This document shows positions 1 through 63,296 of a DNA stretch of 63,296 nt, piece after piece. Numbering within the stretch: the first letter of the stretch is position 1; every line of letters starts with the position of its first letter. The stretch is from Pirellulales bacterium. GTDB taxonomy: Bacteria > Planctomycetota > Planctomycetia > Pirellulales > UBA1268. Below the pieces are notes generated by a model. It ran no database searches. It had not been told where the DNA came from and worked only from the letters and a program-made list of their open reading frames with translations. Location of the stretch: contig JBIKKQ010000002.1 of assembly GCA_044360305.1 (NCBI GenBank), positions 1 through 63,296 on the forward strand. The letters are read 5' to 3'. The position numbers were made by a program, and so were the translations under genes.

Positions 1-722
1 GGTTTTTCATCTGGCGGTTCTTCGAGGGGATGGCCTTCAATATCTGCCTTCCCTCGGCGATCGGCGGCGACGTCATCAAGGCCTACCGTGTCGGCGACTC
101 CACGTCCCGCCGGCTGCTGGCCGGCTGCTCGATCCTCGCCGATCGGCTCACGGGACTGGCTGCGCTCGGCGTGCTGGCCTGCACCGCGTGGGCGGCCAGC
201 CGCACCTCCCTGCCCCCGGTCGCCGTGGCGGCGGTCGGGGGCGCGGTCCTTGCCGCGGTGCTCGCCGGCTTCTGGATCGGCACCCGCTGCCTCGACCGGA
301 TCCTCGCGATGCTGCCGCCGGACCATGCCGCGCGACGGTTTATCGCCCAGTTGCTTCCCTACCAGACGCGGCCGCGACTCCTCGTCAACGCCATCGGCTG
401 GAGCTTCATCGTGCAGATGGGGGGGGCGCTGGTCGTGGGAATCATGGCGAGGACGGTGGGCGTCCGACTCGGCCCCGTCGTCTGGTTCTCCGTGGTGCCG
501 CTCGTCTCCCTGCTGACGGTCCTGCCGATGAGCATCGGCGGCTTCGGCGTGCGCGAAGCTGCCGTGCAATCGCTGCTCGCCCATTACGGCGTGCCCGAGG
601 GCCAGGCATTGGCCGTCGCCCTGCTCTGGAGCCTGAGCACCGTCATCATGGGGCTGCTGGGCGGCCTGCTGTTCGTGGCCGACCGTCAGCCCACCGGCGC
701 GACAAGCGAGCCTTCCCGATAG
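1..722 (+). CDS. UPF0104 / lysyl-phosphatidylglycerol-synthase-TM-type (flippase-like) membrane protein, 5' partial
   Basis: The reading frame stays open from base 3 to the TAG at 720-722, with no stop upstream of the listed ATG at 30. Polytopic hydrophobic product. The motif NICLPSAIGGDVIKAYR is typical of this family. Confidence 0.6.
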   Translation, partial: FFIWRFFEGMAFNICLPSAIGGDVIKAYRVGDSTSRRLLAGCSILADRLTGLAALGVLACTAWAASRTSLPPVAVAAVGGAVLAAVLAGFWIGTRCLDRILAMLPPDHAARRFIAQLLPYQTRPRLLVNAIGWSFIVQMGGALVVGIMARTVGVRLGPVVWFSVVPLVSLLTVLPMSIGGFGVREAAVQSLLAHYGVPEGQALAVALLWSLSTVIMGLLGGLLFVADRQPTGATSEPSR

Positions 723-740
723 GGCGGCGGGAAACAGGCT

Positions 741-1763
741 TTACGGTTGCGGGGCCGCCGCGGCGTCAGGGCCCAGGCCGGCGAGCGCCGCCGTGGCGAT
801 CCGCCGGGTCAGTGCCGGCGAGGCCAGGTACAGCGGCAGCCCGTGGTTCTTGCCGACGATGCCGGCCGCGTCGGTCGCGCGGAATTCGATGTCGCCGGGC
901 AGCCAGCGGCGCGGCATGCCGACGTAGCCGAGCGCGTCGGCATGCACCCGCTTGTCGATCCAGGGGAAGAACCGCAGCGCGTCGTCGCGCGAGTTGATCA
1001 GCAGCGTCAACCGGTCGCAGCCGGCGAGTGTCTCCCGATACGGGCCGCGCGGCGCGAGGGCGTCGCAGCGGACCGCCGGGGCGATGAACACGAGGTGGGT
1101 CCGGCCTGGCCGCCCCGACCAGCCCCCCGCGTCGGCCGCGGCGTCGGCCGCCACCAGATCTTCGAGGGCCTCCAGCGTGATCAGCGCGCCGAAACTGTAG
1201 GCAACGATCGCCAGCGGCCGGTCAGGTTCGAGATGACGGAGAAACCAGCCCAGGTAATGGCCGTCGGCATGCGCCCGGCCGTACTTCGCCCGGCCGTCCC
1301 GGAGGAGCAGCCCCTCCTGCTCGCTCGGCCAGGAGAAGATTACGGTCCGCACCGGGCCGGCCGTCGGGCAGCAGCCGATCGCCTGGCGGACGAACTGCAA
1401 CCCCTGGGACTTCGCCTCACCGGGTTCGTAGCGGTTGCCATGAATGAAGACGAGCAGTGGCCGGGAGGCATCGGCGGTCAGGCTCGCCAGGTCGGACCGC
1501 TCCCAGCGACCGCGGGCCGGGTCGATGCACCGCTCCACCGCCAGGTCCGCGGCGGCGGGCGCCGCCGAGATGCAGGGCAGCCGCCGGGTGCTGACGAGCC
1601 AGACGTCCGCATCCGTCTGGCAGCAGGCCGCGGCCGGGCCGGCCCCGGCTCCGAGGGCCGGTGACGCGGCGGCGGCCAGCCGCAGGCCGGAGGCGGCCAC
1701 GATCATCAGGGCGATCGTTCGCATGCCGATCATCCGCTGCTGCACGGGTAATCCCTGCTTCAT
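741..1763 (-). CDS. secreted alpha/beta hydrolase, DUF900-like
   Basis: Motifs LLVFIHGN, FSWPSE and AYSFGALI (nucleophile elbow) fit the alpha/beta hydrolase DUF900 pattern. N-terminal signal-like segment MRTIALMIVAASGL. Start chosen at ATG 1763 (MKQGL), preceded by GGGGAAGGA. The track start at 1832 and the ATGs at 1733/1724 are alternatives. Confidence 0.6.
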   Translation of the reverse strand: MKQGLPVQQRMIGMRTIALMIVAASGLRLAAAASPALGAGAGPAAACCQTDADVWLVSTRRLPCISAAPAAADLAVERCIDPARGRWERSDLASLTADASRPLLVFIHGNRYEPGEAKSQGLQFVRQAIGCCPTAGPVRTVIFSWPSEQEGLLLRDGRAKYGRAHADGHYLGWFLRHLEPDRPLAIVAYSFGALITLEALEDLVAADAAADAGGWSGRPGRTHLVFIAPAVRCDALAPRGPYRETLAGCDRLTLLINSRDDALRFFPWIDKRVHADALGYVGMPRRWLPGDIEFRATDAAGIVGKNHGLPLYLASPALTRRIATAALAGLGPDAAAAPQP

Positions 1764-2085
1764 TCCTTCCCCTGTAGATCCTCCCTGCCGGCCTCGGGGA
1801 CGCGACGGCGGGACTCGAGAAAACTCTAGCACGCGTGTGCGGGTTCGCCGCGATCAGCCCGCCGTTCGCGGCCCCCTCTTCGGCCGCGTCCGCGGTCGTT
1901 CCACCGGCACCATCGGCACCGCCGGTGCGACTGGCCGGCCGTCGGTGCGCCGCCGAAAAATTTTCCCGCCGCCGACCGCCGCGCGCCGGATCGTGGGCTA
2001 CGGTTGTCAGGCGTCGCATCCGACGCCATGTCCCGTCGTTCCGCGGATCCCTCGTCCCCGATCCGCCCGCGTTGGAGTCGTGAAC

Positions 2086-2355
2086 ATGTCGCGCGTCCTC
2101 TGTCTGGCGGTCCTGCTCGGCGGCCTCGTGGCCGCCCCCGGTTGCAGCAGCTGCTTCGGCGGCCTCAATGGCTGCCGGCGGCCCTCGTTCATGGAATTTC
2201 GCTCGCCGTGTCGCGGGCAGGCCGAGCCGTGCCATGCGCCGGTCTGTGAGCCCGCCTGCGGTCCGGCACCGGCGGGCGAGTGCTGCGAACCGACGGGGGG
2301 CGGGACGATCGTCCCCGGTCCGGCCGGGGGCGAACGGGTGGGGACTTTCAGCTGA
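2086..2355 (+). CDS. small Cys-rich lipoprotein (89 aa), unknown function
   Basis: ATG at 2086 lies 8 nt after GGAG (2074-2077). Lipobox LVAAPGC. The mature part has 11 Cys in about 65 residues (CSSC, CEPAC, ECCEP). It is the in-frame tail of track ORF 1444..2355. Confidence 0.5.
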   Translation: MSRVLCLAVLLGGLVAAPGCSSCFGGLNGCRRPSFMEFRSPCRGQAEPCHAPVCEPACGPAPAGECCEPTGGGTIVPGPAGGERVGTFS

Positions 2356-2530
2356 GCCGACGGCCCGCGTGGCGGCGGGCCCGCCCTTCCGGTGATGCGC
2401 CGCTCTTGCCGGCCACGCGTCGGGCAAGCGGCACGTTGTGTGTCCGCTCCCGATTCGAGCGGCTCATCACCGGGCGGGCGCCGGCCCTTCCGGCGGCGGT
2501 ATACTGCCCGGCCCCCGCGCCGGAGCCGCC

Positions 2531-4018
2531 ATGTTCGAATCCCTGACCGCCTCCCTGTCCTCGGCCCTCGCCGGCCTCCGCGGCCGCGGCAAGCTGACCG
2601 AGGCCAACATGCGCGAGGGCCTGGGCCAGGTCCGCACCGCGCTGCTCGAGGCCGACGTCGCCTACGACGTCGTCGAGGGCTTTCTGTCGCGGGTCGCCGA
2701 CGCGGCCGTCGGCGCCAAGGTGCTCGAGTCGCTCGATCCGGCCCAGCAGCTCGTCGGCATCGTCCACCACGAGCTCGTCGGCCTGATGGGGCCGGTCGAT
2801 CACTCGTTCCATTTCCAGCCCGGCCGGACCACGGTGCTGATGCTCTGCGGCCTGCAGGGCTCGGGAAAGACGACGTCCTGCGCGAAGCTCGCCCGGCGGA
2901 TCAAGGAGCAGGGGCGGCACGTGATGCTCGTCGCGGCCGACCTGCAGCGACCGGCCGCCATCGAGCAGCTCTGCGTGCTCGGCCGCCAGCTCGGCGTCAC
3001 CGTGCACGCGCCGGCCGACATGCCGGGCGGGTCGGCCGATCCGGTCGCCGTCTGCACCGCCGGCGTCGCCCGGGCGAAGAAGGAAGGGGCCTCGGTCGTG
3101 ATCCTCGACACGGCCGGCCGGCTGGCGATCGACGAGGCCCTGATGCAGGAACTGGCCCGCATCGACCGCACGGTCGGTCCGGACCAGGTGTATCTCGTCG
3201 TCGATGCGATGACCGGCCAGGACGCCGTGCGCAGCGCCAAGGCGTTTCACGACGCCCTGGAGCTCGACGGCGTGATCATGACGAAGCTCGACGGCGACGC
3301 CCGCGGCGGTGCGGCGCTGTCGGTGAAGAGCGTCACCGGGGTGCCGATCAAGTTCATCGGCACCGGCGAGCAGGTCGAGGCGCTGGAGGAGTTCCATCCG
3401 GACCGGATGGCGGGCCGGATCCTCGGCATGGGGGACGTGGTGACCCTCGTCGAGGAGGCGCAGCGCAAGTTCGACCAGGACGAGATGCGGCGGCAGGAGG
3501 AGCGGCTGAAGGCGGGCGAGTTCACGCTCGACGACTTCAAGAAGATGCTCGCCCAGACCCGCCGGCTCGGGCCGCTCGGCAAGGTGCTGGGAATGATTCC
3601 CGGCATGGGGGGCATGCAGGAGATGCTCGGCGGCGCCGACCTCGAAAAGGACATGAACCGGCTGTTCGGAATCATCGACTCGATGACGCCGGAGGAACGC
3701 CGCAACCCCTCGCGGCTGGTGGACCAGTCGCGGCGCCGGCGGATCGCCACCGGCGCCGGCGTCGCGGCCCACGAGGTCGGCGACCTCGTCAAGCAGTTCG
3801 ACGGCATGAGCGCGATGATGAAGGGCATGGCCGGGCTGGGGATGCGGGAGCGGATGCAGCAGGTGCAGCGGCTCCAGGCCCAGCTCACGAACCCCTCGGC
3901 CCGGCTGGCGAAACCCAAGGGGGACACCGGCAAACGGCTCACCGCCGACGAGCGCCGGAAGCAAAAGAAGCAGCGCGAGAAGGACGCCCGGCGCCGGAAG
4001 CGCGGGGCCGGCGAGTGA
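2531..4018 (+). CDS. ffh: signal recognition particle protein Ffh
   Basis: [17 protein letters not shown]-terminus, [10 protein letters not shown]-loop, [15 protein letters not shown], and a Met-rich M domain with a basic tail. Start moved to ATG 2531 inside track ORF 2438..4018. Confidence 0.95.
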
Positions 4019-4082
4019 CGCCCTGCCGGACGGGACGCGGAGGAAAGGCTGGAGAGCCCCCCCGGGAAAAACCGAGGGAAAC

Positions 4083-4107
4083 CCCGCGGAAGACCCCGTT
4101 CCGCGGG
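4083..4107 (+). terminator. stem-loop downstream of ffh (possible intrinsic terminator)
   Basis: 9-bp perfect stem CCCGCGGAA/TTCCGCGGG (4083-4091 / 4099-4107) with a 7-nt loop, followed by the T-containing tail TCGCTCTTGGGTT. There is no clean U-tract, so this is tentative. Confidence 0.3.
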
Positions 4108-4236
4108 TCGCTCTTGGGTTCGGCCGGCCGGCGGATACCATAGGGTGCTCGGTCGGCTGGCGCTCGTCGCTGCCGACCAGGCCGGCGTGCGGCCGGTTTT
4201 GCAGGCAACAGGCATCGATCAGGGAGAGTTCAGACC

Positions 4237-4695
4237 GTGGCAGTCACGATTCGAATGAAGCGGATGGGGCGGAAGAACCGCGAGTATTACCGGATCTGCG
4301 CGACCGATCGTCGCAGTCCTCGGGACGGCCGCGTGATCGAGGAACTCGGCACCTACGATCCCCACGTGAGCGAGACCGATGCCCGCTGCACGCTCAACGG
4401 CCCGCGGGTCGATTACTGGCTGTCGGTCGGCGCCCAGCCGAGCGACGCGGTCCGCGTGCTGATCAAGAAGTACGGCACCAACGGCACCCATCTCCAGGCG
4501 ATGGAAGCGGCCCGCGCCAAGCTCGCCATGCCGCGGATTGTGCCCGATGCCGGCGAACCGGTGTTCGTGCCGGCTCCCAAACCGGAACCGGTGACGGCGA
4601 CGGCGACGGCGCCGGTCGAGGCAGCCGCCGAGCCGGCGGCCGAAGCCGCGGTGGCGCCCGCCGCGGAGCCTGCCGCCGAGCCGAAGGCCGAGTGA
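4237..4695 (+). CDS. rpsP: 30S ribosomal protein S16 with Ala/Pro/Glu-rich C-terminal extension
   Basis: GTG start 8 nt after AGGGAGAG. The N-terminus AVTIRMKRMGRKNREYYRI...DPH matches bS16. About 70 extra residues (PKPEPVTATATAPVEAAAEPAAE...) follow the conserved domain. Confidence 0.9.
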   Translation: MAVTIRMKRMGRKNREYYRICATDRRSPRDGRVIEELGTYDPHVSETDARCTLNGPRVDYWLSVGAQPSDAVRVLIKKYGTNGTHLQAMEAARAKLAMPRIVPDAGEPVFVPAPKPEPVTATATAPVEAAAEPAAEAAVAPAAEPAAEPKAE

Positions 4696-4776
4696 CATAC
4701 CTCCCGGGGCCGAGGGCGGCCCCGGCTCGTTTCCCGGGCACGGCATGCCGATGACCGGACCACGGTCCCACCAGCC

Positions 4777-5511
4777 ATGCGCATCGACATCGTCACCCTG
4801 TTTCCCGAGATGTTCGCGAGCTTCCTCGACGGCAGTCTGCTCGGCGCCGCGCGGCGGGCCGGCATCCTTGATGTCCGGTTGAGTAACTTCCGCGACTTCG
4901 CCCCGGGCGTGCACCGGCAGGTGGACGACCGCCCGTATGGCGGCGGCCCCGGCATGCTGCTCATGCCCGGACCGGTCGTGGAATGCGTCGAGGCGGTGCA
5001 GCGCGACGGGGAGCGGCCCGGGCACGTGGTGCTGCTCACTCCGGGTGGACGCCGGCTCGATCAGGGCGTGGTCGAGGAGCTCGCCGGCCGCGACCGGCTC
5101 GTGCTCGTCTGCGGCCGCTACGAGGGCTTCGATGCCCGCGTCCGCGAGGCGGTCGGGGCCGAGGAGATCTCGGTCGGCGATTACGTCCTCTCCGGCGGCG
5201 AGGTGGCCGCGATGGTGGTCGTGGACGCCGTCGCCCGGCTTGTTCCTGGCGTCCTCGGCGACGCCGAGAGCGCCCGCCAGGACTCCTTCTCCGGAGCCGA
5301 TCGGCTCGTGGAAGGCCCCCAGTACACGCGGCCGCGGGAGTTCCGCGGTCTCGAGGTTCCAGAGATCCTGCTTTCGGGCGATCATCGGCGGATCGCGGCC
5401 TGGCGTCGCGAGCAGGCGCTGGCCGCCACCCACCGCCGGGACGCCGAGCCGAGCCAGGTTCCCTTCCACCCGTCCACCCAGCCCCACCATTCCCAGAGGA
5501 GCGCATCATGA
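4777..5511 (+). CDS. trmD: tRNA (guanine37-N1)-methyltransferase
   Basis: [36 protein letters not shown] and HRRIAAWRR are classic TrmD motifs. Confidence 0.95.
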
Positions 5512-5930
5512 GCCAGAAGATTCTCGCCGCCGTCGAGGCCTCGAGCCTCAAGTCCCAGGTGCCGACGTTCGCGATCGGCGACACCGTTGACGTCCACACC
5601 CGAATTCTCGAAGGAGAGAAGGAGCGGGTGCAGATCTTCAACGGCGTGGTGATCGCCCGCAGCGGCTCGGGCAGCCGGGAGATGTTCGTCGTCCGGCGGA
5701 TCGTGGCCGGCGAGGGCGTGGAGCGGAAGTTCCCCCTGCACTCGCCAAAGATCGCCAAGATCGAGGTCAAGCGGTCGGGCGTCTCGCGCCGGGCCAAGCT
5801 GTATTACCTCCGTGATCGGTCCGGCAAGTCCACCCGGCTGCGGGAGAAGCGCGAGGAGACGGGCACCGAGGCGACGGGTGGCAAGGCCGTCGCCGGGAAG
5901 GGTCGCAAGGCGGCCGTCGCCAAGGCCTGA
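5508..5930 (+). CDS. rplS: 50S ribosomal protein L19
   Basis: ATG 5508 overlaps the trmD stop (ATGA). [32 protein letters not shown]...[15 protein letters not shown] matches bL19. Lys/Ala-rich tail. It is the tail of track ORF 4983..5930. Confidence 0.95.
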
Positions 5931-5945
5931 TATCGGGACACCGCC

Positions 5946-6320
5946 GTGGCGACCCCGGACCGCGACGAACTCGGTCGCCGCGGCGAGGAGGCCGCGGCCG
6001 CCTACCTGCGCCGGCTCGGCTACCGGATCGTGGGCCGGCGCGAGCGGGTGCTGCGCGGCGACATCGACATCGTCGCCCTCGACGGCCGGACCGTGGTCTT
6101 CGTCGAAGTGCGATCACGGTCGGACACACTGCACGGCCATCCCGCCGAGACGGTCGGCCCCGTCAAGCAGCGCCGAATCGCCGAACTGGCCACGGCCTAC
6201 ATCCGCCGCCACCGGCTGGAGGACTGCCAGGTGCGGATCGACGTCGTAGCGGTGACGATTCCGGCCACTGGAAAACCGGTCGTCGACCACTATCAGAACG
6301 CGTTCGACAGCCCGTGGTGA
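5946..6320 (+). CDS. yraN: YraN-family (UPF0102) endonuclease-like protein
   Basis: GTG start. GEEAAAAYLRRLGYRIVGRR...GDIDIVALDGRTVVFVEVRSR matches the YraN/UPF0102 signature. Confidence 0.85.
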   Translation: MATPDRDELGRRGEEAAAAYLRRLGYRIVGRRERVLRGDIDIVALDGRTVVFVEVRSRSDTLHGHPAETVGPVKQRRIAELATAYIRRHRLEDCQVRIDVVAVTIPATGKPVVDHYQNAFDSPW

Positions 6321-6350
6321 CGCTTGGTTCGCGCGCCGTCGCAGCACGGC

Positions 6351-7382
6351 TCAGGGCGCGGGGGCGATGTCGGCCAACTCGTCCGCGTCGGTGAATGTCC
6401 GCAGGCCGCCGGCGGGAAGCCTGCGGGCCAGCCGCTCCAGCCGGCGGGCGACCTTGTGAGGGGCGCCGTGGCCGTCGGCGAGCCGGCGGATGAGGACGCC
6501 CTGGACCTGCTCAGGCCGGCGCCGGGCCACGTCCACGTAAACCTCGGGATCACGCTCCCCCGAGTCGCCCACGAGCAGGAAGCGGCGGGCCGGAAAGTCG
6601 TCCATGATCCGTTCGATCGCCCGCCGCTTCGCTCGCTTGCGCGACGGGAACCGGCCCAGCGGCGTCGAGTCCTTGAGGCGAAACAGCTTGAGGTGCATCG
6701 AGCCGGCCGGCAGGCCGGCGGCGCCGAGGAAGCCGCACAGGCAGTCGGAGAGCTGCCACGGGCTCGCCGAGACGTAGTGAAATGCGGCGCCCGCCGCCCG
6801 CCAGCGGGCGTAGATCTCCGCCATCCCCGGGACCGCGGCGAATTCGCGGACGAAGGTGTTGCGCAGCAGCTCGCGCCGATTGGCCACGTTGGTGACCTTG
6901 ATCGTGTCGTCGATGTCGGAGATCAGCGACAGGCCCACGTCGTCCACGAGGTGGATGCTGCCGCCGCGGACGGCGGCAGCGTCGTCGTCGTCCTCCGCGG
7001 GCAGGCCGCGGTACTCGAGCTGCCGGCCACCGGCGCCCCCCGGGACCGTGATCCGCTCGACGAGGTCGTCGTCGAGGGCGATCTCGGCACTGAAGTGGCC
7101 GCTGCGGTCGGAGACCCCTGCCTCGACGACCCGGTCGCCGAACGCCACCCGGAGCCGCTGTCCCGGGATCCGCTGGAACAGGAACGCGTCGGCCCGCATG
7201 CGAAACACGTCGGTGTCCATCTCGGCGGCATCGAGCTCCAGCAGCCGCCTGAGCACGGCCACTGCCAGCCCGCGCCGGCGGCTGCCGGCGGGGAGCGGTC
7301 GCGCGACCATTCCGGCCACGGTCGCCCGCCAGCCGCGGCCGTCGGGGCCGCGCCGCGCGTACGTCGGGAAAAACACGATCAT
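6351..7382 (-). CDS. App1-family phosphatidate phosphatase-like protein (DUF2183)
   Basis: The HAD-like motif ISDIDDTIKVTNV plus LVGDSGERDPEVY and overall length fit the App1/DUF2183 family. Confidence 0.75.
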   Translation of the reverse strand: MIVFFPTYARRGPDGRGWRATVAGMVARPLPAGSRRRGLAVAVLRRLLELDAAEMDTDVFRMRADAFLFQRIPGQRLRVAFGDRVVEAGVSDRSGHFSAEIALDDDLVERITVPGGAGGRQLEYRGLPAEDDDDAAAVRGGSIHLVDDVGLSLISDIDDTIKVTNVANRRELLRNTFVREFAAVPGMAEIYARWRAAGAAFHYVSASPWQLSDCLCGFLGAAGLPAGSMHLKLFRLKDSTPLGRFPSRKRAKRRAIERIMDDFPARRFLLVGDSGERDPEVYVDVARRRPEQVQGVLIRRLADGHGAPHKVARRLERLARRLPAGGLRTFTDADELADIAPAP

Positions 7383-7489
7383 GGGATGGCCGAGGAGGCG
7401 GTCCGGGCGCGGGCGGGTTCTTGCAACCGCCGGGGCATCATCTTACAACGTGGCGGCAGTCGGCTTCGTCTTCACGTGGAGAGCATGGC

Positions 7490-7579
7490 ATGGGCGTCAA
7501 GAAAACGGGCAAGGGTAGGCGGAAATTGGGCCAGAAGAAGCGCCGGATGCGGGCCCGCATCCGTCATCGCAAGGGCTGA
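7490..7579 (+). CDS. 29-aa highly basic mini-protein, bS22 (AURKAIP1/COX24-like) ribosomal-type candidate
   Basis: Not in the track because it is under 60 aa. ATG 7490 lies 8-9 nt after GGAGAG (7477-7482); TGA at 7577-7579. Product: MGVKKTGKGRRKLGQKKRRMRARIRHRKG (16 of 29 residues are K/R). The KKRR.R....HRK core resembles actinobacterial bS22 (KKRRKRMSKKKHRK, from memory). Confidence 0.5.
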   Translation: MGVKKTGKGRRKLGQKKRRMRARIRHRKG

Positions 7580-7580
7580 T

Positions 7581-7689
7581 CGCCCGGCGCCGGTTGATCG
7601 CGAGGGCTTTTCGCCCGGCGCCGGTTGATCGCGAGGGCTTTTCGCCCGGCGCCGGTTGATCGCGAGGGCTTTTCGCCCGGCGCCGGTTG
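7581..7689. repeat. 31-bp tandem repeat, 3 perfect copies plus a 16-nt partial copy
   Basis: Unit CGCCCGGCGCCGGTTGATCGCGAGGGCTTTT at 7581, 7612 and 7643, all identical. The copy at 7674 is truncated after CGCCCGGCGCCGGTTG. Each unit contains the 10-nt palindrome CCGGCGCCGG. The period is not a multiple of 3. Confidence 0.95.
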
Positions 7690-7885
7690 CAAGACCGGCA
7701 CATCTTTCCACGCGCCGCGACGTTCGCGGCTTCGATCCGCGACTCCGCGTTTGCCGCGCCCGTCCCGTGGGGTAGGGTTGCGAGGCTTCCGGCCCCGGCC
7801 GCACGTGACGCGGCTTCGGGTCCACCGGCGGAGGCCGCGATCTGGCACGGGCGGCCAAGGGTGGCGCCGGCGAGGAGAGACTTCG

Positions 7886-8326
7886 ATGCAGGTACGTGGA
7901 CGGGACACCATCGGCCGCGCCATCGCGTGCGGCGTCGCGGTCTTGGTCGGCTCCGGGCTGACCGGCTGCAAGTCGGTCACCGAGAAGTACATCGCGCTCG
8001 AGGTGTGGAAGTACGAGAAGCTGTTCGGCCATCTGCCGCCCGGTTTCGTCCCCCCCGGCGCCCCCCAGCCGGGCGCGGCGGGACCGCGGATCTGCGGCCA
8101 GGGTGGACCGTGCCAGACCGGCTGCCAGGCTCCGGCCGAAGGCTGTGACCAGTGCGCGGGCGTCGAGGGGGGCCAGGTGCTGCCCGGCGGGCCGCCCCCG
8201 GCCGCCGGGGCGCCGGCCGGTCCTGGTGGATCGCCCGGACCGATCGGGCCGATGAGCCCGACGAGCCACGTGCGCGGCTCGGTCTCCAAGCCGGTGATCA
8301 TTTCCGACGAGATGGTGATCCCGTAG
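7886..8326 (+). CDS. Pro/Gly/Cys-rich lipoprotein (146 aa), unknown function
   Basis: ATG 7886 follows GAGGAGAG (7872-7879). Lipobox GLTGC. The mature part has CGQGGPCQTGCQAPAEGCDQC and poly-Pro/Gly. It is the in-frame tail of track ORF 7625..8326. Confidence 0.55.
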   Translation: MQVRGRDTIGRAIACGVAVLVGSGLTGCKSVTEKYIALEVWKYEKLFGHLPPGFVPPGAPQPGAAGPRICGQGGPCQTGCQAPAEGCDQCAGVEGGQVLPGGPPPAAGAPAGPGGSPGPIGPMSPTSHVRGSVSKPVIISDEMVIP

Positions 8327-8347
8327 CCGGCGCTGCGTCGGTGGCGG

Positions 8348-9169
8348 TCAGTAGGCTGGCGGCCGGCCGTGGGCCTCGCCGGCGTGGACGGGCCCGGCCT
8401 CGAACTGGCCCTCGAAGATCCCGATGTCGATCTCGAACGGCCGCGCGGATACCGACAACTCGCCGGCGAACGGATAGCCGAACAGCGAGACGAGGTACAG
8501 GTTGAGCCCGATCACCAGGGCCACCAGTGCCGTCAGCAGCGTCTGGAGCCGGGTGTTACCGACGCTGAACAGGCCGGCGAACAGGATCGTGACCGCGGCG
8601 CCGATGAGCAGGGCCGCCCACTCGATGATCGGGATGCCGTACTGGGCCATGGTGGCCCGGTCGCGCCGTCGATCCCACAGGTCCCGGGCCTGCTCCAGCA
8701 GCAGGGGAAACACGGTCTTGTGCGTCTCCGTCACCGGCTCGAAGTCGTCGAGTGACCGCACCAGCTGCATGGCGGTCCGCCGCGCCTCGACGCTCATCCG
8801 GGCCTGCTGCATCAGCCGCCACTCGACGTTGACGACCTGGTCGGCGTAGCCGCGGCAGTGGTCCTGGACCCGCGTCCGCTGCGGCTCCGGCAGCCGCTCC
8901 GCGAGCAGGAAGATGTCGGCGAGACTGTTCGACTCCTGCTGGACGATCTCCATCGCCCGCTCGAACCGGACCATGGCATCGACGACGATCAGCCCGAGCA
9001 GCACCGCGTACAGCGTGCCGACGATGGCGAGCAGGTTGCCGGTGGCGTCGTGCGCCTGGCGCAGCACCGCCTCGGGAAACAGCCGCTGCACCAGGGTGAC
9101 GATCAGGACCGCGATGCCGATCCCGCTCCCCACGAGCAACACCCCGATCCAGCAGCCGGCGAATACCAT
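8348..9169 (-). CDS. DUF4239-like membrane protein (paralog 1)
   Basis: N-terminal and C-terminal TM segments flank a helical core (LLGLIVVDAMVRFERA...). Clearly homologous by eye to the product of 24479..25282 (LLGLIAVTAYQNVSDA...). The architecture matches what I recall of DUF4239. Confidence 0.7.
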   Translation of the reverse strand: MVFAGCWIGVLLVGSGIGIAVLIVTLVQRLFPEAVLRQAHDATGNLLAIVGTLYAVLLGLIVVDAMVRFERAMEIVQQESNSLADIFLLAERLPEPQRTRVQDHCRGYADQVVNVEWRLMQQARMSVEARRTAMQLVRSLDDFEPVTETHKTVFPLLLEQARDLWDRRRDRATMAQYGIPIIEWAALLIGAAVTILFAGLFSVGNTRLQTLLTALVALVIGLNLYLVSLFGYPFAGELSVSARPFEIDIGIFEGQFEAGPVHAGEAHGRPPAY

Positions 9170-9199
9170 CGTTGCACCCCTCGTCGCGTGCGTCCCGGG

Positions 9200-10030
9200 T
9201 CAGGCGAGGGTCTCGGCGGGGCCCGGGAAGCGGCGGGCCTCGACGTCGGCCCGCCACCGGGCAAGGGCGTCGGCGATCGTCCCGGCCGTGTCGGCGTACC
9301 GCCGGACGAACGTCGGGACACGGTCCGGGGAGAGGCCGACGAGATCGTGCATCACGAGCACCTGGCCGTCGCAGTCCGGGCCCGCCCCGATGCCGATCGT
9401 GGGCACGCCGATCGTGGCGGTGATCTCCGCCGCGATCGGCGCCGGAATGCATTCGAGCACGACGGCGCAGGCGCCGGCCTCCGCCGCGGCGCGGGCATCG
9501 GCCAGCAGCCGATCGGCGTCGCGCTGCACCCGGTAGCCGCCGAGCTGGTGCACCGCCTGGGGCCGCAGGCCGACGTGGCCGAAGACGGGAATCCCGGCCG
9601 CCGCGATCGCCCCGATCACCTCCGCCTGGCCGGCGGTGCCCTCGAGCTTCACCGCGGAGCAGCCGGTCTCCTTGAGAATCCGGGCGGACGATTCCACGGC
9701 CGTGCGGACGCCGAGGTGCTGGAGTGGAAACGGCAGATCGACTACGACCAGCGCCCGCGTCACCCCCCGGGCCACGATCTCGCCGTGATAGATCATCTGC
9801 TCCAGCGTGGCCGGGATGGTGGACGACCGGCCGGCCACGACCATCGCCACGCTGTCGCCCACGAGCACGCAGTCCACCCCTGCGGCGTCGGCCAGCCGCG
9901 CACCGGGCCAGTCATAGGCCGTGACCATGGTGATCGGCCTGCGGTCACGGCGGGCCGCCGCCAGGTCGCGGATGGTCACCCGGCGCGGGGCCGCCGGCTG
10001 ACCCGGGCCGCCGACGGACGGTCCGTTCAT
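9200..10030 (-). CDS. panB: 3-methyl-2-oxobutanoate hydroxymethyltransferase
   Basis: ITMVTAYD, VLVGDSVAMVV, AVKLEG and IGIGAG...DGQVLV are PanB signatures. Confidence 0.95.
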   Translation of the reverse strand: MNGPSVGGPGQPAAPRRVTIRDLAAARRDRRPITMVTAYDWPGARLADAAGVDCVLVGDSVAMVVAGRSSTIPATLEQMIYHGEIVARGVTRALVVVDLPFPLQHLGVRTAVESSARILKETGCSAVKLEGTAGQAEVIGAIAAAGIPVFGHVGLRPQAVHQLGGYRVQRDADRLLADARAAAEAGACAVVLECIPAPIAAEITATIGVPTIGIGAGPDCDGQVLVMHDLVGLSPDRVPTFVRRYADTAGTIADALARWRADVEARRFPGPAETLA

Positions 10031-10650
10031 GGCAGCCCCTTGAGAAAATCGTCGAGGCTCGCGTCTCCCTGCGCGGGCGGCTCACCGGCGTCACCGAGGA
10101 ACTCGAACGAGGCCCCGGGATCCACGGCTTCCGTGGCGGCGGGCAGGTCGAAGGCATCCGCTGCCGGCAACTCCTCGGGTACGAAGCCGTGGTCGTCAGT
10201 TGGCAACTCAGCCGTTGTCAGGTCCGGGAAAGCCGGATCGCCGGCCGGCAGATCCGGTGGCTCCGCGGGCGGGTCTGGCATCGCGGCCACTTCGGCCAGT
10301 GCCGGCATGTCGGGCAACGCCGGCGATTCGGGCATCGCGGCGGGCTGCTCCACCGGCGTGAAGTCGATGCGAAAGGCGATGTCTCCGATTCGCGCCACGG
10401 TGCCGGGGGCCACCTCGATGGCGACGCTCGGCGCGAGCCGCTGTTTGTCGATCCGCGTGCCGTTGGTGGAGCCGAGATCCCGCAGGTAGACCTTGTCGTC
10501 GGCCGTGAAGATCTCGCAGTGACGCCGGCTCACGCTCTCCTGTTTGATGCGCAGGGTCGCCTCCTCACCCCGGCCGACGACGACGGGAAGTGGAGCCGAC
10601 AGCGTCCGTTGCTGGGCAGGCGGAGCGACGATCGCGAGGCTGACATCCAT
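10027..10650 (-). CDS. FHA-domain protein with acidic Pro-rich tail
   Basis: VVGRGEEATLRI...VSRRHCEI...YLRDLGSTNGTRI is a canonical FHA core. The C-terminal ~110 aa are acidic with repeated (L/M)P..D motifs. The stop overlaps the panB start (ATGA at 10027-10030). Confidence 0.85.
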   Translation of the reverse strand: MDVSLAIVAPPAQQRTLSAPLPVVVGRGEEATLRIKQESVSRRHCEIFTADDKVYLRDLGSTNGTRIDKQRLAPSVAIEVAPGTVARIGDIAFRIDFTPVEQPAAMPESPALPDMPALAEVAAMPDPPAEPPDLPAGDPAFPDLTTAELPTDDHGFVPEELPAADAFDLPAATEAVDPGASFEFLGDAGEPPAQGDASLDDFLKGLP

Positions 10651-10816
10651 GGACGGGCGGGTCTTGACCAGCGGGCTCTGGGCGGAGGCGGGAATATCAG
10701 GCTGCCGGTCACAAGCTGTCCCTTGATTTTACACAGGCCGCGCCCGGGCAAAAGGCCCGCGGCCGGCCTGTCCCCCCTGCCCTGCGCAGAAACCCCGCCC
10801 CACCCCGATGATGATC

Positions 10817-10844
10817 TTGCGGCGGGGTTTCGCGCCCCTATAAT
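10817..10844 (+). promoter_or_regulatory. sigma70-like promoter candidate for tRNA-Gly
   Basis: TTGCGG (10817-10822), a 16-nt spacer, then a perfect TATAAT (10839-10844), 60 nt upstream of the tRNA 5' end. The -35/spacer overlaps the right arm of an 11-bp inverted repeat. Confidence 0.4.
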
Positions 10845-10904
10845 CGCCCGGTTCGCATGGTGCAGTCCACCCGCCGACCCGGTCGGGGGGCGGACCGTCC
10901 CTGT

Positions 10905-10977
10905 GCGGGTGTAGCTCAGTTGGTAGAGCACCACGTTGCCAACGTGGTTGTCGTGGGTTCGAATCCCATCACCCGCT
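10905..10977 (+). tRNA. tRNA-Gly (anticodon GCC)
   Basis: Cloverleaf folded by hand: acceptor GCGGGTG/CACCCGC; D arm GCTC-AGTTGGTA-GAGC; anticodon arm CCACG-TTGCCAA-CGTGG (GCC); T arm GTGGG-TTCGAAT-CCCAT; discriminator T. CCA is not encoded. Confidence 0.95.
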
Positions 10978-11145
10978 TCGAATCATCCCGATCCGATCAC
11001 GTTCGCCGCCCGTATTCGGGGCCGCGTTCCGGCGACGTTCGCAGGCTGCGAGTCGGCCCGGGGCAGGCTTCCCGCGGGTCGGACGGTCGGTCGGTGCCGT
11101 TCAACTCAGTCCGTGCAGTCCCTGGAGCCGCCTGCGGAGCCGACC

Positions 11146-12624
11146 ATGTCGAGCGACACGACCACCCTCGCCCAGCCTGAAGCCGAGACACCGAAGCCGC
11201 TCCAGCTCGAGGTCTCCATCGACAAAGTCTCCACCTGCGAGCGGCGCGTCACCGTGACGATTCCGCGCGAGGACATCGTCCGCTACCAGGACGATGCGCT
11301 GGCGGAATTGATGCCGGCGGCGGCCCTGCCCGGGTTTCGCCCCGGCCGCGCCCCGCGGCGGCTCGTCGGCAGCCGGTTCAAGACCGAGTTGTCCGATCAG
11401 ATCCGCTCCAAGCTGCTCACCGACGCGCTCACGCAGGTCTCGGAGCAGGAGAAGCTGACGCCGATCAGCGAGCCGGAGCTCGACGCCAACGCGGTCCTCC
11501 TGCCCGAGGATGGACCGATGACGTTCGACTTTTCGATCGAGGTCCGGCCCGAGTTCGACATGCCCGCCTGGAAGGGACTGTCGATCAGCAGGCCGGCGCG
11601 GGAGATTTCCGCGGCCGACGTGGACACCGCGGTGGCGAACCTGCTCCGCGAACGGAGCCGGTTCATCCCGCACGACGGCCCGCCCGCCCCGGGCGACATG
11701 ATCGTGGCCAACGTCCGCTGCACCGACGGCGGCCGGCTGCTCTCCGAGGCCGCCGAGGTGGAGATGGTCGTCCGGCCGCGGCTCTCGTTCGCCGACGCGG
11801 AGCTGGCCGGCTTCGACACGCTGGTGAAGGCGGCCCGCCCGGGCACGACCGTCACGGCCACGGTCCGGGTCTCCGACGAGGCGGCGGTCGAGGACCTGCG
11901 CGGCAAGGACGTCACGGTCGAGATGGCGATCCTCGAAGTCAAGAAGCACGAACTGCCGGAGCTGACGCCGACGATCCTCGAGGATCTCGGTGGCTTCGAG
12001 TCCGAGGAGCAGCTGCGGACGATGGTGCAGCGGCAGCTCGAGGGGCAGCTGGAGTGGCATCGCCGCCGGCAGGTGCGGCAGCAGGTGGCCGCCGCCCTGA
12101 CCGCATCGGCCGACTGGGATCTGCCCCCGTCCCTGCTGCGCCGGCAGGCGCAGCGGGAATTGGAGCGGTCGATCCTCGAGCTTCGGCGCAGCGGCTTCGA
12201 CAACGACGCCATCCGCCGGCATGTCAACGACCTGCGGCAGACCGTGATGGCCAGCACGTCCCGGGCCCTCAAGGAGCACTTCATCCTCGAACGGATCGCC
12301 GAGGAGGAGGGGATCGCCGACACGCCCGCCGACTACGACGACGAGATCCGGGCGATCGCGGACCAGGCGGGCGAGTCGCCGCGCCGCGTGCGGGCCGGCC
12401 TCGAGCGGCGCGGCCTGATGGACGTGCTGCGGAACCAGATCATCGAACGCAAGACGATCGACCTGGTGACGTCCCACGCCACGTTCAAGGACACCCCGTT
12501 CGAGTTCCACACGCCGGATGCGGAGGCCGTCGATCTCGCCGTCTGCGGCGCGGTCGTGGGTGAGGAGGAGATCCCCACCGCACGGCAGTCGGAGCCGGCG
12601 GCCCGGCCCGGCGGCCGCGGCTGA
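11146..12624 (+). CDS. tig: trigger factor
   Basis: ATG 11146 lies 6 nt after GGAG. LPGFRPGRAPRRLV (ribosome-binding GFRxGxxP motif) with a central PPIase-like region and a helical C-terminal arm. It is the tail of track ORF 10936..12624. Confidence 0.9.
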   Translation: MSSDTTTLAQPEAETPKPLQLEVSIDKVSTCERRVTVTIPREDIVRYQDDALAELMPAAALPGFRPGRAPRRLVGSRFKTELSDQIRSKLLTDALTQVSEQEKLTPISEPELDANAVLLPEDGPMTFDFSIEVRPEFDMPAWKGLSISRPAREISAADVDTAVANLLRERSRFIPHDGPPAPGDMIVANVRCTDGGRLLSEAAEVEMVVRPRLSFADAELAGFDTLVKAARPGTTVTATVRVSDEAAVEDLRGKDVTVEMAILEVKKHELPELTPTILEDLGGFESEEQLRTMVQRQLEGQLEWHRRRQVRQQVAAALTASADWDLPPSLLRRQAQRELERSILELRRSGFDNDAIRRHVNDLRQTVMASTSRALKEHFILERIAEEEGIADTPADYDDEIRAIADQAGESPRRVRAGLERRGLMDVLRNQIIERKTIDLVTSHATFKDTPFEFHTPDAEAVDLAVCGAVVGEEEIPTARQSEPAARPGGRG

Positions 12625-12646
12625 ACCCCCCGCACACCCTTCCGAG

Positions 12647-13282
12647 ATGCCGATGCACCCACGCCCCGTCGATCCGCTGGCCTCGTCCGCCTACCGCGAT
12701 TATCAGCGGCAGCGGCAGATGACGCTCGGCGACCTGCTGCTCGAAAACCGGATCATCCTCCTCCAGGGAGAGATCTACGACGGCAACGCCAACGAGCTGG
12801 TGATGAAGCTCCTCTACCTGCAGAGCGAGAACCGGCGCAAGGACATCCACTTCTACATCAATTCGCCCGGCGGCAGCGTGACGGCCACGATGGCGATCTA
12901 CGACACGATGCAGATCCTCACCTGCCCCGTGGCCACGTACTGCGTCGGGCTGGCCGCCAGCGGCGGTGCCGTGCTGCTGGCGGGGGGGGCGAAGGGAAAG
13001 CGGTTCGCCCTGCCGCATGCCAAGGTGATGATCCACCAGCCCTACGGCCAGGTCGGCGGCCAGGTGAGCGACATCGAGATCCAGGCCGACGAGATCATCA
13101 AGACCCGGGCGATCCTCAACGAGATCCTCGCCGGCCATACCGGGCAGCCGATCGACCGCATCGCCCGCGACACCGACCGCGATCGCTATCTCACGGCAAC
13201 CGAGGCGAAGGAGTACGGCCTCGTGGACGAGGTGCTGACGCGGCCGCCGCCGTCCGCGGACGAACAGGAAGAGAAGGACTGA
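12647..13282 (+). CDS. clpP: ATP-dependent Clp protease proteolytic subunit (paralog with N-terminal extension)
   Basis: [17 protein letters not shown] (Ser), MIHQP (His) and DTDRD (Asp) give an intact triad. Start at ATG 12647 within track ORF 12518..13282. Confidence 0.9.
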
Positions 13283-13341
13283 CGCCCGCCCCGCGTGCAT
13301 CGCCCCAGGAACAGCCCCAGCCCCGTCCGCGAAAGAATCCC

Positions 13342-13938
<597 letters not shown>

Positions 13939-14023
13939 GGGGTTTGCCCGGCGGAGCCGGGGACGATGGATCGAGGCAGACGACGGGCCGGCGGCGGCCC
14001 GGTGAGGCGCAGGGAGGCGCATC

Positions 14024-14944
14024 ATGCAGACCACCATCCGCAACGCGGCGGCAGGGCTTTCGGGCCTGTGGCTGATCGGGTTCGTGGCGTTTCTGGCGGG
14101 CTGTCGCAGCGACCTGGGCCAGCAGTTGCTGGAACGCGAACTCCGCTATCAGGAAGACCAGATCTACCAGCTCCAGGACGAGCTTCAGGAGCAGTGCTCC
14201 AGGCTCGAGCAGTCGGCGAGCGAAAACGCCAGCCTGCGCCGGCAACTCGGCCTTGCGCCCGGTGATCAGGCGACGCCGCGGACTGGGCCGGTTCGGCCGC
14301 GGCCGCCGGCCGGCGCGGCCCCGGTGCCGCCGGCGATCCAACTGCCCGACGGGCCGGGGCGGCAGCCGGCGGGCCCGCCCCTGAAACCGGCCCCGCCCGA
14401 TCTCGAGGGTGTGCCGCCGTTGCCGACGGGTGATGCCGGCCGCTCGACGACGGTGCCGGCCGGCGGCGGCCTCGACTTTCCCCCTGGCCCTGCGCCGATC
14501 GATCCCGCCGCCCGGCCGTTTGAGACGACGGCGGGAGGGGCGACCGGCCGCCGGACCTCGTTCGACGTGCCGGTGCCGGAGGGGCCGCCCGCCCGGGTCG
14601 TCGTCAATCTGGCGCAGACCGCGTGCATCGCCGACGCCGGCACGGCCGCCGGCCTGCGGCTGGTGTTCGAGGTTCGCGACGACGAGGAGCGGCTCGTGGC
14701 CGCGGCCGGGGACGTGACGATCACCGTGTTCGATGCCGCCGATTCGGGGCCGTTGGCCCGGTGGGAGATACCGGCCGCGCAGGCGGCGGGGCATTTCCGG
14801 CGCACGTCGCGGGCCCGGGGGCTGCACTTCGACCTTCCCTGGCAGGGACGCGGCCCGACGGCGGACACGGTCCGGGTGGTCGTGGGTTTCGTTCCACCCG
14901 GCGGCCCGCCGCTGGAGACCGAAGCGACGATCAGGACCCGCTGA
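14024..14944 (+). CDS. lipoprotein with coiled-coil and Pro-rich regions, unknown function
   Basis: Lipobox FLAGC, then a heptad-like stretch LLERELRYQEDQIYQLQDELQEQ, then a Pro/Gly/Ala-rich linker and a beta-rich C-terminal domain. Confidence 0.55.
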   Translation: MQTTIRNAAAGLSGLWLIGFVAFLAGCRSDLGQQLLERELRYQEDQIYQLQDELQEQCSRLEQSASENASLRRQLGLAPGDQATPRTGPVRPRPPAGAAPVPPAIQLPDGPGRQPAGPPLKPAPPDLEGVPPLPTGDAGRSTTVPAGGGLDFPPGPAPIDPAARPFETTAGGATGRRTSFDVPVPEGPPARVVVNLAQTACIADAGTAAGLRLVFEVRDDEERLVAAAGDVTITVFDAADSGPLARWEIPAAQAAGHFRRTSRARGLHFDLPWQGRGPTADTVRVVVGFVPPGGPPLETEATIRTR

Positions 14945-16451
14945 CGCTGGTGCAGTAGGTCCAGAGCACCTGCAGCCAGGGCAGCGTCCACGGGTTCCAT
15001 GTCGGGTAGGCCGCGCTGGCCACGCTCACGGCGAGCAGGGCCGCCGCCAGCAGCCGACGGCCGCGGGTGGCGGCGAGGGCGTCGGCTGCCGGGATCATGG
15101 CGTAGAGCCAGAGTGGCGCGAACCACAGCGCCCAGCGGAAGCCCGTCGCCGTGCCGCCGTAGTTGCGGTCCTCGAGCGGCCGCATCACGTAGAACGCCAG
15201 GCAGACGACGGTGCAGGCGAAGATCGCCGCCGCCAGCCAGCGGCCGTGCCCGTCCCCGGCATCACGTTGGACGACGAGCAGCACCAGGCCGGCGAGACTC
15301 AGCAGCCAGACCGGCGTGAGCGAGAAGATGCCGTGGTGGCCGACGAGGACGTGAAACGCGTAGGCCGCCGGTGACGGCTCCCCCTGGTCAATCGCGCTCT
15401 TGGGGACGTTCGGCTTCCAGTAGCTGTCGATGACGCGGCCGCCGCGTTGAAACTGGTAGTCGTACCAGCCCCCCGGGACATGCCGCTCGGTGTAGGCCGG
15501 GCGGATCGTGCCGTGGGCGAGCTGGTTGGTGCCGCAGGCGGCCACGCCGACGAGCAGGGCGGCGGGCAGTGCGAAAAGCAGCGTCTGCCGGGGCGCGACC
15601 CGGAGGAGGAGCAGGCCGCCGAGGCCGACGAACGCCAGGCCGGGCAGCTCGCAGGCGGCGAGGAACGCGGCGGCCAGTCCGGCGACGAAGAACCAGCGCC
15701 GGCGGCGCTCCCCTTGGCGGACGATCCGGAGCATCGCGTCGAGCGCGACCATCGCGGCGAAGGCCGCCGGCCAGTGGTTGGTGAACGCGACGGCGTAGGC
15801 CGTGAGCAGTGTCCCGAGGGCGGCGGCCGCGAACACGAACAACCGGCCGAAGTCGGTCGTGCCGTACCGCTCGACGATCCGGGCGAGCAGCGCCAGATAG
15901 GCTGCGAACGGGACGACGTTCCAGCAGAACAGGAGGATCCGGCCGAGTTCGTGGGGGTGCGTGCCGAGCGTCCTGCCGGTGAGCCGGTGGAGCAGCCAGT
16001 AGCCGCCGGCCATGATCGTCGGCAGCAGCGGCGGCTTGCTGGAGTAGAGATGCCCCTCGTCGGGGCCCGGGGCCGGGCCGCCGCGGCCGTCGTGCTTGAC
16101 CATGTCGATCGTGTCCCAGCCGGGCTGGGACACGATGTCGTCGATGGCGTAGGTGCCGTGCTCGACCAGCGCCCGGACGGTGCACCAGCGGCTCCGGTCG
16201 TTGCCACTGAGAAACGGCCGTTGCAGGTGGCGAAGCCGCGGCTCCGCCCCGGGGGCCGTCTGCCGCCGCGCCTCCTCGTTGAGGTGCCGCTCGAGGCGGA
16301 TCGTGTCGACCGAGTTGACGGCGAACAGCCGGCCGGTGACGTTGCCGATCGCGACCGCCGCCACGAGCAGGTACACCCCGCGGCGCAGCGCGGCACGAGG
16401 GTCGGCTTCGGGCGCGGGGGTCATGGCGGGCCGTCGGTCGGGAACGGACAT
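14931..16451 (-). CDS. GT-C fold (ArnT/PMT, GT39-like) polytopic glycosyltransferase
   Basis: At least 10 hydrophobic segments. First periplasmic-loop region with NDRSRWCTVRALVEHGTYAIDD and HLYSSKPPLLP, which I associate with planctomycetal GT39-like proteins. Start set at ATG 16451 (MSVPDRRP); the track start at 16472 is a TTG. Confidence 0.65.
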   Translation of the reverse strand: MSVPDRRPAMTPAPEADPRAALRRGVYLLVAAVAIGNVTGRLFAVNSVDTIRLERHLNEEARRQTAPGAEPRLRHLQRPFLSGNDRSRWCTVRALVEHGTYAIDDIVSQPGWDTIDMVKHDGRGGPAPGPDEGHLYSSKPPLLPTIMAGGYWLLHRLTGRTLGTHPHELGRILLFCWNVVPFAAYLALLARIVERYGTTDFGRLFVFAAAALGTLLTAYAVAFTNHWPAAFAAMVALDAMLRIVRQGERRRRWFFVAGLAAAFLAACELPGLAFVGLGGLLLLRVAPRQTLLFALPAALLVGVAACGTNQLAHGTIRPAYTERHVPGGWYDYQFQRGGRVIDSYWKPNVPKSAIDQGEPSPAAYAFHVLVGHHGIFSLTPVWLLSLAGLVLLVVQRDAGDGHGRWLAAAIFACTVVCLAFYVMRPLEDRNYGGTATGFRWALWFAPLWLYAMIPAADALAATRGRRLLAAALLAVSVASAAYPTWNPWTLPWLQVLWTYCTSVSGS

Positions 16452-16512
16452 GATACTACCCTGAGCATCCAATAGTCGACACGTGCTGGGTCACGGTTCG
16501 GGGCCGCCCACG

Positions 16513-16636
16513 CCCGCTCGCCGGACGTTCACTGCGGCCCTCCCGGCCTCCGTTCACTCGATGCTGCCTGCGCTTCGGCCTCCGGGCCTGCGCTTGTCAG
16601 CAACGCCGGCTCCCTGGGCATGGGCAGCCCCTCACG
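16513..16636. repeat. dispersed intergenic repeat, copy A
   Basis: About 124 nt, alignable by eye with 17780-17902 at roughly three-quarters identity. Identical blocks: CCCGCTCGCCGGACGTTC, ATGCTGCCTGCGCT and CCCCTCACG. Lies between divergent genes. Confidence 0.8.
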
Positions 16637-16763
16637 GACTCCGCCTTCCCAACGTGCTCCCGGTAGGAAAGCCCTCGCGGACGCCACGATCGGGACGGTC
16701 AACGGGCGGCGAGTATAGTTGGGTCGAATCCGTCCGGCCACCGCCCGTCGCTCCGGTTCCTGC

Positions 16764-17714
16764 ATGCCCCCCTCGATTTCGTTCGTCATCCCGTTCGTCG
16801 ACGAGGAGCCGACGCTCGTCGAGCTCTGCGACCGGATCGCCGCCGCGATGCGGCCGACCGGCCGGTCGTTCGAGGTGATCCTCGTGGACGACGGCTCGCG
16901 CGACGCCGGCGCCGCGGTCGCCGCCGGGCTCGCCGTGCAGCGGCCGGGCGAGGTGCGGCTCGTCGAGCTGCGCGGCAACTTCGGCAAGAGCGCCGCCCTG
17001 GCGGCGGGATTCGAGCGGGCGGCGGGGGAGATCGTGTTCACGCTCGACGCCGACCTCCAGGACGACCCCCGGGAGATCCCCCGGTTCCTGGCGGCTCTGG
17101 CCGACGGCCTCGACGTCGTCAGCGGCTACAAGCAGACGCGGCACGACCCATGGCACAAGGTGCTTCCCTCGCGGGTCTTCAACTGGCTCGTCCGCCGGTT
17201 CACCGGCGTGCCGCTCCACGACATCAACTGCGGCTTCAAGTGCTACCGGTCCGAGGTCCTCCGCGAGGTGCGTCTGTACGGCGAACTGCACCGCTTCATC
17301 CCGGCGCTGGCCGCCATGAACCGGTTTCGCGTCGGCGAGATCGTGGTCGAGCATCACCCGCGCCGGCACGGCGTCTCGAAGTTCGGTGTCCGTCGATTCT
17401 TTCGCGGACTGATGGACCTGGTGACGGTCGCGTTCCTGCTCAAGTACCTGCGCAAGCCGCTCCACTTCTTCGGCTGGATCGGGGCCCTGGCGTTTCTCGC
17501 CGGGCTGGCGATCTGCGGCCACCTGACCGTCGTCTGGTTTTCCGGGCAGAGCATCGGTCACCGGCCCCTGCTCACGCTCGGTGTCCTGCTGCTCGTGATC
17601 GGCGTGCAGATCCTCGCCACGGGCCTGATCGCGGAACTGGTCGTGCACGTGGCGGGCGATCGGCGGCCCTACCGGGTGCGCCGCACGGTCGGCTTCGACG
17701 GCGACCGCGGCTGA
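16764..17714 (+). CDS. GT2 polyprenyl-phosphate sugar synthase (ArnC/GtrB/DPM1-like) with two C-terminal TM helices
   Basis: ISFVIPFVDEE, ILVDDGSRD and DADLQDDP are GT-A/GT2 DxD-type motifs. C-terminal TMs (FFGWIGALAFLAGLAI..., LLLVIGVQILATGLIAE) as in GtrB/ArnC. ATG 16764 within track ORF 16719..17714. Confidence 0.85.
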   Translation: MPPSISFVIPFVDEEPTLVELCDRIAAAMRPTGRSFEVILVDDGSRDAGAAVAAGLAVQRPGEVRLVELRGNFGKSAALAAGFERAAGEIVFTLDADLQDDPREIPRFLAALADGLDVVSGYKQTRHDPWHKVLPSRVFNWLVRRFTGVPLHDINCGFKCYRSEVLREVRLYGELHRFIPALAAMNRFRVGEIVVEHHPRRHGVSKFGVRRFFRGLMDLVTVAFLLKYLRKPLHFFGWIGALAFLAGLAICGHLTVVWFSGQSIGHRPLLTLGVLLLVIGVQILATGLIAELVVHVAGDRRPYRVRRTVGFDGDRG

Positions 17715-17779
17715 CGCGGCGTCGGGCTGAGTTGCGTTGGGATAGGCATTTGCTGGCCGCCGGCCGGGGTTGTCCGTGC

Positions 17780-17902
17780 CCCGCTCGCCGGACGTTCGCT
17801 CCGGACATCCTGTCCTACGCTCACTCCATGCTGCCTGCGCTCCGCCGTCCCGGCTGCGCTGGCCAGCAAGGCCGGCTCGCAGGGCACGGGCAACCCCTCA
17901 CG
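17780..17902. repeat. dispersed intergenic repeat, copy B
   Basis: Direct-orientation copy of 16513-16636. Lies between the convergent GT2 and gap genes. Confidence 0.8.
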
Positions 17903-17985
17903 CGCCCAACTGGGCATGCGCACGACCTCGCCCGGAGCGCCCAACGGGACGGGCATTCACAGGAACAGCGCGACTGGCTGGCCGA

Positions 17986-19002
<1,017 letters not shown>

Positions 19003-19149
19003 GACGAGACTCCTGGGGGTGAAACGGGGAAAAACCCGGGCGGGGCGGCGGAATATACACCGGCCGGCGGCGTCGGCTCAATCGGGTGCCCGGACAGGCC
19101 GGGCCCGGCCCCGAACCGGCCGGTTTTGCTAGGCTGTTTCGACTCTCCC

Positions 19150-19839
19150 ATGACCACGCCTGTCATCGAACTCCACGACGTCCGCAAGTCGTTCGCCCTG
19201 CCCGGTGGGGAGACCGTGGACGTGCTCGACGTCCCCGCGTTCAGCGTCGCCGCGGGTGAGCAGTGCGCCCTCGAGGGGCCGAGCGGATCGGGCAAATCGA
19301 CGCTCCTGCACGTCATCGCCGGGATCCTCCGGCCCGACGCCGGCCGCGTCCTCGTCGAGGGCCGCGACATCTGCCGGCTGCCGGAGGCGAGCCGCGACCG
19401 GATCCGCGCCGACAAGATCGGCCTCGTGTTCCAGCAGTTCAATCTCCTGCCCGGGTTCACGGCGCTCGACAACGTGCTGGTGGCGATGTCGTTCGGCTCG
19501 GCCCGGCCCGACCGGCGCCGCGCGACCGGCCTGCTCGCCGCCGTCGGCCTCGGCCACCGACTCCACCACCGGCCGGCCGAACTCTCGATCGGCCAGCAGC
19601 AGCGGGTGGCGGTGGCCCGGGCGCTGGCCAACCGGCCGCGGGCGATCCTTGCCGACGAGCCGACCGCCAGCGTTGATGCCGCCCATCAGGCGCAGGTCAT
19701 CGACCTGCTGCAGACGACCTGCGCCGAGCAGGGGGTGGCCCTGCTCGTCGTGACCCACGCCCCCGAGGTCGCGGGCCGGTTTCCACGCCGGCTCCGGCTC
19801 GAGGAGTTCAACCGGGCCGCGGAGGTAGGTCGGCCATGA
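19150..19839 (+). CDS. ABC transporter ATP-binding protein (MacB/LolD/FtsE-type)
   Basis: Walker A GPSGSGKST, Q-loop VFQQFNL, signature LSIGQQQRV, Walker B ILADEPT, H-loop THA. ATG 19150 within track ORF 17770..19839. Confidence 0.9.
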   Translation: MTTPVIELHDVRKSFALPGGETVDVLDVPAFSVAAGEQCALEGPSGSGKSTLLHVIAGILRPDAGRVLVEGRDICRLPEASRDRIRADKIGLVFQQFNLLPGFTALDNVLVAMSFGSARPDRRRATGLLAAVGLGHRLHHRPAELSIGQQQRVAVARALANRPRAILADEPTASVDAAHQAQVIDLLQTTCAEQGVALLVVTHAPEVAGRFPRRLRLEEFNRAAEVGRP

Positions 19840-21170
19840 GCATCTTCGGCATCGCCTGGCGGAGCATCCGGCAGCGGGCGCTGACCAGCGGCCTGACGAT
19901 GCTCTCGTTGGCGCTGTGCGTCGCCCTCGTCGTCGCCACGCTCGTGACCGCGGGTCTCGTGCGCCGGACCTTCGCGTCGGGCACGGGCCTCGGCTACAAC
20001 ATGATCGTGGGGGCGAAGGGGAGCCCGCTCCAGCTGGTGCTCAACAGCGTCTACTACGTCAGCAAGCCGATCGAGAACATTCCCTGGAGCTTCTACGAGG
20101 AGTTCCTGCCGGCCTCGGGACGGGCTGACGGCCGCGACGGCCGCTACGCCGGCAGCGTGCAGACGGCGGTGCCGATCTGCATGGGGGACTATTACCGCGG
20201 CTACCGCGTCGTGGGCACCAACGCCGCCTACTTCGACCGGCTCACGCCCGTCAGCGGCCGGCCGTTCCGGTTCGCTGCGGGGGGCAACTTCCGCGACAAC
20301 GACTTCTTCGCCGGTGTCGTCGGGGCCACCGTGGCGGAGAGCCTCGGCCTCCGGGTCGGGGACACCTTCGCCCCGACCCACGGCGCCGACGACGGCGCGG
20401 AGCACGATCCGTTTCGCGTCGTGGGGATTCTCGACCGCACCGGCACGCCGGTCGATCGCGGCGTGTTCGTCAACATGGAGGGCTTCTATCTCCAGGAGGG
20501 GCACGCCAAGCCGCTGGCGGACGCGGACACCGAGTCCGGCGCCGGCCCGGCCCCTCCGCCCCCGCTCCCCTCGGGCTCCGCCGGCCAGCCCGCGCCCCTG
20601 CCGCTGGCGCAGCGCGAGGTGACCGCGATCCTCGTGGCCACCTCGTCGCCCCCCGGCCTGCCGGCGGAACTGACCGCCATGGGACTGCGGACGGCGATCA
20701 ACGAGGGCCGCGACGGCCAGGCGGAGTCCCCGCTGCGGGTCGTCAGCGAGCTCTTCGACCTGTTCGTCCGCCCCCTCGAGCTCCTGCTTCTGCTCGTGAC
20801 GGCGCTCGTCGTGCTCGTCTCCGCGATCGGTATCCTCGTGAGTATGGTCGGCTCGGCGCTGGAACGCAGCCGCGACGTGGCGGTGATGCGGGCCCTGGGG
20901 GCGCGGCGGACGCACGTCCTCGCGGCGGTGCTCGTCGAGGCCCTGCTGCTGGCCGTGGGGGGCGGGCTCGCCGGCTGGGTGTTGGGCCACCTGATCGTGG
21001 CCGGCATCGGGCCCTGGATCACCAGGCACACCGGTGTGGCGGTGGGGCTGCTCTCGGCGGCCCCGCTGCAGGAACTGCTCCTCGTGCCGTTCATGATCGG
21101 GGTGGCGATCCTGGCCGGCATTCTTCCGGCTCTCGCGGCCTACCGCACCGACGTCGCCAAGTGGCTCTGA
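19836..21170 (+). CDS. FtsX/MacB-type ABC permease (1 TM, large periplasmic domain, 3 TM)
   Basis: Start overlaps the ATPase stop (ATGA). N-terminal TM, about 270-aa extracytoplasmic domain, C-terminal FtsX-like 3-TM bundle (RDVAVMRALGARR...). Confidence 0.85.
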   Translation: MSIFGIAWRSIRQRALTSGLTMLSLALCVALVVATLVTAGLVRRTFASGTGLGYNMIVGAKGSPLQLVLNSVYYVSKPIENIPWSFYEEFLPASGRADGRDGRYAGSVQTAVPICMGDYYRGYRVVGTNAAYFDRLTPVSGRPFRFAAGGNFRDNDFFAGVVGATVAESLGLRVGDTFAPTHGADDGAEHDPFRVVGILDRTGTPVDRGVFVNMEGFYLQEGHAKPLADADTESGAGPAPPPPLPSGSAGQPAPLPLAQREVTAILVATSSPPGLPAELTAMGLRTAINEGRDGQAESPLRVVSELFDLFVRPLELLLLLVTALVVLVSAIGILVSMVGSALERSRDVAVMRALGARRTHVLAAVLVEALLLAVGGGLAGWVLGHLIVAGIGPWITRHTGVAVGLLSAAPLQELLLVPFMIGVAILAGILPALAAYRTDVAKWL

Positions 21171-21224
21171 CACCGGCGGCGGTTGGCGTTGCCCGTCGGC
21201 GTTGCCGGCCGCTAGAATTTCGGC

Positions 21225-22769
21225 ATGAGTCAGCTGCGGGTGTCTCTCCTGATCCGCCTCGCCGTGCTCGTCGTGGCCGGCGCCGCGGCCGTGCCGGCCC
21301 GGGCCTGCCCGTTCTGTTCGGCGGTCTCCCTGACCTTTGCACAGGAGATCGAGCAGAGCCAGGCGGCGGTGATCGCCCGGCTCGTCGAGCCGCCGCCGGC
21401 CGGGGCCCTCAAGCCGGCCGCCGACGGCCCGCTGCCCAAGGGGAAGTTTCGCGTCGAGCACGTGCTCAAGGGGGCGAACCTCGTCGCCGACGCCGGGCAC
21501 GAGGGGCCCGAGGGGAAGCCGGTCGAGGCGATCATGCTCGACGACAAGCCGGTCGGCGGACTGTTCCTGCTGTTCGGCATCGAGCCGCCGCAGCTGGTGT
21601 GGTCGAGCCCGATCAAGGTCAGCGACCGGGCGATGGCCTACCTGAAAAAACTCGAGTCGCTTCCCGCCAAGGGGCCCGACCGGCTGGCCTTCTTCCAGGA
21701 GCATCTCGAGGACGCCGATGATCCGCTGGCCCGCGACGCCTACGACGAGTTCGCGATCGCGCCCTACGAGGACGTTCGCGGACTCAAGGACCGGATGGAC
21801 CCGGCCCGGCTGCTGTCGTGGATCGAGAACCCGAAGGTCCAGGCCAACCGGCGCCGGCTCTACGCCACGATGCTCGGCGTCTGCGGCGGCGACCGCGAGG
21901 CCGGCCGGATCAGGCTGATCCTCGAGGGCGTGGGCCGCGACGGGCAGAAACTCGACCCCGAGCAGGCCGAGGTTCGCAGCGGGCTCGACGCCCTGATCGC
22001 CTGCTACGTCACGCTCGTCGGCCCGGGGGCGCTCGATCTCGTCGATCGACTGTTTCTCGACCGGCGCGGCCGCGACGTTCCCTTCGCCGAGACCTATGCC
22101 GCGGTGATGGCCCTGCGGTTCCTCGGGGAGGAGTCGGACGCGGTGCCCCGCGAGCGTCTCCTGCAATCGCTCCGGCTCCTGCTCCAGGAGCCGAAACTGG
22201 CCGACCTCGTCGTCGCCGACCTCGCCCGCTGGAAGGACTGGTCGGTCGTGCCGCAGCTCGTCGCCATCTTCAAGGACGCCAAGGACGACAACATCTTCGT
22301 CCGCGAGCCGATCGTGAACTTCCTCCGCGCCTGCCCGCTCCCCGAGGCCGCCGCCGCGATCCCGGAACTGGAGAAGATCGACCCCGAAGCGGTCCGCCGG
22401 GCGACGACGCTGGCCGGCCTCACCGGGGCGTTCGCGCCGGCCCCCAAGGCCGGCAGCAGCGACGATTCCGAGGACGAGGCCGGGGGGCCGCAACCGGCGC
22501 CCGAGCGCGATCTCAACGAGGCGGAAACCGCGTCGCAGTCCGAGCCGGCCGGCGGGGCCGGTGACGACGCCCTCCTTGCACAGCAGGTTGTGCCGGTGAA
22601 GGCCGACGAGGAGCCGACCGACCGGGAGCCCGATGCCGCGGCCGCCGTCCCGGCCACCGGGGCCGACAAGCGCTGGCTGTGGCTGATCTGGGCAGCGGCC
22701 GTGGCGGCCGTCGCGTTGGTCTCGCGGGCCGCCCTGCGGGGCGGCGGAGCCGGCCCGATCGCGCGGTAG
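21225..22769 (+). CDS. exported CPFC-motif / HEAT-like repeat protein with C-terminal TM anchor (paralog 1)
   Basis: The signal peptide ends in ARA-CPFCS. Helical-repeat C-terminal half. Acidic Pro-rich linker and terminal TM (WLWLIWAAAVAAVALV). Paralog of 27405..28565. Confidence 0.6.
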   Translation: MSQLRVSLLIRLAVLVVAGAAAVPARACPFCSAVSLTFAQEIEQSQAAVIARLVEPPPAGALKPAADGPLPKGKFRVEHVLKGANLVADAGHEGPEGKPVEAIMLDDKPVGGLFLLFGIEPPQLVWSSPIKVSDRAMAYLKKLESLPAKGPDRLAFFQEHLEDADDPLARDAYDEFAIAPYEDVRGLKDRMDPARLLSWIENPKVQANRRRLYATMLGVCGGDREAGRIRLILEGVGRDGQKLDPEQAEVRSGLDALIACYVTLVGPGALDLVDRLFLDRRGRDVPFAETYAAVMALRFLGEESDAVPRERLLQSLRLLLQEPKLADLVVADLARWKDWSVVPQLVAIFKDAKDDNIFVREPIVNFLRACPLPEAAAAIPELEKIDPEAVRRATTLAGLTGAFAPAPKAGSSDDSEDEAGGPQPAPERDLNEAETASQSEPAGGAGDDALLAQQVVPVKADEEPTDREPDAAAAVPATGADKRWLWLIWAAAVAAVALVSRAALRGGGAGPIAR

Positions 22770-22820
22770 AATCGGGGCGTCTGCCACCGCCCCTTGCCTG
22801 ACCACACCCGAGTGTGCCCC

Positions 22821-23531
22821 ATGTCCGCCGCCACCGGCTCCCCCGGCCTGTTCGACGCGCCGCTCGGCGCCAGCGGCGGTCGGCGCGACTCCGACGCCGC
22901 CGACGGCTACCGTTCCCTGTCGGGCGCGGCGATCGCCGCCGGGGTCATCTCCCTGCTCGCGCCGCTGGCGTTTCTCGACTGGTGGCTGCTCGTCCTGCCG
23001 GTCGTCGGCATGGTGCTGGGGGGCGTCGCGCTGCGGGACATCGCCCGGCGTCCCGACGTGCTCGCCGGCCGCGGCCTGGCGGTCGCGGCCGTCGGCATCG
23101 GGGCCGCGATGTTTCTCGGCGGACTCGTGTGGCAAATGCGGAGCTACGCGGCGGAACTCCCCCCCGGGTTCATGCGGATGAACTACGCCATGCTCCAGCC
23201 CCTGCCTGGTGATCCGGCGGACCTGATTCCGGAGTCGGCGGTCGCCCTCGACGGCCGCGACGTGCTGCTCAAGGGCTACATCTATCCCCCCGATCCGCCC
23301 AAGCCGAACGGAACCAGCGAGTTCCTCCTCTGCCGCGACCAGGGGGAGTGCTGCTTCGGCGGCCAGCCCAAGATCAGCGACCGTGTGCTGGTGAAGCTGG
23401 CCGACGGCGCGACGATCCACTTCTCACCGCGGTTGACCAAGGTGGCCGGGCGGTTCGCCGTCCGGCCGGTCGCCACGACGGATGTCAGCGGCGGCGTGCT
23501 CTACCACATCGAAGGCGCCCGTCTGCGCTGA
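22821..23531 (+). CDS. membrane-anchored DUF3299-like protein
   Basis: Two to three N-terminal TMs, then GYIYPP...SEFLLCRDQGECCFGGQPKISDRVLVKL...VAGRFAV, which matches my recollection of DUF3299 (EFLLVP..GACIH.PPP). ATG 22821 within track ORF 22794..23531. Confidence 0.65.
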   Translation: MSAATGSPGLFDAPLGASGGRRDSDAADGYRSLSGAAIAAGVISLLAPLAFLDWWLLVLPVVGMVLGGVALRDIARRPDVLAGRGLAVAAVGIGAAMFLGGLVWQMRSYAAELPPGFMRMNYAMLQPLPGDPADLIPESAVALDGRDVLLKGYIYPPDPPKPNGTSEFLLCRDQGECCFGGQPKISDRVLVKLADGATIHFSPRLTKVAGRFAVRPVATTDVSGGVLYHIEGARLR

Positions 23532-23545
23532 TCACGAGGACCGGG

Positions 23546-24106
23546 ATGCGGCGAGCGTCGTGCAGGGTGTGGGTCGTCGTGGTCCTCGGCCTCGTCGGCT
23601 GCGGCGGCCCGCGACCGACCGTGCCCGACCAGTCGCGGCCTGCGCCGGCCGTGCCGCCCGCTCCGGGCATCGAGTCGCCGGCTCCGGCCGCCCGGCAGCC
23701 TGAGCAGCCGCCTGGTCGGGAGTTGGCCCGGGAGCCGGCGCTGGAGATCACGTTCGACGACATCAAGCTCGACATGAAGAAGGGGGATCCGTTCACCCGC
23801 GACCTGCTTCCCAAGCGCGTGACGGAACTGGAACGTCGGCCGGTGCGGATTCGCGGCTACATCCTGCCCAGTTTCCAGCAGACCGGGATCACGCAGTTCG
23901 TGCTGGTGCGCGACAACCAGGAGTGCTGCTTCGGTCCCGGCGCGGCGCTCCACGACTGCATCGTGGTCCGGATGCGACCCGGCAGGAGCACGACCTTCTC
24001 GGTCCGGCCGGTGGCCGTAGCGGGCACGTTCCGGCTCGACGAGTTGCGCGGGCCGGACGGCAAGCATCTCGCGATCTACGCCCTCGACGGCGACGAGGTC
24101 CGGTAG
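23546..24106 (+). CDS. DUF3299-like lipoprotein
   Basis: ATG 23546 follows GAGGA. Lipobox LVGC. IRGYILPS...TQFVLVRDNQECCFGPGAALHDCIVVRM...VAGTFRL parallels the preceding gene. Confidence 0.7.
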   Translation: MRRASCRVWVVVVLGLVGCGGPRPTVPDQSRPAPAVPPAPGIESPAPAARQPEQPPGRELAREPALEITFDDIKLDMKKGDPFTRDLLPKRVTELERRPVRIRGYILPSFQQTGITQFVLVRDNQECCFGPGAALHDCIVVRMRPGRSTTFSVRPVAVAGTFRLDELRGPDGKHLAIYALDGDEVR

Positions 24107-24287
24107 GGGGCGGTCGCGATCGGCGAGGCCCTCGGCCCAACCCGCCGGCGGACGGCAGAAGTCTCGTCGCTGAGGCAAGATCGCCTCACGCTCCTCGAGC
24201 TTCCGCCGATCCGCCGGCTCCGAGAGTGGCAATAACCGTGCAAGCATCGCTTGCGTGGGAGCCGGGCTCTGCCCGGCGACCGTAAGG

Positions 24288-24368
24288 CGGAGCAGACGCT
24301 TTGTCGGCTGCGACGGCGCGAAGGCCAGCAAGCCGGAGCAGACGCTATGTCGGCTGCGACGGCGCGAA
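24288..24368. repeat. 35-nt direct repeat, 2 copies separated by 11 nt
   Basis: CGGAGCAGACGCT(T/A)TGTCGGCTGCGACGGCGCGAA at 24288-24322 and 24334-24368 (1 mismatch), in a 372-nt intergenic region. Confidence 0.85.
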
Positions 24369-24478
24369 AATCGCCGCAAAATTCACTCTAGCGGCGCCGG
24401 CTTGGTATCATCCTCCCGCGGCGTGGCGGCCCGCGGCGGGCCGCGTTGCATCCACGCCGCTGCCGTTGCGAGATTCCG

Positions 24479-25282
24479 ATGCTCCCCTCGGTCGAAGATT
24501 TCTACTGGCTCTACGACCTGCCGACGTTGAAGGCGACGGGGCTGTTCGTCCTGGCCTTCGTCGGCTTCTACTGGGTCGGGTCGATTTTCTTTCGCCCCTT
24601 GTTGCGGCAGTTCGTCCGCAATACGCCGGGCCAGAACGACATCGTCGGCTACGTGCTCTCCTGCTTCTGCGTGTTCTACGGCCTGCTCCTCGGCCTGATC
24701 GCCGTCACCGCCTACCAGAACGTCTCCGACGCCGGCCAAAACGTGACCCGCGAGGCGGCCGCGCTGTCGGCGCTCTACGAGGACATCTCCCGCTATCCGG
24801 AGCCGCACGGCCAGAACCTGCGCTGGCTGCTCCGCGACTACACCCGCTACGTGATCAACTACGCCTGGCCGCTGCAGCGTGAGGGCATCGTCCCCGAGGA
24901 GGGCACGATCCGGGCGGAGGCATTTCACGAAAAATTGCTCGAGTTCCAGCCGCGGACGCCGGCCGAGGAGATCGTTCACGCCGAGGCCCTGCGGCAGTTC
25001 AACAACTTCCTCGAAGCCCGGCGGATGCGGCTGTATTCGGTCAACTCCTCGCTGCCGCCGTCGATGTGGTACGTGATGCTGCTCGGGGCCGTGCTCAACA
25101 TGGCGATCTGCTGGCTGTTCGACATGAGGTTCATCACCCAGCTCGTGCTCGGCGGGATCCTCGCCGCCTACCTGGGCGTGATGATGCACCTGATCTTCGA
25201 CATGAACCAGCCGTTCCGCGGCGACGTCAGCATCACGGCGGAGCCGTTCGAGGTTCTCTACAAGCGGATGAACGAGGAATGA
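24479..25282 (+). CDS. DUF4239-like membrane protein (paralog 2)
   Basis: Same architecture and conserved blocks as 8348..9169. ATG 24479; the track start at 24446 is a TTG. Confidence 0.7.
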   Translation: MLPSVEDFYWLYDLPTLKATGLFVLAFVGFYWVGSIFFRPLLRQFVRNTPGQNDIVGYVLSCFCVFYGLLLGLIAVTAYQNVSDAGQNVTREAAALSALYEDISRYPEPHGQNLRWLLRDYTRYVINYAWPLQREGIVPEEGTIRAEAFHEKLLEFQPRTPAEEIVHAEALRQFNNFLEARRMRLYSVNSSLPPSMWYVMLLGAVLNMAICWLFDMRFITQLVLGGILAAYLGVMMHLIFDMNQPFRGDVSITAEPFEVLYKRMNEE

Positions 25283-26610
25283 CAGCGTCGCCATCGAACC
25301 GGCCCGCGGCCGTGGATCCGCGGATCACCCGCCGGGGGGCGGTCGCGCGGAGCGCAGCCGCCACGCTCGCCGCCGCGCGGGTGCTGGCCCCGGGCATGTT
25401 CGTCGGCTGCTCGCTCGGCATCCCGCCGCGGCAGTCCGAGGTCATGCTCGGCCTGCTCCACTCGCAGACCGGGCCGCTGGGGATCAGCGCCACCGGGCTC
25501 CGCGACATCGAGCTCCACGCCGTGGAGACGATCAACGCCGCCGGCGGAATCCTTGGCCGGAAGGTCGTCACCCGGGCCCCCAATCCCCGCTCCCGGCCGG
25601 AACTGTTCGTGAAGCGGGCCCGGCAGCTGCTCGAGGCCGATCCGGTGGCCGTGTTCGGCTGCTGGACGAGCACCAGCCGCAAGGCCGTGCTGCCAATCTT
25701 CGAGGAAGCAGAGAAGCTCCTCCTCTACTCGGTGCAGTACGAGGGGAACGAGTCGTCGAAGTACTGCGTCTACGGGGGGATGGTGCCGAACCAGCAGATC
25801 ATCCCGGCGCTCGACTGGCTGCTCGGCGCGGAGGGGGGCGGGAAGAAAAAAATCTTCCTCGTCGGATCGGACTACATCTTCCCGCGAACCGCCAATTTCA
25901 TCGCCAAGAAGTACCTCAAGTCGAAGGGGCTGGCGGTCGTCGGCGAGGCCTACGTGCCGCTCGGCGACCGGGACTTTTCCACGGTCGTGAAATACGTGCA
26001 GGCGAGCGGCGCCGACTGCGTGCTGAACACCGTCAACGGCGACTCGAATCTCGGCCTGTTCGCCGCCCTCGCCGCCGCGCAGGTCGATCCGGCCAAGGTG
26101 CCGGTGCTCTCCACGAGCATCGCCGAGGACGAACTCCGCGGCCTGCTGCCGGCGCAGGTCAAGGGGCACCTCGCCGTGTCGTGCTACTTCCAGAGCCTCG
26201 ACACGCCGGCCAACAAGGCCTGGGTGCAGGGGTTCCGCGACGCCTTCGGCTTCGACCGCGTGACCGGCGACCCGATGGAGCCCGACTGGTGCCTCCTGCA
26301 CCTGTGGAAGAAGGCCGTGGAGAAGGCGGGCTCGTTCGAGACCGAGGCGGTGCGGCAGGCGTTCCGCGACGGCCTCGAGTTCGCCGGTCCGGGCGGGGCG
26401 GTGCGGCTCGACCCGCGGACCCAGCACACGACGAAGTACTGCCGCATCGGCCGGATCCGCGCCGACCGGCAGTTCGACATCATCCACGACTCGGGCGTCC
26501 CCATCGCCCCGGATCCTTACCCCGAGATCGCCTTCCCCGGCTGGTCGGTGGACTGGACGAAGGGGGGCGTCACCCGCGGCGCGGAGGTGGACATCCATGG
26601 CGACGTTTGA
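25279..26610 (+). CDS. Tat-exported UrtA/AmiC-like periplasmic solute-binding (lipo)protein, orphan
   Basis: Twin-arginine signal RITRRGAV and FVGC lipobox. GLLHSQTGPLGIS, VFGCWTSTSRKAVLPIFEE, YSVQYEGNESS, PNQQIIPALDWL and GSDYIFPRTAN closely resemble UrtA/AmiC type-1 PBPs. Start overlaps the upstream stop (ATGA). Confidence 0.85.
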   Translation: MTASPSNRPAAVDPRITRRGAVARSAAATLAAARVLAPGMFVGCSLGIPPRQSEVMLGLLHSQTGPLGISATGLRDIELHAVETINAAGGILGRKVVTRAPNPRSRPELFVKRARQLLEADPVAVFGCWTSTSRKAVLPIFEEAEKLLLYSVQYEGNESSKYCVYGGMVPNQQIIPALDWLLGAEGGGKKKIFLVGSDYIFPRTANFIAKKYLKSKGLAVVGEAYVPLGDRDFSTVVKYVQASGADCVLNTVNGDSNLGLFAALAAAQVDPAKVPVLSTSIAEDELRGLLPAQVKGHLAVSCYFQSLDTPANKAWVQGFRDAFGFDRVTGDPMEPDWCLLHLWKKAVEKAGSFETEAVRQAFRDGLEFAGPGGAVRLDPRTQHTTKYCRIGRIRADRQFDIIHDSGVPIAPDPYPEIAFPGWSVDWTKGGVTRGAEVDIHGDV

Positions 26611-27268
26611 GGTCGAGTCGAGCGAGGGCATGCGCTGGGTCCGCGTCGATCTCGACGACGACGACGTGCGCACGGAGCGCGGGGCGCTCAACCACATGCA
26701 GGGCGCGATCCGGATGGACGTGCCGTTTCCGACGCTCCAGGCCTGGTGGGTGTCGCTGTTCTCCGACGAGTCGCCGATCCGGCCCCGGTACTCGGGCACG
26801 GGAAGCGTCTGGCTGGACTCGACGCTCGGCGGCTATCAGGTGATGCGGATCAAGCAGGGTGAACGCTGGATCCTCGACACCCGCTGCTACTGGGCCAGCG
26901 ACGGCGAGGTTCGGCTGGCGATCCACCGCGAGTCGATGTGGACGTCGTGGTGGGCCGACCAGGGCCTGTTCTGGTACAAGACCGCGCTCACCGGGACGGG
27001 CCAGGTGGTGCTGGCGGTGGACGGTCCGGTGGAGGAGGTGGAGCTCAAAAACGACCGCCTCATCACCGACGGGGCGTTCGTGGTCGCCCGCACGGATGGC
27101 ATCCGGCTGCGGATCCGTCGCCCCGCCCGGTCGTTCATCAGTTCCTGGATGTCGGGGCAGAAACTCGCCCAGTCCTACGAGGGCACCGGCCGGCTCCTGC
27201 TCTGCACGGTGCCCTATTGGCGGCAGCGGATGCAGCGCGAGCGGAACTTCGACCCGATGTACGCCTGA
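26597..27268 (+). CDS. AIM24-family protein (DUF124/TIGR00266-like)
   Basis: ATG 26597 lies 9 nt after GGAGG and overlaps the PBP gene by 14 nt. All-beta product; blocks GALNHMQGAIRMD, GTGSVWLDS, VLAVDGPVEEVEL and GTGRLLLCT fit AIM24. Confidence 0.8.
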   Translation: MATFEVESSEGMRWVRVDLDDDDVRTERGALNHMQGAIRMDVPFPTLQAWWVSLFSDESPIRPRYSGTGSVWLDSTLGGYQVMRIKQGERWILDTRCYWASDGEVRLAIHRESMWTSWWADQGLFWYKTALTGTGQVVLAVDGPVEEVELKNDRLITDGAFVVARTDGIRLRIRRPARSFISSWMSGQKLAQSYEGTGRLLLCTVPYWRQRMQRERNFDPMYA

Positions 27269-27404
27269 CCGAACGACGGGGACAGGAGCGGGTCGTGGGG
27301 CTGTACGGCCGCCACGGCCCGCGCCGCCGACGGCCGCCCACGCTCCATGTCGGCTCGGTTTGCCCGGCCGTGTGATCCGGTTCAGGGAGGGTACGATCGA
27401 CGGG

Positions 27405-28565
27405 ATGCCCGGTGATCCATCCACACCGCTCGCCCCGCGCCGTGTCGCCGGCGGTCTTGTGGTCGTCGCGATGCTTGCGGCCACGGCCGTGGCCTGTCCG
27501 TTTTGCGGTGTCGTCGGCCGATCGCTCGCCGAGCGCCGTGATACCGCCGCCGTCACGGCGGTCGGTGAGGCTGCCGGGCCGGCGGCCCGTGGCAGCGACG
27601 GGCTTTTGGAACAGCCCTTCATCCTCCGGCAGACGATTCGTGGTCCGCTCCCCGGCGGCAACGCCCCCGTGACGGCGCGGGTCGAGGGAGCGGTCGAGGG
27701 GTTTGCCGTGCTGTTTGGCGCGGGGCCGCGGGCCGGCGCGGCGGACCGCTGGGAGGCGATCGCCGCCGACGAGGCCCTGCTCGCGCACGTGGCCGCCGCC
27801 CCGGCGACGACGCGGCCGGCGGCTGAGCGGCTCGCCTGGTTTGCGGCGCGGCTCGAGCATCCCGACCGGCCGATCGCCGACGACGCGTTCACGGAATTCG
27901 GGCTCGCCCCGTTCGCGGCGGTCCGCGACGCGGCGGGCGGATTCGACGCCGGCAAACTCGGGGCCTGGGTGGTCGATCCCGGCATCGACCAGCGTCGGCG
28001 TGGTTTTTACGGTCTCGCCCTCGGGCTGGTGGCGGTCCGCGAGCGGGACGCGGCGATGCGGGCCCGACTGACCGCGGTCCTGCGCGGGGCGATCGACCGT
28101 CCCGGGACCGACGTGCGCGCGGGATTCGACGGTCTCCTGGCCGGCCTGCTCGTGGCCGAGGGTGGCGGCGGTCTCGACTGGATCGTCGGCCGCGGACTGT
28201 GCAGCCCCGAGACGCGGGCCGGGGACGCCCGGCACGCGCTGGCGGCGCTGCGGTTCGCGTGGGAGCAGTTGGCCGAGACGGTGCCGCGGGACGCCGTGGC
28301 CCGGGCCACCGGCGGGCTCGTGGACAACCCCGCGGTGGCCGCCGACGCCGTGGTCGATCTGGCCCGGTACCAGGCCTGGGATGCCGTGGACGCGGTGGCG
28401 GCGGCCTGGGGCCGGTTCGGCGGCGATGATCCGCTCGTGAGGCGGGCGGTGGCCGGCTACCTGGCTGCCTGTCCCCTGCCGGCGGCCCGGGCCCATTTGG
28501 ACCGGCTTCGGCAGGCTGAGCCGGACCGGCTTCGGCAGGCCCTCGAAGCCGCTGCCCTCCGCTAA
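27405..28565 (+). CDS. exported CPFC-motif / HEAT-like repeat protein (paralog 2)
   Basis: The signal peptide ends in AVA-CPFCG. Blocks DDAFTEFGLAPFAAVRD and YLAACPLPAARAHLDRLRQAEPDRLRQA align with DAYDEFAIAPYEDVRG and FLRACPLPEAAAAIPELEKIDPEAVRRA of 21225..22769. It is the tail of track ORF 26859..28565. Confidence 0.6.
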   Translation: MPGDPSTPLAPRRVAGGLVVVAMLAATAVACPFCGVVGRSLAERRDTAAVTAVGEAAGPAARGSDGLLEQPFILRQTIRGPLPGGNAPVTARVEGAVEGFAVLFGAGPRAGAADRWEAIAADEALLAHVAAAPATTRPAAERLAWFAARLEHPDRPIADDAFTEFGLAPFAAVRDAAGGFDAGKLGAWVVDPGIDQRRRGFYGLALGLVAVRERDAAMRARLTAVLRGAIDRPGTDVRAGFDGLLAGLLVAEGGGGLDWIVGRGLCSPETRAGDARHALAALRFAWEQLAETVPRDAVARATGGLVDNPAVAADAVVDLARYQAWDAVDAVAAAWGRFGGDDPLVRRAVAGYLAACPLPAARAHLDRLRQAEPDRLRQALEAAALR

Positions 28566-28609
28566 TCGCCCGCGAAAACGCGATGCCCGCCCCAAAAAGC
28601 GCCCCCAGA

Positions 28610-28685
28610 AGGACAGGCACGATCCAGGCCGCCCGGGGAAAAAGGACAGGCATAATTCCGGTCCCCCGAACGCAACGGGACAGGC
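28610..28685 (+). promoter_or_regulatory. three phased GGACAGGCA motifs in the MoxR-operon leader
   Basis: GGACAGGCA at 28610-28618, 28643-28651 and 28677-28685, spaced 33 and 34 nt (about three helical turns). The 369-nt leader looks locally less GC-rich. Confidence 0.5.
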
Positions 28686-28934
28686 ATTGTTGGCCCGTAT
28701 TCCCGTTTTTGGGCGATACCCGGCGGCCGCCCTGAGGTTTTCCGCATCCGCTGGGTCGGCCAGTGCGAAACCATCTCCGCTGGGGCATACTTCGGGTGCC
28801 GGAGCCCCACCGGTCCCGCCCGCTGACCCCCAGTTGGCACGGTACGCCGGAGAAACCCGGCTGCCGCCCGAAGTCCGAACCACCGGCTTTCAGCCCAGTT
28901 CACCCCCCCAGGACCCAGACCCACGAGGAACCTC

Positions 28935-29969
28935 ATGGCCACCGTTTCCACTCCCGAACCAGCCGCCAAGCTCAATGACGACGACGTCGCCGCCATCAAC
29001 CGGCTCGGCTCCGTCTATCAGCGGCTCAAGAAGGAACTGGGCCGCGTGATCATCGGGCAGGAGGAGACGGTCGAGCGGCTGACGATCTGCCTGTTCGCCC
29101 GCGGTCACGCGCTCCTGATGGGCGTGCCGGGTCTGGCCAAGACGCTGCTGGTCAGCAAGCTCGCCGAGACGGTGTCGCTGAAGTTCAACCGCATCCAGTT
29201 CACCCCCGACCTGATGCCGATGGACATCACCGGCACCGACATCCTCCAGGAGACCGCCGACGGTCGCCGGGAGTTTCACTTCGTCCCCGGCCCGGTGTTC
29301 GCCAACATCGTGCTCGCCGACGAGATCAACCGTGCCCCGCCGAAGACGCAGGCGGCGATGCTGGAGGCGATGCAGGAGCACAAGGTGACGGTCGTCGGCA
29401 AGACGTCGCGGCTCGATCCGCCGTTCTTCGTGCTCGCCACGCAAAACCCGGTGGAGCAGGAAGGCACTTACCCGCTGCCGGAGGCGCAGCTCGACCGGTT
29501 CATGTTCCTCATCGAGCTCGACTATCCGACCGAGGAGGAGGAGGTGATGATCGCCCGGAGCACCACGGGCAACACGGTCCCCTCGCTGGAGCACGTCCTC
29601 ACGGCGGCTGAGATCATCGACTATCAGCAGATCGTCCGCCGCGTGCCGGTGCCGGATCATATCTACCAGTTCGCGGCCAAGCTCGTCCGCAAGACGCGGC
29701 CGCGCGGCGAGACGGCGCCCGCCTGGCTCAAGCCGCTGGTCTCATGGGGTGCCGGTCCGCGGGCCGTGCAGAACCTGATCCTCGGCGCCAAGTCGCGGGC
29801 GGCGCTCTCCGGCAGCTACATGGTCCGGCTCGAGGACATCGAGGCGGTGGCGGCACCGGTGCTTACGCACCGACTGATCACCACGTTCGCGGCCCAGGCC
29901 GAGGGGATCGACGCCAAGCAGATCGTCGGCCGGCTGGTGAAGGAAACGGTCGCGGAGCAGGTGGGCTGA
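28935..29969 (+). CDS. MoxR-family AAA+ ATPase
   Basis: GAGGA lies 6 nt upstream. Walker A GVPGLAKT, Walker B LADEINRAPPKTQ, FFVLATQNP, LPEAQLDRF and SWGAGPRA are MoxR (AAA_3) signatures. Confidence 0.95.
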   Translation: MATVSTPEPAAKLNDDDVAAINRLGSVYQRLKKELGRVIIGQEETVERLTICLFARGHALLMGVPGLAKTLLVSKLAETVSLKFNRIQFTPDLMPMDITGTDILQETADGRREFHFVPGPVFANIVLADEINRAPPKTQAAMLEAMQEHKVTVVGKTSRLDPPFFVLATQNPVEQEGTYPLPEAQLDRFMFLIELDYPTEEEEVMIARSTTGNTVPSLEHVLTAAEIIDYQQIVRRVPVPDHIYQFAAKLVRKTRPRGETAPAWLKPLVSWGAGPRAVQNLILGAKSRAALSGSYMVRLEDIEAVAAPVLTHRLITTFAAQAEGIDAKQIVGRLVKETVAEQVG

Positions 29970-29991
29970 ACCGCCGAAAGGGACCGAGGGC

Positions 29992-30906
29992 ATGATCGGC
30001 GAACGCCAGACCCGCAGTTTTCTCGACCCCCAGGTTCTCTCGCGATTGGCGAGCGTGCCCCTGCTGGCCCGTCAGCCGATGGTCGGCGGCGTGTCGGGGC
30101 GGCACGTGAGCCCGCACCGCGGGTCGAGCGTGGAGTTCGCCGAGTACCGCAAGTACGTCCCCGGCGACGACCTGCGCCGGCTCGACTGGCGGGCCTTCGG
30201 CCGATCCGACCGGTTTTACGTCAAGGAGTACGAGGCCGACACCAACCTGCGGTGCTGCTTCGTGCTCGACACCTCGGGGTCGATGAACTTCGGCGCCGAG
30301 GGGCGCATGACGAAGATCGACTACGCCCGGCGGATCTGCGGCTCGCTCGCCTACCTCGCCTCCCAGCAGGGAGACGCGGTCGGCATCTCCTGCGTGGCCG
30401 ACGGCATCGTGCGCACGCTGCCGCCGCGACGCAGCCCGACCCACCTCCGGCTCATGTTTGACATCCTCGACGAGGCGAAGCCGGCCGGGGCGTCGCGGCT
30501 CCCCGAGGTGCTCCACGAGCTCGCCGAAACGATCCGGCAGCGGGCCCTGGTGGTGATCGTCTCCGACCTGTTCATGGATCCGGCGGTGCTGGCGTCGAGC
30601 TTCAGCCACCTCCGGTTCCGCCGCCACGACGTGTCGGTCTTCCATCTGCTCGATCCGCAGGAGATCGGCTTCAAGTTCCAGCGGCCGACGCGGTTCCTCG
30701 ACATGGAGGGGGGCGGCTCGATCTTCACCGATCCGGTGGACATCGCCGACCGCTACCACCAGGCGGTGACCCGGTATCTGGAGGGCATGAAGAAGGTGGT
30801 GCTCGAGTCGGGTGTCGATTACCACCGCGTGCTGACCGACGAAAACTACGAGCAGCTGCTGGCGCGATTCCTCGTCGCCCGGGCCGCCGGAAAGGGGCTG
30901 CGATGA
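29992..30906 (+). CDS. DUF58 protein (vWA-like, MoxR partner)
   Basis: GSSVEFAEYRKYVPGDDLRRLDWRAFGRSDRFYVKEYE is the DUF58 hallmark, followed by the MIDAS-like motif LDTSGSM. Confidence 0.9.
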   Translation: MIGERQTRSFLDPQVLSRLASVPLLARQPMVGGVSGRHVSPHRGSSVEFAEYRKYVPGDDLRRLDWRAFGRSDRFYVKEYEADTNLRCCFVLDTSGSMNFGAEGRMTKIDYARRICGSLAYLASQQGDAVGISCVADGIVRTLPPRRSPTHLRLMFDILDEAKPAGASRLPEVLHELAETIRQRALVVIVSDLFMDPAVLASSFSHLRFRRHDVSVFHLLDPQEIGFKFQRPTRFLDMEGGGSIFTDPVDIADRYHQAVTRYLEGMKKVVLESGVDYHRVLTDENYEQLLARFLVARAAGKGLR

Positions 30907-32948
30907 CATTTCTTCAGCCCCTGATGCTCGCGGCCCTGCCGCTGGTGAGCCTGCCGCTCATCATCCACCTGATCAACCAGCGCCGGTTCCAGACCGTGCC
31001 CTGGGCGGCGATGATGTTCCTGATGGCGGCCAAGGCGCTGTCCCGCGGCTACTCCCGGCTGCGGAACTGGCTGATCATGGCGATGCGCATGGCGGCGATC
31101 GCGGCCCTGCTCTTCGCCGTCGGCCGGCCGCTGTCGCGGGGCTGGCTGGCGCTGGCCGGTGGCGCCCGGCCCGACCTCGCCGTCGTGATCCTCGACCGCT
31201 CGCCGTCGATGCAGCAGCGCAGCGTTGCGGCCGCCGACACCAAGCTCGAGACCGGCCGCCGGCAGCTGGTCGAATCGCTGCAGACGCTCGGTGCCTCGCG
31301 ATGCGTGCTGTTCACCGACCCGGCCACGAAGCCGGTCGAGCTCTCCAGTCCCGCGCAGCTCGCCGACCTGCCGGTGGCGGAGCCGACCGCGGCCGCCGCC
31401 GACATCCCGATGCTGATGCAGTCGGTCTACGACTACATGGTGGAAAACAAGGTCGGCACGACGGAGGTCTGGATCTGCTCCGACCAGCGGCAGAACGACT
31501 GGTCGCCGGAGAACGGCGTCTGGGGCGGCCTGCGCGATGCGTTTGCCAAGCTCCCGCAGCAGGTGCGGTTTCAGCTCGTCTCTTATACCGAGCCGGCGAC
31601 CGACAACGTCGCCGTCCGGGTGACGGAGGCGCGGGTCGAGAAACGCGGCGACGATCGCGAGCTCCTGGTGACGGTCGCGGCGTCGCGGCTGGTGTCGGGC
31701 GATAAGAAGACGCTGCCCCTGCGGTTCGAGATCGGCGGCGTCGCCTCGACGGTCGATCTGGAGCTCGTTGGTCGCGAGGCCGTGCTCAAGAATCATCCGA
31801 TCCCGCTGGAGCGGTCCGCGGGGAGCCGCGGCTGGGGCAAGGTGTCGATCGCCGCCGACTCCAACGCCGCCGACAACGAGTTCTACTTCGTCTTCGACGA
31901 GCCCGCGCTGCGGAAGACGATCGTCGTCGCCGAGGATCAGCAGTCGCGCCGGGTCCTGTCGCTGCTCGCCGGCATTCCGCCCGAGAAGGGCCTGCAGGCC
32001 AAGGCCGAGGTCGTCGGTCCGAACGAGCTGGTGACGGCCGACTGGGACGGGACCTCGGTCCTGCTCTGGCAGGCCGATCTCCCCGAGGGGAAGGATGCCG
32101 AGCTCGTCGAGGACTTCGTCAAGCGTGGCGGGCGGGCGATCTTTTTCCCGCCGGAGAATCCCTCCAAGCGTTCATTCGCTGGGCTCTCGTGGGGCGATTG
32201 GACGACGCATGCCGAGCCGGTCAGGCCCGCGCCGTGGCGGAACGATCAGGACCTGTTCGTCAACACGCTCTCCGGCGGCCCGCTGCAGGTGGGCGAGCTG
32301 AGAATCTGGCGTTCGTGCGCCGTCTCGGGCGACCACGTCACGCTGGCTCCGCTGGAGTTCACCGATGCCACCGGCGCGACGATCGCGAGCCCGCTGCTGG
32401 CCCGGGCTTCGGACGGCAGCAACGCCGTCTACTTCTGCGGCACCACGCCCAACGGCCGCGATTCGTCGCTGGCGCGGGATGGGGTCGTGCTGTACGCCAT
32501 GGTGCATCGGGCGATCGATCGCGGCCTCGCGGCCTTGGGCACATCGCGGCAGATGGACGCCGGGCCGGCGGCGGCCTTCCTCGCCGCCGATCAGGCGGGC
32601 TGGACCCGGCTGGCCGGACCGGCTGACGCGCTGTCGACCGAACTGGGGCGGCATGCGGGCGTGTTCGCCAATGGCGACCGCCAGGTCGCCGTGAACCGGC
32701 CCGTCGCCGAGGACACGGCCGAGATCGCCAATGACGGCAGGATCGACGAGGTGTTCGGTGATCTGCCGTTTGCCAGGCTGGTCGGCAAGGCGGGCAATTC
32801 CGACAGCCTCGTGCAGGAAATATGGCGGGCGTTCCTGATCTCGATGATGATCGCGCTGATCGCCGAGGGGCTGCTCTGCCTGCCCCGCTCGGCGGCCGCC
32901 GAGCGGGCTCCCTTCGAAGGCATGCGTCCCCTGGAGGCCGCCGTATGA
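30903..32948 (+). CDS. BatA-domain (N-terminal double-TM) vWA-like membrane protein
   Basis: Start overlaps the DUF58 stop (ATGA). FLQPLMLAALPLVSLPLIIHLINQRR is the BatA/TIGR02226-type N-terminus. ILDRSPSM is a DxSxS motif. C-terminal TM. Confidence 0.8.
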   Translation: MTFLQPLMLAALPLVSLPLIIHLINQRRFQTVPWAAMMFLMAAKALSRGYSRLRNWLIMAMRMAAIAALLFAVGRPLSRGWLALAGGARPDLAVVILDRSPSMQQRSVAAADTKLETGRRQLVESLQTLGASRCVLFTDPATKPVELSSPAQLADLPVAEPTAAAADIPMLMQSVYDYMVENKVGTTEVWICSDQRQNDWSPENGVWGGLRDAFAKLPQQVRFQLVSYTEPATDNVAVRVTEARVEKRGDDRELLVTVAASRLVSGDKKTLPLRFEIGGVASTVDLELVGREAVLKNHPIPLERSAGSRGWGKVSIAADSNAADNEFYFVFDEPALRKTIVVAEDQQSRRVLSLLAGIPPEKGLQAKAEVVGPNELVTADWDGTSVLLWQADLPEGKDAELVEDFVKRGGRAIFFPPENPSKRSFAGLSWGDWTTHAEPVRPAPWRNDQDLFVNTLSGGPLQVGELRIWRSCAVSGDHVTLAPLEFTDATGATIASPLLARASDGSNAVYFCGTTPNGRDSSLARDGVVLYAMVHRAIDRGLAALGTSRQMDAGPAAAFLAADQAGWTRLAGPADALSTELGRHAGVFANGDRQVAVNRPVAEDTAEIANDGRIDEVFGDLPFARLVGKAGNSDSLVQEIWRAFLISMMIALIAEGLLCLPRSAAAERAPFEGMRPLEAAV

Positions 32949-35215
32949 ACCTCCCGGCTATGGTCGTCGCCGACGGTGCGGGCCTCGGGCCGCTGCTTGG
33001 CGCCACGTTGACGCAGTTTCAGGGATTCCGCTTCTTCACGACCTCGTGGACGCTGACCGTGTCGGTGGCGCTGGTGGCGCTCACCGCCTGCATCTGCCTG
33101 GTCGCCTGGCGGCGCAGCGGCTACGCCCCCCTCCAGGGGCTGCTCGAACTGCTGCGGTTCGCGATCGTGTCCCTGGTCGCCGTGCTCCTCAACCAGCCGG
33201 AATGGGTGCAGGAATACCGGCCGTCGGAGAAGCCGACGATCGCCGTGCTCCACGACGGCTCGCCGAGCATGGACACCAAGGACGTCGTCCTCAGCGGCAC
33301 CGGTCCGGGGGCCGGCGTCCCGCAGACCCGGCGCGAGGCGGCGGCGCCGCTGATCGCCGACGAGTTTTGGAAGCCGCTCCGGGATCGGTTCAACGTCGAG
33401 GTAGCCGAGTTTTCCCCCTCCACGGCCGCGGGAAGCGACTACGCGGAACCGCTGGGGGCGGCGGTCGAACGGTTCGAGCAACTGCAGGCGATCGTGCTCG
33501 TCGGTGACGGCGACTGGAACAAGGGGACCGCGCCGAGCGACGCGGCCCAGCGGCTTCGGCTGGCAAGCGTACCCGTGCTGACGGTGGCGGTCGGCAGTCC
33601 GACGAAACTGCCCGACGTGGAGCTCAAGAGCCTCGACATCCCCAGCGTCGGCGTGGCCGGCAAGGCGGTGCGGGTTCCGTTCACGATCGAGTCCTCGCTG
33701 CCCGCCGAGCGGACGGTGACCGTCGAACTCAAGCCGAGCAAGGGGCCGGTGCAGCAGAAGCAGGTCCGGCTGCCGCCCCTGTCCACCACGAACGACTCGA
33801 TTTTCTGGACGCCCGACGGCGTCGGCGAATTCACGGTGACGGTCTCGGTGCCGGCGCAGGAGGGGGAATTGCTTCCCGACAACAACCGGCTGTCGGCGCC
33901 GATCACGATCCGCAAGGAGCAGCTCCAGGTGCTCGTGGTGGAAAGCCTCCCGCGCTGGGAATACCGCTACCTGCGAAACGCCCTGTCGCGCGATCCCGGC
34001 GTCAACGTCTCCTGCCTGCTGTTTCAGCCCGGCCTCAGCCGGCGCGGCGGTGGCAACAAGGACTACATCCAGAAGTTTCCCGCCAAGCTGGAGGAACTGT
34101 CCAAGTACGACGTCGTGTTTCTCGGCGACGTCGGCGTCAACTCCAACCAGCTGTCCGAATCGGACTGCCGGCTGCTCAAGGGGCTCGTCGAGTATCAAGC
34201 CAGCGGGCTCGTCTTCATTCCCGGCTGGCTCGGCGAACAGGCCTCGTTGGTGGGCACGCCGCTGGAGGATCTCTGTCCCGTGGTCATCGACCCGGTCCGG
34301 CGCGAGGGCTTCTCGACCGAGGCGCCGCGGAAGCTGGTGCTCACGGAAGCCGGCCGCAAGAGCCTGCTGACGAAGCTCGCCGACAGCGGCAACGAAAACC
34401 TGGCCGTCTGGGACAGCCTGCCCGGCGTCCAGTGGTACGGTCCCGTGGTCCGCGCCAAGGCGGGCACGGAGGTGCTGGCGGTGCACGAGGACGCGACCAA
34501 CGAGTACGGCCGCATCCCCCTGTTGATCACCCGTCCCTACGGTGCCGGAAAGGTGCTGTACATGGCCACCGATGGCGCCTGGCGCTGGCGGAAGGGAGTC
34601 GAGGACAAGTACCACTATCGGTTCTGGAGCCAGGTGGTCCGCTGGATGGCCTATCGGCGCAACATGGCCAAGGGAGAGCGGATGGGGCTGTCGTTCGCTC
34701 CGGAGCAGCCGCAACTCGGCCAGTCGGTGGCGCTCGACGCCCGGGTCTCCCAGGCCAACGGCGAGCCGCTCAGCCGGGGCGAGGTGGCGGCCCGGATCAC
34801 GTCGCCGTCAGGCGTGGTGGAGACGGTTCGCTTCGCGCCCCCGGCGGGCGACACGGGCTGGGGTGTGTTCGCCTCCGCCTACACGCCCCGCGAGCCCGGC
34901 AAGCACGAGGTGTTGCTGCAGTGCAAGGAGACGGGCGACCGGCTCGAGGCCTCGTTCTTCGTGCAGGGGACGACGGCCGAGGGGATCGGCCGGGCCGCGC
35001 GGCCCAACGTCCTCGCCGAAATCGCCCAGGTCACCAAGGGAAAGGTCGTTCCCCCTGAGGAGGTGGCCTCGATCATCGAATCCCTCGCCAAACTTCCCGA
35101 GCCGCCGCCGCGGGTGCGTCGGCTGCAGTTGTGGTGCCACCCCGTGGTCGCCATCTCGTTGGTGGGATTGCTGGGATTGTTCTGGGTGCTGCGCAAGCAG
35201 CAGGGCCTGATCTGA
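32945..35215 (+). CDS. membrane protein with vWA-like DxSxS motif and GATase1/ThuA-like domain
   Basis: ATGA overlap with the upstream gene. N-terminal TMs, LHDGSPSM, later VLVVESLPRWEYRYLRNAL...YDVVFLGDVG (class-I amidotransferase-like fold as I remember it from planctomycetal Bat-like clusters), C-terminal TM. Confidence 0.7.
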   Translation: MNLPAMVVADGAGLGPLLGATLTQFQGFRFFTTSWTLTVSVALVALTACICLVAWRRSGYAPLQGLLELLRFAIVSLVAVLLNQPEWVQEYRPSEKPTIAVLHDGSPSMDTKDVVLSGTGPGAGVPQTRREAAAPLIADEFWKPLRDRFNVEVAEFSPSTAAGSDYAEPLGAAVERFEQLQAIVLVGDGDWNKGTAPSDAAQRLRLASVPVLTVAVGSPTKLPDVELKSLDIPSVGVAGKAVRVPFTIESSLPAERTVTVELKPSKGPVQQKQVRLPPLSTTNDSIFWTPDGVGEFTVTVSVPAQEGELLPDNNRLSAPITIRKEQLQVLVVESLPRWEYRYLRNALSRDPGVNVSCLLFQPGLSRRGGGNKDYIQKFPAKLEELSKYDVVFLGDVGVNSNQLSESDCRLLKGLVEYQASGLVFIPGWLGEQASLVGTPLEDLCPVVIDPVRREGFSTEAPRKLVLTEAGRKSLLTKLADSGNENLAVWDSLPGVQWYGPVVRAKAGTEVLAVHEDATNEYGRIPLLITRPYGAGKVLYMATDGAWRWRKGVEDKYHYRFWSQVVRWMAYRRNMAKGERMGLSFAPEQPQLGQSVALDARVSQANGEPLSRGEVAARITSPSGVVETVRFAPPAGDTGWGVFASAYTPREPGKHEVLLQCKETGDRLEASFFVQGTTAEGIGRAARPNVLAEIAQVTKGKVVPPEEVASIIESLAKLPEPPPRVRRLQLWCHPVVAISLVGLLGLFWVLRKQQGLI

Positions 35216-35258
35216 ACGCCAAGTTACGTCTCATCGTGGGCAGCAAGGAGTAATCGTC

Positions 35259-38200
35259 ATGAGCACCGTTGAACCGTCGATCGGCCAGGGTGGACGCGGC
35301 ATCATCCTCCCGGCGGACCTCGAAGGGCGGCTGTATGCGTTTCGCGGCCTTGTCTGGCGGATCAAGGTCGCCGAGGCGGTGTGCGGGGCGCTGTTCGGCC
35401 TGATGCTCGCCTACCTGCTCCAGTTCGGCCTCGACCGGGTGATGGAGACGCCGCAGTGGGTGCGGCTCGCCCTGTTCGCCGGTTCGATCATCGGCTGCGC
35501 GGTGGTGCCGCTGGCGGTGCATCGCTGGATCTGGAACCACCGGCGGCTCGACCAGGTGGCCCGGCTGATCGCCCGCCGGTTCCCCAGCATGGGCGACCAG
35601 CTGCTCGGCATCATCGAGATCGTGCGCGAGTTCGCCGCCGGACCCAACGGGGGCGAGCAGGGTCGGTCGCGGGCGCTGTGCGAGGCGGCGATCGGCCAGG
35701 TGGCGACCCAGTCGGTGCGGTATGACTTCAGCCAGGCGGTGCCCCACGCCCGACACCGGCTGTGGGCGATGATCGCCGCCGTTCCGGTGGTGGTGGCCCT
35801 GGCCGCGGCGGTGCTGGCGCCGGCGGCTGCCGCCAACGCATGGGCGCGATTGCTGGCGCCGTGGAAGGCCGTGGAGCGGTTCACGTTCACGCGGGTCGAG
35901 AAGCTGCCGCAGGAGCTGGTGGTGCCGATCGGCGAGCCGGCGCCGCTGACCGTGGGCCTCGCCGCCGATACGCAGTGGAAGCCCGACGGAGCGATCGCCC
36001 GGGTCGGCCGGCAGCGGCCGCTCACCGCCCAGCGCGGCGAGGAGGGGTATGCCTTCACGCTGCCGCCGCAGCTTGACGGTTCGACGCTCTCGCTGGCCGT
36101 GGGGGATGCCCGCGGCCGGACGAAGATCGTGCCGATGCTCCGGCCGGAGATCGAGACGGTGGTGGCCGAGGTGAAGCTGCCGGAGTACCTGAAGCGTGGC
36201 GACACGCTGCGGCAGGACGTCCGCGGCGGCTCGCTGTCGCCGGTCAAGGGGAGCACGGTGACGCTGGCGGCGACGGCGACCCGGGATCTGGCGACGGCGA
36301 CGGTGGACGGCGTGGAGGTGACGCCCGAGGGGGCGACGATCCGCACCGGGCAGATCGCGACCAAGGGCGAATCCCGGGTGTCGCTCGAGTGGCAGGACAG
36401 GCATGGCCTGCAGGGGGCGAAGCCGCTGGTGCTCAACGTGTCGCCGCGGAACGACGACGCCCCGACGGTGACGACGCTGGACGTTCCCGCCAACCGGGAA
36501 TTCCTGCTCACCAGCGACACGCTGCGGTTCAAGATCGCCGTCCGCGACGATTTCGGCATCCGGCGCGTGGGCATCGAGTGGGAGGGGCAGGCGGACGAGG
36601 GGACGGCTCCCGACAAGGGGGACCGGCTGCTGCAGAACGGCGGTCCGTTGGTGGACGCGATCAACGACGTGGCGGCCACGTTCTGCCCTGACGCGCTCGG
36701 CGTGCGGCCGCAGCCGCTCGTGCTCCGCGCGTTCGCGGAGGACTATCTGCCGGGCCGGGGCCGCGTCTATTCGCCGCCGATGCTCGTCTACGTGGTGGAC
36801 AAGGCCGAGCATGCGTTGCTGATGAACGAGCGGCTGAACCGGCTGCGTCGGGACATCACCGAGGTCAAGGACAAGGAGCAGAAGCTGTTTCTGGACAACG
36901 TCGACCTGCGGCTCAAGCCCGCGGACAGCCTGCTGACGCCCGAGGGACGGCAGGAACTCGAGGCGCACGCCCGGGCCGAGGACGAGCAGGCCGAGCGGCT
37001 GCAGGCCGCCGTCGAGAAGGGTGCGGATCTGGTCCGCGAGGCTGGAAAGAACTCGGAGTTCGATCCCGCCACCCTGCAGAAGCTGGCGGACGACCTGAAG
37101 ACGCTGAGTGACCTGAGCGAGAACAAGATGCCGAGCGTGAAGGACCTGCTGATGCAGGCCGCCAAGGCGAAGCAGCCCACTGCAGCCGGCAAGCCGAGTG
37201 CCGATCAACTCGCCGGCAAACCCAGCGAGGGCAAGCCTGGCGAGGGCAAGCCTGGCGAGGGTCAGCCTGGCGAAGGTGAACCGGGTGAGGGTCAGCCCGG
37301 CGAAGGCAAGCCCGGCGAAGGCAAGCCGGGTCAGGGCAAACCTGGCCAGGGCAAGCCCGGTCAAGGCAAGCCGGGTGACAACCAACAGGCAAATGAAGGC
37401 GGACAAGAAGAAGGCAAGGATCCCGCCGATGAGAGCGGCAAGACTCCGGGCGAGGATGGCAAGGATCAGGTCGATGCCGTCGCCAAGAAGGGCGGCGGCA
37501 AGCCCGGTGAACAGGGTGAGCCCAGCCCCCAGGGTCCCAAGGTCGGCAATGACAGGAACGAGCAGGGTGGTGGCGAGGGTGGCAAGCCGGGCAAGCCGGC
37601 GGACACCGTCGCACCGAGCGTCGTGGACAACGAGTCCAGCCAGCAGCCGAAGGATCCCAACCAGAAGGGGAGCGACGGCGGCGGCGGCAAGGCTCCGCCC
37701 CCGCGGCTTGGCCTGCCGAAGACCGCGGCCGGCGTGGCGCCGCCCAAGGACGGTGACGGTGGTGGCGGCGGTGGCGGCGGTGGCGAGGAGGAGGAAGAGC
37801 CGCCGGCTGACGAGGCGCTCGCCGACGCGATCGAGGCCCAGAGGAAACTGCTCGAGGAATTCGCCAAGGTCGCCGACGACCTGGCGAAGGTGATGGCCAA
37901 CCTCGAGGGAAGCACGTTCGTCAAGCGGCTCAAGCTGCTGTCGCGGCGCGAGCTGGCGATCGCCGGCGGCCTCGCCGCGATCAAGCCGGCCGGTTTCGGC
38001 AAGGGGGGCAGCCACCCCGCGGACGTCGCGAAGCACGTGCGCGAGGTCGCCGAGGCCCATGGCCGCGAGACGATGACGCTGTCGAACATCATGGACGACA
38101 TGCAGGCCTACTTCGATCGTCGGCAGTTGCCGGCGTTTCGCTCGGTGCTCGAGGAGATGAAGGGCCTCGACGCGCTCGGCGGCCTGCGGGCGCTCACCGA

Positions 38201-38999
38201 CGACATCAAGAAGGAGCCGGGCATGTCGCTGGCTCAGGCGGAGTTCTGGTCCGACACGTTCGACCGGCTCGCCGACGACCTCGTGCCGCCGCCGGAGGGT
38301 GGTGGCGGCGGCGGCGGTGGCGGTGGCGGCGGTGGCGAAGCGCCCCCCAGCGTCCCTCCCGATGTCGTGCTGGAGACGATGCGAATCCTCGAGGCCGAGG
38401 TGAACCTGCGCGAGGAGACCCGGGTCGCGGAGCAGAACCGCAAGGAGGTCGCCGCGGAGGAATTCGCGGCCACCGGCAAGAAGCTCGGCAAGGCCCAGGA
38501 CGCCCTCGCCGATCGCGTGGTGCGGATGGTCGATCGGCTGCTCGAGGAGGAGAACGGCGAGCAGGCATTCGGCCGTGAGATCCAACTCTTCGAGAAGGTG
38601 GAGGAGGTCATGGCCGAGGTGGCCGACATCCTCCGGCGGCCCGACACCGGCAAGGAGGCCATCGCCGCCGAGACGGAGGTGATCGAGCTGCTCCTCGAGG
38701 CCCAGACGCCGAGTGGTGGCGGCGGTGGTGGTGGTGGCGGCGGCGGCGGTGGTGGTTCCCCAAGTGGCGGCGCAGGCGGCGGCAACGGCGGTACCACGCC
38801 GGGCAGCGGCGGCACCGGCACGACCAGCGCCCTCGCCGAGATCCTCCGCGGTTCCGGCAACAAGACGAAGGGGGGCAGTGGCAACCAGAGCGAAGGAGGC
38901 AAGGAGGCTGCGACCGGTACCGCCGGCCGTGACCTGCCGGCCGAGTATCGCGACGGGCTCGACCAGTACTTCAACGAACTGGAGAGGCAGCGCCGATGA
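35259..38999 (+). CDS. 1246-aa membrane-anchored low-complexity giant protein
   Basis: Two N-terminal TM helices, about 600 aa of beta-rich repeats, a coiled-coil, 11 G(K/Q/E)PG(E/Q) pentapeptides, three poly-Gly tracts (9, 13 and 14 Gly), and a helical C-terminal region. GC3-rich codons throughout. Confidence 0.7.
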   Translation: MSTVEPSIGQGGRGIILPADLEGRLYAFRGLVWRIKVAEAVCGALFGLMLAYLLQFGLDRVMETPQWVRLALFAGSIIGCAVVPLAVHRWIWNHRRLDQVARLIARRFPSMGDQLLGIIEIVREFAAGPNGGEQGRSRALCEAAIGQVATQSVRYDFSQAVPHARHRLWAMIAAVPVVVALAAAVLAPAAAANAWARLLAPWKAVERFTFTRVEKLPQELVVPIGEPAPLTVGLAADTQWKPDGAIARVGRQRPLTAQRGEEGYAFTLPPQLDGSTLSLAVGDARGRTKIVPMLRPEIETVVAEVKLPEYLKRGDTLRQDVRGGSLSPVKGSTVTLAATATRDLATATVDGVEVTPEGATIRTGQIATKGESRVSLEWQDRHGLQGAKPLVLNVSPRNDDAPTVTTLDVPANREFLLTSDTLRFKIAVRDDFGIRRVGIEWEGQADEGTAPDKGDRLLQNGGPLVDAINDVAATFCPDALGVRPQPLVLRAFAEDYLPGRGRVYSPPMLVYVVDKAEHALLMNERLNRLRRDITEVKDKEQKLFLDNVDLRLKPADSLLTPEGRQELEAHARAEDEQAERLQAAVEKGADLVREAGKNSEFDPATLQKLADDLKTLSDLSENKMPSVKDLLMQAAKAKQPTAAGKPSADQLAGKPSEGKPGEGKPGEGQPGEGEPGEGQPGEGKPGEGKPGQGKPGQGKPGQGKPGDNQQANEGGQEEGKDPADESGKTPGEDGKDQVDAVAKKGGGKPGEQGEPSPQGPKVGNDRNEQGGGEGGKPGKPADTVAPSVVDNESSQQPKDPNQKGSDGGGGKAPPPRLGLPKTAAGVAPPKDGDGGGGGGGGGEEEEEPPADEALADAIEAQRKLLEEFAKVADDLAKVMANLEGSTFVKRLKLLSRRELAIAGGLAAIKPAGFGKGGSHPADVAKHVREVAEAHGRETMTLSNIMDDMQAYFDRRQLPAFRSVLEEMKGLDALGGLRALTDDIKKEPGMSLAQAEFWSDTFDRLADDLVPPPEGGGGGGGGGGGGGEAPPSVPPDVVLETMRILEAEVNLREETRVAEQNRKEVAAEEFAATGKKLGKAQDALADRVVRMVDRLLEEENGEQAFGREIQLFEKVEEVMAEVADILRRPDTGKEAIAAETEVIELLLEAQTPSGGGGGGGGGGGGGGSPSGGAGGGNGGTTPGSGGTGTTSALAEILRGSGNKTKGGSGNQSEGGKEAATGTAGRDLPAEYRDGLDQYFNELERQRR
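37215..37379 (+). repeat. 15-bp in-frame tandem repeat, 11 units, inside the giant CDS
   Basis: GGCAAGCCTGGCGAG-type units encoding GKPSE GKPGE GKPGE GQPGE GEPGE GQPGE GKPGE GKPGQ GKPGQ GKPGQ GKPGD. Confidence 0.95.
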
Positions 39000-40078
39000 A
39001 CGGAAGCATGCGATCAGCCCGCTACCATTGGGCTTGGCTCACGATCACGTTGACCGTGGTCGCCGCCGGTTTCGGGGCGGCGACCACTGAGGCTCAGGTC
39101 GTGGTCATCGGACAGATGCGTTTTGGCGATGGAGCCGTAATGGGCTTTCCGCGGTCAGCGCGGCCGGTGGACGAGGGGAGCGGCCTGATTGCCGGCGACG
39201 ACTTTCGCCGCATCGGCGATCCGTGGTGGGACGACGTGGCCCGGGACGACGGCGGTGACGCCCTGCCCGCGGTGAAGCAAAGGCCTGCCGAGCCGGTGCC
39301 CGTGCCGCCGGTCGCGTTGAATCCCGACGGCTCCGAGAAGCTGCTCGACGCGGCCACGTTGTCGCGCGAGCAGCGGGAGTCGCTTTTTACGGAGTCGGCC
39401 CGGCTGGCGGCGATTACCGGGATGATGTCGCTGCGCCGCGAGCTTACGGCCGTGCGTCACGTCCGTCCGGCGCTCGACGAGCAGCAGCGGTCGTTCGTGC
39501 TCGCCGCCGGGCGGAAGGCCCTGCGCGAGAGGCTCTCGGCGCTCGCCGAGAAGCCGCTGACGCGATGGAAGAAGGAGCAGAAGCGGTCCCTCGAGGACAC
39601 GATCCGCGAGGCACTGGCCGCCTCGCTCGCCGCCAACGAATCGGACGCAGCCCGAGACGCGTATGTCGCCGAGGTGGCCCGGCGTGACGAGCGTCGGAAG
39701 CGGGCCGCGGTGGACGTGGTCGTGGCCGAGATCGACCGTGACGCCCGGCTCAGCATCGCTGAGCGGACGCGGCTCACCGACGGGCTCGTCGAGTCGTATC
39801 GGGAGTCATGGCGGGGCCTGACCGAGGCGTTCGCCGGCGACCAGGCGTTTGCCGTCGGCATGCCGTTGCCCAACGGTCTCGATCGAAGCGTGGAACGCCT
39901 TCTCGGCAAGCAACGGGCCGGTGAGTGGCAGGCCCGCCGCCAGACGGCCTTGCAGGAAGTCGGCATGCAGGTGGGACATGCCCAGATGCACCAAATCCGC
40001 GCCGGTGGTCGGGCGATTCTTGTGCGACCCAATGGCCCGGCCCTGCCGCAGGCGGACGTCGAGGCCGAGGCAAACTGA
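38996..40078 (+). CDS. secreted helical protein, type-1 member of a duplicated pair
   Basis: ATGA overlap with the upstream gene. Signal peptide (WLTITLTVVAAGFGAATTEA). VVVAEIDRDARLSIAERTRLTDGLVESY aligns with VLVADIDRVLDLSAEQRSAIDAALESQW of 42162..43130. Confidence 0.6.
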   Translation: MNGSMRSARYHWAWLTITLTVVAAGFGAATTEAQVVVIGQMRFGDGAVMGFPRSARPVDEGSGLIAGDDFRRIGDPWWDDVARDDGGDALPAVKQRPAEPVPVPPVALNPDGSEKLLDAATLSREQRESLFTESARLAAITGMMSLRRELTAVRHVRPALDEQQRSFVLAAGRKALRERLSALAEKPLTRWKKEQKRSLEDTIREALAASLAANESDAARDAYVAEVARRDERRKRAAVDVVVAEIDRDARLSIAERTRLTDGLVESYRESWRGLTEAFAGDQAFAVGMPLPNGLDRSVERLLGKQRAGEWQARRQTALQEVGMQVGHAQMHQIRAGGRAILVRPNGPALPQADVEAEAN

Positions 40079-40085
40079 GGCTGCC

Positions 40086-41015
40086 ATGCTGACCGCGATC
40101 CATGCCGGGTCCGGGAGCCGACGACCTCGGGCCGGCGCGATCCTGCTCGCGGTTCTCGCCGCCGCCGGTGGCGTTCGCTGCAGCGGCCAGGATCAGGTTC
40201 AACTGCTCCAATTCGGTGGCGGCCAGGGGGCATTCGACCTCGGCGCCCAATTCGATCAGGCCGTGTTCGGCGGCGTCGCGAATCCCGGTCGTCCGGCCGA
40301 CGGCGACACGGCGGACCGGCTGAAGCGGGTCCGCGCGGCGGGCGAGGACCGGATCGAGCAGATCCACCGGGTCGTGAACCTGTCCGCCGAGCAACGCGCG
40401 AAACTCCGCGTGGCGATGGAGGCGGACGTGGGCCGGCTCGCCGAGGAGATCGACGGCATCCGGGCCGGCTACGAAGGGCAAAAACTCGCGGTGAACCCCG
40501 ACGGGACGGGGCAGGAGAAACTGCAGGAGCGGATGCAGCAGATGCAGAACGACATCGCGGCGTGCCAGCGGATGATCGCGGCCACGTTCGGACCGGCGGC
40601 CCTGCTCTCCAAGGTCCTCGGCGACACGCTCGACGAGCGGCAGAACAAGCTCTACGCGGAGGCGCTGGCCATCCGGCGCGGGGGCCTGTGGAAGGCCCTG
40701 ATCGGGGCCGCACTGACGGCGCAGGATGGCGTGCTCGGTCTCACGCAGGGGCAACACGAGGCGGTCGAGGCCCTGCTCATGGCCGACCCGCCGCCGCTCG
40801 TCCTCGAGCGGACCCCGCGGCGCGGGCCCGGCACGACCCTGCCCGCCGTCGGTCTGGTGATGCTGCGGCTCGATCAACTTGGCGACGAGAAGCTGGCCGC
40901 GGTGCTCGATCCGCGGCAGCGGGCCGTGGTCGCGGCGCTGGCGAGACAGCATGGCGAGCCGGCCGAGGTGCAGGCGCAGTTGGTCGCGGCCGGCATCCTG
41001 GAGGAGAGTCCGTGA
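40086..41015 (+). CDS. secreted helical protein, type-2 member of a duplicated pair
   Basis: ATG lies 7 nt after the upstream stop. Signal-like AILLAVLAAAGG. Blocks IEQIHRVVNLSAEQRAKLRVAMEAD and LGLTQGQHEAVEALLMA align with 43130..44089. Confidence 0.6.
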   Translation: MLTAIHAGSGSRRPRAGAILLAVLAAAGGVRCSGQDQVQLLQFGGGQGAFDLGAQFDQAVFGGVANPGRPADGDTADRLKRVRAAGEDRIEQIHRVVNLSAEQRAKLRVAMEADVGRLAEEIDGIRAGYEGQKLAVNPDGTGQEKLQERMQQMQNDIAACQRMIAATFGPAALLSKVLGDTLDERQNKLYAEALAIRRGGLWKALIGAALTAQDGVLGLTQGQHEAVEALLMADPPPLVLERTPRRGPGTTLPAVGLVMLRLDQLGDEKLAAVLDPRQRAVVAALARQHGEPAEVQAQLVAAGILEESP

Positions 41016-41029
41016 ACGAAGGAGAAGCG

Positions 41030-42139
41030 ATGCAAGGGCATGGCAGGCTGGTGGCGATCGTGGCGCTGGTCTTCGGGGTCGTGGCCGGCCATCTGGCCGG
41101 GGCGCAGACGCCGCTTGTCAAGTACGGCGACCCGGTGCCGCGCGACGTGCGCGAGATCTACGACGCAGGGCTCCGCTACCTCCTCAAGACCCAGGCCGAG
41201 GACGGCTCGTGGAAGGACGGCCAGGCGGGTCCGGGCGTGACGGGCATGCCGTTGATGGTGCTCCTCGCCTCGGGCGAGGATCCGAATTACGGCCCCTACC
41301 GCGTCCCCATCCGCAAGGCGCTGCGGAGCATCATCGAGGGCCAGGACCCGAACGTCGGCTACCTCTGCAACGCCAACAACGGCCACGACAGCATGTATCA
41401 GCACGGCTTCGCCATGCTGTCCCTGGCCGAGGCCTACGGCGTGGTGGACGACCGCACGCTGTGGACGGAGCCCGGCGCCAAGGCGGGGGGCAAGGGGGCG
41501 GGGCGGTCGATCGGCAAGGCGCTGGAACTGGCGGTGCGGTGCGCCGTGACCAGCGGCAAGCAGAATCCGACGGGGGGCTGGCGGTACGGCCCGGAGGCGA
41601 AGGACGCCGACACGTCGGTGAGCGGCGCCGTGCTCATGGGGCTGCTCGCGGCCCGGAACTCGGGGATCGAGGTGCCGGACGAGACGATCGACCGGGCGAT
41701 CAAGTACTACGTGACGATGACCTCCGGCAACGGGCAGGTGGGCTATTCGGGGGGCGCCGGCGGCGGCAGCCCCGCGGTGACCTCGATCGGCGTGCTCGTC
41801 TACTCGATCGCCCGCCGGCAGGAACTGCCTCAGTACAAGGCGGCCTCGAAGTATCTCGTCAGCCTGAGCACCGGCGGCGGTGCGGGCATGGGGGGCATGG
41901 GGCACGGCTACCCGGGCTACACCGAGTATTACCAGGCACAGGCCCTGTTCCAGGCCGATGTCGAGGCGTGGCGGAGATGGAACGACGGGCTCGTCAAGCA
42001 GCTCAAGCGGATGCAGCAGAAGGACGGCAGCCTTGCCGGAGGACAGCGGGGTGGCATGATGGGTGGCACGGTGGGCACGTCGCTCTACCTGCTTTCGCTG
42101 GCGGTGAATTTCAAGTTTCTGCCGGTCTACGAGCGCTGA
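41030..42139 (+). CDS. secreted prenyltransferase/squalene-oxidase-repeat (alpha-alpha toroid) protein
   Basis: GGAGAAG lies upstream, followed by a signal peptide. Repeated Q-W-like units (GLRYLLKTQAEDGSW, TSGKQNPTGGWRY, SVSGAVLMGLLAARNSG, KRMQQKDGSL) are typical of terpenoid-cyclase/prenyltransferase-like repeats. Confidence 0.75.
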   Translation: MQGHGRLVAIVALVFGVVAGHLAGAQTPLVKYGDPVPRDVREIYDAGLRYLLKTQAEDGSWKDGQAGPGVTGMPLMVLLASGEDPNYGPYRVPIRKALRSIIEGQDPNVGYLCNANNGHDSMYQHGFAMLSLAEAYGVVDDRTLWTEPGAKAGGKGAGRSIGKALELAVRCAVTSGKQNPTGGWRYGPEAKDADTSVSGAVLMGLLAARNSGIEVPDETIDRAIKYYVTMTSGNGQVGYSGGAGGGSPAVTSIGVLVYSIARRQELPQYKAASKYLVSLSTGGGAGMGGMGHGYPGYTEYYQAQALFQADVEAWRRWNDGLVKQLKRMQQKDGSLAGGQRGGMMGGTVGTSLYLLSLAVNFKFLPVYER

Positions 42140-42161
42140 CGCGCATCCCGGGAGCCGCCTC

Positions 42162-43130
42162 ATGGCACCGCGTTTCTGGCTCACCGTCGCCCTGTTCATC
42201 GCCGCTGCCGGCGCCGCCGCGACGCTCCATGCCGAGGACGACGCCGCGCGGAAGGCCGAGCAGCAGAAGGCCGAGGCCGAGGCCAAGGCCAAGATGAAGG
42301 CCGACGCCGAGGCCAAGCAGAAGGCCGAGGCCGCAAAGAGGGCCGAGGCGGCGCAGGCGAGGCAGGCGATGCAGGTGGAGTTGCAGAAAGTCGTCGTCAC
42401 CGACCTCGATCCTGCCAGCGACGGGCCGCAGCCCGAGGGAGATCCGAAGGCGATCCAGGTCTGGCAGCGAAAGCAGCAGATCCGGCAGCACGCCGGGAAC
42501 CTCCAAGCCCAGATTCAGCCGCTGCTCCGCGGCGAGCTCGAGCTGATCCGGCAAACCTGCGGCGGCCTCGACGCGGCGGCCCGACGCCGCGTGTTGTCTT
42601 CCGGCACGGTCGCCCTGGCAAAAGCCGCTCTCGACGCCGCCAACGCGCAGTTCGGTCGTGGCGGCCACCAGGTTGTGACTGGACAGGTCATGTCGAAGAG
42701 CCTGGCCACGGCGTTGGAAAAGGAGGCCAGTGCCGAGGAGTTCGCCGCCTACCGGGCCGAGCAGCAGCAGCGATCGGCCCGCCGCCGCCAGGTGGCGCGG
42801 CGAGTCCTCGTCGCGGACATCGACCGGGTCCTGGATCTTTCCGCCGAGCAGCGGTCCGCGATCGACGCCGCGCTCGAAAGCCAGTGGCAGGAAGGCTGGC
42901 CGACGTCGTCGAGCGTGGTTGCCGACAACCAGATTGCGCCGGACTTCGCCGAGGGCTGCATCCTCCCGAGCCTGTCGCCACGGCAACGGGAGACGTGGAG
43001 GTCGTGGTGTGAGCATCGCGGCTGGAAGAAGATGGTGGCGCAGAATCCGCACTTCGCCGGTGCGATGCAGTTCCAAAGGAATCATCTCGGCCATGTGGTT
43101 ATGCAGGCCGACGCGTGGTGGGGCGACTGA
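42162..43130 (+). CDS. secreted helical protein, type-1 (second copy)
   Basis: Signal peptide, then an AEQQKAEAEAKAKMKADAEAKQKAEAAKRAEAAQARQA coiled-coil. Homology blocks with 38996..40078. Confidence 0.6.
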   Translation: MAPRFWLTVALFIAAAGAAATLHAEDDAARKAEQQKAEAEAKAKMKADAEAKQKAEAAKRAEAAQARQAMQVELQKVVVTDLDPASDGPQPEGDPKAIQVWQRKQQIRQHAGNLQAQIQPLLRGELELIRQTCGGLDAAARRRVLSSGTVALAKAALDAANAQFGRGGHQVVTGQVMSKSLATALEKEASAEEFAAYRAEQQQRSARRRQVARRVLVADIDRVLDLSAEQRSAIDAALESQWQEGWPTSSSVVADNQIAPDFAEGCILPSLSPRQRETWRSWCEHRGWKKMVAQNPHFAGAMQFQRNHLGHVVMQADAWWGD

Positions 43131-44089
43131 TGGAACGATCCCACGATGGGCGCGAAACGAGCCGGAGCCGTGGCGGGGCGGTGTGGGTCATCGTCGTCGT
43201 CGGCCTGCTCGCAGCGTCCATGAGCCGGGCGGACGACGACATCGTCGTGGAGGAGGGGCCGGTTGGGGTGCAGGAGGGCGGCCGGGTGGTGAACGCGAGA
43301 ATCGGCGGTCGCGTTGCCCAGCCCAACCTGACAGCGCACTACGACTCGGTTTTGTTCGGTGTTTTCGACGCCGCGCGGATGCCGTTTCCGCATCCGGCTG
43401 CGAAGCCTGCGCCGCAGCAGGCCTCCCCGCGCGATCGGGTGGGCCTGATCGCGGACGAGGTCCTGCGACGCATCGATGCCGTCGTCGGTCTGACGGCGGC
43501 GCAGCGCGATCGGCTCCGGCAGGCGATCGACGGCGACCTCGAGCCGGCGATCGAGCAGATCGAGGCCGATCGCCGGCGGTATGCGGACCTGCCCCCGGCT
43601 GGTGATCAGTTCGCGCAGCAGGCAACGTACGCCAGGCTTCAGGAGGATGCCCTCGGCGGCCGGGAGTTGCTCGCCCGGGCCTGGGATTCCGACTCACTGC
43701 TCCAGAAGATCCTGCCCACGACGCTCGACGCGGAGCAAGACGACCGTCTGCACGCCGCCCTCGCCGCCCGCCTGGCCGGTCGCTGGGGAGCGGCCGTGGC
43801 GGTGGCACTCGACACGCTCGACGAGTCGCTCGGCCTGACGACGAAGCAGCATGCGGCCCTGGAACAGGCGCTGCTGGCCAGGCAGCCGCGATTGCGGGTT
43901 CTGCTGCCGCCGGGCCTGGATAACAGCCATACGCGGTTTCAGTTGGTGTGCATCCAACTGGCCGCGATGGACGAAGCCGATCTGAAACCGCTCGTCACCG
44001 ACCGGCAGTGGGCCGCTCTCGAGGGCTGGCGGCAGAATGGCCACACCATGCTGCCGCATTTCGTGAAACAGGGGTGGTACGAGCCATGA
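43130..44089 (+). CDS. secreted helical protein, type-2 (second copy)
   Basis: ATG 43130 overlaps the upstream TGA by 1 nt. TM/signal VWVIVVVGLLAAS. LRRIDAVVGLTAAQRDRLRQAIDGD and LGLTTKQHAALEQALLA align with 40086..41015. Confidence 0.6.
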   Translation: MERSHDGRETSRSRGGAVWVIVVVGLLAASMSRADDDIVVEEGPVGVQEGGRVVNARIGGRVAQPNLTAHYDSVLFGVFDAARMPFPHPAAKPAPQQASPRDRVGLIADEVLRRIDAVVGLTAAQRDRLRQAIDGDLEPAIEQIEADRRRYADLPPAGDQFAQQATYARLQEDALGGRELLARAWDSDSLLQKILPTTLDAEQDDRLHAALAARLAGRWGAAVAVALDTLDESLGLTTKQHAALEQALLARQPRLRVLLPPGLDNSHTRFQLVCIQLAAMDEADLKPLVTDRQWAALEGWRQNGHTMLPHFVKQGWYEP

Positions 44090-46800
44090 GCAGGAACACG
44101 ACCGTGGGTGGTGACCGAGTGTCGAGCGGGGTTGGCCATGGCCGGGCGGCGTTCGTGGCGCGATCGTGCATGGCCAGAACCGTCGCCACGGCGGTCGCGG
44201 TCGTGATTCTTTGCTGCCCGCCCGTGCCGCGTGTGGCGGAGGCTGACCAGTTGATGCGGGAGCCGGCGACGGATACGCCGGCAGCGCCAGCGAAGCCGGC
44301 GGCCGCGCCGCTCCTGGCGGCTCCAGATGCAACCGCGGCGCCGGTGCTCGACCTCCGCGGCGACGGCTTCAGCGTCGGCAAACTGCTCGACGCGCCGGCC
44401 GTCGCCGGCGGACCGCGGACGACGCTGCTCTGGCAGTCGGACCTGTTTGCCAAACCGCTGGAGTTCGCCATCCCTGAGATCGTCCGGATCCGGCTCCCGC
44501 GCGGGCAGGGGGTGAAGGCCGAGCCCGGCGACTGGCGGTTCGAACTCCGCGGTGGAGACACGATCATCGGCGGCCTCGAGGGGGTCGATGCGGACTGGTT
44601 CACGGTCGCTCCGCGGGACATCGGCGGCGGCGGGCCGCTGCGGGTCAGGCGCGGGGCGGTCGAACGGATGCGCCGGATGGATGCGGCGACGCGAGCGATC
44701 CTCCCCGGCTCGCTCGACGGCTGGGACGCCGTCCGCGGCGTGTGGCAGGAGCAGGCCGGCATGCTGGCGAGCGACCGGCCCAACGCGGTGGCGTTTCGAG
44801 ACGTCGGGGCGCCGGCCAAGGCCTGCTACGACGTCGTGCTCTCGTGGACAACGCGGCCCGACTTCGATCTGTACGTCGCCACCGACGCGGAGCAGTTCGC
44901 CCGGATCAAGGCCCCTGTGCCGGGCAAGAAGCCGGCCGACATCGAGGAGTACAGGCTGCAGGGCGTCAGCGGCAAGGTGCAGGCCTGGCGTGAGGGGGTA
45001 AAGGCCGACTTCGGCGAGATCGCCCCGCTGGACGCGGCCGGCGGCAGGCTGCACCTGCAGGTGTTCGTCGATCAGGAGACGGGCCGGATGGCGGTGGCGT
45101 TGCCCCAGAACGGTCAGCCGGCGGACAAGCCGGCCTTCGACAAGACCGTGGCCCCGCGGAAGCCGGCGGCCCGGCCCGGATTCGCCATCAAGCTGCGCAA
45201 GGGAACGATCCGCATCGACAGCCTGCGGGTGCTGTCGTGGGACGGAGGGCAGCCGCGGCTCGAGCCGGTCGCCGGCCTGGGAAGCAGGACGGCGGTGCTG
45301 GAGTCGTTCGACAAGGCTGCGGGGGAGTTCGTCGTCCGCGATGGTGCGGAGACCCGCCGGGTCGCCGTGGCCGCCGCCGGCGACGTGGAGTTTCCCGCGG
45401 ACCAGGCCGGTCCGGCGCCGGACCGCAGCCCGGCCGCGATGCTCGTCGGCTTCGCCGCCGGCAGCCGGCTGATCGCGGCGGTGCGCGAGATCGCCATGGG
45501 CAAGCTCGTGGTCGAGAGCCCGATCATCGAGGCGCCGATGGCCTGTCCGCTCGACCGGGTTTCGCTGCTCGAATCGGTCGGTCCCGGCCAGCCACAGGTG
45601 CTGCCGGGGCGCGTCGGGCTTCTCGAATCGGCCAAGGACCGAATGCTCGGCTGCGTGGGGCAGGCCGACGGCTTCGGCTGGCAGCCGTTGGGCGCCGTGT
45701 CGGCGGCCCCGTTCGCGGCCGTGCAGGCGGGGACGAAGATCTCGTTCCGCGGCACGTCGCTGCTCGGTGGGGCCGGCCTCACGCTGTCCAAGGTCGGCAA
45801 CGAGTGGTCGGTCGCTGAGATCGCTCCCGGCGGACCGGCGGCCCGGGACGGGCGGATCCAGCGCGGCTGGAAACTGGAGGCGATCCAACTGCTCCCCGAC
45901 GGGACGGCGGTTCCGGCCGCCGGCCTCAAGATCGAGGAACTGGTGGCCCTGCTCCGCGGCATCGTCGGCTCGGGCGTCGGCCTGCGACTGAAGGACCCGC
46001 AGGGCGCGGCCCACGAGGTGACGCTGACCCGTGACCGGGCGGGGCGCGGCGACGTCGGCAGCGTCCCCGAGCAGGACCTGCTCGCCGCCGCGGACCGGGT
46101 CCAGGATGACAAGTCGGGCATCAAGCCTGCCGGTGCCGGGGGCGGCAGCCGGATCACGCTCAAGACCGGTGACGCGATCTTCGGCACGGTCGTGTCGGCG
46201 AACGCCGAAGGCCTGCGGGTGAGGACCGACCGCGGCGGCGAGATCCTGATCCCTGCCGCGATCCTCCGGGCGGCCGAGTTGGTGAACACCACGGGCACGA
46301 CGATCACTCTGCAGAAAATGGAGCGGCTCACGACGCTGCCCCGGATGCAGATGGCCGACCCGCCCACCCACATGATCCGGCTCGAGTCGGGGGATTACCT
46401 GCGGGGCAAGCTGCTGTCGCTCGATGCCGACACGCTGAAGTTCAAGGTGCTGGAGGAGACCAAGGAGTTTCCCCGGGCGATGCTCGCCCGGATCATCTGG
46501 CTGACGGTTGCGGGAGACGGCTCGGATCAGAAGGCGGTCGAGCTGATGGCCGGCGGGGCGGGCCTGCCGGTGCAGGCCGTGGCCATCGACAAGCGGCGGC
46601 TCACCGGCGCCGCCGAACGGGTGGAGGATGGCCGGCTGGTCGGCACCGCCGGCCCGATCGGCCAGCTGCAGATCGACCTCAAGACCTGCGAGGCGCTGTT
46701 CGTCGGGGCGGCGATCGCGGCCCAGCCACCCGGCCCCAACAGTTTCAAGCAGTGGGAGCTCAAGCCGGCGAAGCCGCCGGCGGCGCTCATCAAGAAGTGA
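44086..46800 (+). CDS. 904-aa exported PDZ-containing repeat protein
   Basis: ATGA overlap with the upstream gene. Signal/anchor TVATAVAVVILCC. PDZ-like WSVAEIAPGGPAARDGRIQRGWKLEAI...GLRLKD. At least three ~45-aa modules of type (I/F)xLxxGDxxxGxLxxxDAxxLxxxxxxxxxxxFPxxxxxxI. Confidence 0.65.
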   Translation: MSRNTTVGGDRVSSGVGHGRAAFVARSCMARTVATAVAVVILCCPPVPRVAEADQLMREPATDTPAAPAKPAAAPLLAAPDATAAPVLDLRGDGFSVGKLLDAPAVAGGPRTTLLWQSDLFAKPLEFAIPEIVRIRLPRGQGVKAEPGDWRFELRGGDTIIGGLEGVDADWFTVAPRDIGGGGPLRVRRGAVERMRRMDAATRAILPGSLDGWDAVRGVWQEQAGMLASDRPNAVAFRDVGAPAKACYDVVLSWTTRPDFDLYVATDAEQFARIKAPVPGKKPADIEEYRLQGVSGKVQAWREGVKADFGEIAPLDAAGGRLHLQVFVDQETGRMAVALPQNGQPADKPAFDKTVAPRKPAARPGFAIKLRKGTIRIDSLRVLSWDGGQPRLEPVAGLGSRTAVLESFDKAAGEFVVRDGAETRRVAVAAAGDVEFPADQAGPAPDRSPAAMLVGFAAGSRLIAAVREIAMGKLVVESPIIEAPMACPLDRVSLLESVGPGQPQVLPGRVGLLESAKDRMLGCVGQADGFGWQPLGAVSAAPFAAVQAGTKISFRGTSLLGGAGLTLSKVGNEWSVAEIAPGGPAARDGRIQRGWKLEAIQLLPDGTAVPAAGLKIEELVALLRGIVGSGVGLRLKDPQGAAHEVTLTRDRAGRGDVGSVPEQDLLAAADRVQDDKSGIKPAGAGGGSRITLKTGDAIFGTVVSANAEGLRVRTDRGGEILIPAAILRAAELVNTTGTTITLQKMERLTTLPRMQMADPPTHMIRLESGDYLRGKLLSLDADTLKFKVLEETKEFPRAMLARIIWLTVAGDGSDQKAVELMAGGAGLPVQAVAIDKRRLTGAAERVEDGRLVGTAGPIGQLQIDLKTCEALFVGAAIAAQPPGPNSFKQWELKPAKPPAALIKK

Positions 46801-46812
46801 CCGGAGCGCCGC

Positions 46813-49068
46813 TCACGGCCCAGCCGGCGTAGGCAGGAGTTCCGGCGCGGCCGGCTGCGACTGCCCGGCGGTGTCGGGGCCGGCTCGCGGCGGCAGCACC
46901 TCGGCCTTCGGCTCCGACCGCGTGGCGGGGTCGCGGGGCGGGAGCTGCTGCGGGCGGGCGTCGGCGCCGATCGACTCGAAGTTCTGCTCGATCGGACCCC
47001 GGCTGAACAGGCCCGGCCGCGAGTGGCCGTAGTCGAGGTACAGGCTCGCGTCCCGCTGACGGGCCCGGCGGTGGGCGTCGAAGTAGGCCTTGCCGGGCCA
47101 CGGGCCCTCGGCGAGGAACACGCCGTTGTATTCGAGCAGCGAGCCCTTGCGGTAGTGGAGCTGGGAGATCGAGCGGGTGTAGTCCACCAGCGCCCGGTAG
47201 TAGGCGCTCTCCGCCTCGGCCCGGCGTCGCTGGGCCTCGAGGAGCTGGTCGAGCGTCACCTGGCCGGCGTCGTAGGCGGCCTGAACCGCGTCCACCTGCC
47301 GCTCGGCGGCGACCCGGCGGTTGAAGTTGGTCTGGGCGAGGGCGAAGTTGGTGTCCACGTTGCGGACCGCCTCGACCAGGGCATGGGAAGCCTCCAGCTC
47401 CTCGTCCTGGAGCCGGGCCCGTTCGCGGGCCAGCTGGAGCTGGTGGTGGCGGACGGTGGCCAGCTCGCGCCGGAAGCCGAGCGGCATCTGGAACTGGGCC
47501 CCGGCCTGCCATTCCTGGAATTTGCCACCCAGCAGTGACGAATACGCGTTCGTTCCCTCCATCGTTTCGGTACCCGGAAGTTGTCCCGGCTGGGGGAATG
47601 GGCTGTAGTTCTGACTGAGGAGTTGCTCGCCGGTGCCGAGGAACCGCCAGCGGCCGACGAGGTCGAGCCGGGGGAGGATCAGGTTCTTGGCCGCGGTCAG
47701 CTCCAGCTCGCGCTGCTTGATCACCCACTTCTGCTTGCGGAGTTCCGCCGACCTGGACAGCGCCTCGACGAGCGACTGCTGCCAATCGAACGCGATCCGG
47801 GCGGTCGTCGGCTCGTCGGACGGCCGGATCAGCCGGCCGTCGCTGGCCGAGATTCCCATCATGTAGCGGAGTCGGTTTTCGCAGCGGTAGACGTCGGTCA
47901 GGGCCTGCTCCACCTCACCGCGGAAGAAGAAGTACTGTTCGCGGGCCTGAGCCTCCTTGTCCCGCTCGCCCCCCCGCGATCCCTCGACCATCAGGGCGTG
48001 GACCTTGCGCCACGCCTCCAGCGCGCTGTCGCGGCCCGCCTTGCGGGCCTCGAGGTTGCGGTAGGCGAAGTACAGTTCCCAGTAGGACTGCTCGGTATCG
48101 CTGACGAGGTTGCGGACGCCGGCCTCGAAGTCGGCCAGGGAGATGTCGGCGTTGATCCGGGCGAGAAGGACGCCGCGGAACACCGGCCGACCGTAGATGT
48201 TCTCGAACGAGTCGGGCCCGGCGATCCGGTTGTAGGTCACGCCGGCCCCCTGGAGCAGCGGCTGGCTGAAGGAAAAGTCATAGGCCGTCGTCCAGGCCGT
48301 ATTGACGTCGCGAAATGCGTTGTTCGTGTTGTTGGCGGTGATCGTGTTGGCGACGCCGAACTGGGCGCCGGTGGCGGTGCGTTTCGTGATCCCGATGGAG
48401 TTGTTGCCCGTGACCGTCTTGAGAACAGGAACGAAGAACGCCTGCTGATACAGGGGATCGACGTTCTGCGGACGATTGCCCGAATCCCAGACCGAACTGG
48501 CCTGCAACTGCGCGTCGAACAGGGCCAGGGCGCTCTCTACGCCGCGGAAGGGATCCGTCTCGACGATGGCGGGATCGTAGACGCTGGGCGTCGCCTGGGG
48601 GTTGGTGAGCAGCGACACCGGCGGTTCGCCGGTCTGGGGGCGGGGACCGCCGAAGCTGCCGAACCGGCCGCCGAGGTTCCGCAGCACCTTGCCGTTCTCG
48701 AGGGCCGTGCGGACCGCCTCCTCCAGCGACAGTTCCCAGATGTTGTCGAAACTCGGGTTCGACAGGGTGAGCGGCTCGACGGCGCCGGCGGCCTCGGCGA
48801 GCGGCTCCTGGTTGGTGTCCGGGTATTCGAGTTTTTGGATCGCCCCGACGTAGTGCGACAGGTCGCCGTCCTCGAAGAAGTAGAACGGCTGCCGCGGCGC
48901 GCAGCCCGAGGCGAGGAGCGCCGCGCTCGTCAGGGCCACCCAGAGTTGTCGAACGGTGCGCGGCACGGCGGGGGGGGGTCCGATGTCGATTGTTCGGGTC
49001 TCGGCGCTCGCGCCAAAAACCGCCGCCGTCGCGCCTGGGAGGGGCCGGTCGATGACCGGCCCCGGCAC
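46813..49068 (-). CDS. TolC-family outer-membrane efflux protein (lipoprotein-type)
   Basis: Lipobox LLASGC. LSLEEAVRTALENGKVL, two long helical repeats with LDQLLEAQRRRAEAESAYYRALVDY, typical of OMF/TolC. The start is uncertain (only one ATG; long N-terminal region). Confidence 0.85.
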   Translation of the reverse strand: MPGPVIDRPLPGATAAVFGASAETRTIDIGPPPAVPRTVRQLWVALTSAALLASGCAPRQPFYFFEDGDLSHYVGAIQKLEYPDTNQEPLAEAAGAVEPLTLSNPSFDNIWELSLEEAVRTALENGKVLRNLGGRFGSFGGPRPQTGEPPVSLLTNPQATPSVYDPAIVETDPFRGVESALALFDAQLQASSVWDSGNRPQNVDPLYQQAFFVPVLKTVTGNNSIGITKRTATGAQFGVANTITANNTNNAFRDVNTAWTTAYDFSFSQPLLQGAGVTYNRIAGPDSFENIYGRPVFRGVLLARINADISLADFEAGVRNLVSDTEQSYWELYFAYRNLEARKAGRDSALEAWRKVHALMVEGSRGGERDKEAQAREQYFFFRGEVEQALTDVYRCENRLRYMMGISASDGRLIRPSDEPTTARIAFDWQQSLVEALSRSAELRKQKWVIKQRELELTAAKNLILPRLDLVGRWRFLGTGEQLLSQNYSPFPQPGQLPGTETMEGTNAYSSLLGGKFQEWQAGAQFQMPLGFRRELATVRHHQLQLARERARLQDEELEASHALVEAVRNVDTNFALAQTNFNRRVAAERQVDAVQAAYDAGQVTLDQLLEAQRRRAEAESAYYRALVDYTRSISQLHYRKGSLLEYNGVFLAEGPWPGKAYFDAHRRARQRDASLYLDYGHSRPGLFSRGPIEQNFESIGADARPQQLPPRDPATRSEPKAEVLPPRAGPDTAGQSQPAAPELLPTPAGP

Positions 49069-49163
49069 GGGGCCCCCCGACTCCGTGCCTGCTTGCTACG
49101 CACCGAGGCGCAACGGCGGCACGGCTGATATCGTCGTTGCGACCGGCAAACTTCGACGAATCG

Positions 49164-50231
49164 TCAGGGTTTGCCAATTTCGGTCGCCGGCCGGGCAAGG
49201 GGGGTGGGCCAGCCCGGCGTGGCAACCTGGCGAACCTCAGCGCCATCGACGAAAGAAAACAGGGCCGATGTTCCTGGGAACCGGGCGGCAACCTCCGGCC
49301 CTGCTCGCGGGCCGAGGACGCTGAGGGCCGTCGCCAGGGCGTCGGCCGTGGTGCAATCGGGGGCGATCACGGTCACGGCGGTCCGGCCGACGACGCCCAG
49401 CCCCGTGCGTGGATCGACGATGTGGCTGTAGCGCACGCCGTCGATCTCGACGGCCTGGTGGGCGTCGCCAGACGTGGTCACCGCGGCATTGGCGAGTTCC
49501 AGGGATGGCCCCTGCGGGCCGTGGCCGCCATGAGGGCGGGCTGCGATCCGCCAGCCCCGCGTCCCGGCCGGTGCCGCCGAGACCACGATGTCGCCCGAGG
49601 CGTCGATCATCGCCGCACCGACGCCCCGGTCGGCGAGCACCGCGAGCGCCCGGTCGGCGGCGTAGCCCATGCCGATGCCCCCCAGATCGAGCCGCGTGCC
49701 CGCGAGCGGCACGAGCACGGCCTGGCGAGCGGGGACGAGTACGACCGCCCCGGGACCGACGGCGGCGCGGGCCGCCGCCAGCCTGTCCGCCCGCGGCATC
49801 CGGCCGGTCCGCCGGGCCTGCCTCCAGAGCGTGGTGAGCGGCCCGACCGCCGGGTCAAAGGCCCCCGCGGTCGTGTCGCGGATCGCGACCGACCGTTCGA
49901 GCACGTTCCACAGGTCGGCGGAGACGGCGACCGGGTCCACCGTCGGGGCGGCCGCCGAGAGCCGCGACAGCTCGCTTGCGGGATCGTAGTCCGACAGGAT
50001 CCCCTCCAGCCGCTGCACCTCGGCGAACGCGGCCCCGATCGCGGTCGCCGCCTCGGCCGCGGTCGTCGCCTGCACCGTGATCGTCCACGGCACGCCCATC
50101 AGCCGCCTGGTCTCGGCGAACCGGCCGGCCGGCTTCGGGGGCGCCGGCGCGGCACAGCCGGCCACGATGGCGGCCAGTCCGGCCCCGACCGCTGCACGGC
50201 ACAGCCGCCGGCGATAGAATCGTTCCCTCAT
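49164..50231 (-). CDS. apbE: FAD:protein FMN transferase (ApbE family lipoprotein)
   Basis: Lipobox IVAGC. MGVPWTI, SDYDPASELSRLS, DLGGIGMGYAADRA and VTTSGD are ApbE motifs. ATG 50231 within track ORF 49164..50387. Confidence 0.9.
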   Translation of the reverse strand: MRERFYRRRLCRAAVGAGLAAIVAGCAAPAPPKPAGRFAETRRLMGVPWTITVQATTAAEAATAIGAAFAEVQRLEGILSDYDPASELSRLSAAAPTVDPVAVSADLWNVLERSVAIRDTTAGAFDPAVGPLTTLWRQARRTGRMPRADRLAAARAAVGPGAVVLVPARQAVLVPLAGTRLDLGGIGMGYAADRALAVLADRGVGAAMIDASGDIVVSAAPAGTRGWRIAARPHGGHGPQGPSLELANAAVTTSGDAHQAVEIDGVRYSHIVDPRTGLGVVGRTAVTVIAPDCTTADALATALSVLGPRAGPEVAARFPGTSALFSFVDGAEVRQVATPGWPTPLARPATEIGKP

Positions 50232-50721
50232 GGATGCGTCAGCCGCGGAAGCGAAGATCCCGATCACGTTCCAGTGTACGCCGCTGCGCAGCGTGCCGCG
50301 GCTCGACATCCCGCTCGACGCGTCGCCCGGCTTTCGCGCCCGGGCCGAGCGGCTCCAGCGGGCCGTTTCCCGCCACGGTGCCCGCAACGCCTACTATCTC
50401 ACCGATGGCCGCTGCACGTTTCACTTCACCAACGACCCAGCGACCGGGTGGGCCCGGTTCCGCTTCGAGGGCACGCTGCTCACCGACGACCACGACCTGC
50501 GCACGATCGGCAGCGATCTCACCGTCGATCTCGACGGCGAGACCTGCGACTGGCTGACGCAGCCGGCCGTCGAATGGCTCCGCGGCACGGTCGTGCGGGC
50601 CGTGGAGTCGGAGTTCGACCGCTACATCGCCGCCGGCGACCTGTCGCGGACGCTGGAGCGGCTGGCCCGCGAGCAGGCGGCCAGCGACGCCGCCGGCGGC
50701 TACGTCGGGATGAATCTCTGA
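50230..50721 (+). CDS. hypothetical cytoplasmic protein (163 aa)
   Basis: GC3-rich codons and balanced, globular-looking composition, unlike the Arg/Gly/Pro-rich shadow ORF on the opposite strand. I recognise no family. Confidence 0.5.
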   Translation: MDASAAEAKIPITFQCTPLRSVPRLDIPLDASPGFRARAERLQRAVSRHGARNAYYLTDGRCTFHFTNDPATGWARFRFEGTLLTDDHDLRTIGSDLTVDLDGETCDWLTQPAVEWLRGTVVRAVESEFDRYIAAGDLSRTLERLAREQAASDAAGGYVGMNL

Positions 50722-50747
50722 CGCCAGACCGGCGGTGAGCCGTGCCG

Positions 50748-51422
50748 TCAGCCGCGGGCGGTGACCTCGAGGAGCACGCTCTCGTTGTCGCTCCCGCGGA
50801 TCGGCCACGAGGCGATCCGGCGCACGACTACCCGCCGGGTCAGTCCCTGGAGCCGGGCCGCGTCCTTCTCCTCCTCCCAGCGCGGGCCCTTCACGACCAG
50901 CAGCCGGCCGAAGTCGGCGCACAGCGGCTCGAACCAGCCGAGCAGCTTCGACAGCGGCGCGACGGCCCGCACCACCAGCGTGTCGAACCGGCCCCCTTCC
51001 GCCGCCCGGGCCCGGACCACGGCCTGCGCGGCGCAGGCATGCATCGGCACCGCGAGGCCGATGTCGGCGACGATCTCCGCCACCGCCCGGGCCCGCTTCC
51101 CCACGCTCTCGGAGAGTTCCACCCGGAGGTCGGGCCGCAGGATCGCGAGGATCACCCCCGGGACGCCTCCACCGGTGCCGACGTCGAGCACCCGCTCCCC
51201 CGCCGCCAGCCGGGGGGCGATCGCCGCCGCGTCGCCGACGTCCCGGGAGACGTATCGCTCGACGTCGGTGTGCCGGGTGAGGTTGAGCCGCTCGTTCCAG
51301 AACCAGAGCCTGTCGGCATAGGCGGCGAGCCCGGGCAGGCTCGCCGCCGGCAGGTCGATTCCAAGTCGCGCAGCCTCCGCGCCGATCGCCTTCTCGAGCG
51401 GCGTGCGGTCGGGAAGGCTCAT
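50748..51422 (-). CDS. rsmG: 16S rRNA (guanine527-N7)-methyltransferase
   Basis: WNERLNLT, VLDVGTGGGVPG (SAM motif I), and a length of about 220 aa. Confidence 0.9.
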   Translation of the reverse strand: MSLPDRTPLEKAIGAEAARLGIDLPAASLPGLAAYADRLWFWNERLNLTRHTDVERYVSRDVGDAAAIAPRLAAGERVLDVGTGGGVPGVILAILRPDLRVELSESVGKRARAVAEIVADIGLAVPMHACAAQAVVRARAAEGGRFDTLVVRAVAPLSKLLGWFEPLCADFGRLLVVKGPRWEEEKDAARLQGLTRRVVVRRIASWPIRGSDNESVLLEVTARG

Positions 51423-51447
51423 GCGGACCCCGGCATCGGACGAGGGC

Positions 51448-53622
<2,175 letters not shown>

Positions 53623-53866
53623 GGGAGAATCCTTCTTCGGTTACTGAGACGGATCAGGAAAGGCGAACGAATCCCTGCGGTGCCCGGGGCTTGCACACAC
53701 CTGCCAGCCGGTGCCGCCGGGCATGCGACGACCGGGCCGTGGTCACGGCCGTTCCAAGTCGCCCGACGCAGCCAGAAGAAGAATTCAACGTCGGGAGACG
53801 GATGAGGGGAACGAAAGGGAGCGTAACGGCGCGTCGGGGGCAGTTCAAGGGGCCGCCCCGCGGGCC

Positions 53867-55600
53867 TCAGCGTGCGCGGCTGACCTGCTTGGCCGCGGGC
53901 CGTTGCGGGCCGCGTCGGGCGACTTCGAGGGCCGTGTCGAGGACCGGATCGGCGGCGCCTGCGGCGGCCGTTCCGGCAACCTGGACCGGACGGGCCGCGA
54001 CGTGGACCGGAAGATCCGGCTCCACGCCGACGCGGCTGAAGGGGAGGCCCTTGGGCGAATAGAACTTCGCCGTCGTCAGGCGGATGCCGACGCCGGCCAC
54101 CTCGAGGGGGAAGATGCCCTGGATCGAGCCCTTGCCGTAGCTCCGTGAGCCGACGATCGTTCCCCGGGCATGGTCGCGGATGGCGCCGGCGAGGATCTCG
54201 CTGGAGCTGGCCGAGTCGCCATCGATGAGCAGCACCAGCGGCATCCGCCAGGTGCCCTCGCGGGCGGCGGTGTAGTTGAAGTCCTCCTCCGGGCTGCGGC
54301 CCCGGGTGGCGACGACGAGGCCGCGGTCGAGGAACAGGTCGGCGACGTCGACGGCGGCGGACAGCAGGCCGCCGGGGTTGCCGCGCAGGTCGAGCACGAG
54401 CGACCGCATGCCGGCCGCGTCGAGCCGGCGCAGCGCGGCCTCCACGTCGGCCGCCGTCGTCTTCTGGAACGAGGACAGCTTGAGGTAGGCGATGCCGGCC
54501 GACGGATCGACGAGCTTCGCGTCCTCGACGCTCGGCACCTCGACGTGCTCGCGTCGGACCGTGATCGCCCGCGCCGGAGCGGGCGCCCGCAGCACCGCCA
54601 GCGTCACCAGCGAGCCCTCCGGCCCCTGGAGCAGGTGGGCCGCCTGGTCGACGCTCAGGCCGCCGATCTGCCGGCCCCCCACCGCCACCAAGTGATCGCC
54701 GGCGCGGATGCCCGCCCGTGCCGCCGGGCTGCCGGGGATGACGTGCACGATCAGCAGACCGTCGGCCGCCGTCTTCAGTTCCACGCCCAGCCCGACGAAG
54801 GTGCCCTCGATCTGCGAGTACAGGTCGTCGAGTTGGCCGGTGGTGAGGAACGCCGAGTATTCGTCGAGCCCGCCGACCGCAGCCGCGGTCAGTTCCATCA
54901 GCGTCACCCCCGGGGGGACCCCGAGCAGCGAGTGCGCGGTGCGGGCCAGCCAGGCGGCGACCGTCTCGGCATCCCCCTGGGTGGCGACCTGACGCGAGGC
55001 GAACAGCCGGGCGACGTGCTCGCGATACAACTGCCGGCGGTCGGGCGTGGCTTGCGTGACGTAGGCCGCCGCGAACGCCTCGTCGTCGAACGCCACCTCC
55101 AGTGCCTGCCGGCCGCGGGCCACGAGGCGGGCGAAGTTCGGCGCATCGACGTGGTGCGAGGCGATCCGGGCGAGGGCCTCGGTGTACAGTCGCCGGGCAT
55201 CGGTCTCGGTCAACCGGTCGATGTGCCGCCGGAAGGCGGGCTCGGCGTGCCGCCGGGCAATGTCGCAGTGGAGTTTCGCCAGGTCGTACCGCTGGAAGAG
55301 CGCCGGGGCGAGCGTCCCCTTGCGGGCCGCCGGCTCGCAGATGCTGATCAGGTCCGACCAGCGCCCCTCGTGGGCCAGCGTTGCCGTCCGGGTGGCGAGG
55401 TCGTCGACCGTGGCCGGCGAGATGCCGCCGCCGGCCGCCTGCTCGACCGTCGCGGGCCGCCATTCGAGCACCGGCTCGGCGGAAGCCGCCACGGCCGCGA
55501 AGCCGAGGATCGCCAGGATGCCCCAGCAGCGGGCTGCCAGGCGGAGACCGGGCGACGTCGGGGCGAAAACGCCTGACACGAGGTGCAATCCGTTCGGCAC
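53867..55600 (-). CDS. S41-family C-terminal processing peptidase with PDZ domain
   Basis: PDZ (VIPGSPAARAGIRAGDHLVAVGG). LDLRGNPGGLL and DGDSASSSEILAGA...SYGKGSIQ give the Ser/Lys dyad context. N-terminal signal. Confidence 0.9.
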   Translation of the reverse strand: MPNGLHLVSGVFAPTSPGLRLAARCWGILAILGFAAVAASAEPVLEWRPATVEQAAGGGISPATVDDLATRTATLAHEGRWSDLISICEPAARKGTLAPALFQRYDLAKLHCDIARRHAEPAFRRHIDRLTETDARRLYTEALARIASHHVDAPNFARLVARGRQALEVAFDDEAFAAAYVTQATPDRRQLYREHVARLFASRQVATQGDAETVAAWLARTAHSLLGVPPGVTLMELTAAAVGGLDEYSAFLTTGQLDDLYSQIEGTFVGLGVELKTAADGLLIVHVIPGSPAARAGIRAGDHLVAVGGRQIGGLSVDQAAHLLQGPEGSLVTLAVLRAPAPARAITVRREHVEVPSVEDAKLVDPSAGIAYLKLSSFQKTTAADVEAALRRLDAAGMRSLVLDLRGNPGGLLSAAVDVADLFLDRGLVVATRGRSPEEDFNYTAAREGTWRMPLVLLIDGDSASSSEILAGAIRDHARGTIVGSRSYGKGSIQGIFPLEVAGVGIRLTTAKFYSPKGLPFSRVGVEPDLPVHVAARPVQVAGTAAAGAADPVLDTALEVARRGPQRPAAKQVSRAR

Positions 55601-55680
55601 GGGGGACCGCGTCCTGTCGCGGCAACCAGCGGTCGCTCCGTTGACCGCGTGCGATTATGCCCCGCGATCGGGGGCGGGGC

Positions 55681-55709
55681 AAAAATCGGCCCGCTGGTTC
55701 CCGATTTTT
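55681..55709. promoter_or_regulatory. 9-bp inverted repeat AAAAATCGG-N11-CCGATTTTT in a divergent intergenic region
   Basis: Perfect arms at 55681-55689 and 55701-55709, between the S41 peptidase start (55600, minus) and the ECF sigma start (55850, plus). Operator-like symmetry. Confidence 0.35.
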
Positions 55710-55849
55710 TGCGGCGGCCGACCGGACAGTCGCTACCACCGCCACGTTCGTCCGGCCCCGGGCCGGCCCGCCTGGGCCGGATCCCCGCCGGCGTCGTGCG
55801 CGGCGTTCGGGTTTTGGGCGGCGCCGTCGGGACGCGTTAGGATGAGGTC

Positions 55850-56518
55850 ATGCCCGTCCCAGCCCGCACCACAGGCCCGTCGGAACATTTCCCGGACGGC
55901 CCCCCGGCGGCGGACGGCCAGACGCTCGTGCTCCTCGACCGGGTGCGGCGCGGCGATCGCACCGCCATCGACGGTCTGCTCGAACGGCACCGGGCGGCGA
56001 TCCGGCTGATGATCGATCGGCGCATGGACCGGGTGGTGCAGCGCCGGGTCGATGCCAGCGACATCGTGCAGGACGTCCTGCTGGAGGCCAATCGTCGGCT
56101 GACCGACTACCTCGCCAATCCGAGCATGCCGTTTCGGCTCTGGCTGCGGCACATGGCCCGCGACCGGCTCATCGACGCCCATCGCCGGCACCGCGTCGCC
56201 GCCAGCCGCAGCCTCGACCGCGAGGTGCCGCTGGTGACGGCCGACGACGGCGACCGGTCGGCGGCCGACCTGGCCGGCAACCTCGCCGACCGGGAGCTCA
56301 CGCCCGCCGCCGCGGCCACCTGGCACGAGCTCGAACGCCGGTTCGCCGTCGCGGTCGAGCAGCTCGACGAGGCCGATCGGCAGATCGTCCTGCTCCGGCA
56401 TTTCGAGCATCTTTCAACAGCCGAAGCGGCCGAAGCCCTCGGGCTCTCCAAGCCCGCCGCGGGCATGCGCTACCTGCGGGCAATGCGCCGTCTGCGGGTG
56501 CTGCTCGACGAGGGCTGA
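55850..56518 (+). CDS. ECF-type RNA polymerase sigma factor (kinase-associated type)
   Basis: Region 2 (DASDIVQDVLLEA, FRLWLRHMARDRLIDAHR) and region 4 (LLRHFEHLSTAEAAEALGLSKPAAGMRYLRAMRRL). Followed directly by a Ser/Thr kinase gene instead of an anti-sigma factor. Confidence 0.9.
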   Translation: MPVPARTTGPSEHFPDGPPAADGQTLVLLDRVRRGDRTAIDGLLERHRAAIRLMIDRRMDRVVQRRVDASDIVQDVLLEANRRLTDYLANPSMPFRLWLRHMARDRLIDAHRRHRVAASRSLDREVPLVTADDGDRSAADLAGNLADRELTPAAAATWHELERRFAVAVEQLDEADRQIVLLRHFEHLSTAEAAEALGLSKPAAGMRYLRAMRRLRVLLDEG

Positions 56519-56546
56519 CCGGCCTCCCCCGGACGGCCGCGGGCCT

Positions 56547-58310
56547 ATGATGAGGGGACGCGGAGCTTTGACCCGATCCCCGGCCGCGGATGGCGGAACC
56601 ATGACCACCTCGACCCGTTCGCGGGCCATCGACGTGCCGCTCGACGCCGCCGGCGAGGAACGGCTGGCGACGCTCGTCGAGTCGCTCTCGGAGGAGCACG
56701 GCCCCGGCGCACAGGCCAGGCTCGACGCCCTCGCCGCCGCCCATCCCGATCTCGCCGGCCAGCTGCGCGAGCTGTTCGCGGCGATGTCGGTCGTGGACGC
56801 CGTCGCGGAGCGATCGACGATCATGGTTCGGGACGGCGCCGGTACCGCGGACCGGCCCGCGGGTCGACCGGCCGCCGGCGCGGCGGGCACGTTCGTGCCC
56901 GGCAGCAGCCCGTTGCCGGCGACGTTCGCCGACTACGAACTGCTCGAGGAACTCGGTCGCGGCGGCATGGGGGTCGTGTATCGCGCCGCGCAGCGCAGCC
57001 TCGGCCGCACGGTCGCCCTGAAGATGCTCCTCCGGCGCGACCTCGCCAGCCCGGCCGACCTGGCCCGGTTTCGCAGCGAGGCCGAGGCCGCGGCCAGACT
57101 CGACCATCCCGGCATCGTCTCGATCTTCGAGGTCGGTGAGTACGACGGCCATCCGTTCTACAGCATGCGGTTCATCGAGGGGACGACGCTCGCCCGGCGG
57201 CTGGCGGCGGGGCCGCTGCCGCCGCGGGAAGCGGCGGCGATCCTCGCCAAGGTGGCCGACGCGGTCCAGGCGGCCCACGATCGCGGCATCCTCCACCGTG
57301 ACCTCAAGCCCTCCAACATCCTCATCGACGCGGCCGGCGAACCGCACGTCTCCGACTTCGGCCTCGCCAAGCAGCTCGAGGCCGACGGCTCGGTGACGCA
57401 CACCGGCGCGATCCTCGGCACGCCCTGCTACATGTCGCCGGAGCAGGCGGCGGGCAGCCGTGGCGACGTCGGCCCCGCGAGCGACGTCTGGAGCCTGGGG
57501 GCGATCCTCTACCAGACGCTCGCCGGCCGGCCGCCGTTCCAGGCCGGCAGCCCGATGGACACGCTGCTGGCCGTGCTCGAGGCCGACCCGCCGCTGCCGC
57601 GGACGGTGGTTGCCAACGCCGATCCCGACCTGCAGATGGTGGCGCTCAAGGCGCTGCAAAAGCCGCAGGACCTGCGATACGCCTCGGCGGCGGCGCTGGC
57701 GACCGACCTGCGGTCATACCTCGCCGGCGAGCCGGTGGCGGCCCGCCGCGGCGGGTTCGCCGACGTCTTCAGTCGGCTGTTCCGCGAGACCCACCACGCG
57801 GTCGTGCTCGAGAACTGGGGACTGCTCTGGATGTGGCATTCCGTGGTGATCCTCGCGCTTTGCGTGTCCACGGACGTGCTCGCCTGGCAGGGGGTGACGG
57901 GCCCGTGGCCGTATCTCGCCCTGTGGGGCGGCGGACTGGCGCTGTGGGCGCCGATCTTCTGGGCGCTGCGGCACCGCAACGGGCCGGTGACGGCCGTCGA
58001 GCGGCAGATCGCCCACGTCTGGGGAGGGAGCGTGGTGGCCAGCGTGCTGCTCTTCTGGGTGGAGGCACTGCTCGGCCTCCCCGTGCTCAAACTCTCCCCC
58101 GTGCTCGCCCTGCTCGCGGGGCTGGTGTTCTTCGCCAAGGCGGGCATCCTCTCCGGTGCGTTCTACGTGCAGGCGATCGTGCTCTTCGCCACGGCGCTCG
58201 TGATGTGCGTCGTGCCCGACTACCAGCACGTCGTCTTCGGCCTGGTGAGCGCGGCCTGCTTCTTCGTGCCAGGCTTGAAATACTTCCGCCAGCGCGGCCG
58301 GGGTGAGTGA
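56547..58310 (+). CDS. Ser/Thr protein kinase with C-terminal polytopic membrane domain
   Basis: GRGGMGVVYRA, VALK, HRDLKPSNIL, DFGLAK, GTPCYMSPEQ, then 5-6 TM helices. Alternative start at ATG 56601. Confidence 0.9.
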   Translation: MMRGRGALTRSPAADGGTMTTSTRSRAIDVPLDAAGEERLATLVESLSEEHGPGAQARLDALAAAHPDLAGQLRELFAAMSVVDAVAERSTIMVRDGAGTADRPAGRPAAGAAGTFVPGSSPLPATFADYELLEELGRGGMGVVYRAAQRSLGRTVALKMLLRRDLASPADLARFRSEAEAAARLDHPGIVSIFEVGEYDGHPFYSMRFIEGTTLARRLAAGPLPPREAAAILAKVADAVQAAHDRGILHRDLKPSNILIDAAGEPHVSDFGLAKQLEADGSVTHTGAILGTPCYMSPEQAAGSRGDVGPASDVWSLGAILYQTLAGRPPFQAGSPMDTLLAVLEADPPLPRTVVANADPDLQMVALKALQKPQDLRYASAAALATDLRSYLAGEPVAARRGGFADVFSRLFRETHHAVVLENWGLLWMWHSVVILALCVSTDVLAWQGVTGPWPYLALWGGGLALWAPIFWALRHRNGPVTAVERQIAHVWGGSVVASVLLFWVEALLGLPVLKLSPVLALLAGLVFFAKAGILSGAFYVQAIVLFATALVMCVVPDYQHVVFGLVSAACFFVPGLKYFRQRGRGE

Positions 58311-59584
58311 TGCGTGCGACCTCGCTGCTGGCCGCCGTTCTGGCTCTCGGCTGCCTCGGCGTTGCAGGCGCGGGGCCCGCGGCCCATGCCGGCGACTGGC
58401 CGCAGATCCTCGGGCCAAAGCGTGACGGCCACGCGGCCGCCGACGAGAAACTCGCCGCGGCCTGGCCGGCCGCCGGGCCGCGGGTCGTCTGGCGGCGGGA
58501 CGTCGGCGCCGGTTACGCCGGTGTCGCCGTGGTGCGAGACATGGTGTTCCTGTTTCATCGCGTCGGCGACGAGGCGGTGCTGGAGGGGCTCGCCGCCGCC
58601 ACCGGCGAGCGGCGCTGGCGGTACGCCGAGCCGACGAGTTTCCGGCCGCAGGTCGGCGGTGGCGACGGGCCGCTGTGCGTGCCGCTGGTGCACGGCGATC
58701 GCGTGATCACCTTCGGGCCGCAGGGGACGCTCGTCTGCGTCGCCGCCGCGACCGGCAACCGGCACTGGTCGCGGAGCACGCACCGCGAGTTCGCCGCCCA
58801 GGAGGGCTATTTTGGGGCCGGTTCGACGCCGGTGGTCGTCGGCGACACCCTGATCGTCAACCTCGGGGGCACGAAGCGCGAGGCGGGCGTCGTCGGCTTC
58901 GCGCTGGCCGACGGCGCGACCGCCTGGCAGAAGACGGCCGAGGGGGCGAGCTATTCGGCCCCGCTCGTCGTGCGGGCGGGGGACGCACCGCATGTCCTGA
59001 TGGTGACGCGGCTCTCCTGCCTGCTCGTCGATCCGCGGGACGGCACCGTCCGCTGGCAGTTTGCCTTCGGCCAGCGCGGTCCGACGGTCAACGGTGCCAC
59101 GCCGGTCCTCGTCGCCCCCGACCGGTTCGTGATCACGGCGTCGTACGGCATCGGCAGCGTCTGCGCGAGCTTCGATGCGACCGCCGCCACGCCGGTGTGG
59201 GGCGGCGCGGAGTCGCTCGCCTCGCAGTATTGCACGCCGATCCTCGCCGCCGGCCGCCTGTACGCGATCGACGGTCGCGACGACGTTCCCCCGGCGCACC
59301 TGCGATGCATCGACCCCGCCACCGGCCGCGTCATCTGGACCGAGGAGAACTTCGGCTACGGGACGCTGATCCATGCCGGCGGCTCGTTCCTGGCGGTGAA
59401 GACGGACGGCGAACTGGTGCTGTTTCGCGAAGGCGGCAAGGGGCCCGAGATTCTCGCCCGGGCCCGGCCGCTGGCCGGCACGCTGCGGGCGTTGCCGGCG
59501 CTGGCCGGCGGCCGTCTCTATCTCCGCGACGACCGGACGCTCGTCTGCCTTGACGTCGGGCCCGAGCCGGCCGCACGGCCGTAA
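58310..59584 (+). CDS. secreted PQQ-like (BamB-type) beta-propeller repeat protein
   Basis: ATG 58310 overlaps the kinase TGA by 1 nt (GTG 58307 is an alternative). Signal peptide. Repeated ...G.V.W(R/Q)... blades (TGERRWRY, TGNRHWSR, DGATAWQK, DGTVRWQF, TGRVIWTE). Confidence 0.8.
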   Translation: MRATSLLAAVLALGCLGVAGAGPAAHAGDWPQILGPKRDGHAAADEKLAAAWPAAGPRVVWRRDVGAGYAGVAVVRDMVFLFHRVGDEAVLEGLAAATGERRWRYAEPTSFRPQVGGGDGPLCVPLVHGDRVITFGPQGTLVCVAAATGNRHWSRSTHREFAAQEGYFGAGSTPVVVGDTLIVNLGGTKREAGVVGFALADGATAWQKTAEGASYSAPLVVRAGDAPHVLMVTRLSCLLVDPRDGTVRWQFAFGQRGPTVNGATPVLVAPDRFVITASYGIGSVCASFDATAATPVWGGAESLASQYCTPILAAGRLYAIDGRDDVPPAHLRCIDPATGRVIWTEENFGYGTLIHAGGSFLAVKTDGELVLFREGGKGPEILARARPLAGTLRALPALAGGRLYLRDDRTLVCLDVGPEPAARP

Positions 59585-59812
59585 CGACACGGCTCTTCGG
59601 CGGACTCTGTCGGCTGATTCTGGCTCCGGCAGCCGGGCGTTTGGGAAAGGCCGGTCAGGGCGGTATTCGGGGCGCTTTCGTCCTGGCACGTCCCCGTCCG
59701 CCCGACCTTGACCCTGTCCCCGACGGCGCGGTACCCCCCCGGCCTCGAACCGCGGCCCCGACATCCTTGTCGCCGCCGCGGACTGGTCGTGTCCATCCAC
59801 AGCCATCCCGTC

Positions 59813-61018
59813 ATGCGCCGTCGGCTTGCAGCCCTGCTCCTGCTTCTCGCGGCCGTGGCCGGCGAGATCGGCGGCCGCGCGCAGGCTCAGACCGTGCAAC
59901 TGCCGCCGCCGGCGGCCTCGTCGCTCGACCGGATCGCGCAGGCTCCGCTCGGGCCGCCGCCCAGCGGCTGGGCTCCCTACTCACCTCCCGGCACGCAGCC
60001 GTTTCCCGGGATGACCGCGGCCCCGCCCCAGTCCACGTGGGCGCCATCGGCCATCACCGGGCAGCCCGGGTATCCCGGCTCGACGCCCGTCAACCCGGGG
60101 TTCGCGGCCCCGCCGGGCCAACAGCCCGCGTCCCTCTTCCCGACCGGCTATCCCGCCCAGGGGAGCACGCTCCAGGACACCTACGCCCAGACGATGCACG
60201 TCTACCAGGGCGCCCGCGGAAGCTGGGCCTACCTGCTCGGCAACGGTGACGGCACGCGGGTCGGCGTCAACGAGCTCGACACCACGGCCACGTTCGCGAT
60301 CCCGTTCTTCCACAACTCGCCGGCGAACCTCAACCACGCGCCGCTCCTGATCACGCCCGGCTTCGGCCTTCAGCTCTGGGAGGGGCCGGAGACCACCGCC
60401 ACCATGCTCGCCGACCTGCCGCCGAGCACCTACGACGTGTTCCTCGACACCGCCTGGAACCCGCGGTTCACCCCGCTGTTCGGCGCCGAACTCGGCGTCC
60501 GGGTGGGCATCTACACCAACTGGGACGTCCTCGTCTGGCAGAGCTGGCGCATCATGGGCCGGGCGATCGGCACGCTCCAGCTCACGCCCACCATGCAGGG
60601 GAAGGCGGGCATCATCTACCTCGACCGCAATCTGGTGAAGCTGCTGCCGGCCGTCGGCCTCACCTGGACGCCGAACGAGAACCAGCGGTATGACATCTTC
60701 TTCCCGGCCCCGAAGGCCTCGATCCGCTACGCCAACACCGGCCGCCACTCGTGGTGGGGCTATGCGTCGGGCGAGTACGGCGGCGGGGCGTGGACGTTCC
60801 GGCGGAACACGCCGGCCTACAACGGCATCTCACCGTTCGACTACAACGACGTCCGGATCTGCGTGGGGACGGAGTTCGTCCCCAACGGCCCGCGCGGCCT
60901 GACCGGCAACTTCGAGGTCGGCTACGTGTTCGCGCGGCAGCTGTTCTACGTGGACGGGCCGCCGCAGTACCAGGACCTGCCCGACACGATGATGTTTCGG
61001 CTCGGGCTCGGCTACTGA
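59813..61018 (+). CDS. putative outer-membrane beta-barrel protein (paralog 1)
   Basis: Signal peptide RRLAALLLLLAAVAG..AQA. Pro/Gln-rich linker, alternating-hydrophobicity strands, C-terminal FRLGLGY (terminal aromatic). ATG 59813 within track ORF 59708..61018. Confidence 0.55.
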   Translation: MRRRLAALLLLLAAVAGEIGGRAQAQTVQLPPPAASSLDRIAQAPLGPPPSGWAPYSPPGTQPFPGMTAAPPQSTWAPSAITGQPGYPGSTPVNPGFAAPPGQQPASLFPTGYPAQGSTLQDTYAQTMHVYQGARGSWAYLLGNGDGTRVGVNELDTTATFAIPFFHNSPANLNHAPLLITPGFGLQLWEGPETTATMLADLPPSTYDVFLDTAWNPRFTPLFGAELGVRVGIYTNWDVLVWQSWRIMGRAIGTLQLTPTMQGKAGIIYLDRNLVKLLPAVGLTWTPNENQRYDIFFPAPKASIRYANTGRHSWWGYASGEYGGGAWTFRRNTPAYNGISPFDYNDVRICVGTEFVPNGPRGLTGNFEVGYVFARQLFYVDGPPQYQDLPDTMMFRLGLGY

Positions 61019-61036
61019 GCGGGGGCGCCGTCCGTC

Positions 61037-62140
61037 ATGGGCATGCAGCCGCCATCTCCGATCGCAGCCGGCCGTCGGGGGCTGATGATGTTTGCGGCCG
61101 CCGCCGGCGTGCTGACCGTCCTGACCGGCGTGGCCGCCGCTGTCGGCGAGCCGCGGCCGGCGACGGTGCCGCCCGCCGTCCACCCCGAGATCCGACCGCT
61201 GCCGCCGGTCGAGGACCGCGTCCTGCCGCGGATCCGCCTTGCCGCCCTCGGCGACCCGCAGGATCTCTCCGAGCCGCTCTTGCCCGACGACCTGGCACCG
61301 CCGGGACAGCCGCGGCAGGAGTTCGAGCCCCCGGCCGGCCGCAAGCTCCCGCCCGGCGCGAAGCCGGGCATGCTCCAGCAGGCGATCTTCACGGCGACCG
61401 AACTGCCCAAGCTTGGGGCGGATGGCCTCGGCCTGACCGTGCTGGAGACGTCCGTGACGATCGGGATGCCGGCGCCCACGATCGAGTCGCCGCTGATCGT
61501 GACCGCCGGCTTCGGCGGCACGGCCACCGATCCCGCCGTGGGCAGCGACATCCCGGCCGGGCTCTACGACGGCTACATCCAGGCGCGGTGGCTGCGGAAG
61601 GTCGGCGATCGGTTCGGTGTCGATCTCGCCGTCTCACCCGGTTGGTACGCCGACTTTCGCAACGACTCGGCGCAGGCGCTGCGAATCACAGGCCACGGCT
61701 TCGGCGCCTGGGAGGCGCACGAAACGCTGCGGGTGGTCGCCGGCCTCATCTACCTCGACCGCTACGACGTGGACATCCTTCCCGCCGGCGGCCTGCTCTG
61801 GACGCCGGCCGACGACCGGCGGTTCGAGCTCATCTTTCCCCGGCCGCGGCTGGCGTGGCGGGTCGCCGAACGGCCGCAGGCGAGCCACTGGCTGTACCTG
61901 GCCGCCGAGTTCGGCGGCAACCAGTGGGCGATGGAGTCGAACACCGGCCGCGACCAGATCATCGTCATCCGCGACTACCGGCTGCTCGCCGGCTGGGAGC
62001 GCAAGCCCGCCGACCTCGGCATCTCCTGGCGGGTCGAGGCCGGCTGGGTGACCGGCCGGAAGGTCGAGTACTACCTGTCCGACACGCCCTGGCTCAGTCC
62101 CGCCGACACGTTCCTCGTCCGCGCCGGCGCCTGGTACTGA
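61037..62140 (+). CDS. putative outer-membrane beta-barrel protein (paralog 2)
   Basis: Signal peptide. GLIYLDRYDVDILPAGGLLWTPADDRRFELIFPRPRLAWRV aligns with GIIYLDRNLVKLLPAVGLTWTPNENQRYDIFFPAPKASIRY of the upstream gene. C-terminal VRAGAWY. Confidence 0.55.
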   Translation: MGMQPPSPIAAGRRGLMMFAAAAGVLTVLTGVAAAVGEPRPATVPPAVHPEIRPLPPVEDRVLPRIRLAALGDPQDLSEPLLPDDLAPPGQPRQEFEPPAGRKLPPGAKPGMLQQAIFTATELPKLGADGLGLTVLETSVTIGMPAPTIESPLIVTAGFGGTATDPAVGSDIPAGLYDGYIQARWLRKVGDRFGVDLAVSPGWYADFRNDSAQALRITGHGFGAWEAHETLRVVAGLIYLDRYDVDILPAGGLLWTPADDRRFELIFPRPRLAWRVAERPQASHWLYLAAEFGGNQWAMESNTGRDQIIVIRDYRLLAGWERKPADLGISWRVEAGWVTGRKVEYYLSDTPWLSPADTFLVRAGAWY

Positions 62141-62199
62141 CCGGCCGCCGTGGCAGCGGGCCGGTCGTCAGCCATGCGGCACGGGCCATGCCGAACCGG

Positions 62200-62228
62200 T
62201 TGTGAACGTCCCGGGCACGGTGTAAGAT
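62200..62228 (+). promoter_or_regulatory. sigma70-like promoter candidate upstream of the DUF1552 gene
   Basis: TTGTGA (62200-62205), a 17-nt spacer, then TAAGAT (62223-62228), in the locally AT-richer stretch GTGTAAGATTTTGTAATAGTG, 67 nt upstream of ATG 62295. Confidence 0.4.
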
Positions 62229-62294
62229 TTTGTAATAGTGCACCGCGTCCGCTGACGATGAATCTCTGATCGGTTCCCTCCCGGAGGTCTTGGC

Positions 62295-63296
62295 ATGCAC
62301 ACCGCGCCCCTATTCGCCAGAATCCCGAGGATGGTGACTCCGGACCGGATCGACCGGCGGTCGGTTCTCAAGGGGGTCACGCTCGGTGCCGGCGCGGTCG
62401 TGCTGCAGCCGTTCCTCCAGGGCCTGGCCGCCGAGGCCGCCGGCACGGCGGCTCCGCCGCGGGTGATCTTCTTCATCGAAAACAACGGGCTCTGGAAGTG
62501 GCATCTGCGGCCCACGGGGCCGGATGCCGAGAAGGTCGCGAAAGCGTTCGATCGGCCGCTGAACGGCGTGGATCTTCCGGAGGCCATCGCGCCCCTCGCG
62601 CCCCTCAGGGATCGGCTCACGCTGCTGCCGGGGGGTATTTCCTGCGTCAACTCGCAGTGCAACCACGGCGCCTCCTTCGGCGCCCTCGGCGCCTACAACG
62701 CGAATGTCGGCAGCGGCAAGGCGCCGCGGATGCAGACGATCGATCATGCGATCGCCGCCGCCCATCCGTCGATCATCCCGGTCGTCGGCCTCGGCGTGAG
62801 CGGCCATGCCGGCGTCTTCAAGGACACCGTTTCCGCATCGCGGCCGGGCCGGCCGCTGCCGATGATCCTCGAGCCGGACGTCGCCTTTCGCCTGCTCTTC
62901 GGCAGTGTGGCCGAGGGAGCGGCAGGCCAGGCGTTCCGTGCCCGGCAGGATCTCGTCGACTACGTGCGGTCCGACGTCCGCCGGGTGGCGAACGCCCTGC
63001 CGGCGATGGACAAGCAGAAACTCGAGGTCTACCTCGACACGTTCGAGCAGATGCGGGCCCGCCAGGAAAAGATCGATGCCATCCGGGATGACGTGCGGGC
63101 GGCCGCACCGTCGATCGACAAGTTCAAGAGCAACCTGCAGACCGATCGCTTCGAGGCCCAGTGCGCCATCGCGGTGGCTGCCCTCGCCTCCCGGCTGACC
63201 AACGTGGTCGTGCTCGACGCCTCCTGCGGGCCGCACAATTACAAGACGTGGAAGGAACTCGGAATCACGACCGATGGCCATGCGATCGGCCACACG
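62295..63296 (+). CDS. DUF1552-like Tat-signal protein, 3' partial
   Basis: Not in the track because the frame is open to the window end. ATG 62295 lies 7 nt after GGAGG. My translation MHTAPLFARIPRMVTPDRIDRRSVLKGVTLGAGAVVLQPFLQGLAA...PRVIFFIENNG... shows a twin-arginine signal and the layout I associate with planctomycetal DUF1552. The minus-strand ORF 62310..63293 has shadow-type composition. Confidence 0.7.
   Translation, partial: MHTAPLFARIPRMVTPDRIDRRSVLKGVTLGAGAVVLQPFLQGLAAEAAGTAAPPRVIFFIENNGLWKWHLRPTGPDAEKVAKAFDRPLNGVDLPEAIAPLAPLRDRLTLLPGGISCVNSQCNHGASFGALGAYNANVGSGKAPRMQTIDHAIAAAHPSIIPVVGLGVSGHAGVFKDTVSASRPGRPLPMILEPDVAFRLLFGSVAEGAAGQAFRARQDLVDYVRSDVRRVANALPAMDKQKLEVYLDTFEQMRARQEKIDAIRDDVRAAAPSIDKFKSNLQTDRFEAQCAIAVAALASRLTNVVVLDASCGPHNYKTWKELGITTDGHAIGHT

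Follow-up and report, generated by a model that had tools for sequence, protein, structure and literature searches.

[quoted passage not shown] Such pairs are expected to have chaperone-like or remodelling roles, and their clients are defined cytoplasmic or membrane enzymes. MoxR ATPases are generally chaperone-like (PMC3893208). In the Bat operon of Bacteroides and spirochaetes (moxR, DUF58, batA-E), the MoxR and DUF58 genes are followed by genes for inner-membrane VWA proteins with a BatA-type hairpin; for BB0173, experiments place the protein in the inner membrane and its VWFA domain in the periplasm (PMC5700661). What the wider class does is unsettled, since deletion of the full bat operon in Leptospira produced no phenotype in growth, morphology or oxidative stress (PMC3557215). 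A further arrangement is the four-gene operon RL3499-RL3502 (cmdA-cmdD) of R. leguminosarum, for which envelope and morphology defects are reported (Vanderlinde 2011, as cited in PMC5700661) and in which RL3499 and RL3500 gave impaired growth on complex medium in Tn-seq (PMC5118466).

Our study concerns a cluster of eleven consecutive genes (g1-g11, 28935-46800, + strand) in a window of 63,296 nucleotides, the whole stretch of DNA analysed. The first four genes are of the same types and in the same order as RL3499-RL3502 and the corresponding Shinella locus (L080: AAA_3, DUF58, BatA+DUF4159, GATase1_like), and g4 matches the fourth gene of the Shinella locus (tblastn, E 3e-8), with 82% of its length aligned. 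While the alphaproteobacterial operon stops after four genes, the window adds seven, for which we found no description. The locus joins a known, mechanistically unsolved core to a conserved exported set drawn mostly from families without a description. The predicted envelope location of the cluster is in keeping with the damage to envelope integrity that follows loss of the Rhizobium operon.

The product of g1 (28935-29969, 344 aa) is a MoxR-type ATPase with AAA_3 (210.6 bits) and AAA_lid_2 (47 bits) matches in Pfam and the Walker A and B motifs GVPGLAKT and VLADEINR. It is followed by g2 (29992-30906, 304 aa), a VWA-like DUF58 protein (DUF58 145.5 bits, VWA_2 30.6 bits) with a MIDAS-type DTSGS motif at residue 93. 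The g3 product (30903-32948, 681 aa; BatA 60.6 bits in Pfam, TIGR02226 73.7 bits) has an N-terminal BatA_N double-TM hairpin, DRSPS at residue 98 and a C-terminal TM segment. The g4 product (32945-35215, 756 aa) combines a TM hairpin, DGSPS at residue 104, a GATase1-like domain (31.9 bits), an Ig/filamin-like domain (Filamin E 1.2e-3) and a C-terminal TM segment, with a VWA match at E 0.067. The two align as far as the start of the GATase1-like domain (hhalign, 98%, E 1.9e-13) and are paralogous inner-membrane proteins, whose layout of two TM segments followed at a distance by a third matches that of BB0173. The DxSxS motif is kept in 21/21 homologues of g4; that of g3 is kept in all planctomycete homologues aligned and is degenerate in Shinella (DNSWA). 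The third protein of the Rhizobium/Shinella type also carries DUF4159, whereas no DUF4159 match was seen in g3.

These matches bear out the description of g1-g4 in an earlier note, made from the letters of the window, as a Bat-like core of MoxR, DUF58, a BatA-type protein and a second membrane protein; what has to be corrected is the type of core. It is of the cmdABCD/RL3499-3502 type and not the BatA-E set of Bacteroides, because none of the eleven products was found to be a TPR (BatC), BatD or SH3/TPR (BatE) protein. The GATase1-like regions of g3 and g4 also mark the core off from the Bat operon, and no gene of the extension is related to batC-E.

The gene model agrees with the earlier note on five overlaps, gaps of 7-43 nt, a leader of 369 nt and a convergent end. 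Four junctions are ATGA start/stop overlaps (30903, 32945, 38996 and 44086) and one is a TGATG overlap (43130), while the other five have gaps of 22, 43, 7, 14 and 22 nt, the longest lying between g4 and g5. The leader upstream of moxR (28566-28934, + strand) gave no Rfam family match and no sigma-70-like promoter match, and downstream the block meets a convergent gene for a TolC-like OEP (46813-49068, - strand). The 4-nt overlaps are conserved in relatives, including independent gene calls, and dozens of related genomes share the order g1-g5, g8 and g11. Counted over the testable close g8 loci, g5 is present in 36/40 and g3 or g4 in 27/33, with g8 identities of ~47-88%; g11 is present in 31/44 of them, and profile HMMs find it in four further loci. 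In most Pirellulales-like relatives the extension lies beside the core, and the arrangement is more than chance. The earlier note had staked its reading on synteny of g5-g11 with moxR-DUF58, and the objection from non-synteny fails because the two co-occur in related genomes; nor did any of g5-g11 match a characterised family with an unrelated role.

The same comparison shows that the junction between g4 and g5 is a module boundary. Its gap varies among relatives (~23 nt in L002, 167 nt in L008, 245 nt in L082); in L064 and L069, g1-g4 are inverted relative to g5-g8-g11, so that the two modules run divergently; and L036, L039, L040, L042, L046 and L049 carry g5-g8-g11 or g8-g11 but have no g1-g4 within 5-10 kb, with some Rubripirellula and Aureliella among the loci that have the extension without the core. 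A single operon, as the earlier note proposed, is likely in this genome but not obligatory, because the modules are inverted or separate in relatives. The content of the extension varies as well: g11 is absent across a whole subclade (e.g. L010, L014, L018, L022, L082 and L084), and the number of A/B pairs, described below, differs from locus to locus.

These separations, the end of the Shinella operon after four genes and the strong AAGGAG ribosome-binding site that g5 has of its own, behind the widest gap of the block, could mean that two independent systems lie side by side, with g1-g4 a self-sufficient cmdABCD-type operon and g5-g11 under a promoter and with a function of their own. We consider this rather unlikely, given that the modules are adjacent in those 27 of 33 testable loci, even where inverted. 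A toroid gene is also the immediate upstream neighbour of moxR in Isosphaeraceae, Gemmataceae, Phycisphaerae and a further MAG (L070-L072, L079). This different way of placing a toroid gene beside moxR, seen in three other planctomycete lineages (L070-L072), is not explained by chance neighbourhood. On balance we lean towards the eleven genes forming one envelope system of two modules, in which g1-g4 would be the broadly conserved cmdABCD/RL3499-3502-type set and g5-g11 a periplasmic extension of Pirellulales type.

A hydropathy scan of all eleven products (threshold 1.6) found an N-terminal hydrophobic segment in g3-g5 and g7-g11. It found no membrane segment in g1, and in g2 it exceeded the threshold only once, at a VWA beta-strand (186-204), so that both are predicted to be cytoplasmic, as had been proposed. 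The remaining nine are predicted to be exported or membrane-anchored, eight from the scan and g6 by eye: no window of g6 reached 1.6, and its export call therefore rests on the N-terminal hydrophobic stretch WAWLTITLTVVAAGFGAA. The claim that every other product carries a signal or anchor thus stands for eight and, for g6, as far as this stretch goes. In contrast to the clients of the MoxR-VWA pairs, the only candidate clients in the cluster are membrane and exported proteins whose function is not assigned.

The largest product, g5 (35259-38999, 1246 aa), had been described as a membrane-anchored low-complexity giant, and the TM scan places three TM segments ahead of a long exported part that is partly low-complexity. 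This part consists of beta-rich Ig-like domains followed by helical segments, with a (GEGKP)n array and poly-Gly linkers as spacers. Conservation is highest at residues 81-120, a block with a predicted cytoplasmic location. There was no Pfam or NCBIfam match for g5 even at E<=10, and its family of 4301 representative clusters at E<=1e-3 has no Pfam model.

The predicted exported alpha/alpha toroid g8 (41030-42139, 369 aa) raises the question of whether the cluster serves periplasmic isoprenoid or hopanoid processing, with g8 as a terpene cyclase or prenyltransferase. Its family profile matches squalene-hopene cyclase at E 1e-13 (E 1e-13 to 1e-9 across squalene-hopene cyclase and lanosterol synthase), and SQHop_cyclase_C is found in 25/39 members, with DUF6288 in 9/39. 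These matches span only ~100 residues of QW-type repeat, the g8 of the window stays below the Pfam cut-off (21 against 26.1 bits), its product is predicted to be exported, and the cluster holds no isoprenoid-synthesis gene. The reading is weakened because the catalytic motifs are missing: DxDD was found in 0/39 family members, and DDxxD was not found in the g8 of the window. We regard it as highly improbable; of the earlier description as a prenyltransferase-like toroid, the toroid is retained.

The toroid gene is flanked by genes for predicted exported all-alpha proteins, g6 (38996-40078) and g7 (40086-41015) on one side and g9 (42162-43130) and g10 (43130-44089) on the other. The duplication previously noted is real (g6 with g9, family A, E 9e-6; g7 with g10, family B, E 1e-17), but the two families are themselves related (hhalign, 98%, E 2.9e-13), and all four proteins are paralogues within one family. 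None of the four has a Pfam or PDB relative; g9 has an N-terminal stretch rich in Ala, Lys and Glu. The last gene, g11 (44086-46800, 904 aa), encodes a predicted exported beta-rich protein whose AF2 model (pLDDT 77.8) contains small beta-barrel repeats, a ConA-like (lectin-like) jelly roll at ~220-385 and a Tsp/Prc-type PDZ domain at ~559-651. The PDZ domain, already suspected in the earlier note, is matched by NCBIfam Tsp/Prc models (residues 560-651, E 1.3e-5) and by the PDZ of Ctp in Foldseek (TM-score 0.83).

This PDZ domain and the redoxin, AhpC-TSA or thioredoxin domains that some g11 homologues bear (others have an extra PQQ_2) would suit a system of periplasmic protein quality control, in which the A/B proteins would be Spy/CpxP-like holdases, g11 a PDZ adaptor for the recognition of substrates and MoxR the source of ATP-dependent resetting across the membrane, in keeping with the generally chaperone-like character of MoxR ATPases. 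The B-family proteins have two invariant helix-capping L(S/T)xxQ motifs apiece (L99/Q103 and L219/Q223 in g7), and LTXXQ matches occur in 3/77 family members (E 0.06-0.1; g7 E 0.063), although these are below threshold. Moreover, Foldseek matched the AF2 model of g7 (pLDDT 78) neither to Spy or CpxP nor to another chain in the PDB (best E 0.8), g11 has no peptidase domain and no protease domain was found elsewhere in the cluster, and the reading accounts for neither the toroid nor the lectin-like jelly roll. Specialised quality control of this kind therefore seems improbable to us.

Our preferred reading, a single envelope system, suggests a model for the activity of the cluster, and we infer that the eleven genes are probably co-transcribed and that their products may form a physical complex with the topology and function outlined here. 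The g1 product would form a cytoplasmic MoxR AAA+ ring with the DUF58 protein g2 as its adaptor, and from the cytoplasmic face these may assemble or remodel a scaffold of g3, g4 and g5 through short cytoplasmic loops and tails, with the strongly conserved juxtamembrane segment of g5 as a candidate docking site. The MIDAS-bearing VWA-like and GATase1-like domains of g3 and g4 are predicted to face the periplasm, where the MIDAS domains and the long flexible tether of the membrane anchor g5 could hold the exported partners. Among these, the A/B pairs g6/g7 and g9/g10 would flank a non-catalytic-looking toroid, and g11 would be a lectin/PDZ multidomain protein whose PDZ domain may bind the C-termini of envelope substrate proteins, while its jelly roll, together with the toroid, may bind glycans or lipids. 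The net role would be ATP-assisted envelope assembly, integrity or proteostasis. The cytoplasm-powered envelope machine that the earlier note suggested would be consistent with the envelope phenotype in Rhizobium.

Plasmid pPL62-3 of Planctomyces sp. SH-PL62 (L081) bears a related run of genes, in which DUF58, a protein with a BatA domain and a g4-like 'VWA domain-containing protein' precede several hypotheticals. No member of the g5, toroid or A/B families was detected at this locus. The last product of the run, a beta-rich protein of 912 aa with NPCBM and DUF1583 domains, is matched by the g11 family HMM (E 8e-6).

The eleven plus-strand genes between 28935 and 46800 join a core of known type (g1-g4) to a conserved, lineage-specific module of largely undescribed families (g5-g11), and the whole is not categorically new. 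Their layout, read from the sequence alone in the earlier note, was reproduced exactly by the ORF list and start-codon scan of the window, overlaps included: neighbouring genes share ATGA at 30903, 32945, 38996 and 44086 and TGATG at 43130, and the remaining intergenic gaps are 22 (between g1 and g2), 43, 7, 14 and 22 nt. A scan of the block found no promoter-like sites, terminator-like sites were in no excess over shuffled sequence, and the 369-nt leader 5' of g1 matched no riboswitch or any other Rfam family. Long antisense ORFs also occur within the block; with G+C at about 70% over the window, they are regarded as the usual high-GC artefacts. We infer that all eleven genes are co-transcribed.

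The product of g1 (28935-29969) is a MoxR ATPase, with AAA_3 (210.6 bits, cut-off 27), the AAA lid (AAA_lid_2, 47 bits, cut-off 22.7), Walker A GVPGLAKT and Walker B VLADEINR all present in its sequence. That of g2 (29992-30906) is its VWA-like DUF58 partner by domain (DUF58, 145.5 bits, cut-off 23.4; VWA_2, 30.6 bits, cut-off 27), by the MIDAS-type DxSxS motif DTSGS at residue 93, and by its place directly 3' of moxR. The g3 protein (30903-32948) has the N-terminal double-transmembrane region of the BatA family (BatA, 60.6 bits, cut-off 25.9; TIGR02226, 73.7 bits, cut-off 23.05). The g4 protein (32945-35215) matches neither BatA_N nor TIGR02226, yet aligns with g3 from the second transmembrane helix on; the two are paralogues (hhalign 98%, E 1.9e-13, 426 aligned columns), and g4 carries GATase1_like (31.9 bits) with weak Filamin and VWA signals. 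Each has two N-terminal transmembrane helices and one at the C-terminus, and a DxSxS motif directly after the second helix (DRSPS in g3, DGSPS in g4) that is kept in all planctomycete homologues aligned. The basic TM1-TM2 loops and basic C-terminal tails would, by the positive-inside rule, place the large domains of both proteins in the periplasm, a layout that matches the three transmembrane helices and periplasmic VWFA domain determined experimentally for the Borrelia BatA-type protein BB0173 (PMC5700661).

The Bat-type core proposed in the earlier note holds in so far as Pfam and NCBIfam models identify MoxR, DUF58 and BatA-type membrane proteins; the canonical BatA-E set does not, for neither BatC (TPR), BatD nor BatE (SH3/TPR) appears among the Pfam matches of the eleven products. 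Because these TPR, BatD and SH3 proteins are absent, we assign the core to the cmd type and not to the Bacteroides BatA-E type. The order MoxR, DUF58, BatA_N, GATase1_like is common to the window and to operons of the cmdABCD/RL3499-RL3502 type. When PLSDB was searched by tblastn with g4, the matches extended to alphaproteobacterial replicons, among them a Shinella locus (Rhizobiaceae; fourth gene, E 3e-8) that reads AAA_3, DUF58, BatA plus DUF4159, GATase1_like and then ends, the architecture of Rhizobium leguminosarum RL3499-RL3502 (cmdA-D). The third proteins differ: DUF4159 scores 177.9 bits in Shinella, whereas g3 has no match to it at E<=10. Mutation of RL3499-RL3502 is reported, for R. 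leguminosarum alone, to cause defects of envelope integrity and morphology (Vanderlinde et al., 2011, as related in PMC5700661 and PMC5118466). Full deletion of the bat genes in Leptospira gave no growth, morphology or oxidative-stress phenotype, and functional claims for the wider bat class are tempered for that reason (PMC3557215). MoxR-vWA systems with a transglutaminase-like peptidase represent a different architecture (PMC3495828). A full-text literature search combining MoxR, DUF58 or BatA with planctomycete terms found no account of the extended cluster, in keeping with the initial statement that no described MoxR/Bat system is known to contain genes 5-11. Two further papers from the Aravind group reportedly treat MoxR-vWA conflict systems.

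The extension opens with g5 (35259-38999), whose 1246-aa product had been picked out as a membrane-anchored, low-complexity giant. It has three transmembrane segments, with about 80 basic residues between TM2 and TM3 that are predicted to be cytoplasmic, and an exported part made up of beta-rich Ig-like domains (a weak Big_7 match) and then helical segments, which are set apart by a GEGKP array and poly-Gly runs. The array is encoded by about ten copies of a 15-nt tandem repeat at 37215-37378, with several poly-Gly runs after it, and probably accounts for the peaks of AT-skew (0.257) and GC-skew (0.122) at 36-38 kb. This stretch is the least conserved part of the protein; the best-conserved 40-residue block is residues 81-120, with a column identity of 0.61 against 0.12-0.16 in the low-complexity part. 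The g5 family is large though it has no Pfam model: no Pfam or NCBIfam model matched either half of g5 even at E<=10, while there were at least 750 matches among 90%-identity clusters, and a profile built on the first 614 residues matched 4301 representative clusters at E<=1e-3, the stricter E<=1e-30 leaving 646. DUF4175/TIGR02302, which we take to be an alphaproteobacterial low-complexity membrane protein family, was considered for g5 and rejected, with no match at E<=10 in g5 and none in ten distant relatives.

The helical proteins form two families, A (g6, 38996-40078; g9, 42162-43130) and B (g7, 40086-41015; g10, 43130-44089). The duplicated pair flanking a toroid that had been read from the sequence is borne out by the paralogy of g6 with g9 (E 9e-6) and of g7 with g10 (E 1e-17), with g8 lying between the pairs, and family A is in turn related to family B (hhalign 98%, E 2.9e-13). 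Profile searches with these families returned 115 clusters, all unnamed or 'hypothetical', the few organism labels given being planctomycete MAGs; against PDB sequences the profiles found nothing. The AlphaFold2 model of g7 is all-alpha (pLDDT 78), and Foldseek found no match to it in the PDB better than E 0.8. In this model, helices are capped by two invariant L(S/T)xxQ motifs, a feature reminiscent of CpxP/Spy that is no evidence of membership in that family. This likeness bears on a reading in which the exported module is a specific periplasmic quality-control system, a proposal we consider improbable. As CpxP/Spy/ZraP (LTXXQ) chaperones the four proteins were rejected: LTXXQ matches were sub-threshold in three of 77 family members (best E 0.063, 14.4 bits, cut-off 24.3), and neither the PDB profile searches nor Foldseek gave a match.

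Between the pairs lies g8 (41030-42139), described earlier as a prenyltransferase-like alpha-toroid. The toroid is upheld by the family profile, whose match to squalene-hopene cyclase (E 1e-13) falls in the QW repeats and by which g8 is assigned the alpha/alpha-toroid QW-repeat fold. SQHop_cyclase_C is matched by 25 of 39 family members (best E 5.8e-11) and DUF6288 by 9 of 39; the window g8, taken alone, falls under the SQHop_cyclase_C cut-off (21 against 26.1 bits). The class II motif DxDD was found in none of the 39 members and the class I motif DDxxD is missing from the window g8, which was rejected as an active terpene cyclase on this account. A role of the cluster in an isoprenoid pathway, which the cyclase-like fold might bring to mind, is for want of these motifs very hard to credit.

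The last gene, g11 (44086-46800), encodes the 904-aa protein in which a PDZ domain had been noted. Its AlphaFold2 model is nearly all beta (pLDDT 77.8), and Foldseek matches a ConA-like jelly roll to lectins, GH32 C-terminal domains and DUF1080-type structures. The PDZ superposes on that of a Ctp peptidase (6bxg; TM-score 0.83, rmsd 1.8 Å), the PDZ portion being the only part of 6bxg matched. The NCBIfam Tsp/Prc/Ctp match is likewise limited to the PDZ (E 1.3e-5; residues 559-651 against model positions 246-334 of 645) and scores 24 bits against a cut-off of 700. With the PDZ present and the S41 peptidase domain absent, g11 was rejected as an S41 C-terminal processing peptidase. Some g11 homologues contain additional PQQ_2 propeller, redoxin, AhpC-TSA or thioredoxin domains; those of 1000-1400 aa with added domains of these types are P0126, P0128-P0130, P0133, P0135, P0137 and the one at 14098-18210 in locus L016. 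Such additions hint at a link to redox processes in the periplasm.

Scanning genomes with g8 gave 79 loci, almost all in Pirellulales-like MAGs with a few in more distant PVC genomes; these were examined by tblastn and family HMMs, and those with g8 at least 40% identical are termed close. The earlier note had made synteny of g5-g11 with the MoxR core one test of its reading, and the close loci bear this synteny out: g5 lies upstream of the toroid gene in 36 of the 40 testable, g3 or g4 was found in 27 of 33, and g11 in 31 of 44 by tblastn, to which HMMs add four (L059, L061, L065 and L067). Independent gene calls on long JGI contigs give the same cluster with the same overlaps. The A/B pair always runs A then B, and wherever a pair was detected it bordered on a toroid gene or a further pair. 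From g5 to the end of the cluster the content varies: the toroid may be single or double and flanked on either side by one A/B pair or none, and g11 may be present or not. Two toroids occur in L002, L003, L004, L006, L007 and L016 (at about 10000-12200 in each) as a tandem duplication of g8, the paralogues lying between both A/B pairs or, in L003 and L004, whose loci stop early, behind the one pair upstream. Gene content 5' of moxR differs among relatives, and the cluster therefore starts at g1. The gene at about 27435-28565 (+), whose product has a hydrophobic anchor at the N-terminus, a CPFC motif and a HEAT_2 match under the cut-off (23.3 against 27.7 bits), is placed outside it because it is not conserved 5' of moxR in L082 or L084.

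The soft spot of the cluster is the g4/g5 junction. Its gap varies from about 23 nt (L002) to 167 nt (L008) and 245 nt (L082), g1-g4 are divergent from g5-g8-g11 in L064 and L069, and in L036, L039, L040, L042, L046 and L049 g5-g8-g11 or g8-g11 occur with no g1-g4 within 5-10 kb. Loci of this kind speak for two independent operons that are merely neighbours, an explanation we judge rather unlikely given how often core and extension travel together. A separate arrangement also supports a real link between toroid and MoxR: in Isosphaeraceae, Gemmataceae, Phycisphaerae and one further MAG (L070-L072 and L079), a toroid gene lies directly 5' of moxR-DUF58-BatA.

To the established gene structure, domain identities, paralogies (g3/g4, g6/g9, g7/g10 and A with B) and conserved neighbourhood we add, with a slight leaning in its favour, the reading that the eleven genes are co-transcribed and serve as one system for envelope assembly, integrity or proteostasis. 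Nine of the products are predicted to be exported or membrane-anchored, eight by hydropathy scan and g6 by inspection of its N-terminus. MoxR-DUF58 would engage g3, g4 and g5 from the cytoplasmic side, through their loops and tails, and the periplasmic MIDAS domains together with the g5 tether would organise the exported set of A/B proteins, toroid and PDZ/lectin protein. Few bacterial gene neighbourhoods that lack a known mechanism are as widespread as MoxR-DUF58-BatA clusters, and no target of their ATPase is known to have been identified. The variant described here ties that core to conserved exported partners (the g5 tether family, the helical family, for which no relatives were detected, a non-catalytic-looking toroid and the PDZ/lectin protein), so that g5-g11 supply definite candidates for the clients or effectors of an orphan ATPase system that is widespread; they could make Bat/Cmd function directly testable and would extend the scant knowledge of envelope biology in the Planctomycetota. 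A bolder possibility, in which we place little confidence, is a trans-envelope machine, unrecognised so far, in which cytoplasmic ATP hydrolysis by MoxR-DUF58 is relayed via g3, g4 and g5 to drive the assembly of exported proteins or the capture and release of substrates, its exported set of A/B helical pairs, toroid and PDZ/lectin protein being of novel fold. If true, such a machine would power envelope maintenance or proteostasis in a periplasmic compartment without ATP, and might underlie a planctomycete-specific envelope structure.

The g8-type queries returned only MAGs in the two genome scans, and no cultured strain. Complete g1-g5, g8, g11 clusters, with g8 47-78% identical to that of the window, were seen in two MAGs labelled 'Candidatus Poribacteria' (L053 and L054) and under several 'Candidatus Kuenenia' MAG titles; either the cluster has spread beyond the Pirellulales or the record labels are unreliable. 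The 81-kb plasmid pPL62-3 of Planctomyces sp. SH-PL62 (L081) carries a variant cluster at 551-14056, in the order DUF58, BatA-domain protein, g4-like VWA protein, three hypothetical proteins and a 912-aa NPCBM/DUF1583 protein, and this plasmid copy suggests that such clusters can be mobile or duplicated. The NPCBM protein was not accepted as a straightforward homologue of g11: pairwise BLASTP gave no match, and the weak match to the g11 family HMM (E 8e-6) is that of a distant relative.

Convergent with g11 is a gene at 46813-49068 (-) for a TolC-like outer-membrane efflux protein (OEP, 74.4 bits). In close relatives it lies directly 3' of the cluster whether g11 is present or not, with 73-90% amino acid identity, and its conservation greatly exceeds that of the periplasmic genes in the cluster. 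The genes beyond it (dn2, a downstream neighbour, and a type III glutamine synthetase gene) are also syntenic in close relatives, and in more distant loci the OEP gene is not adjacent; for both reasons we take its adjacency as plain local synteny and reject it as the outer-membrane part of the system. The gene at 51448-53640 (-) is 91-93% identical to one syntenic in L001, L005 and L084, and the L084 call, with GSIII_N and Gln-synt_C domains, indicates that it encodes the type III glutamine synthetase. The sole Rfam match in the window at the gathering threshold is a tRNA gene at 10905-10977 (+; 74.2 bits).
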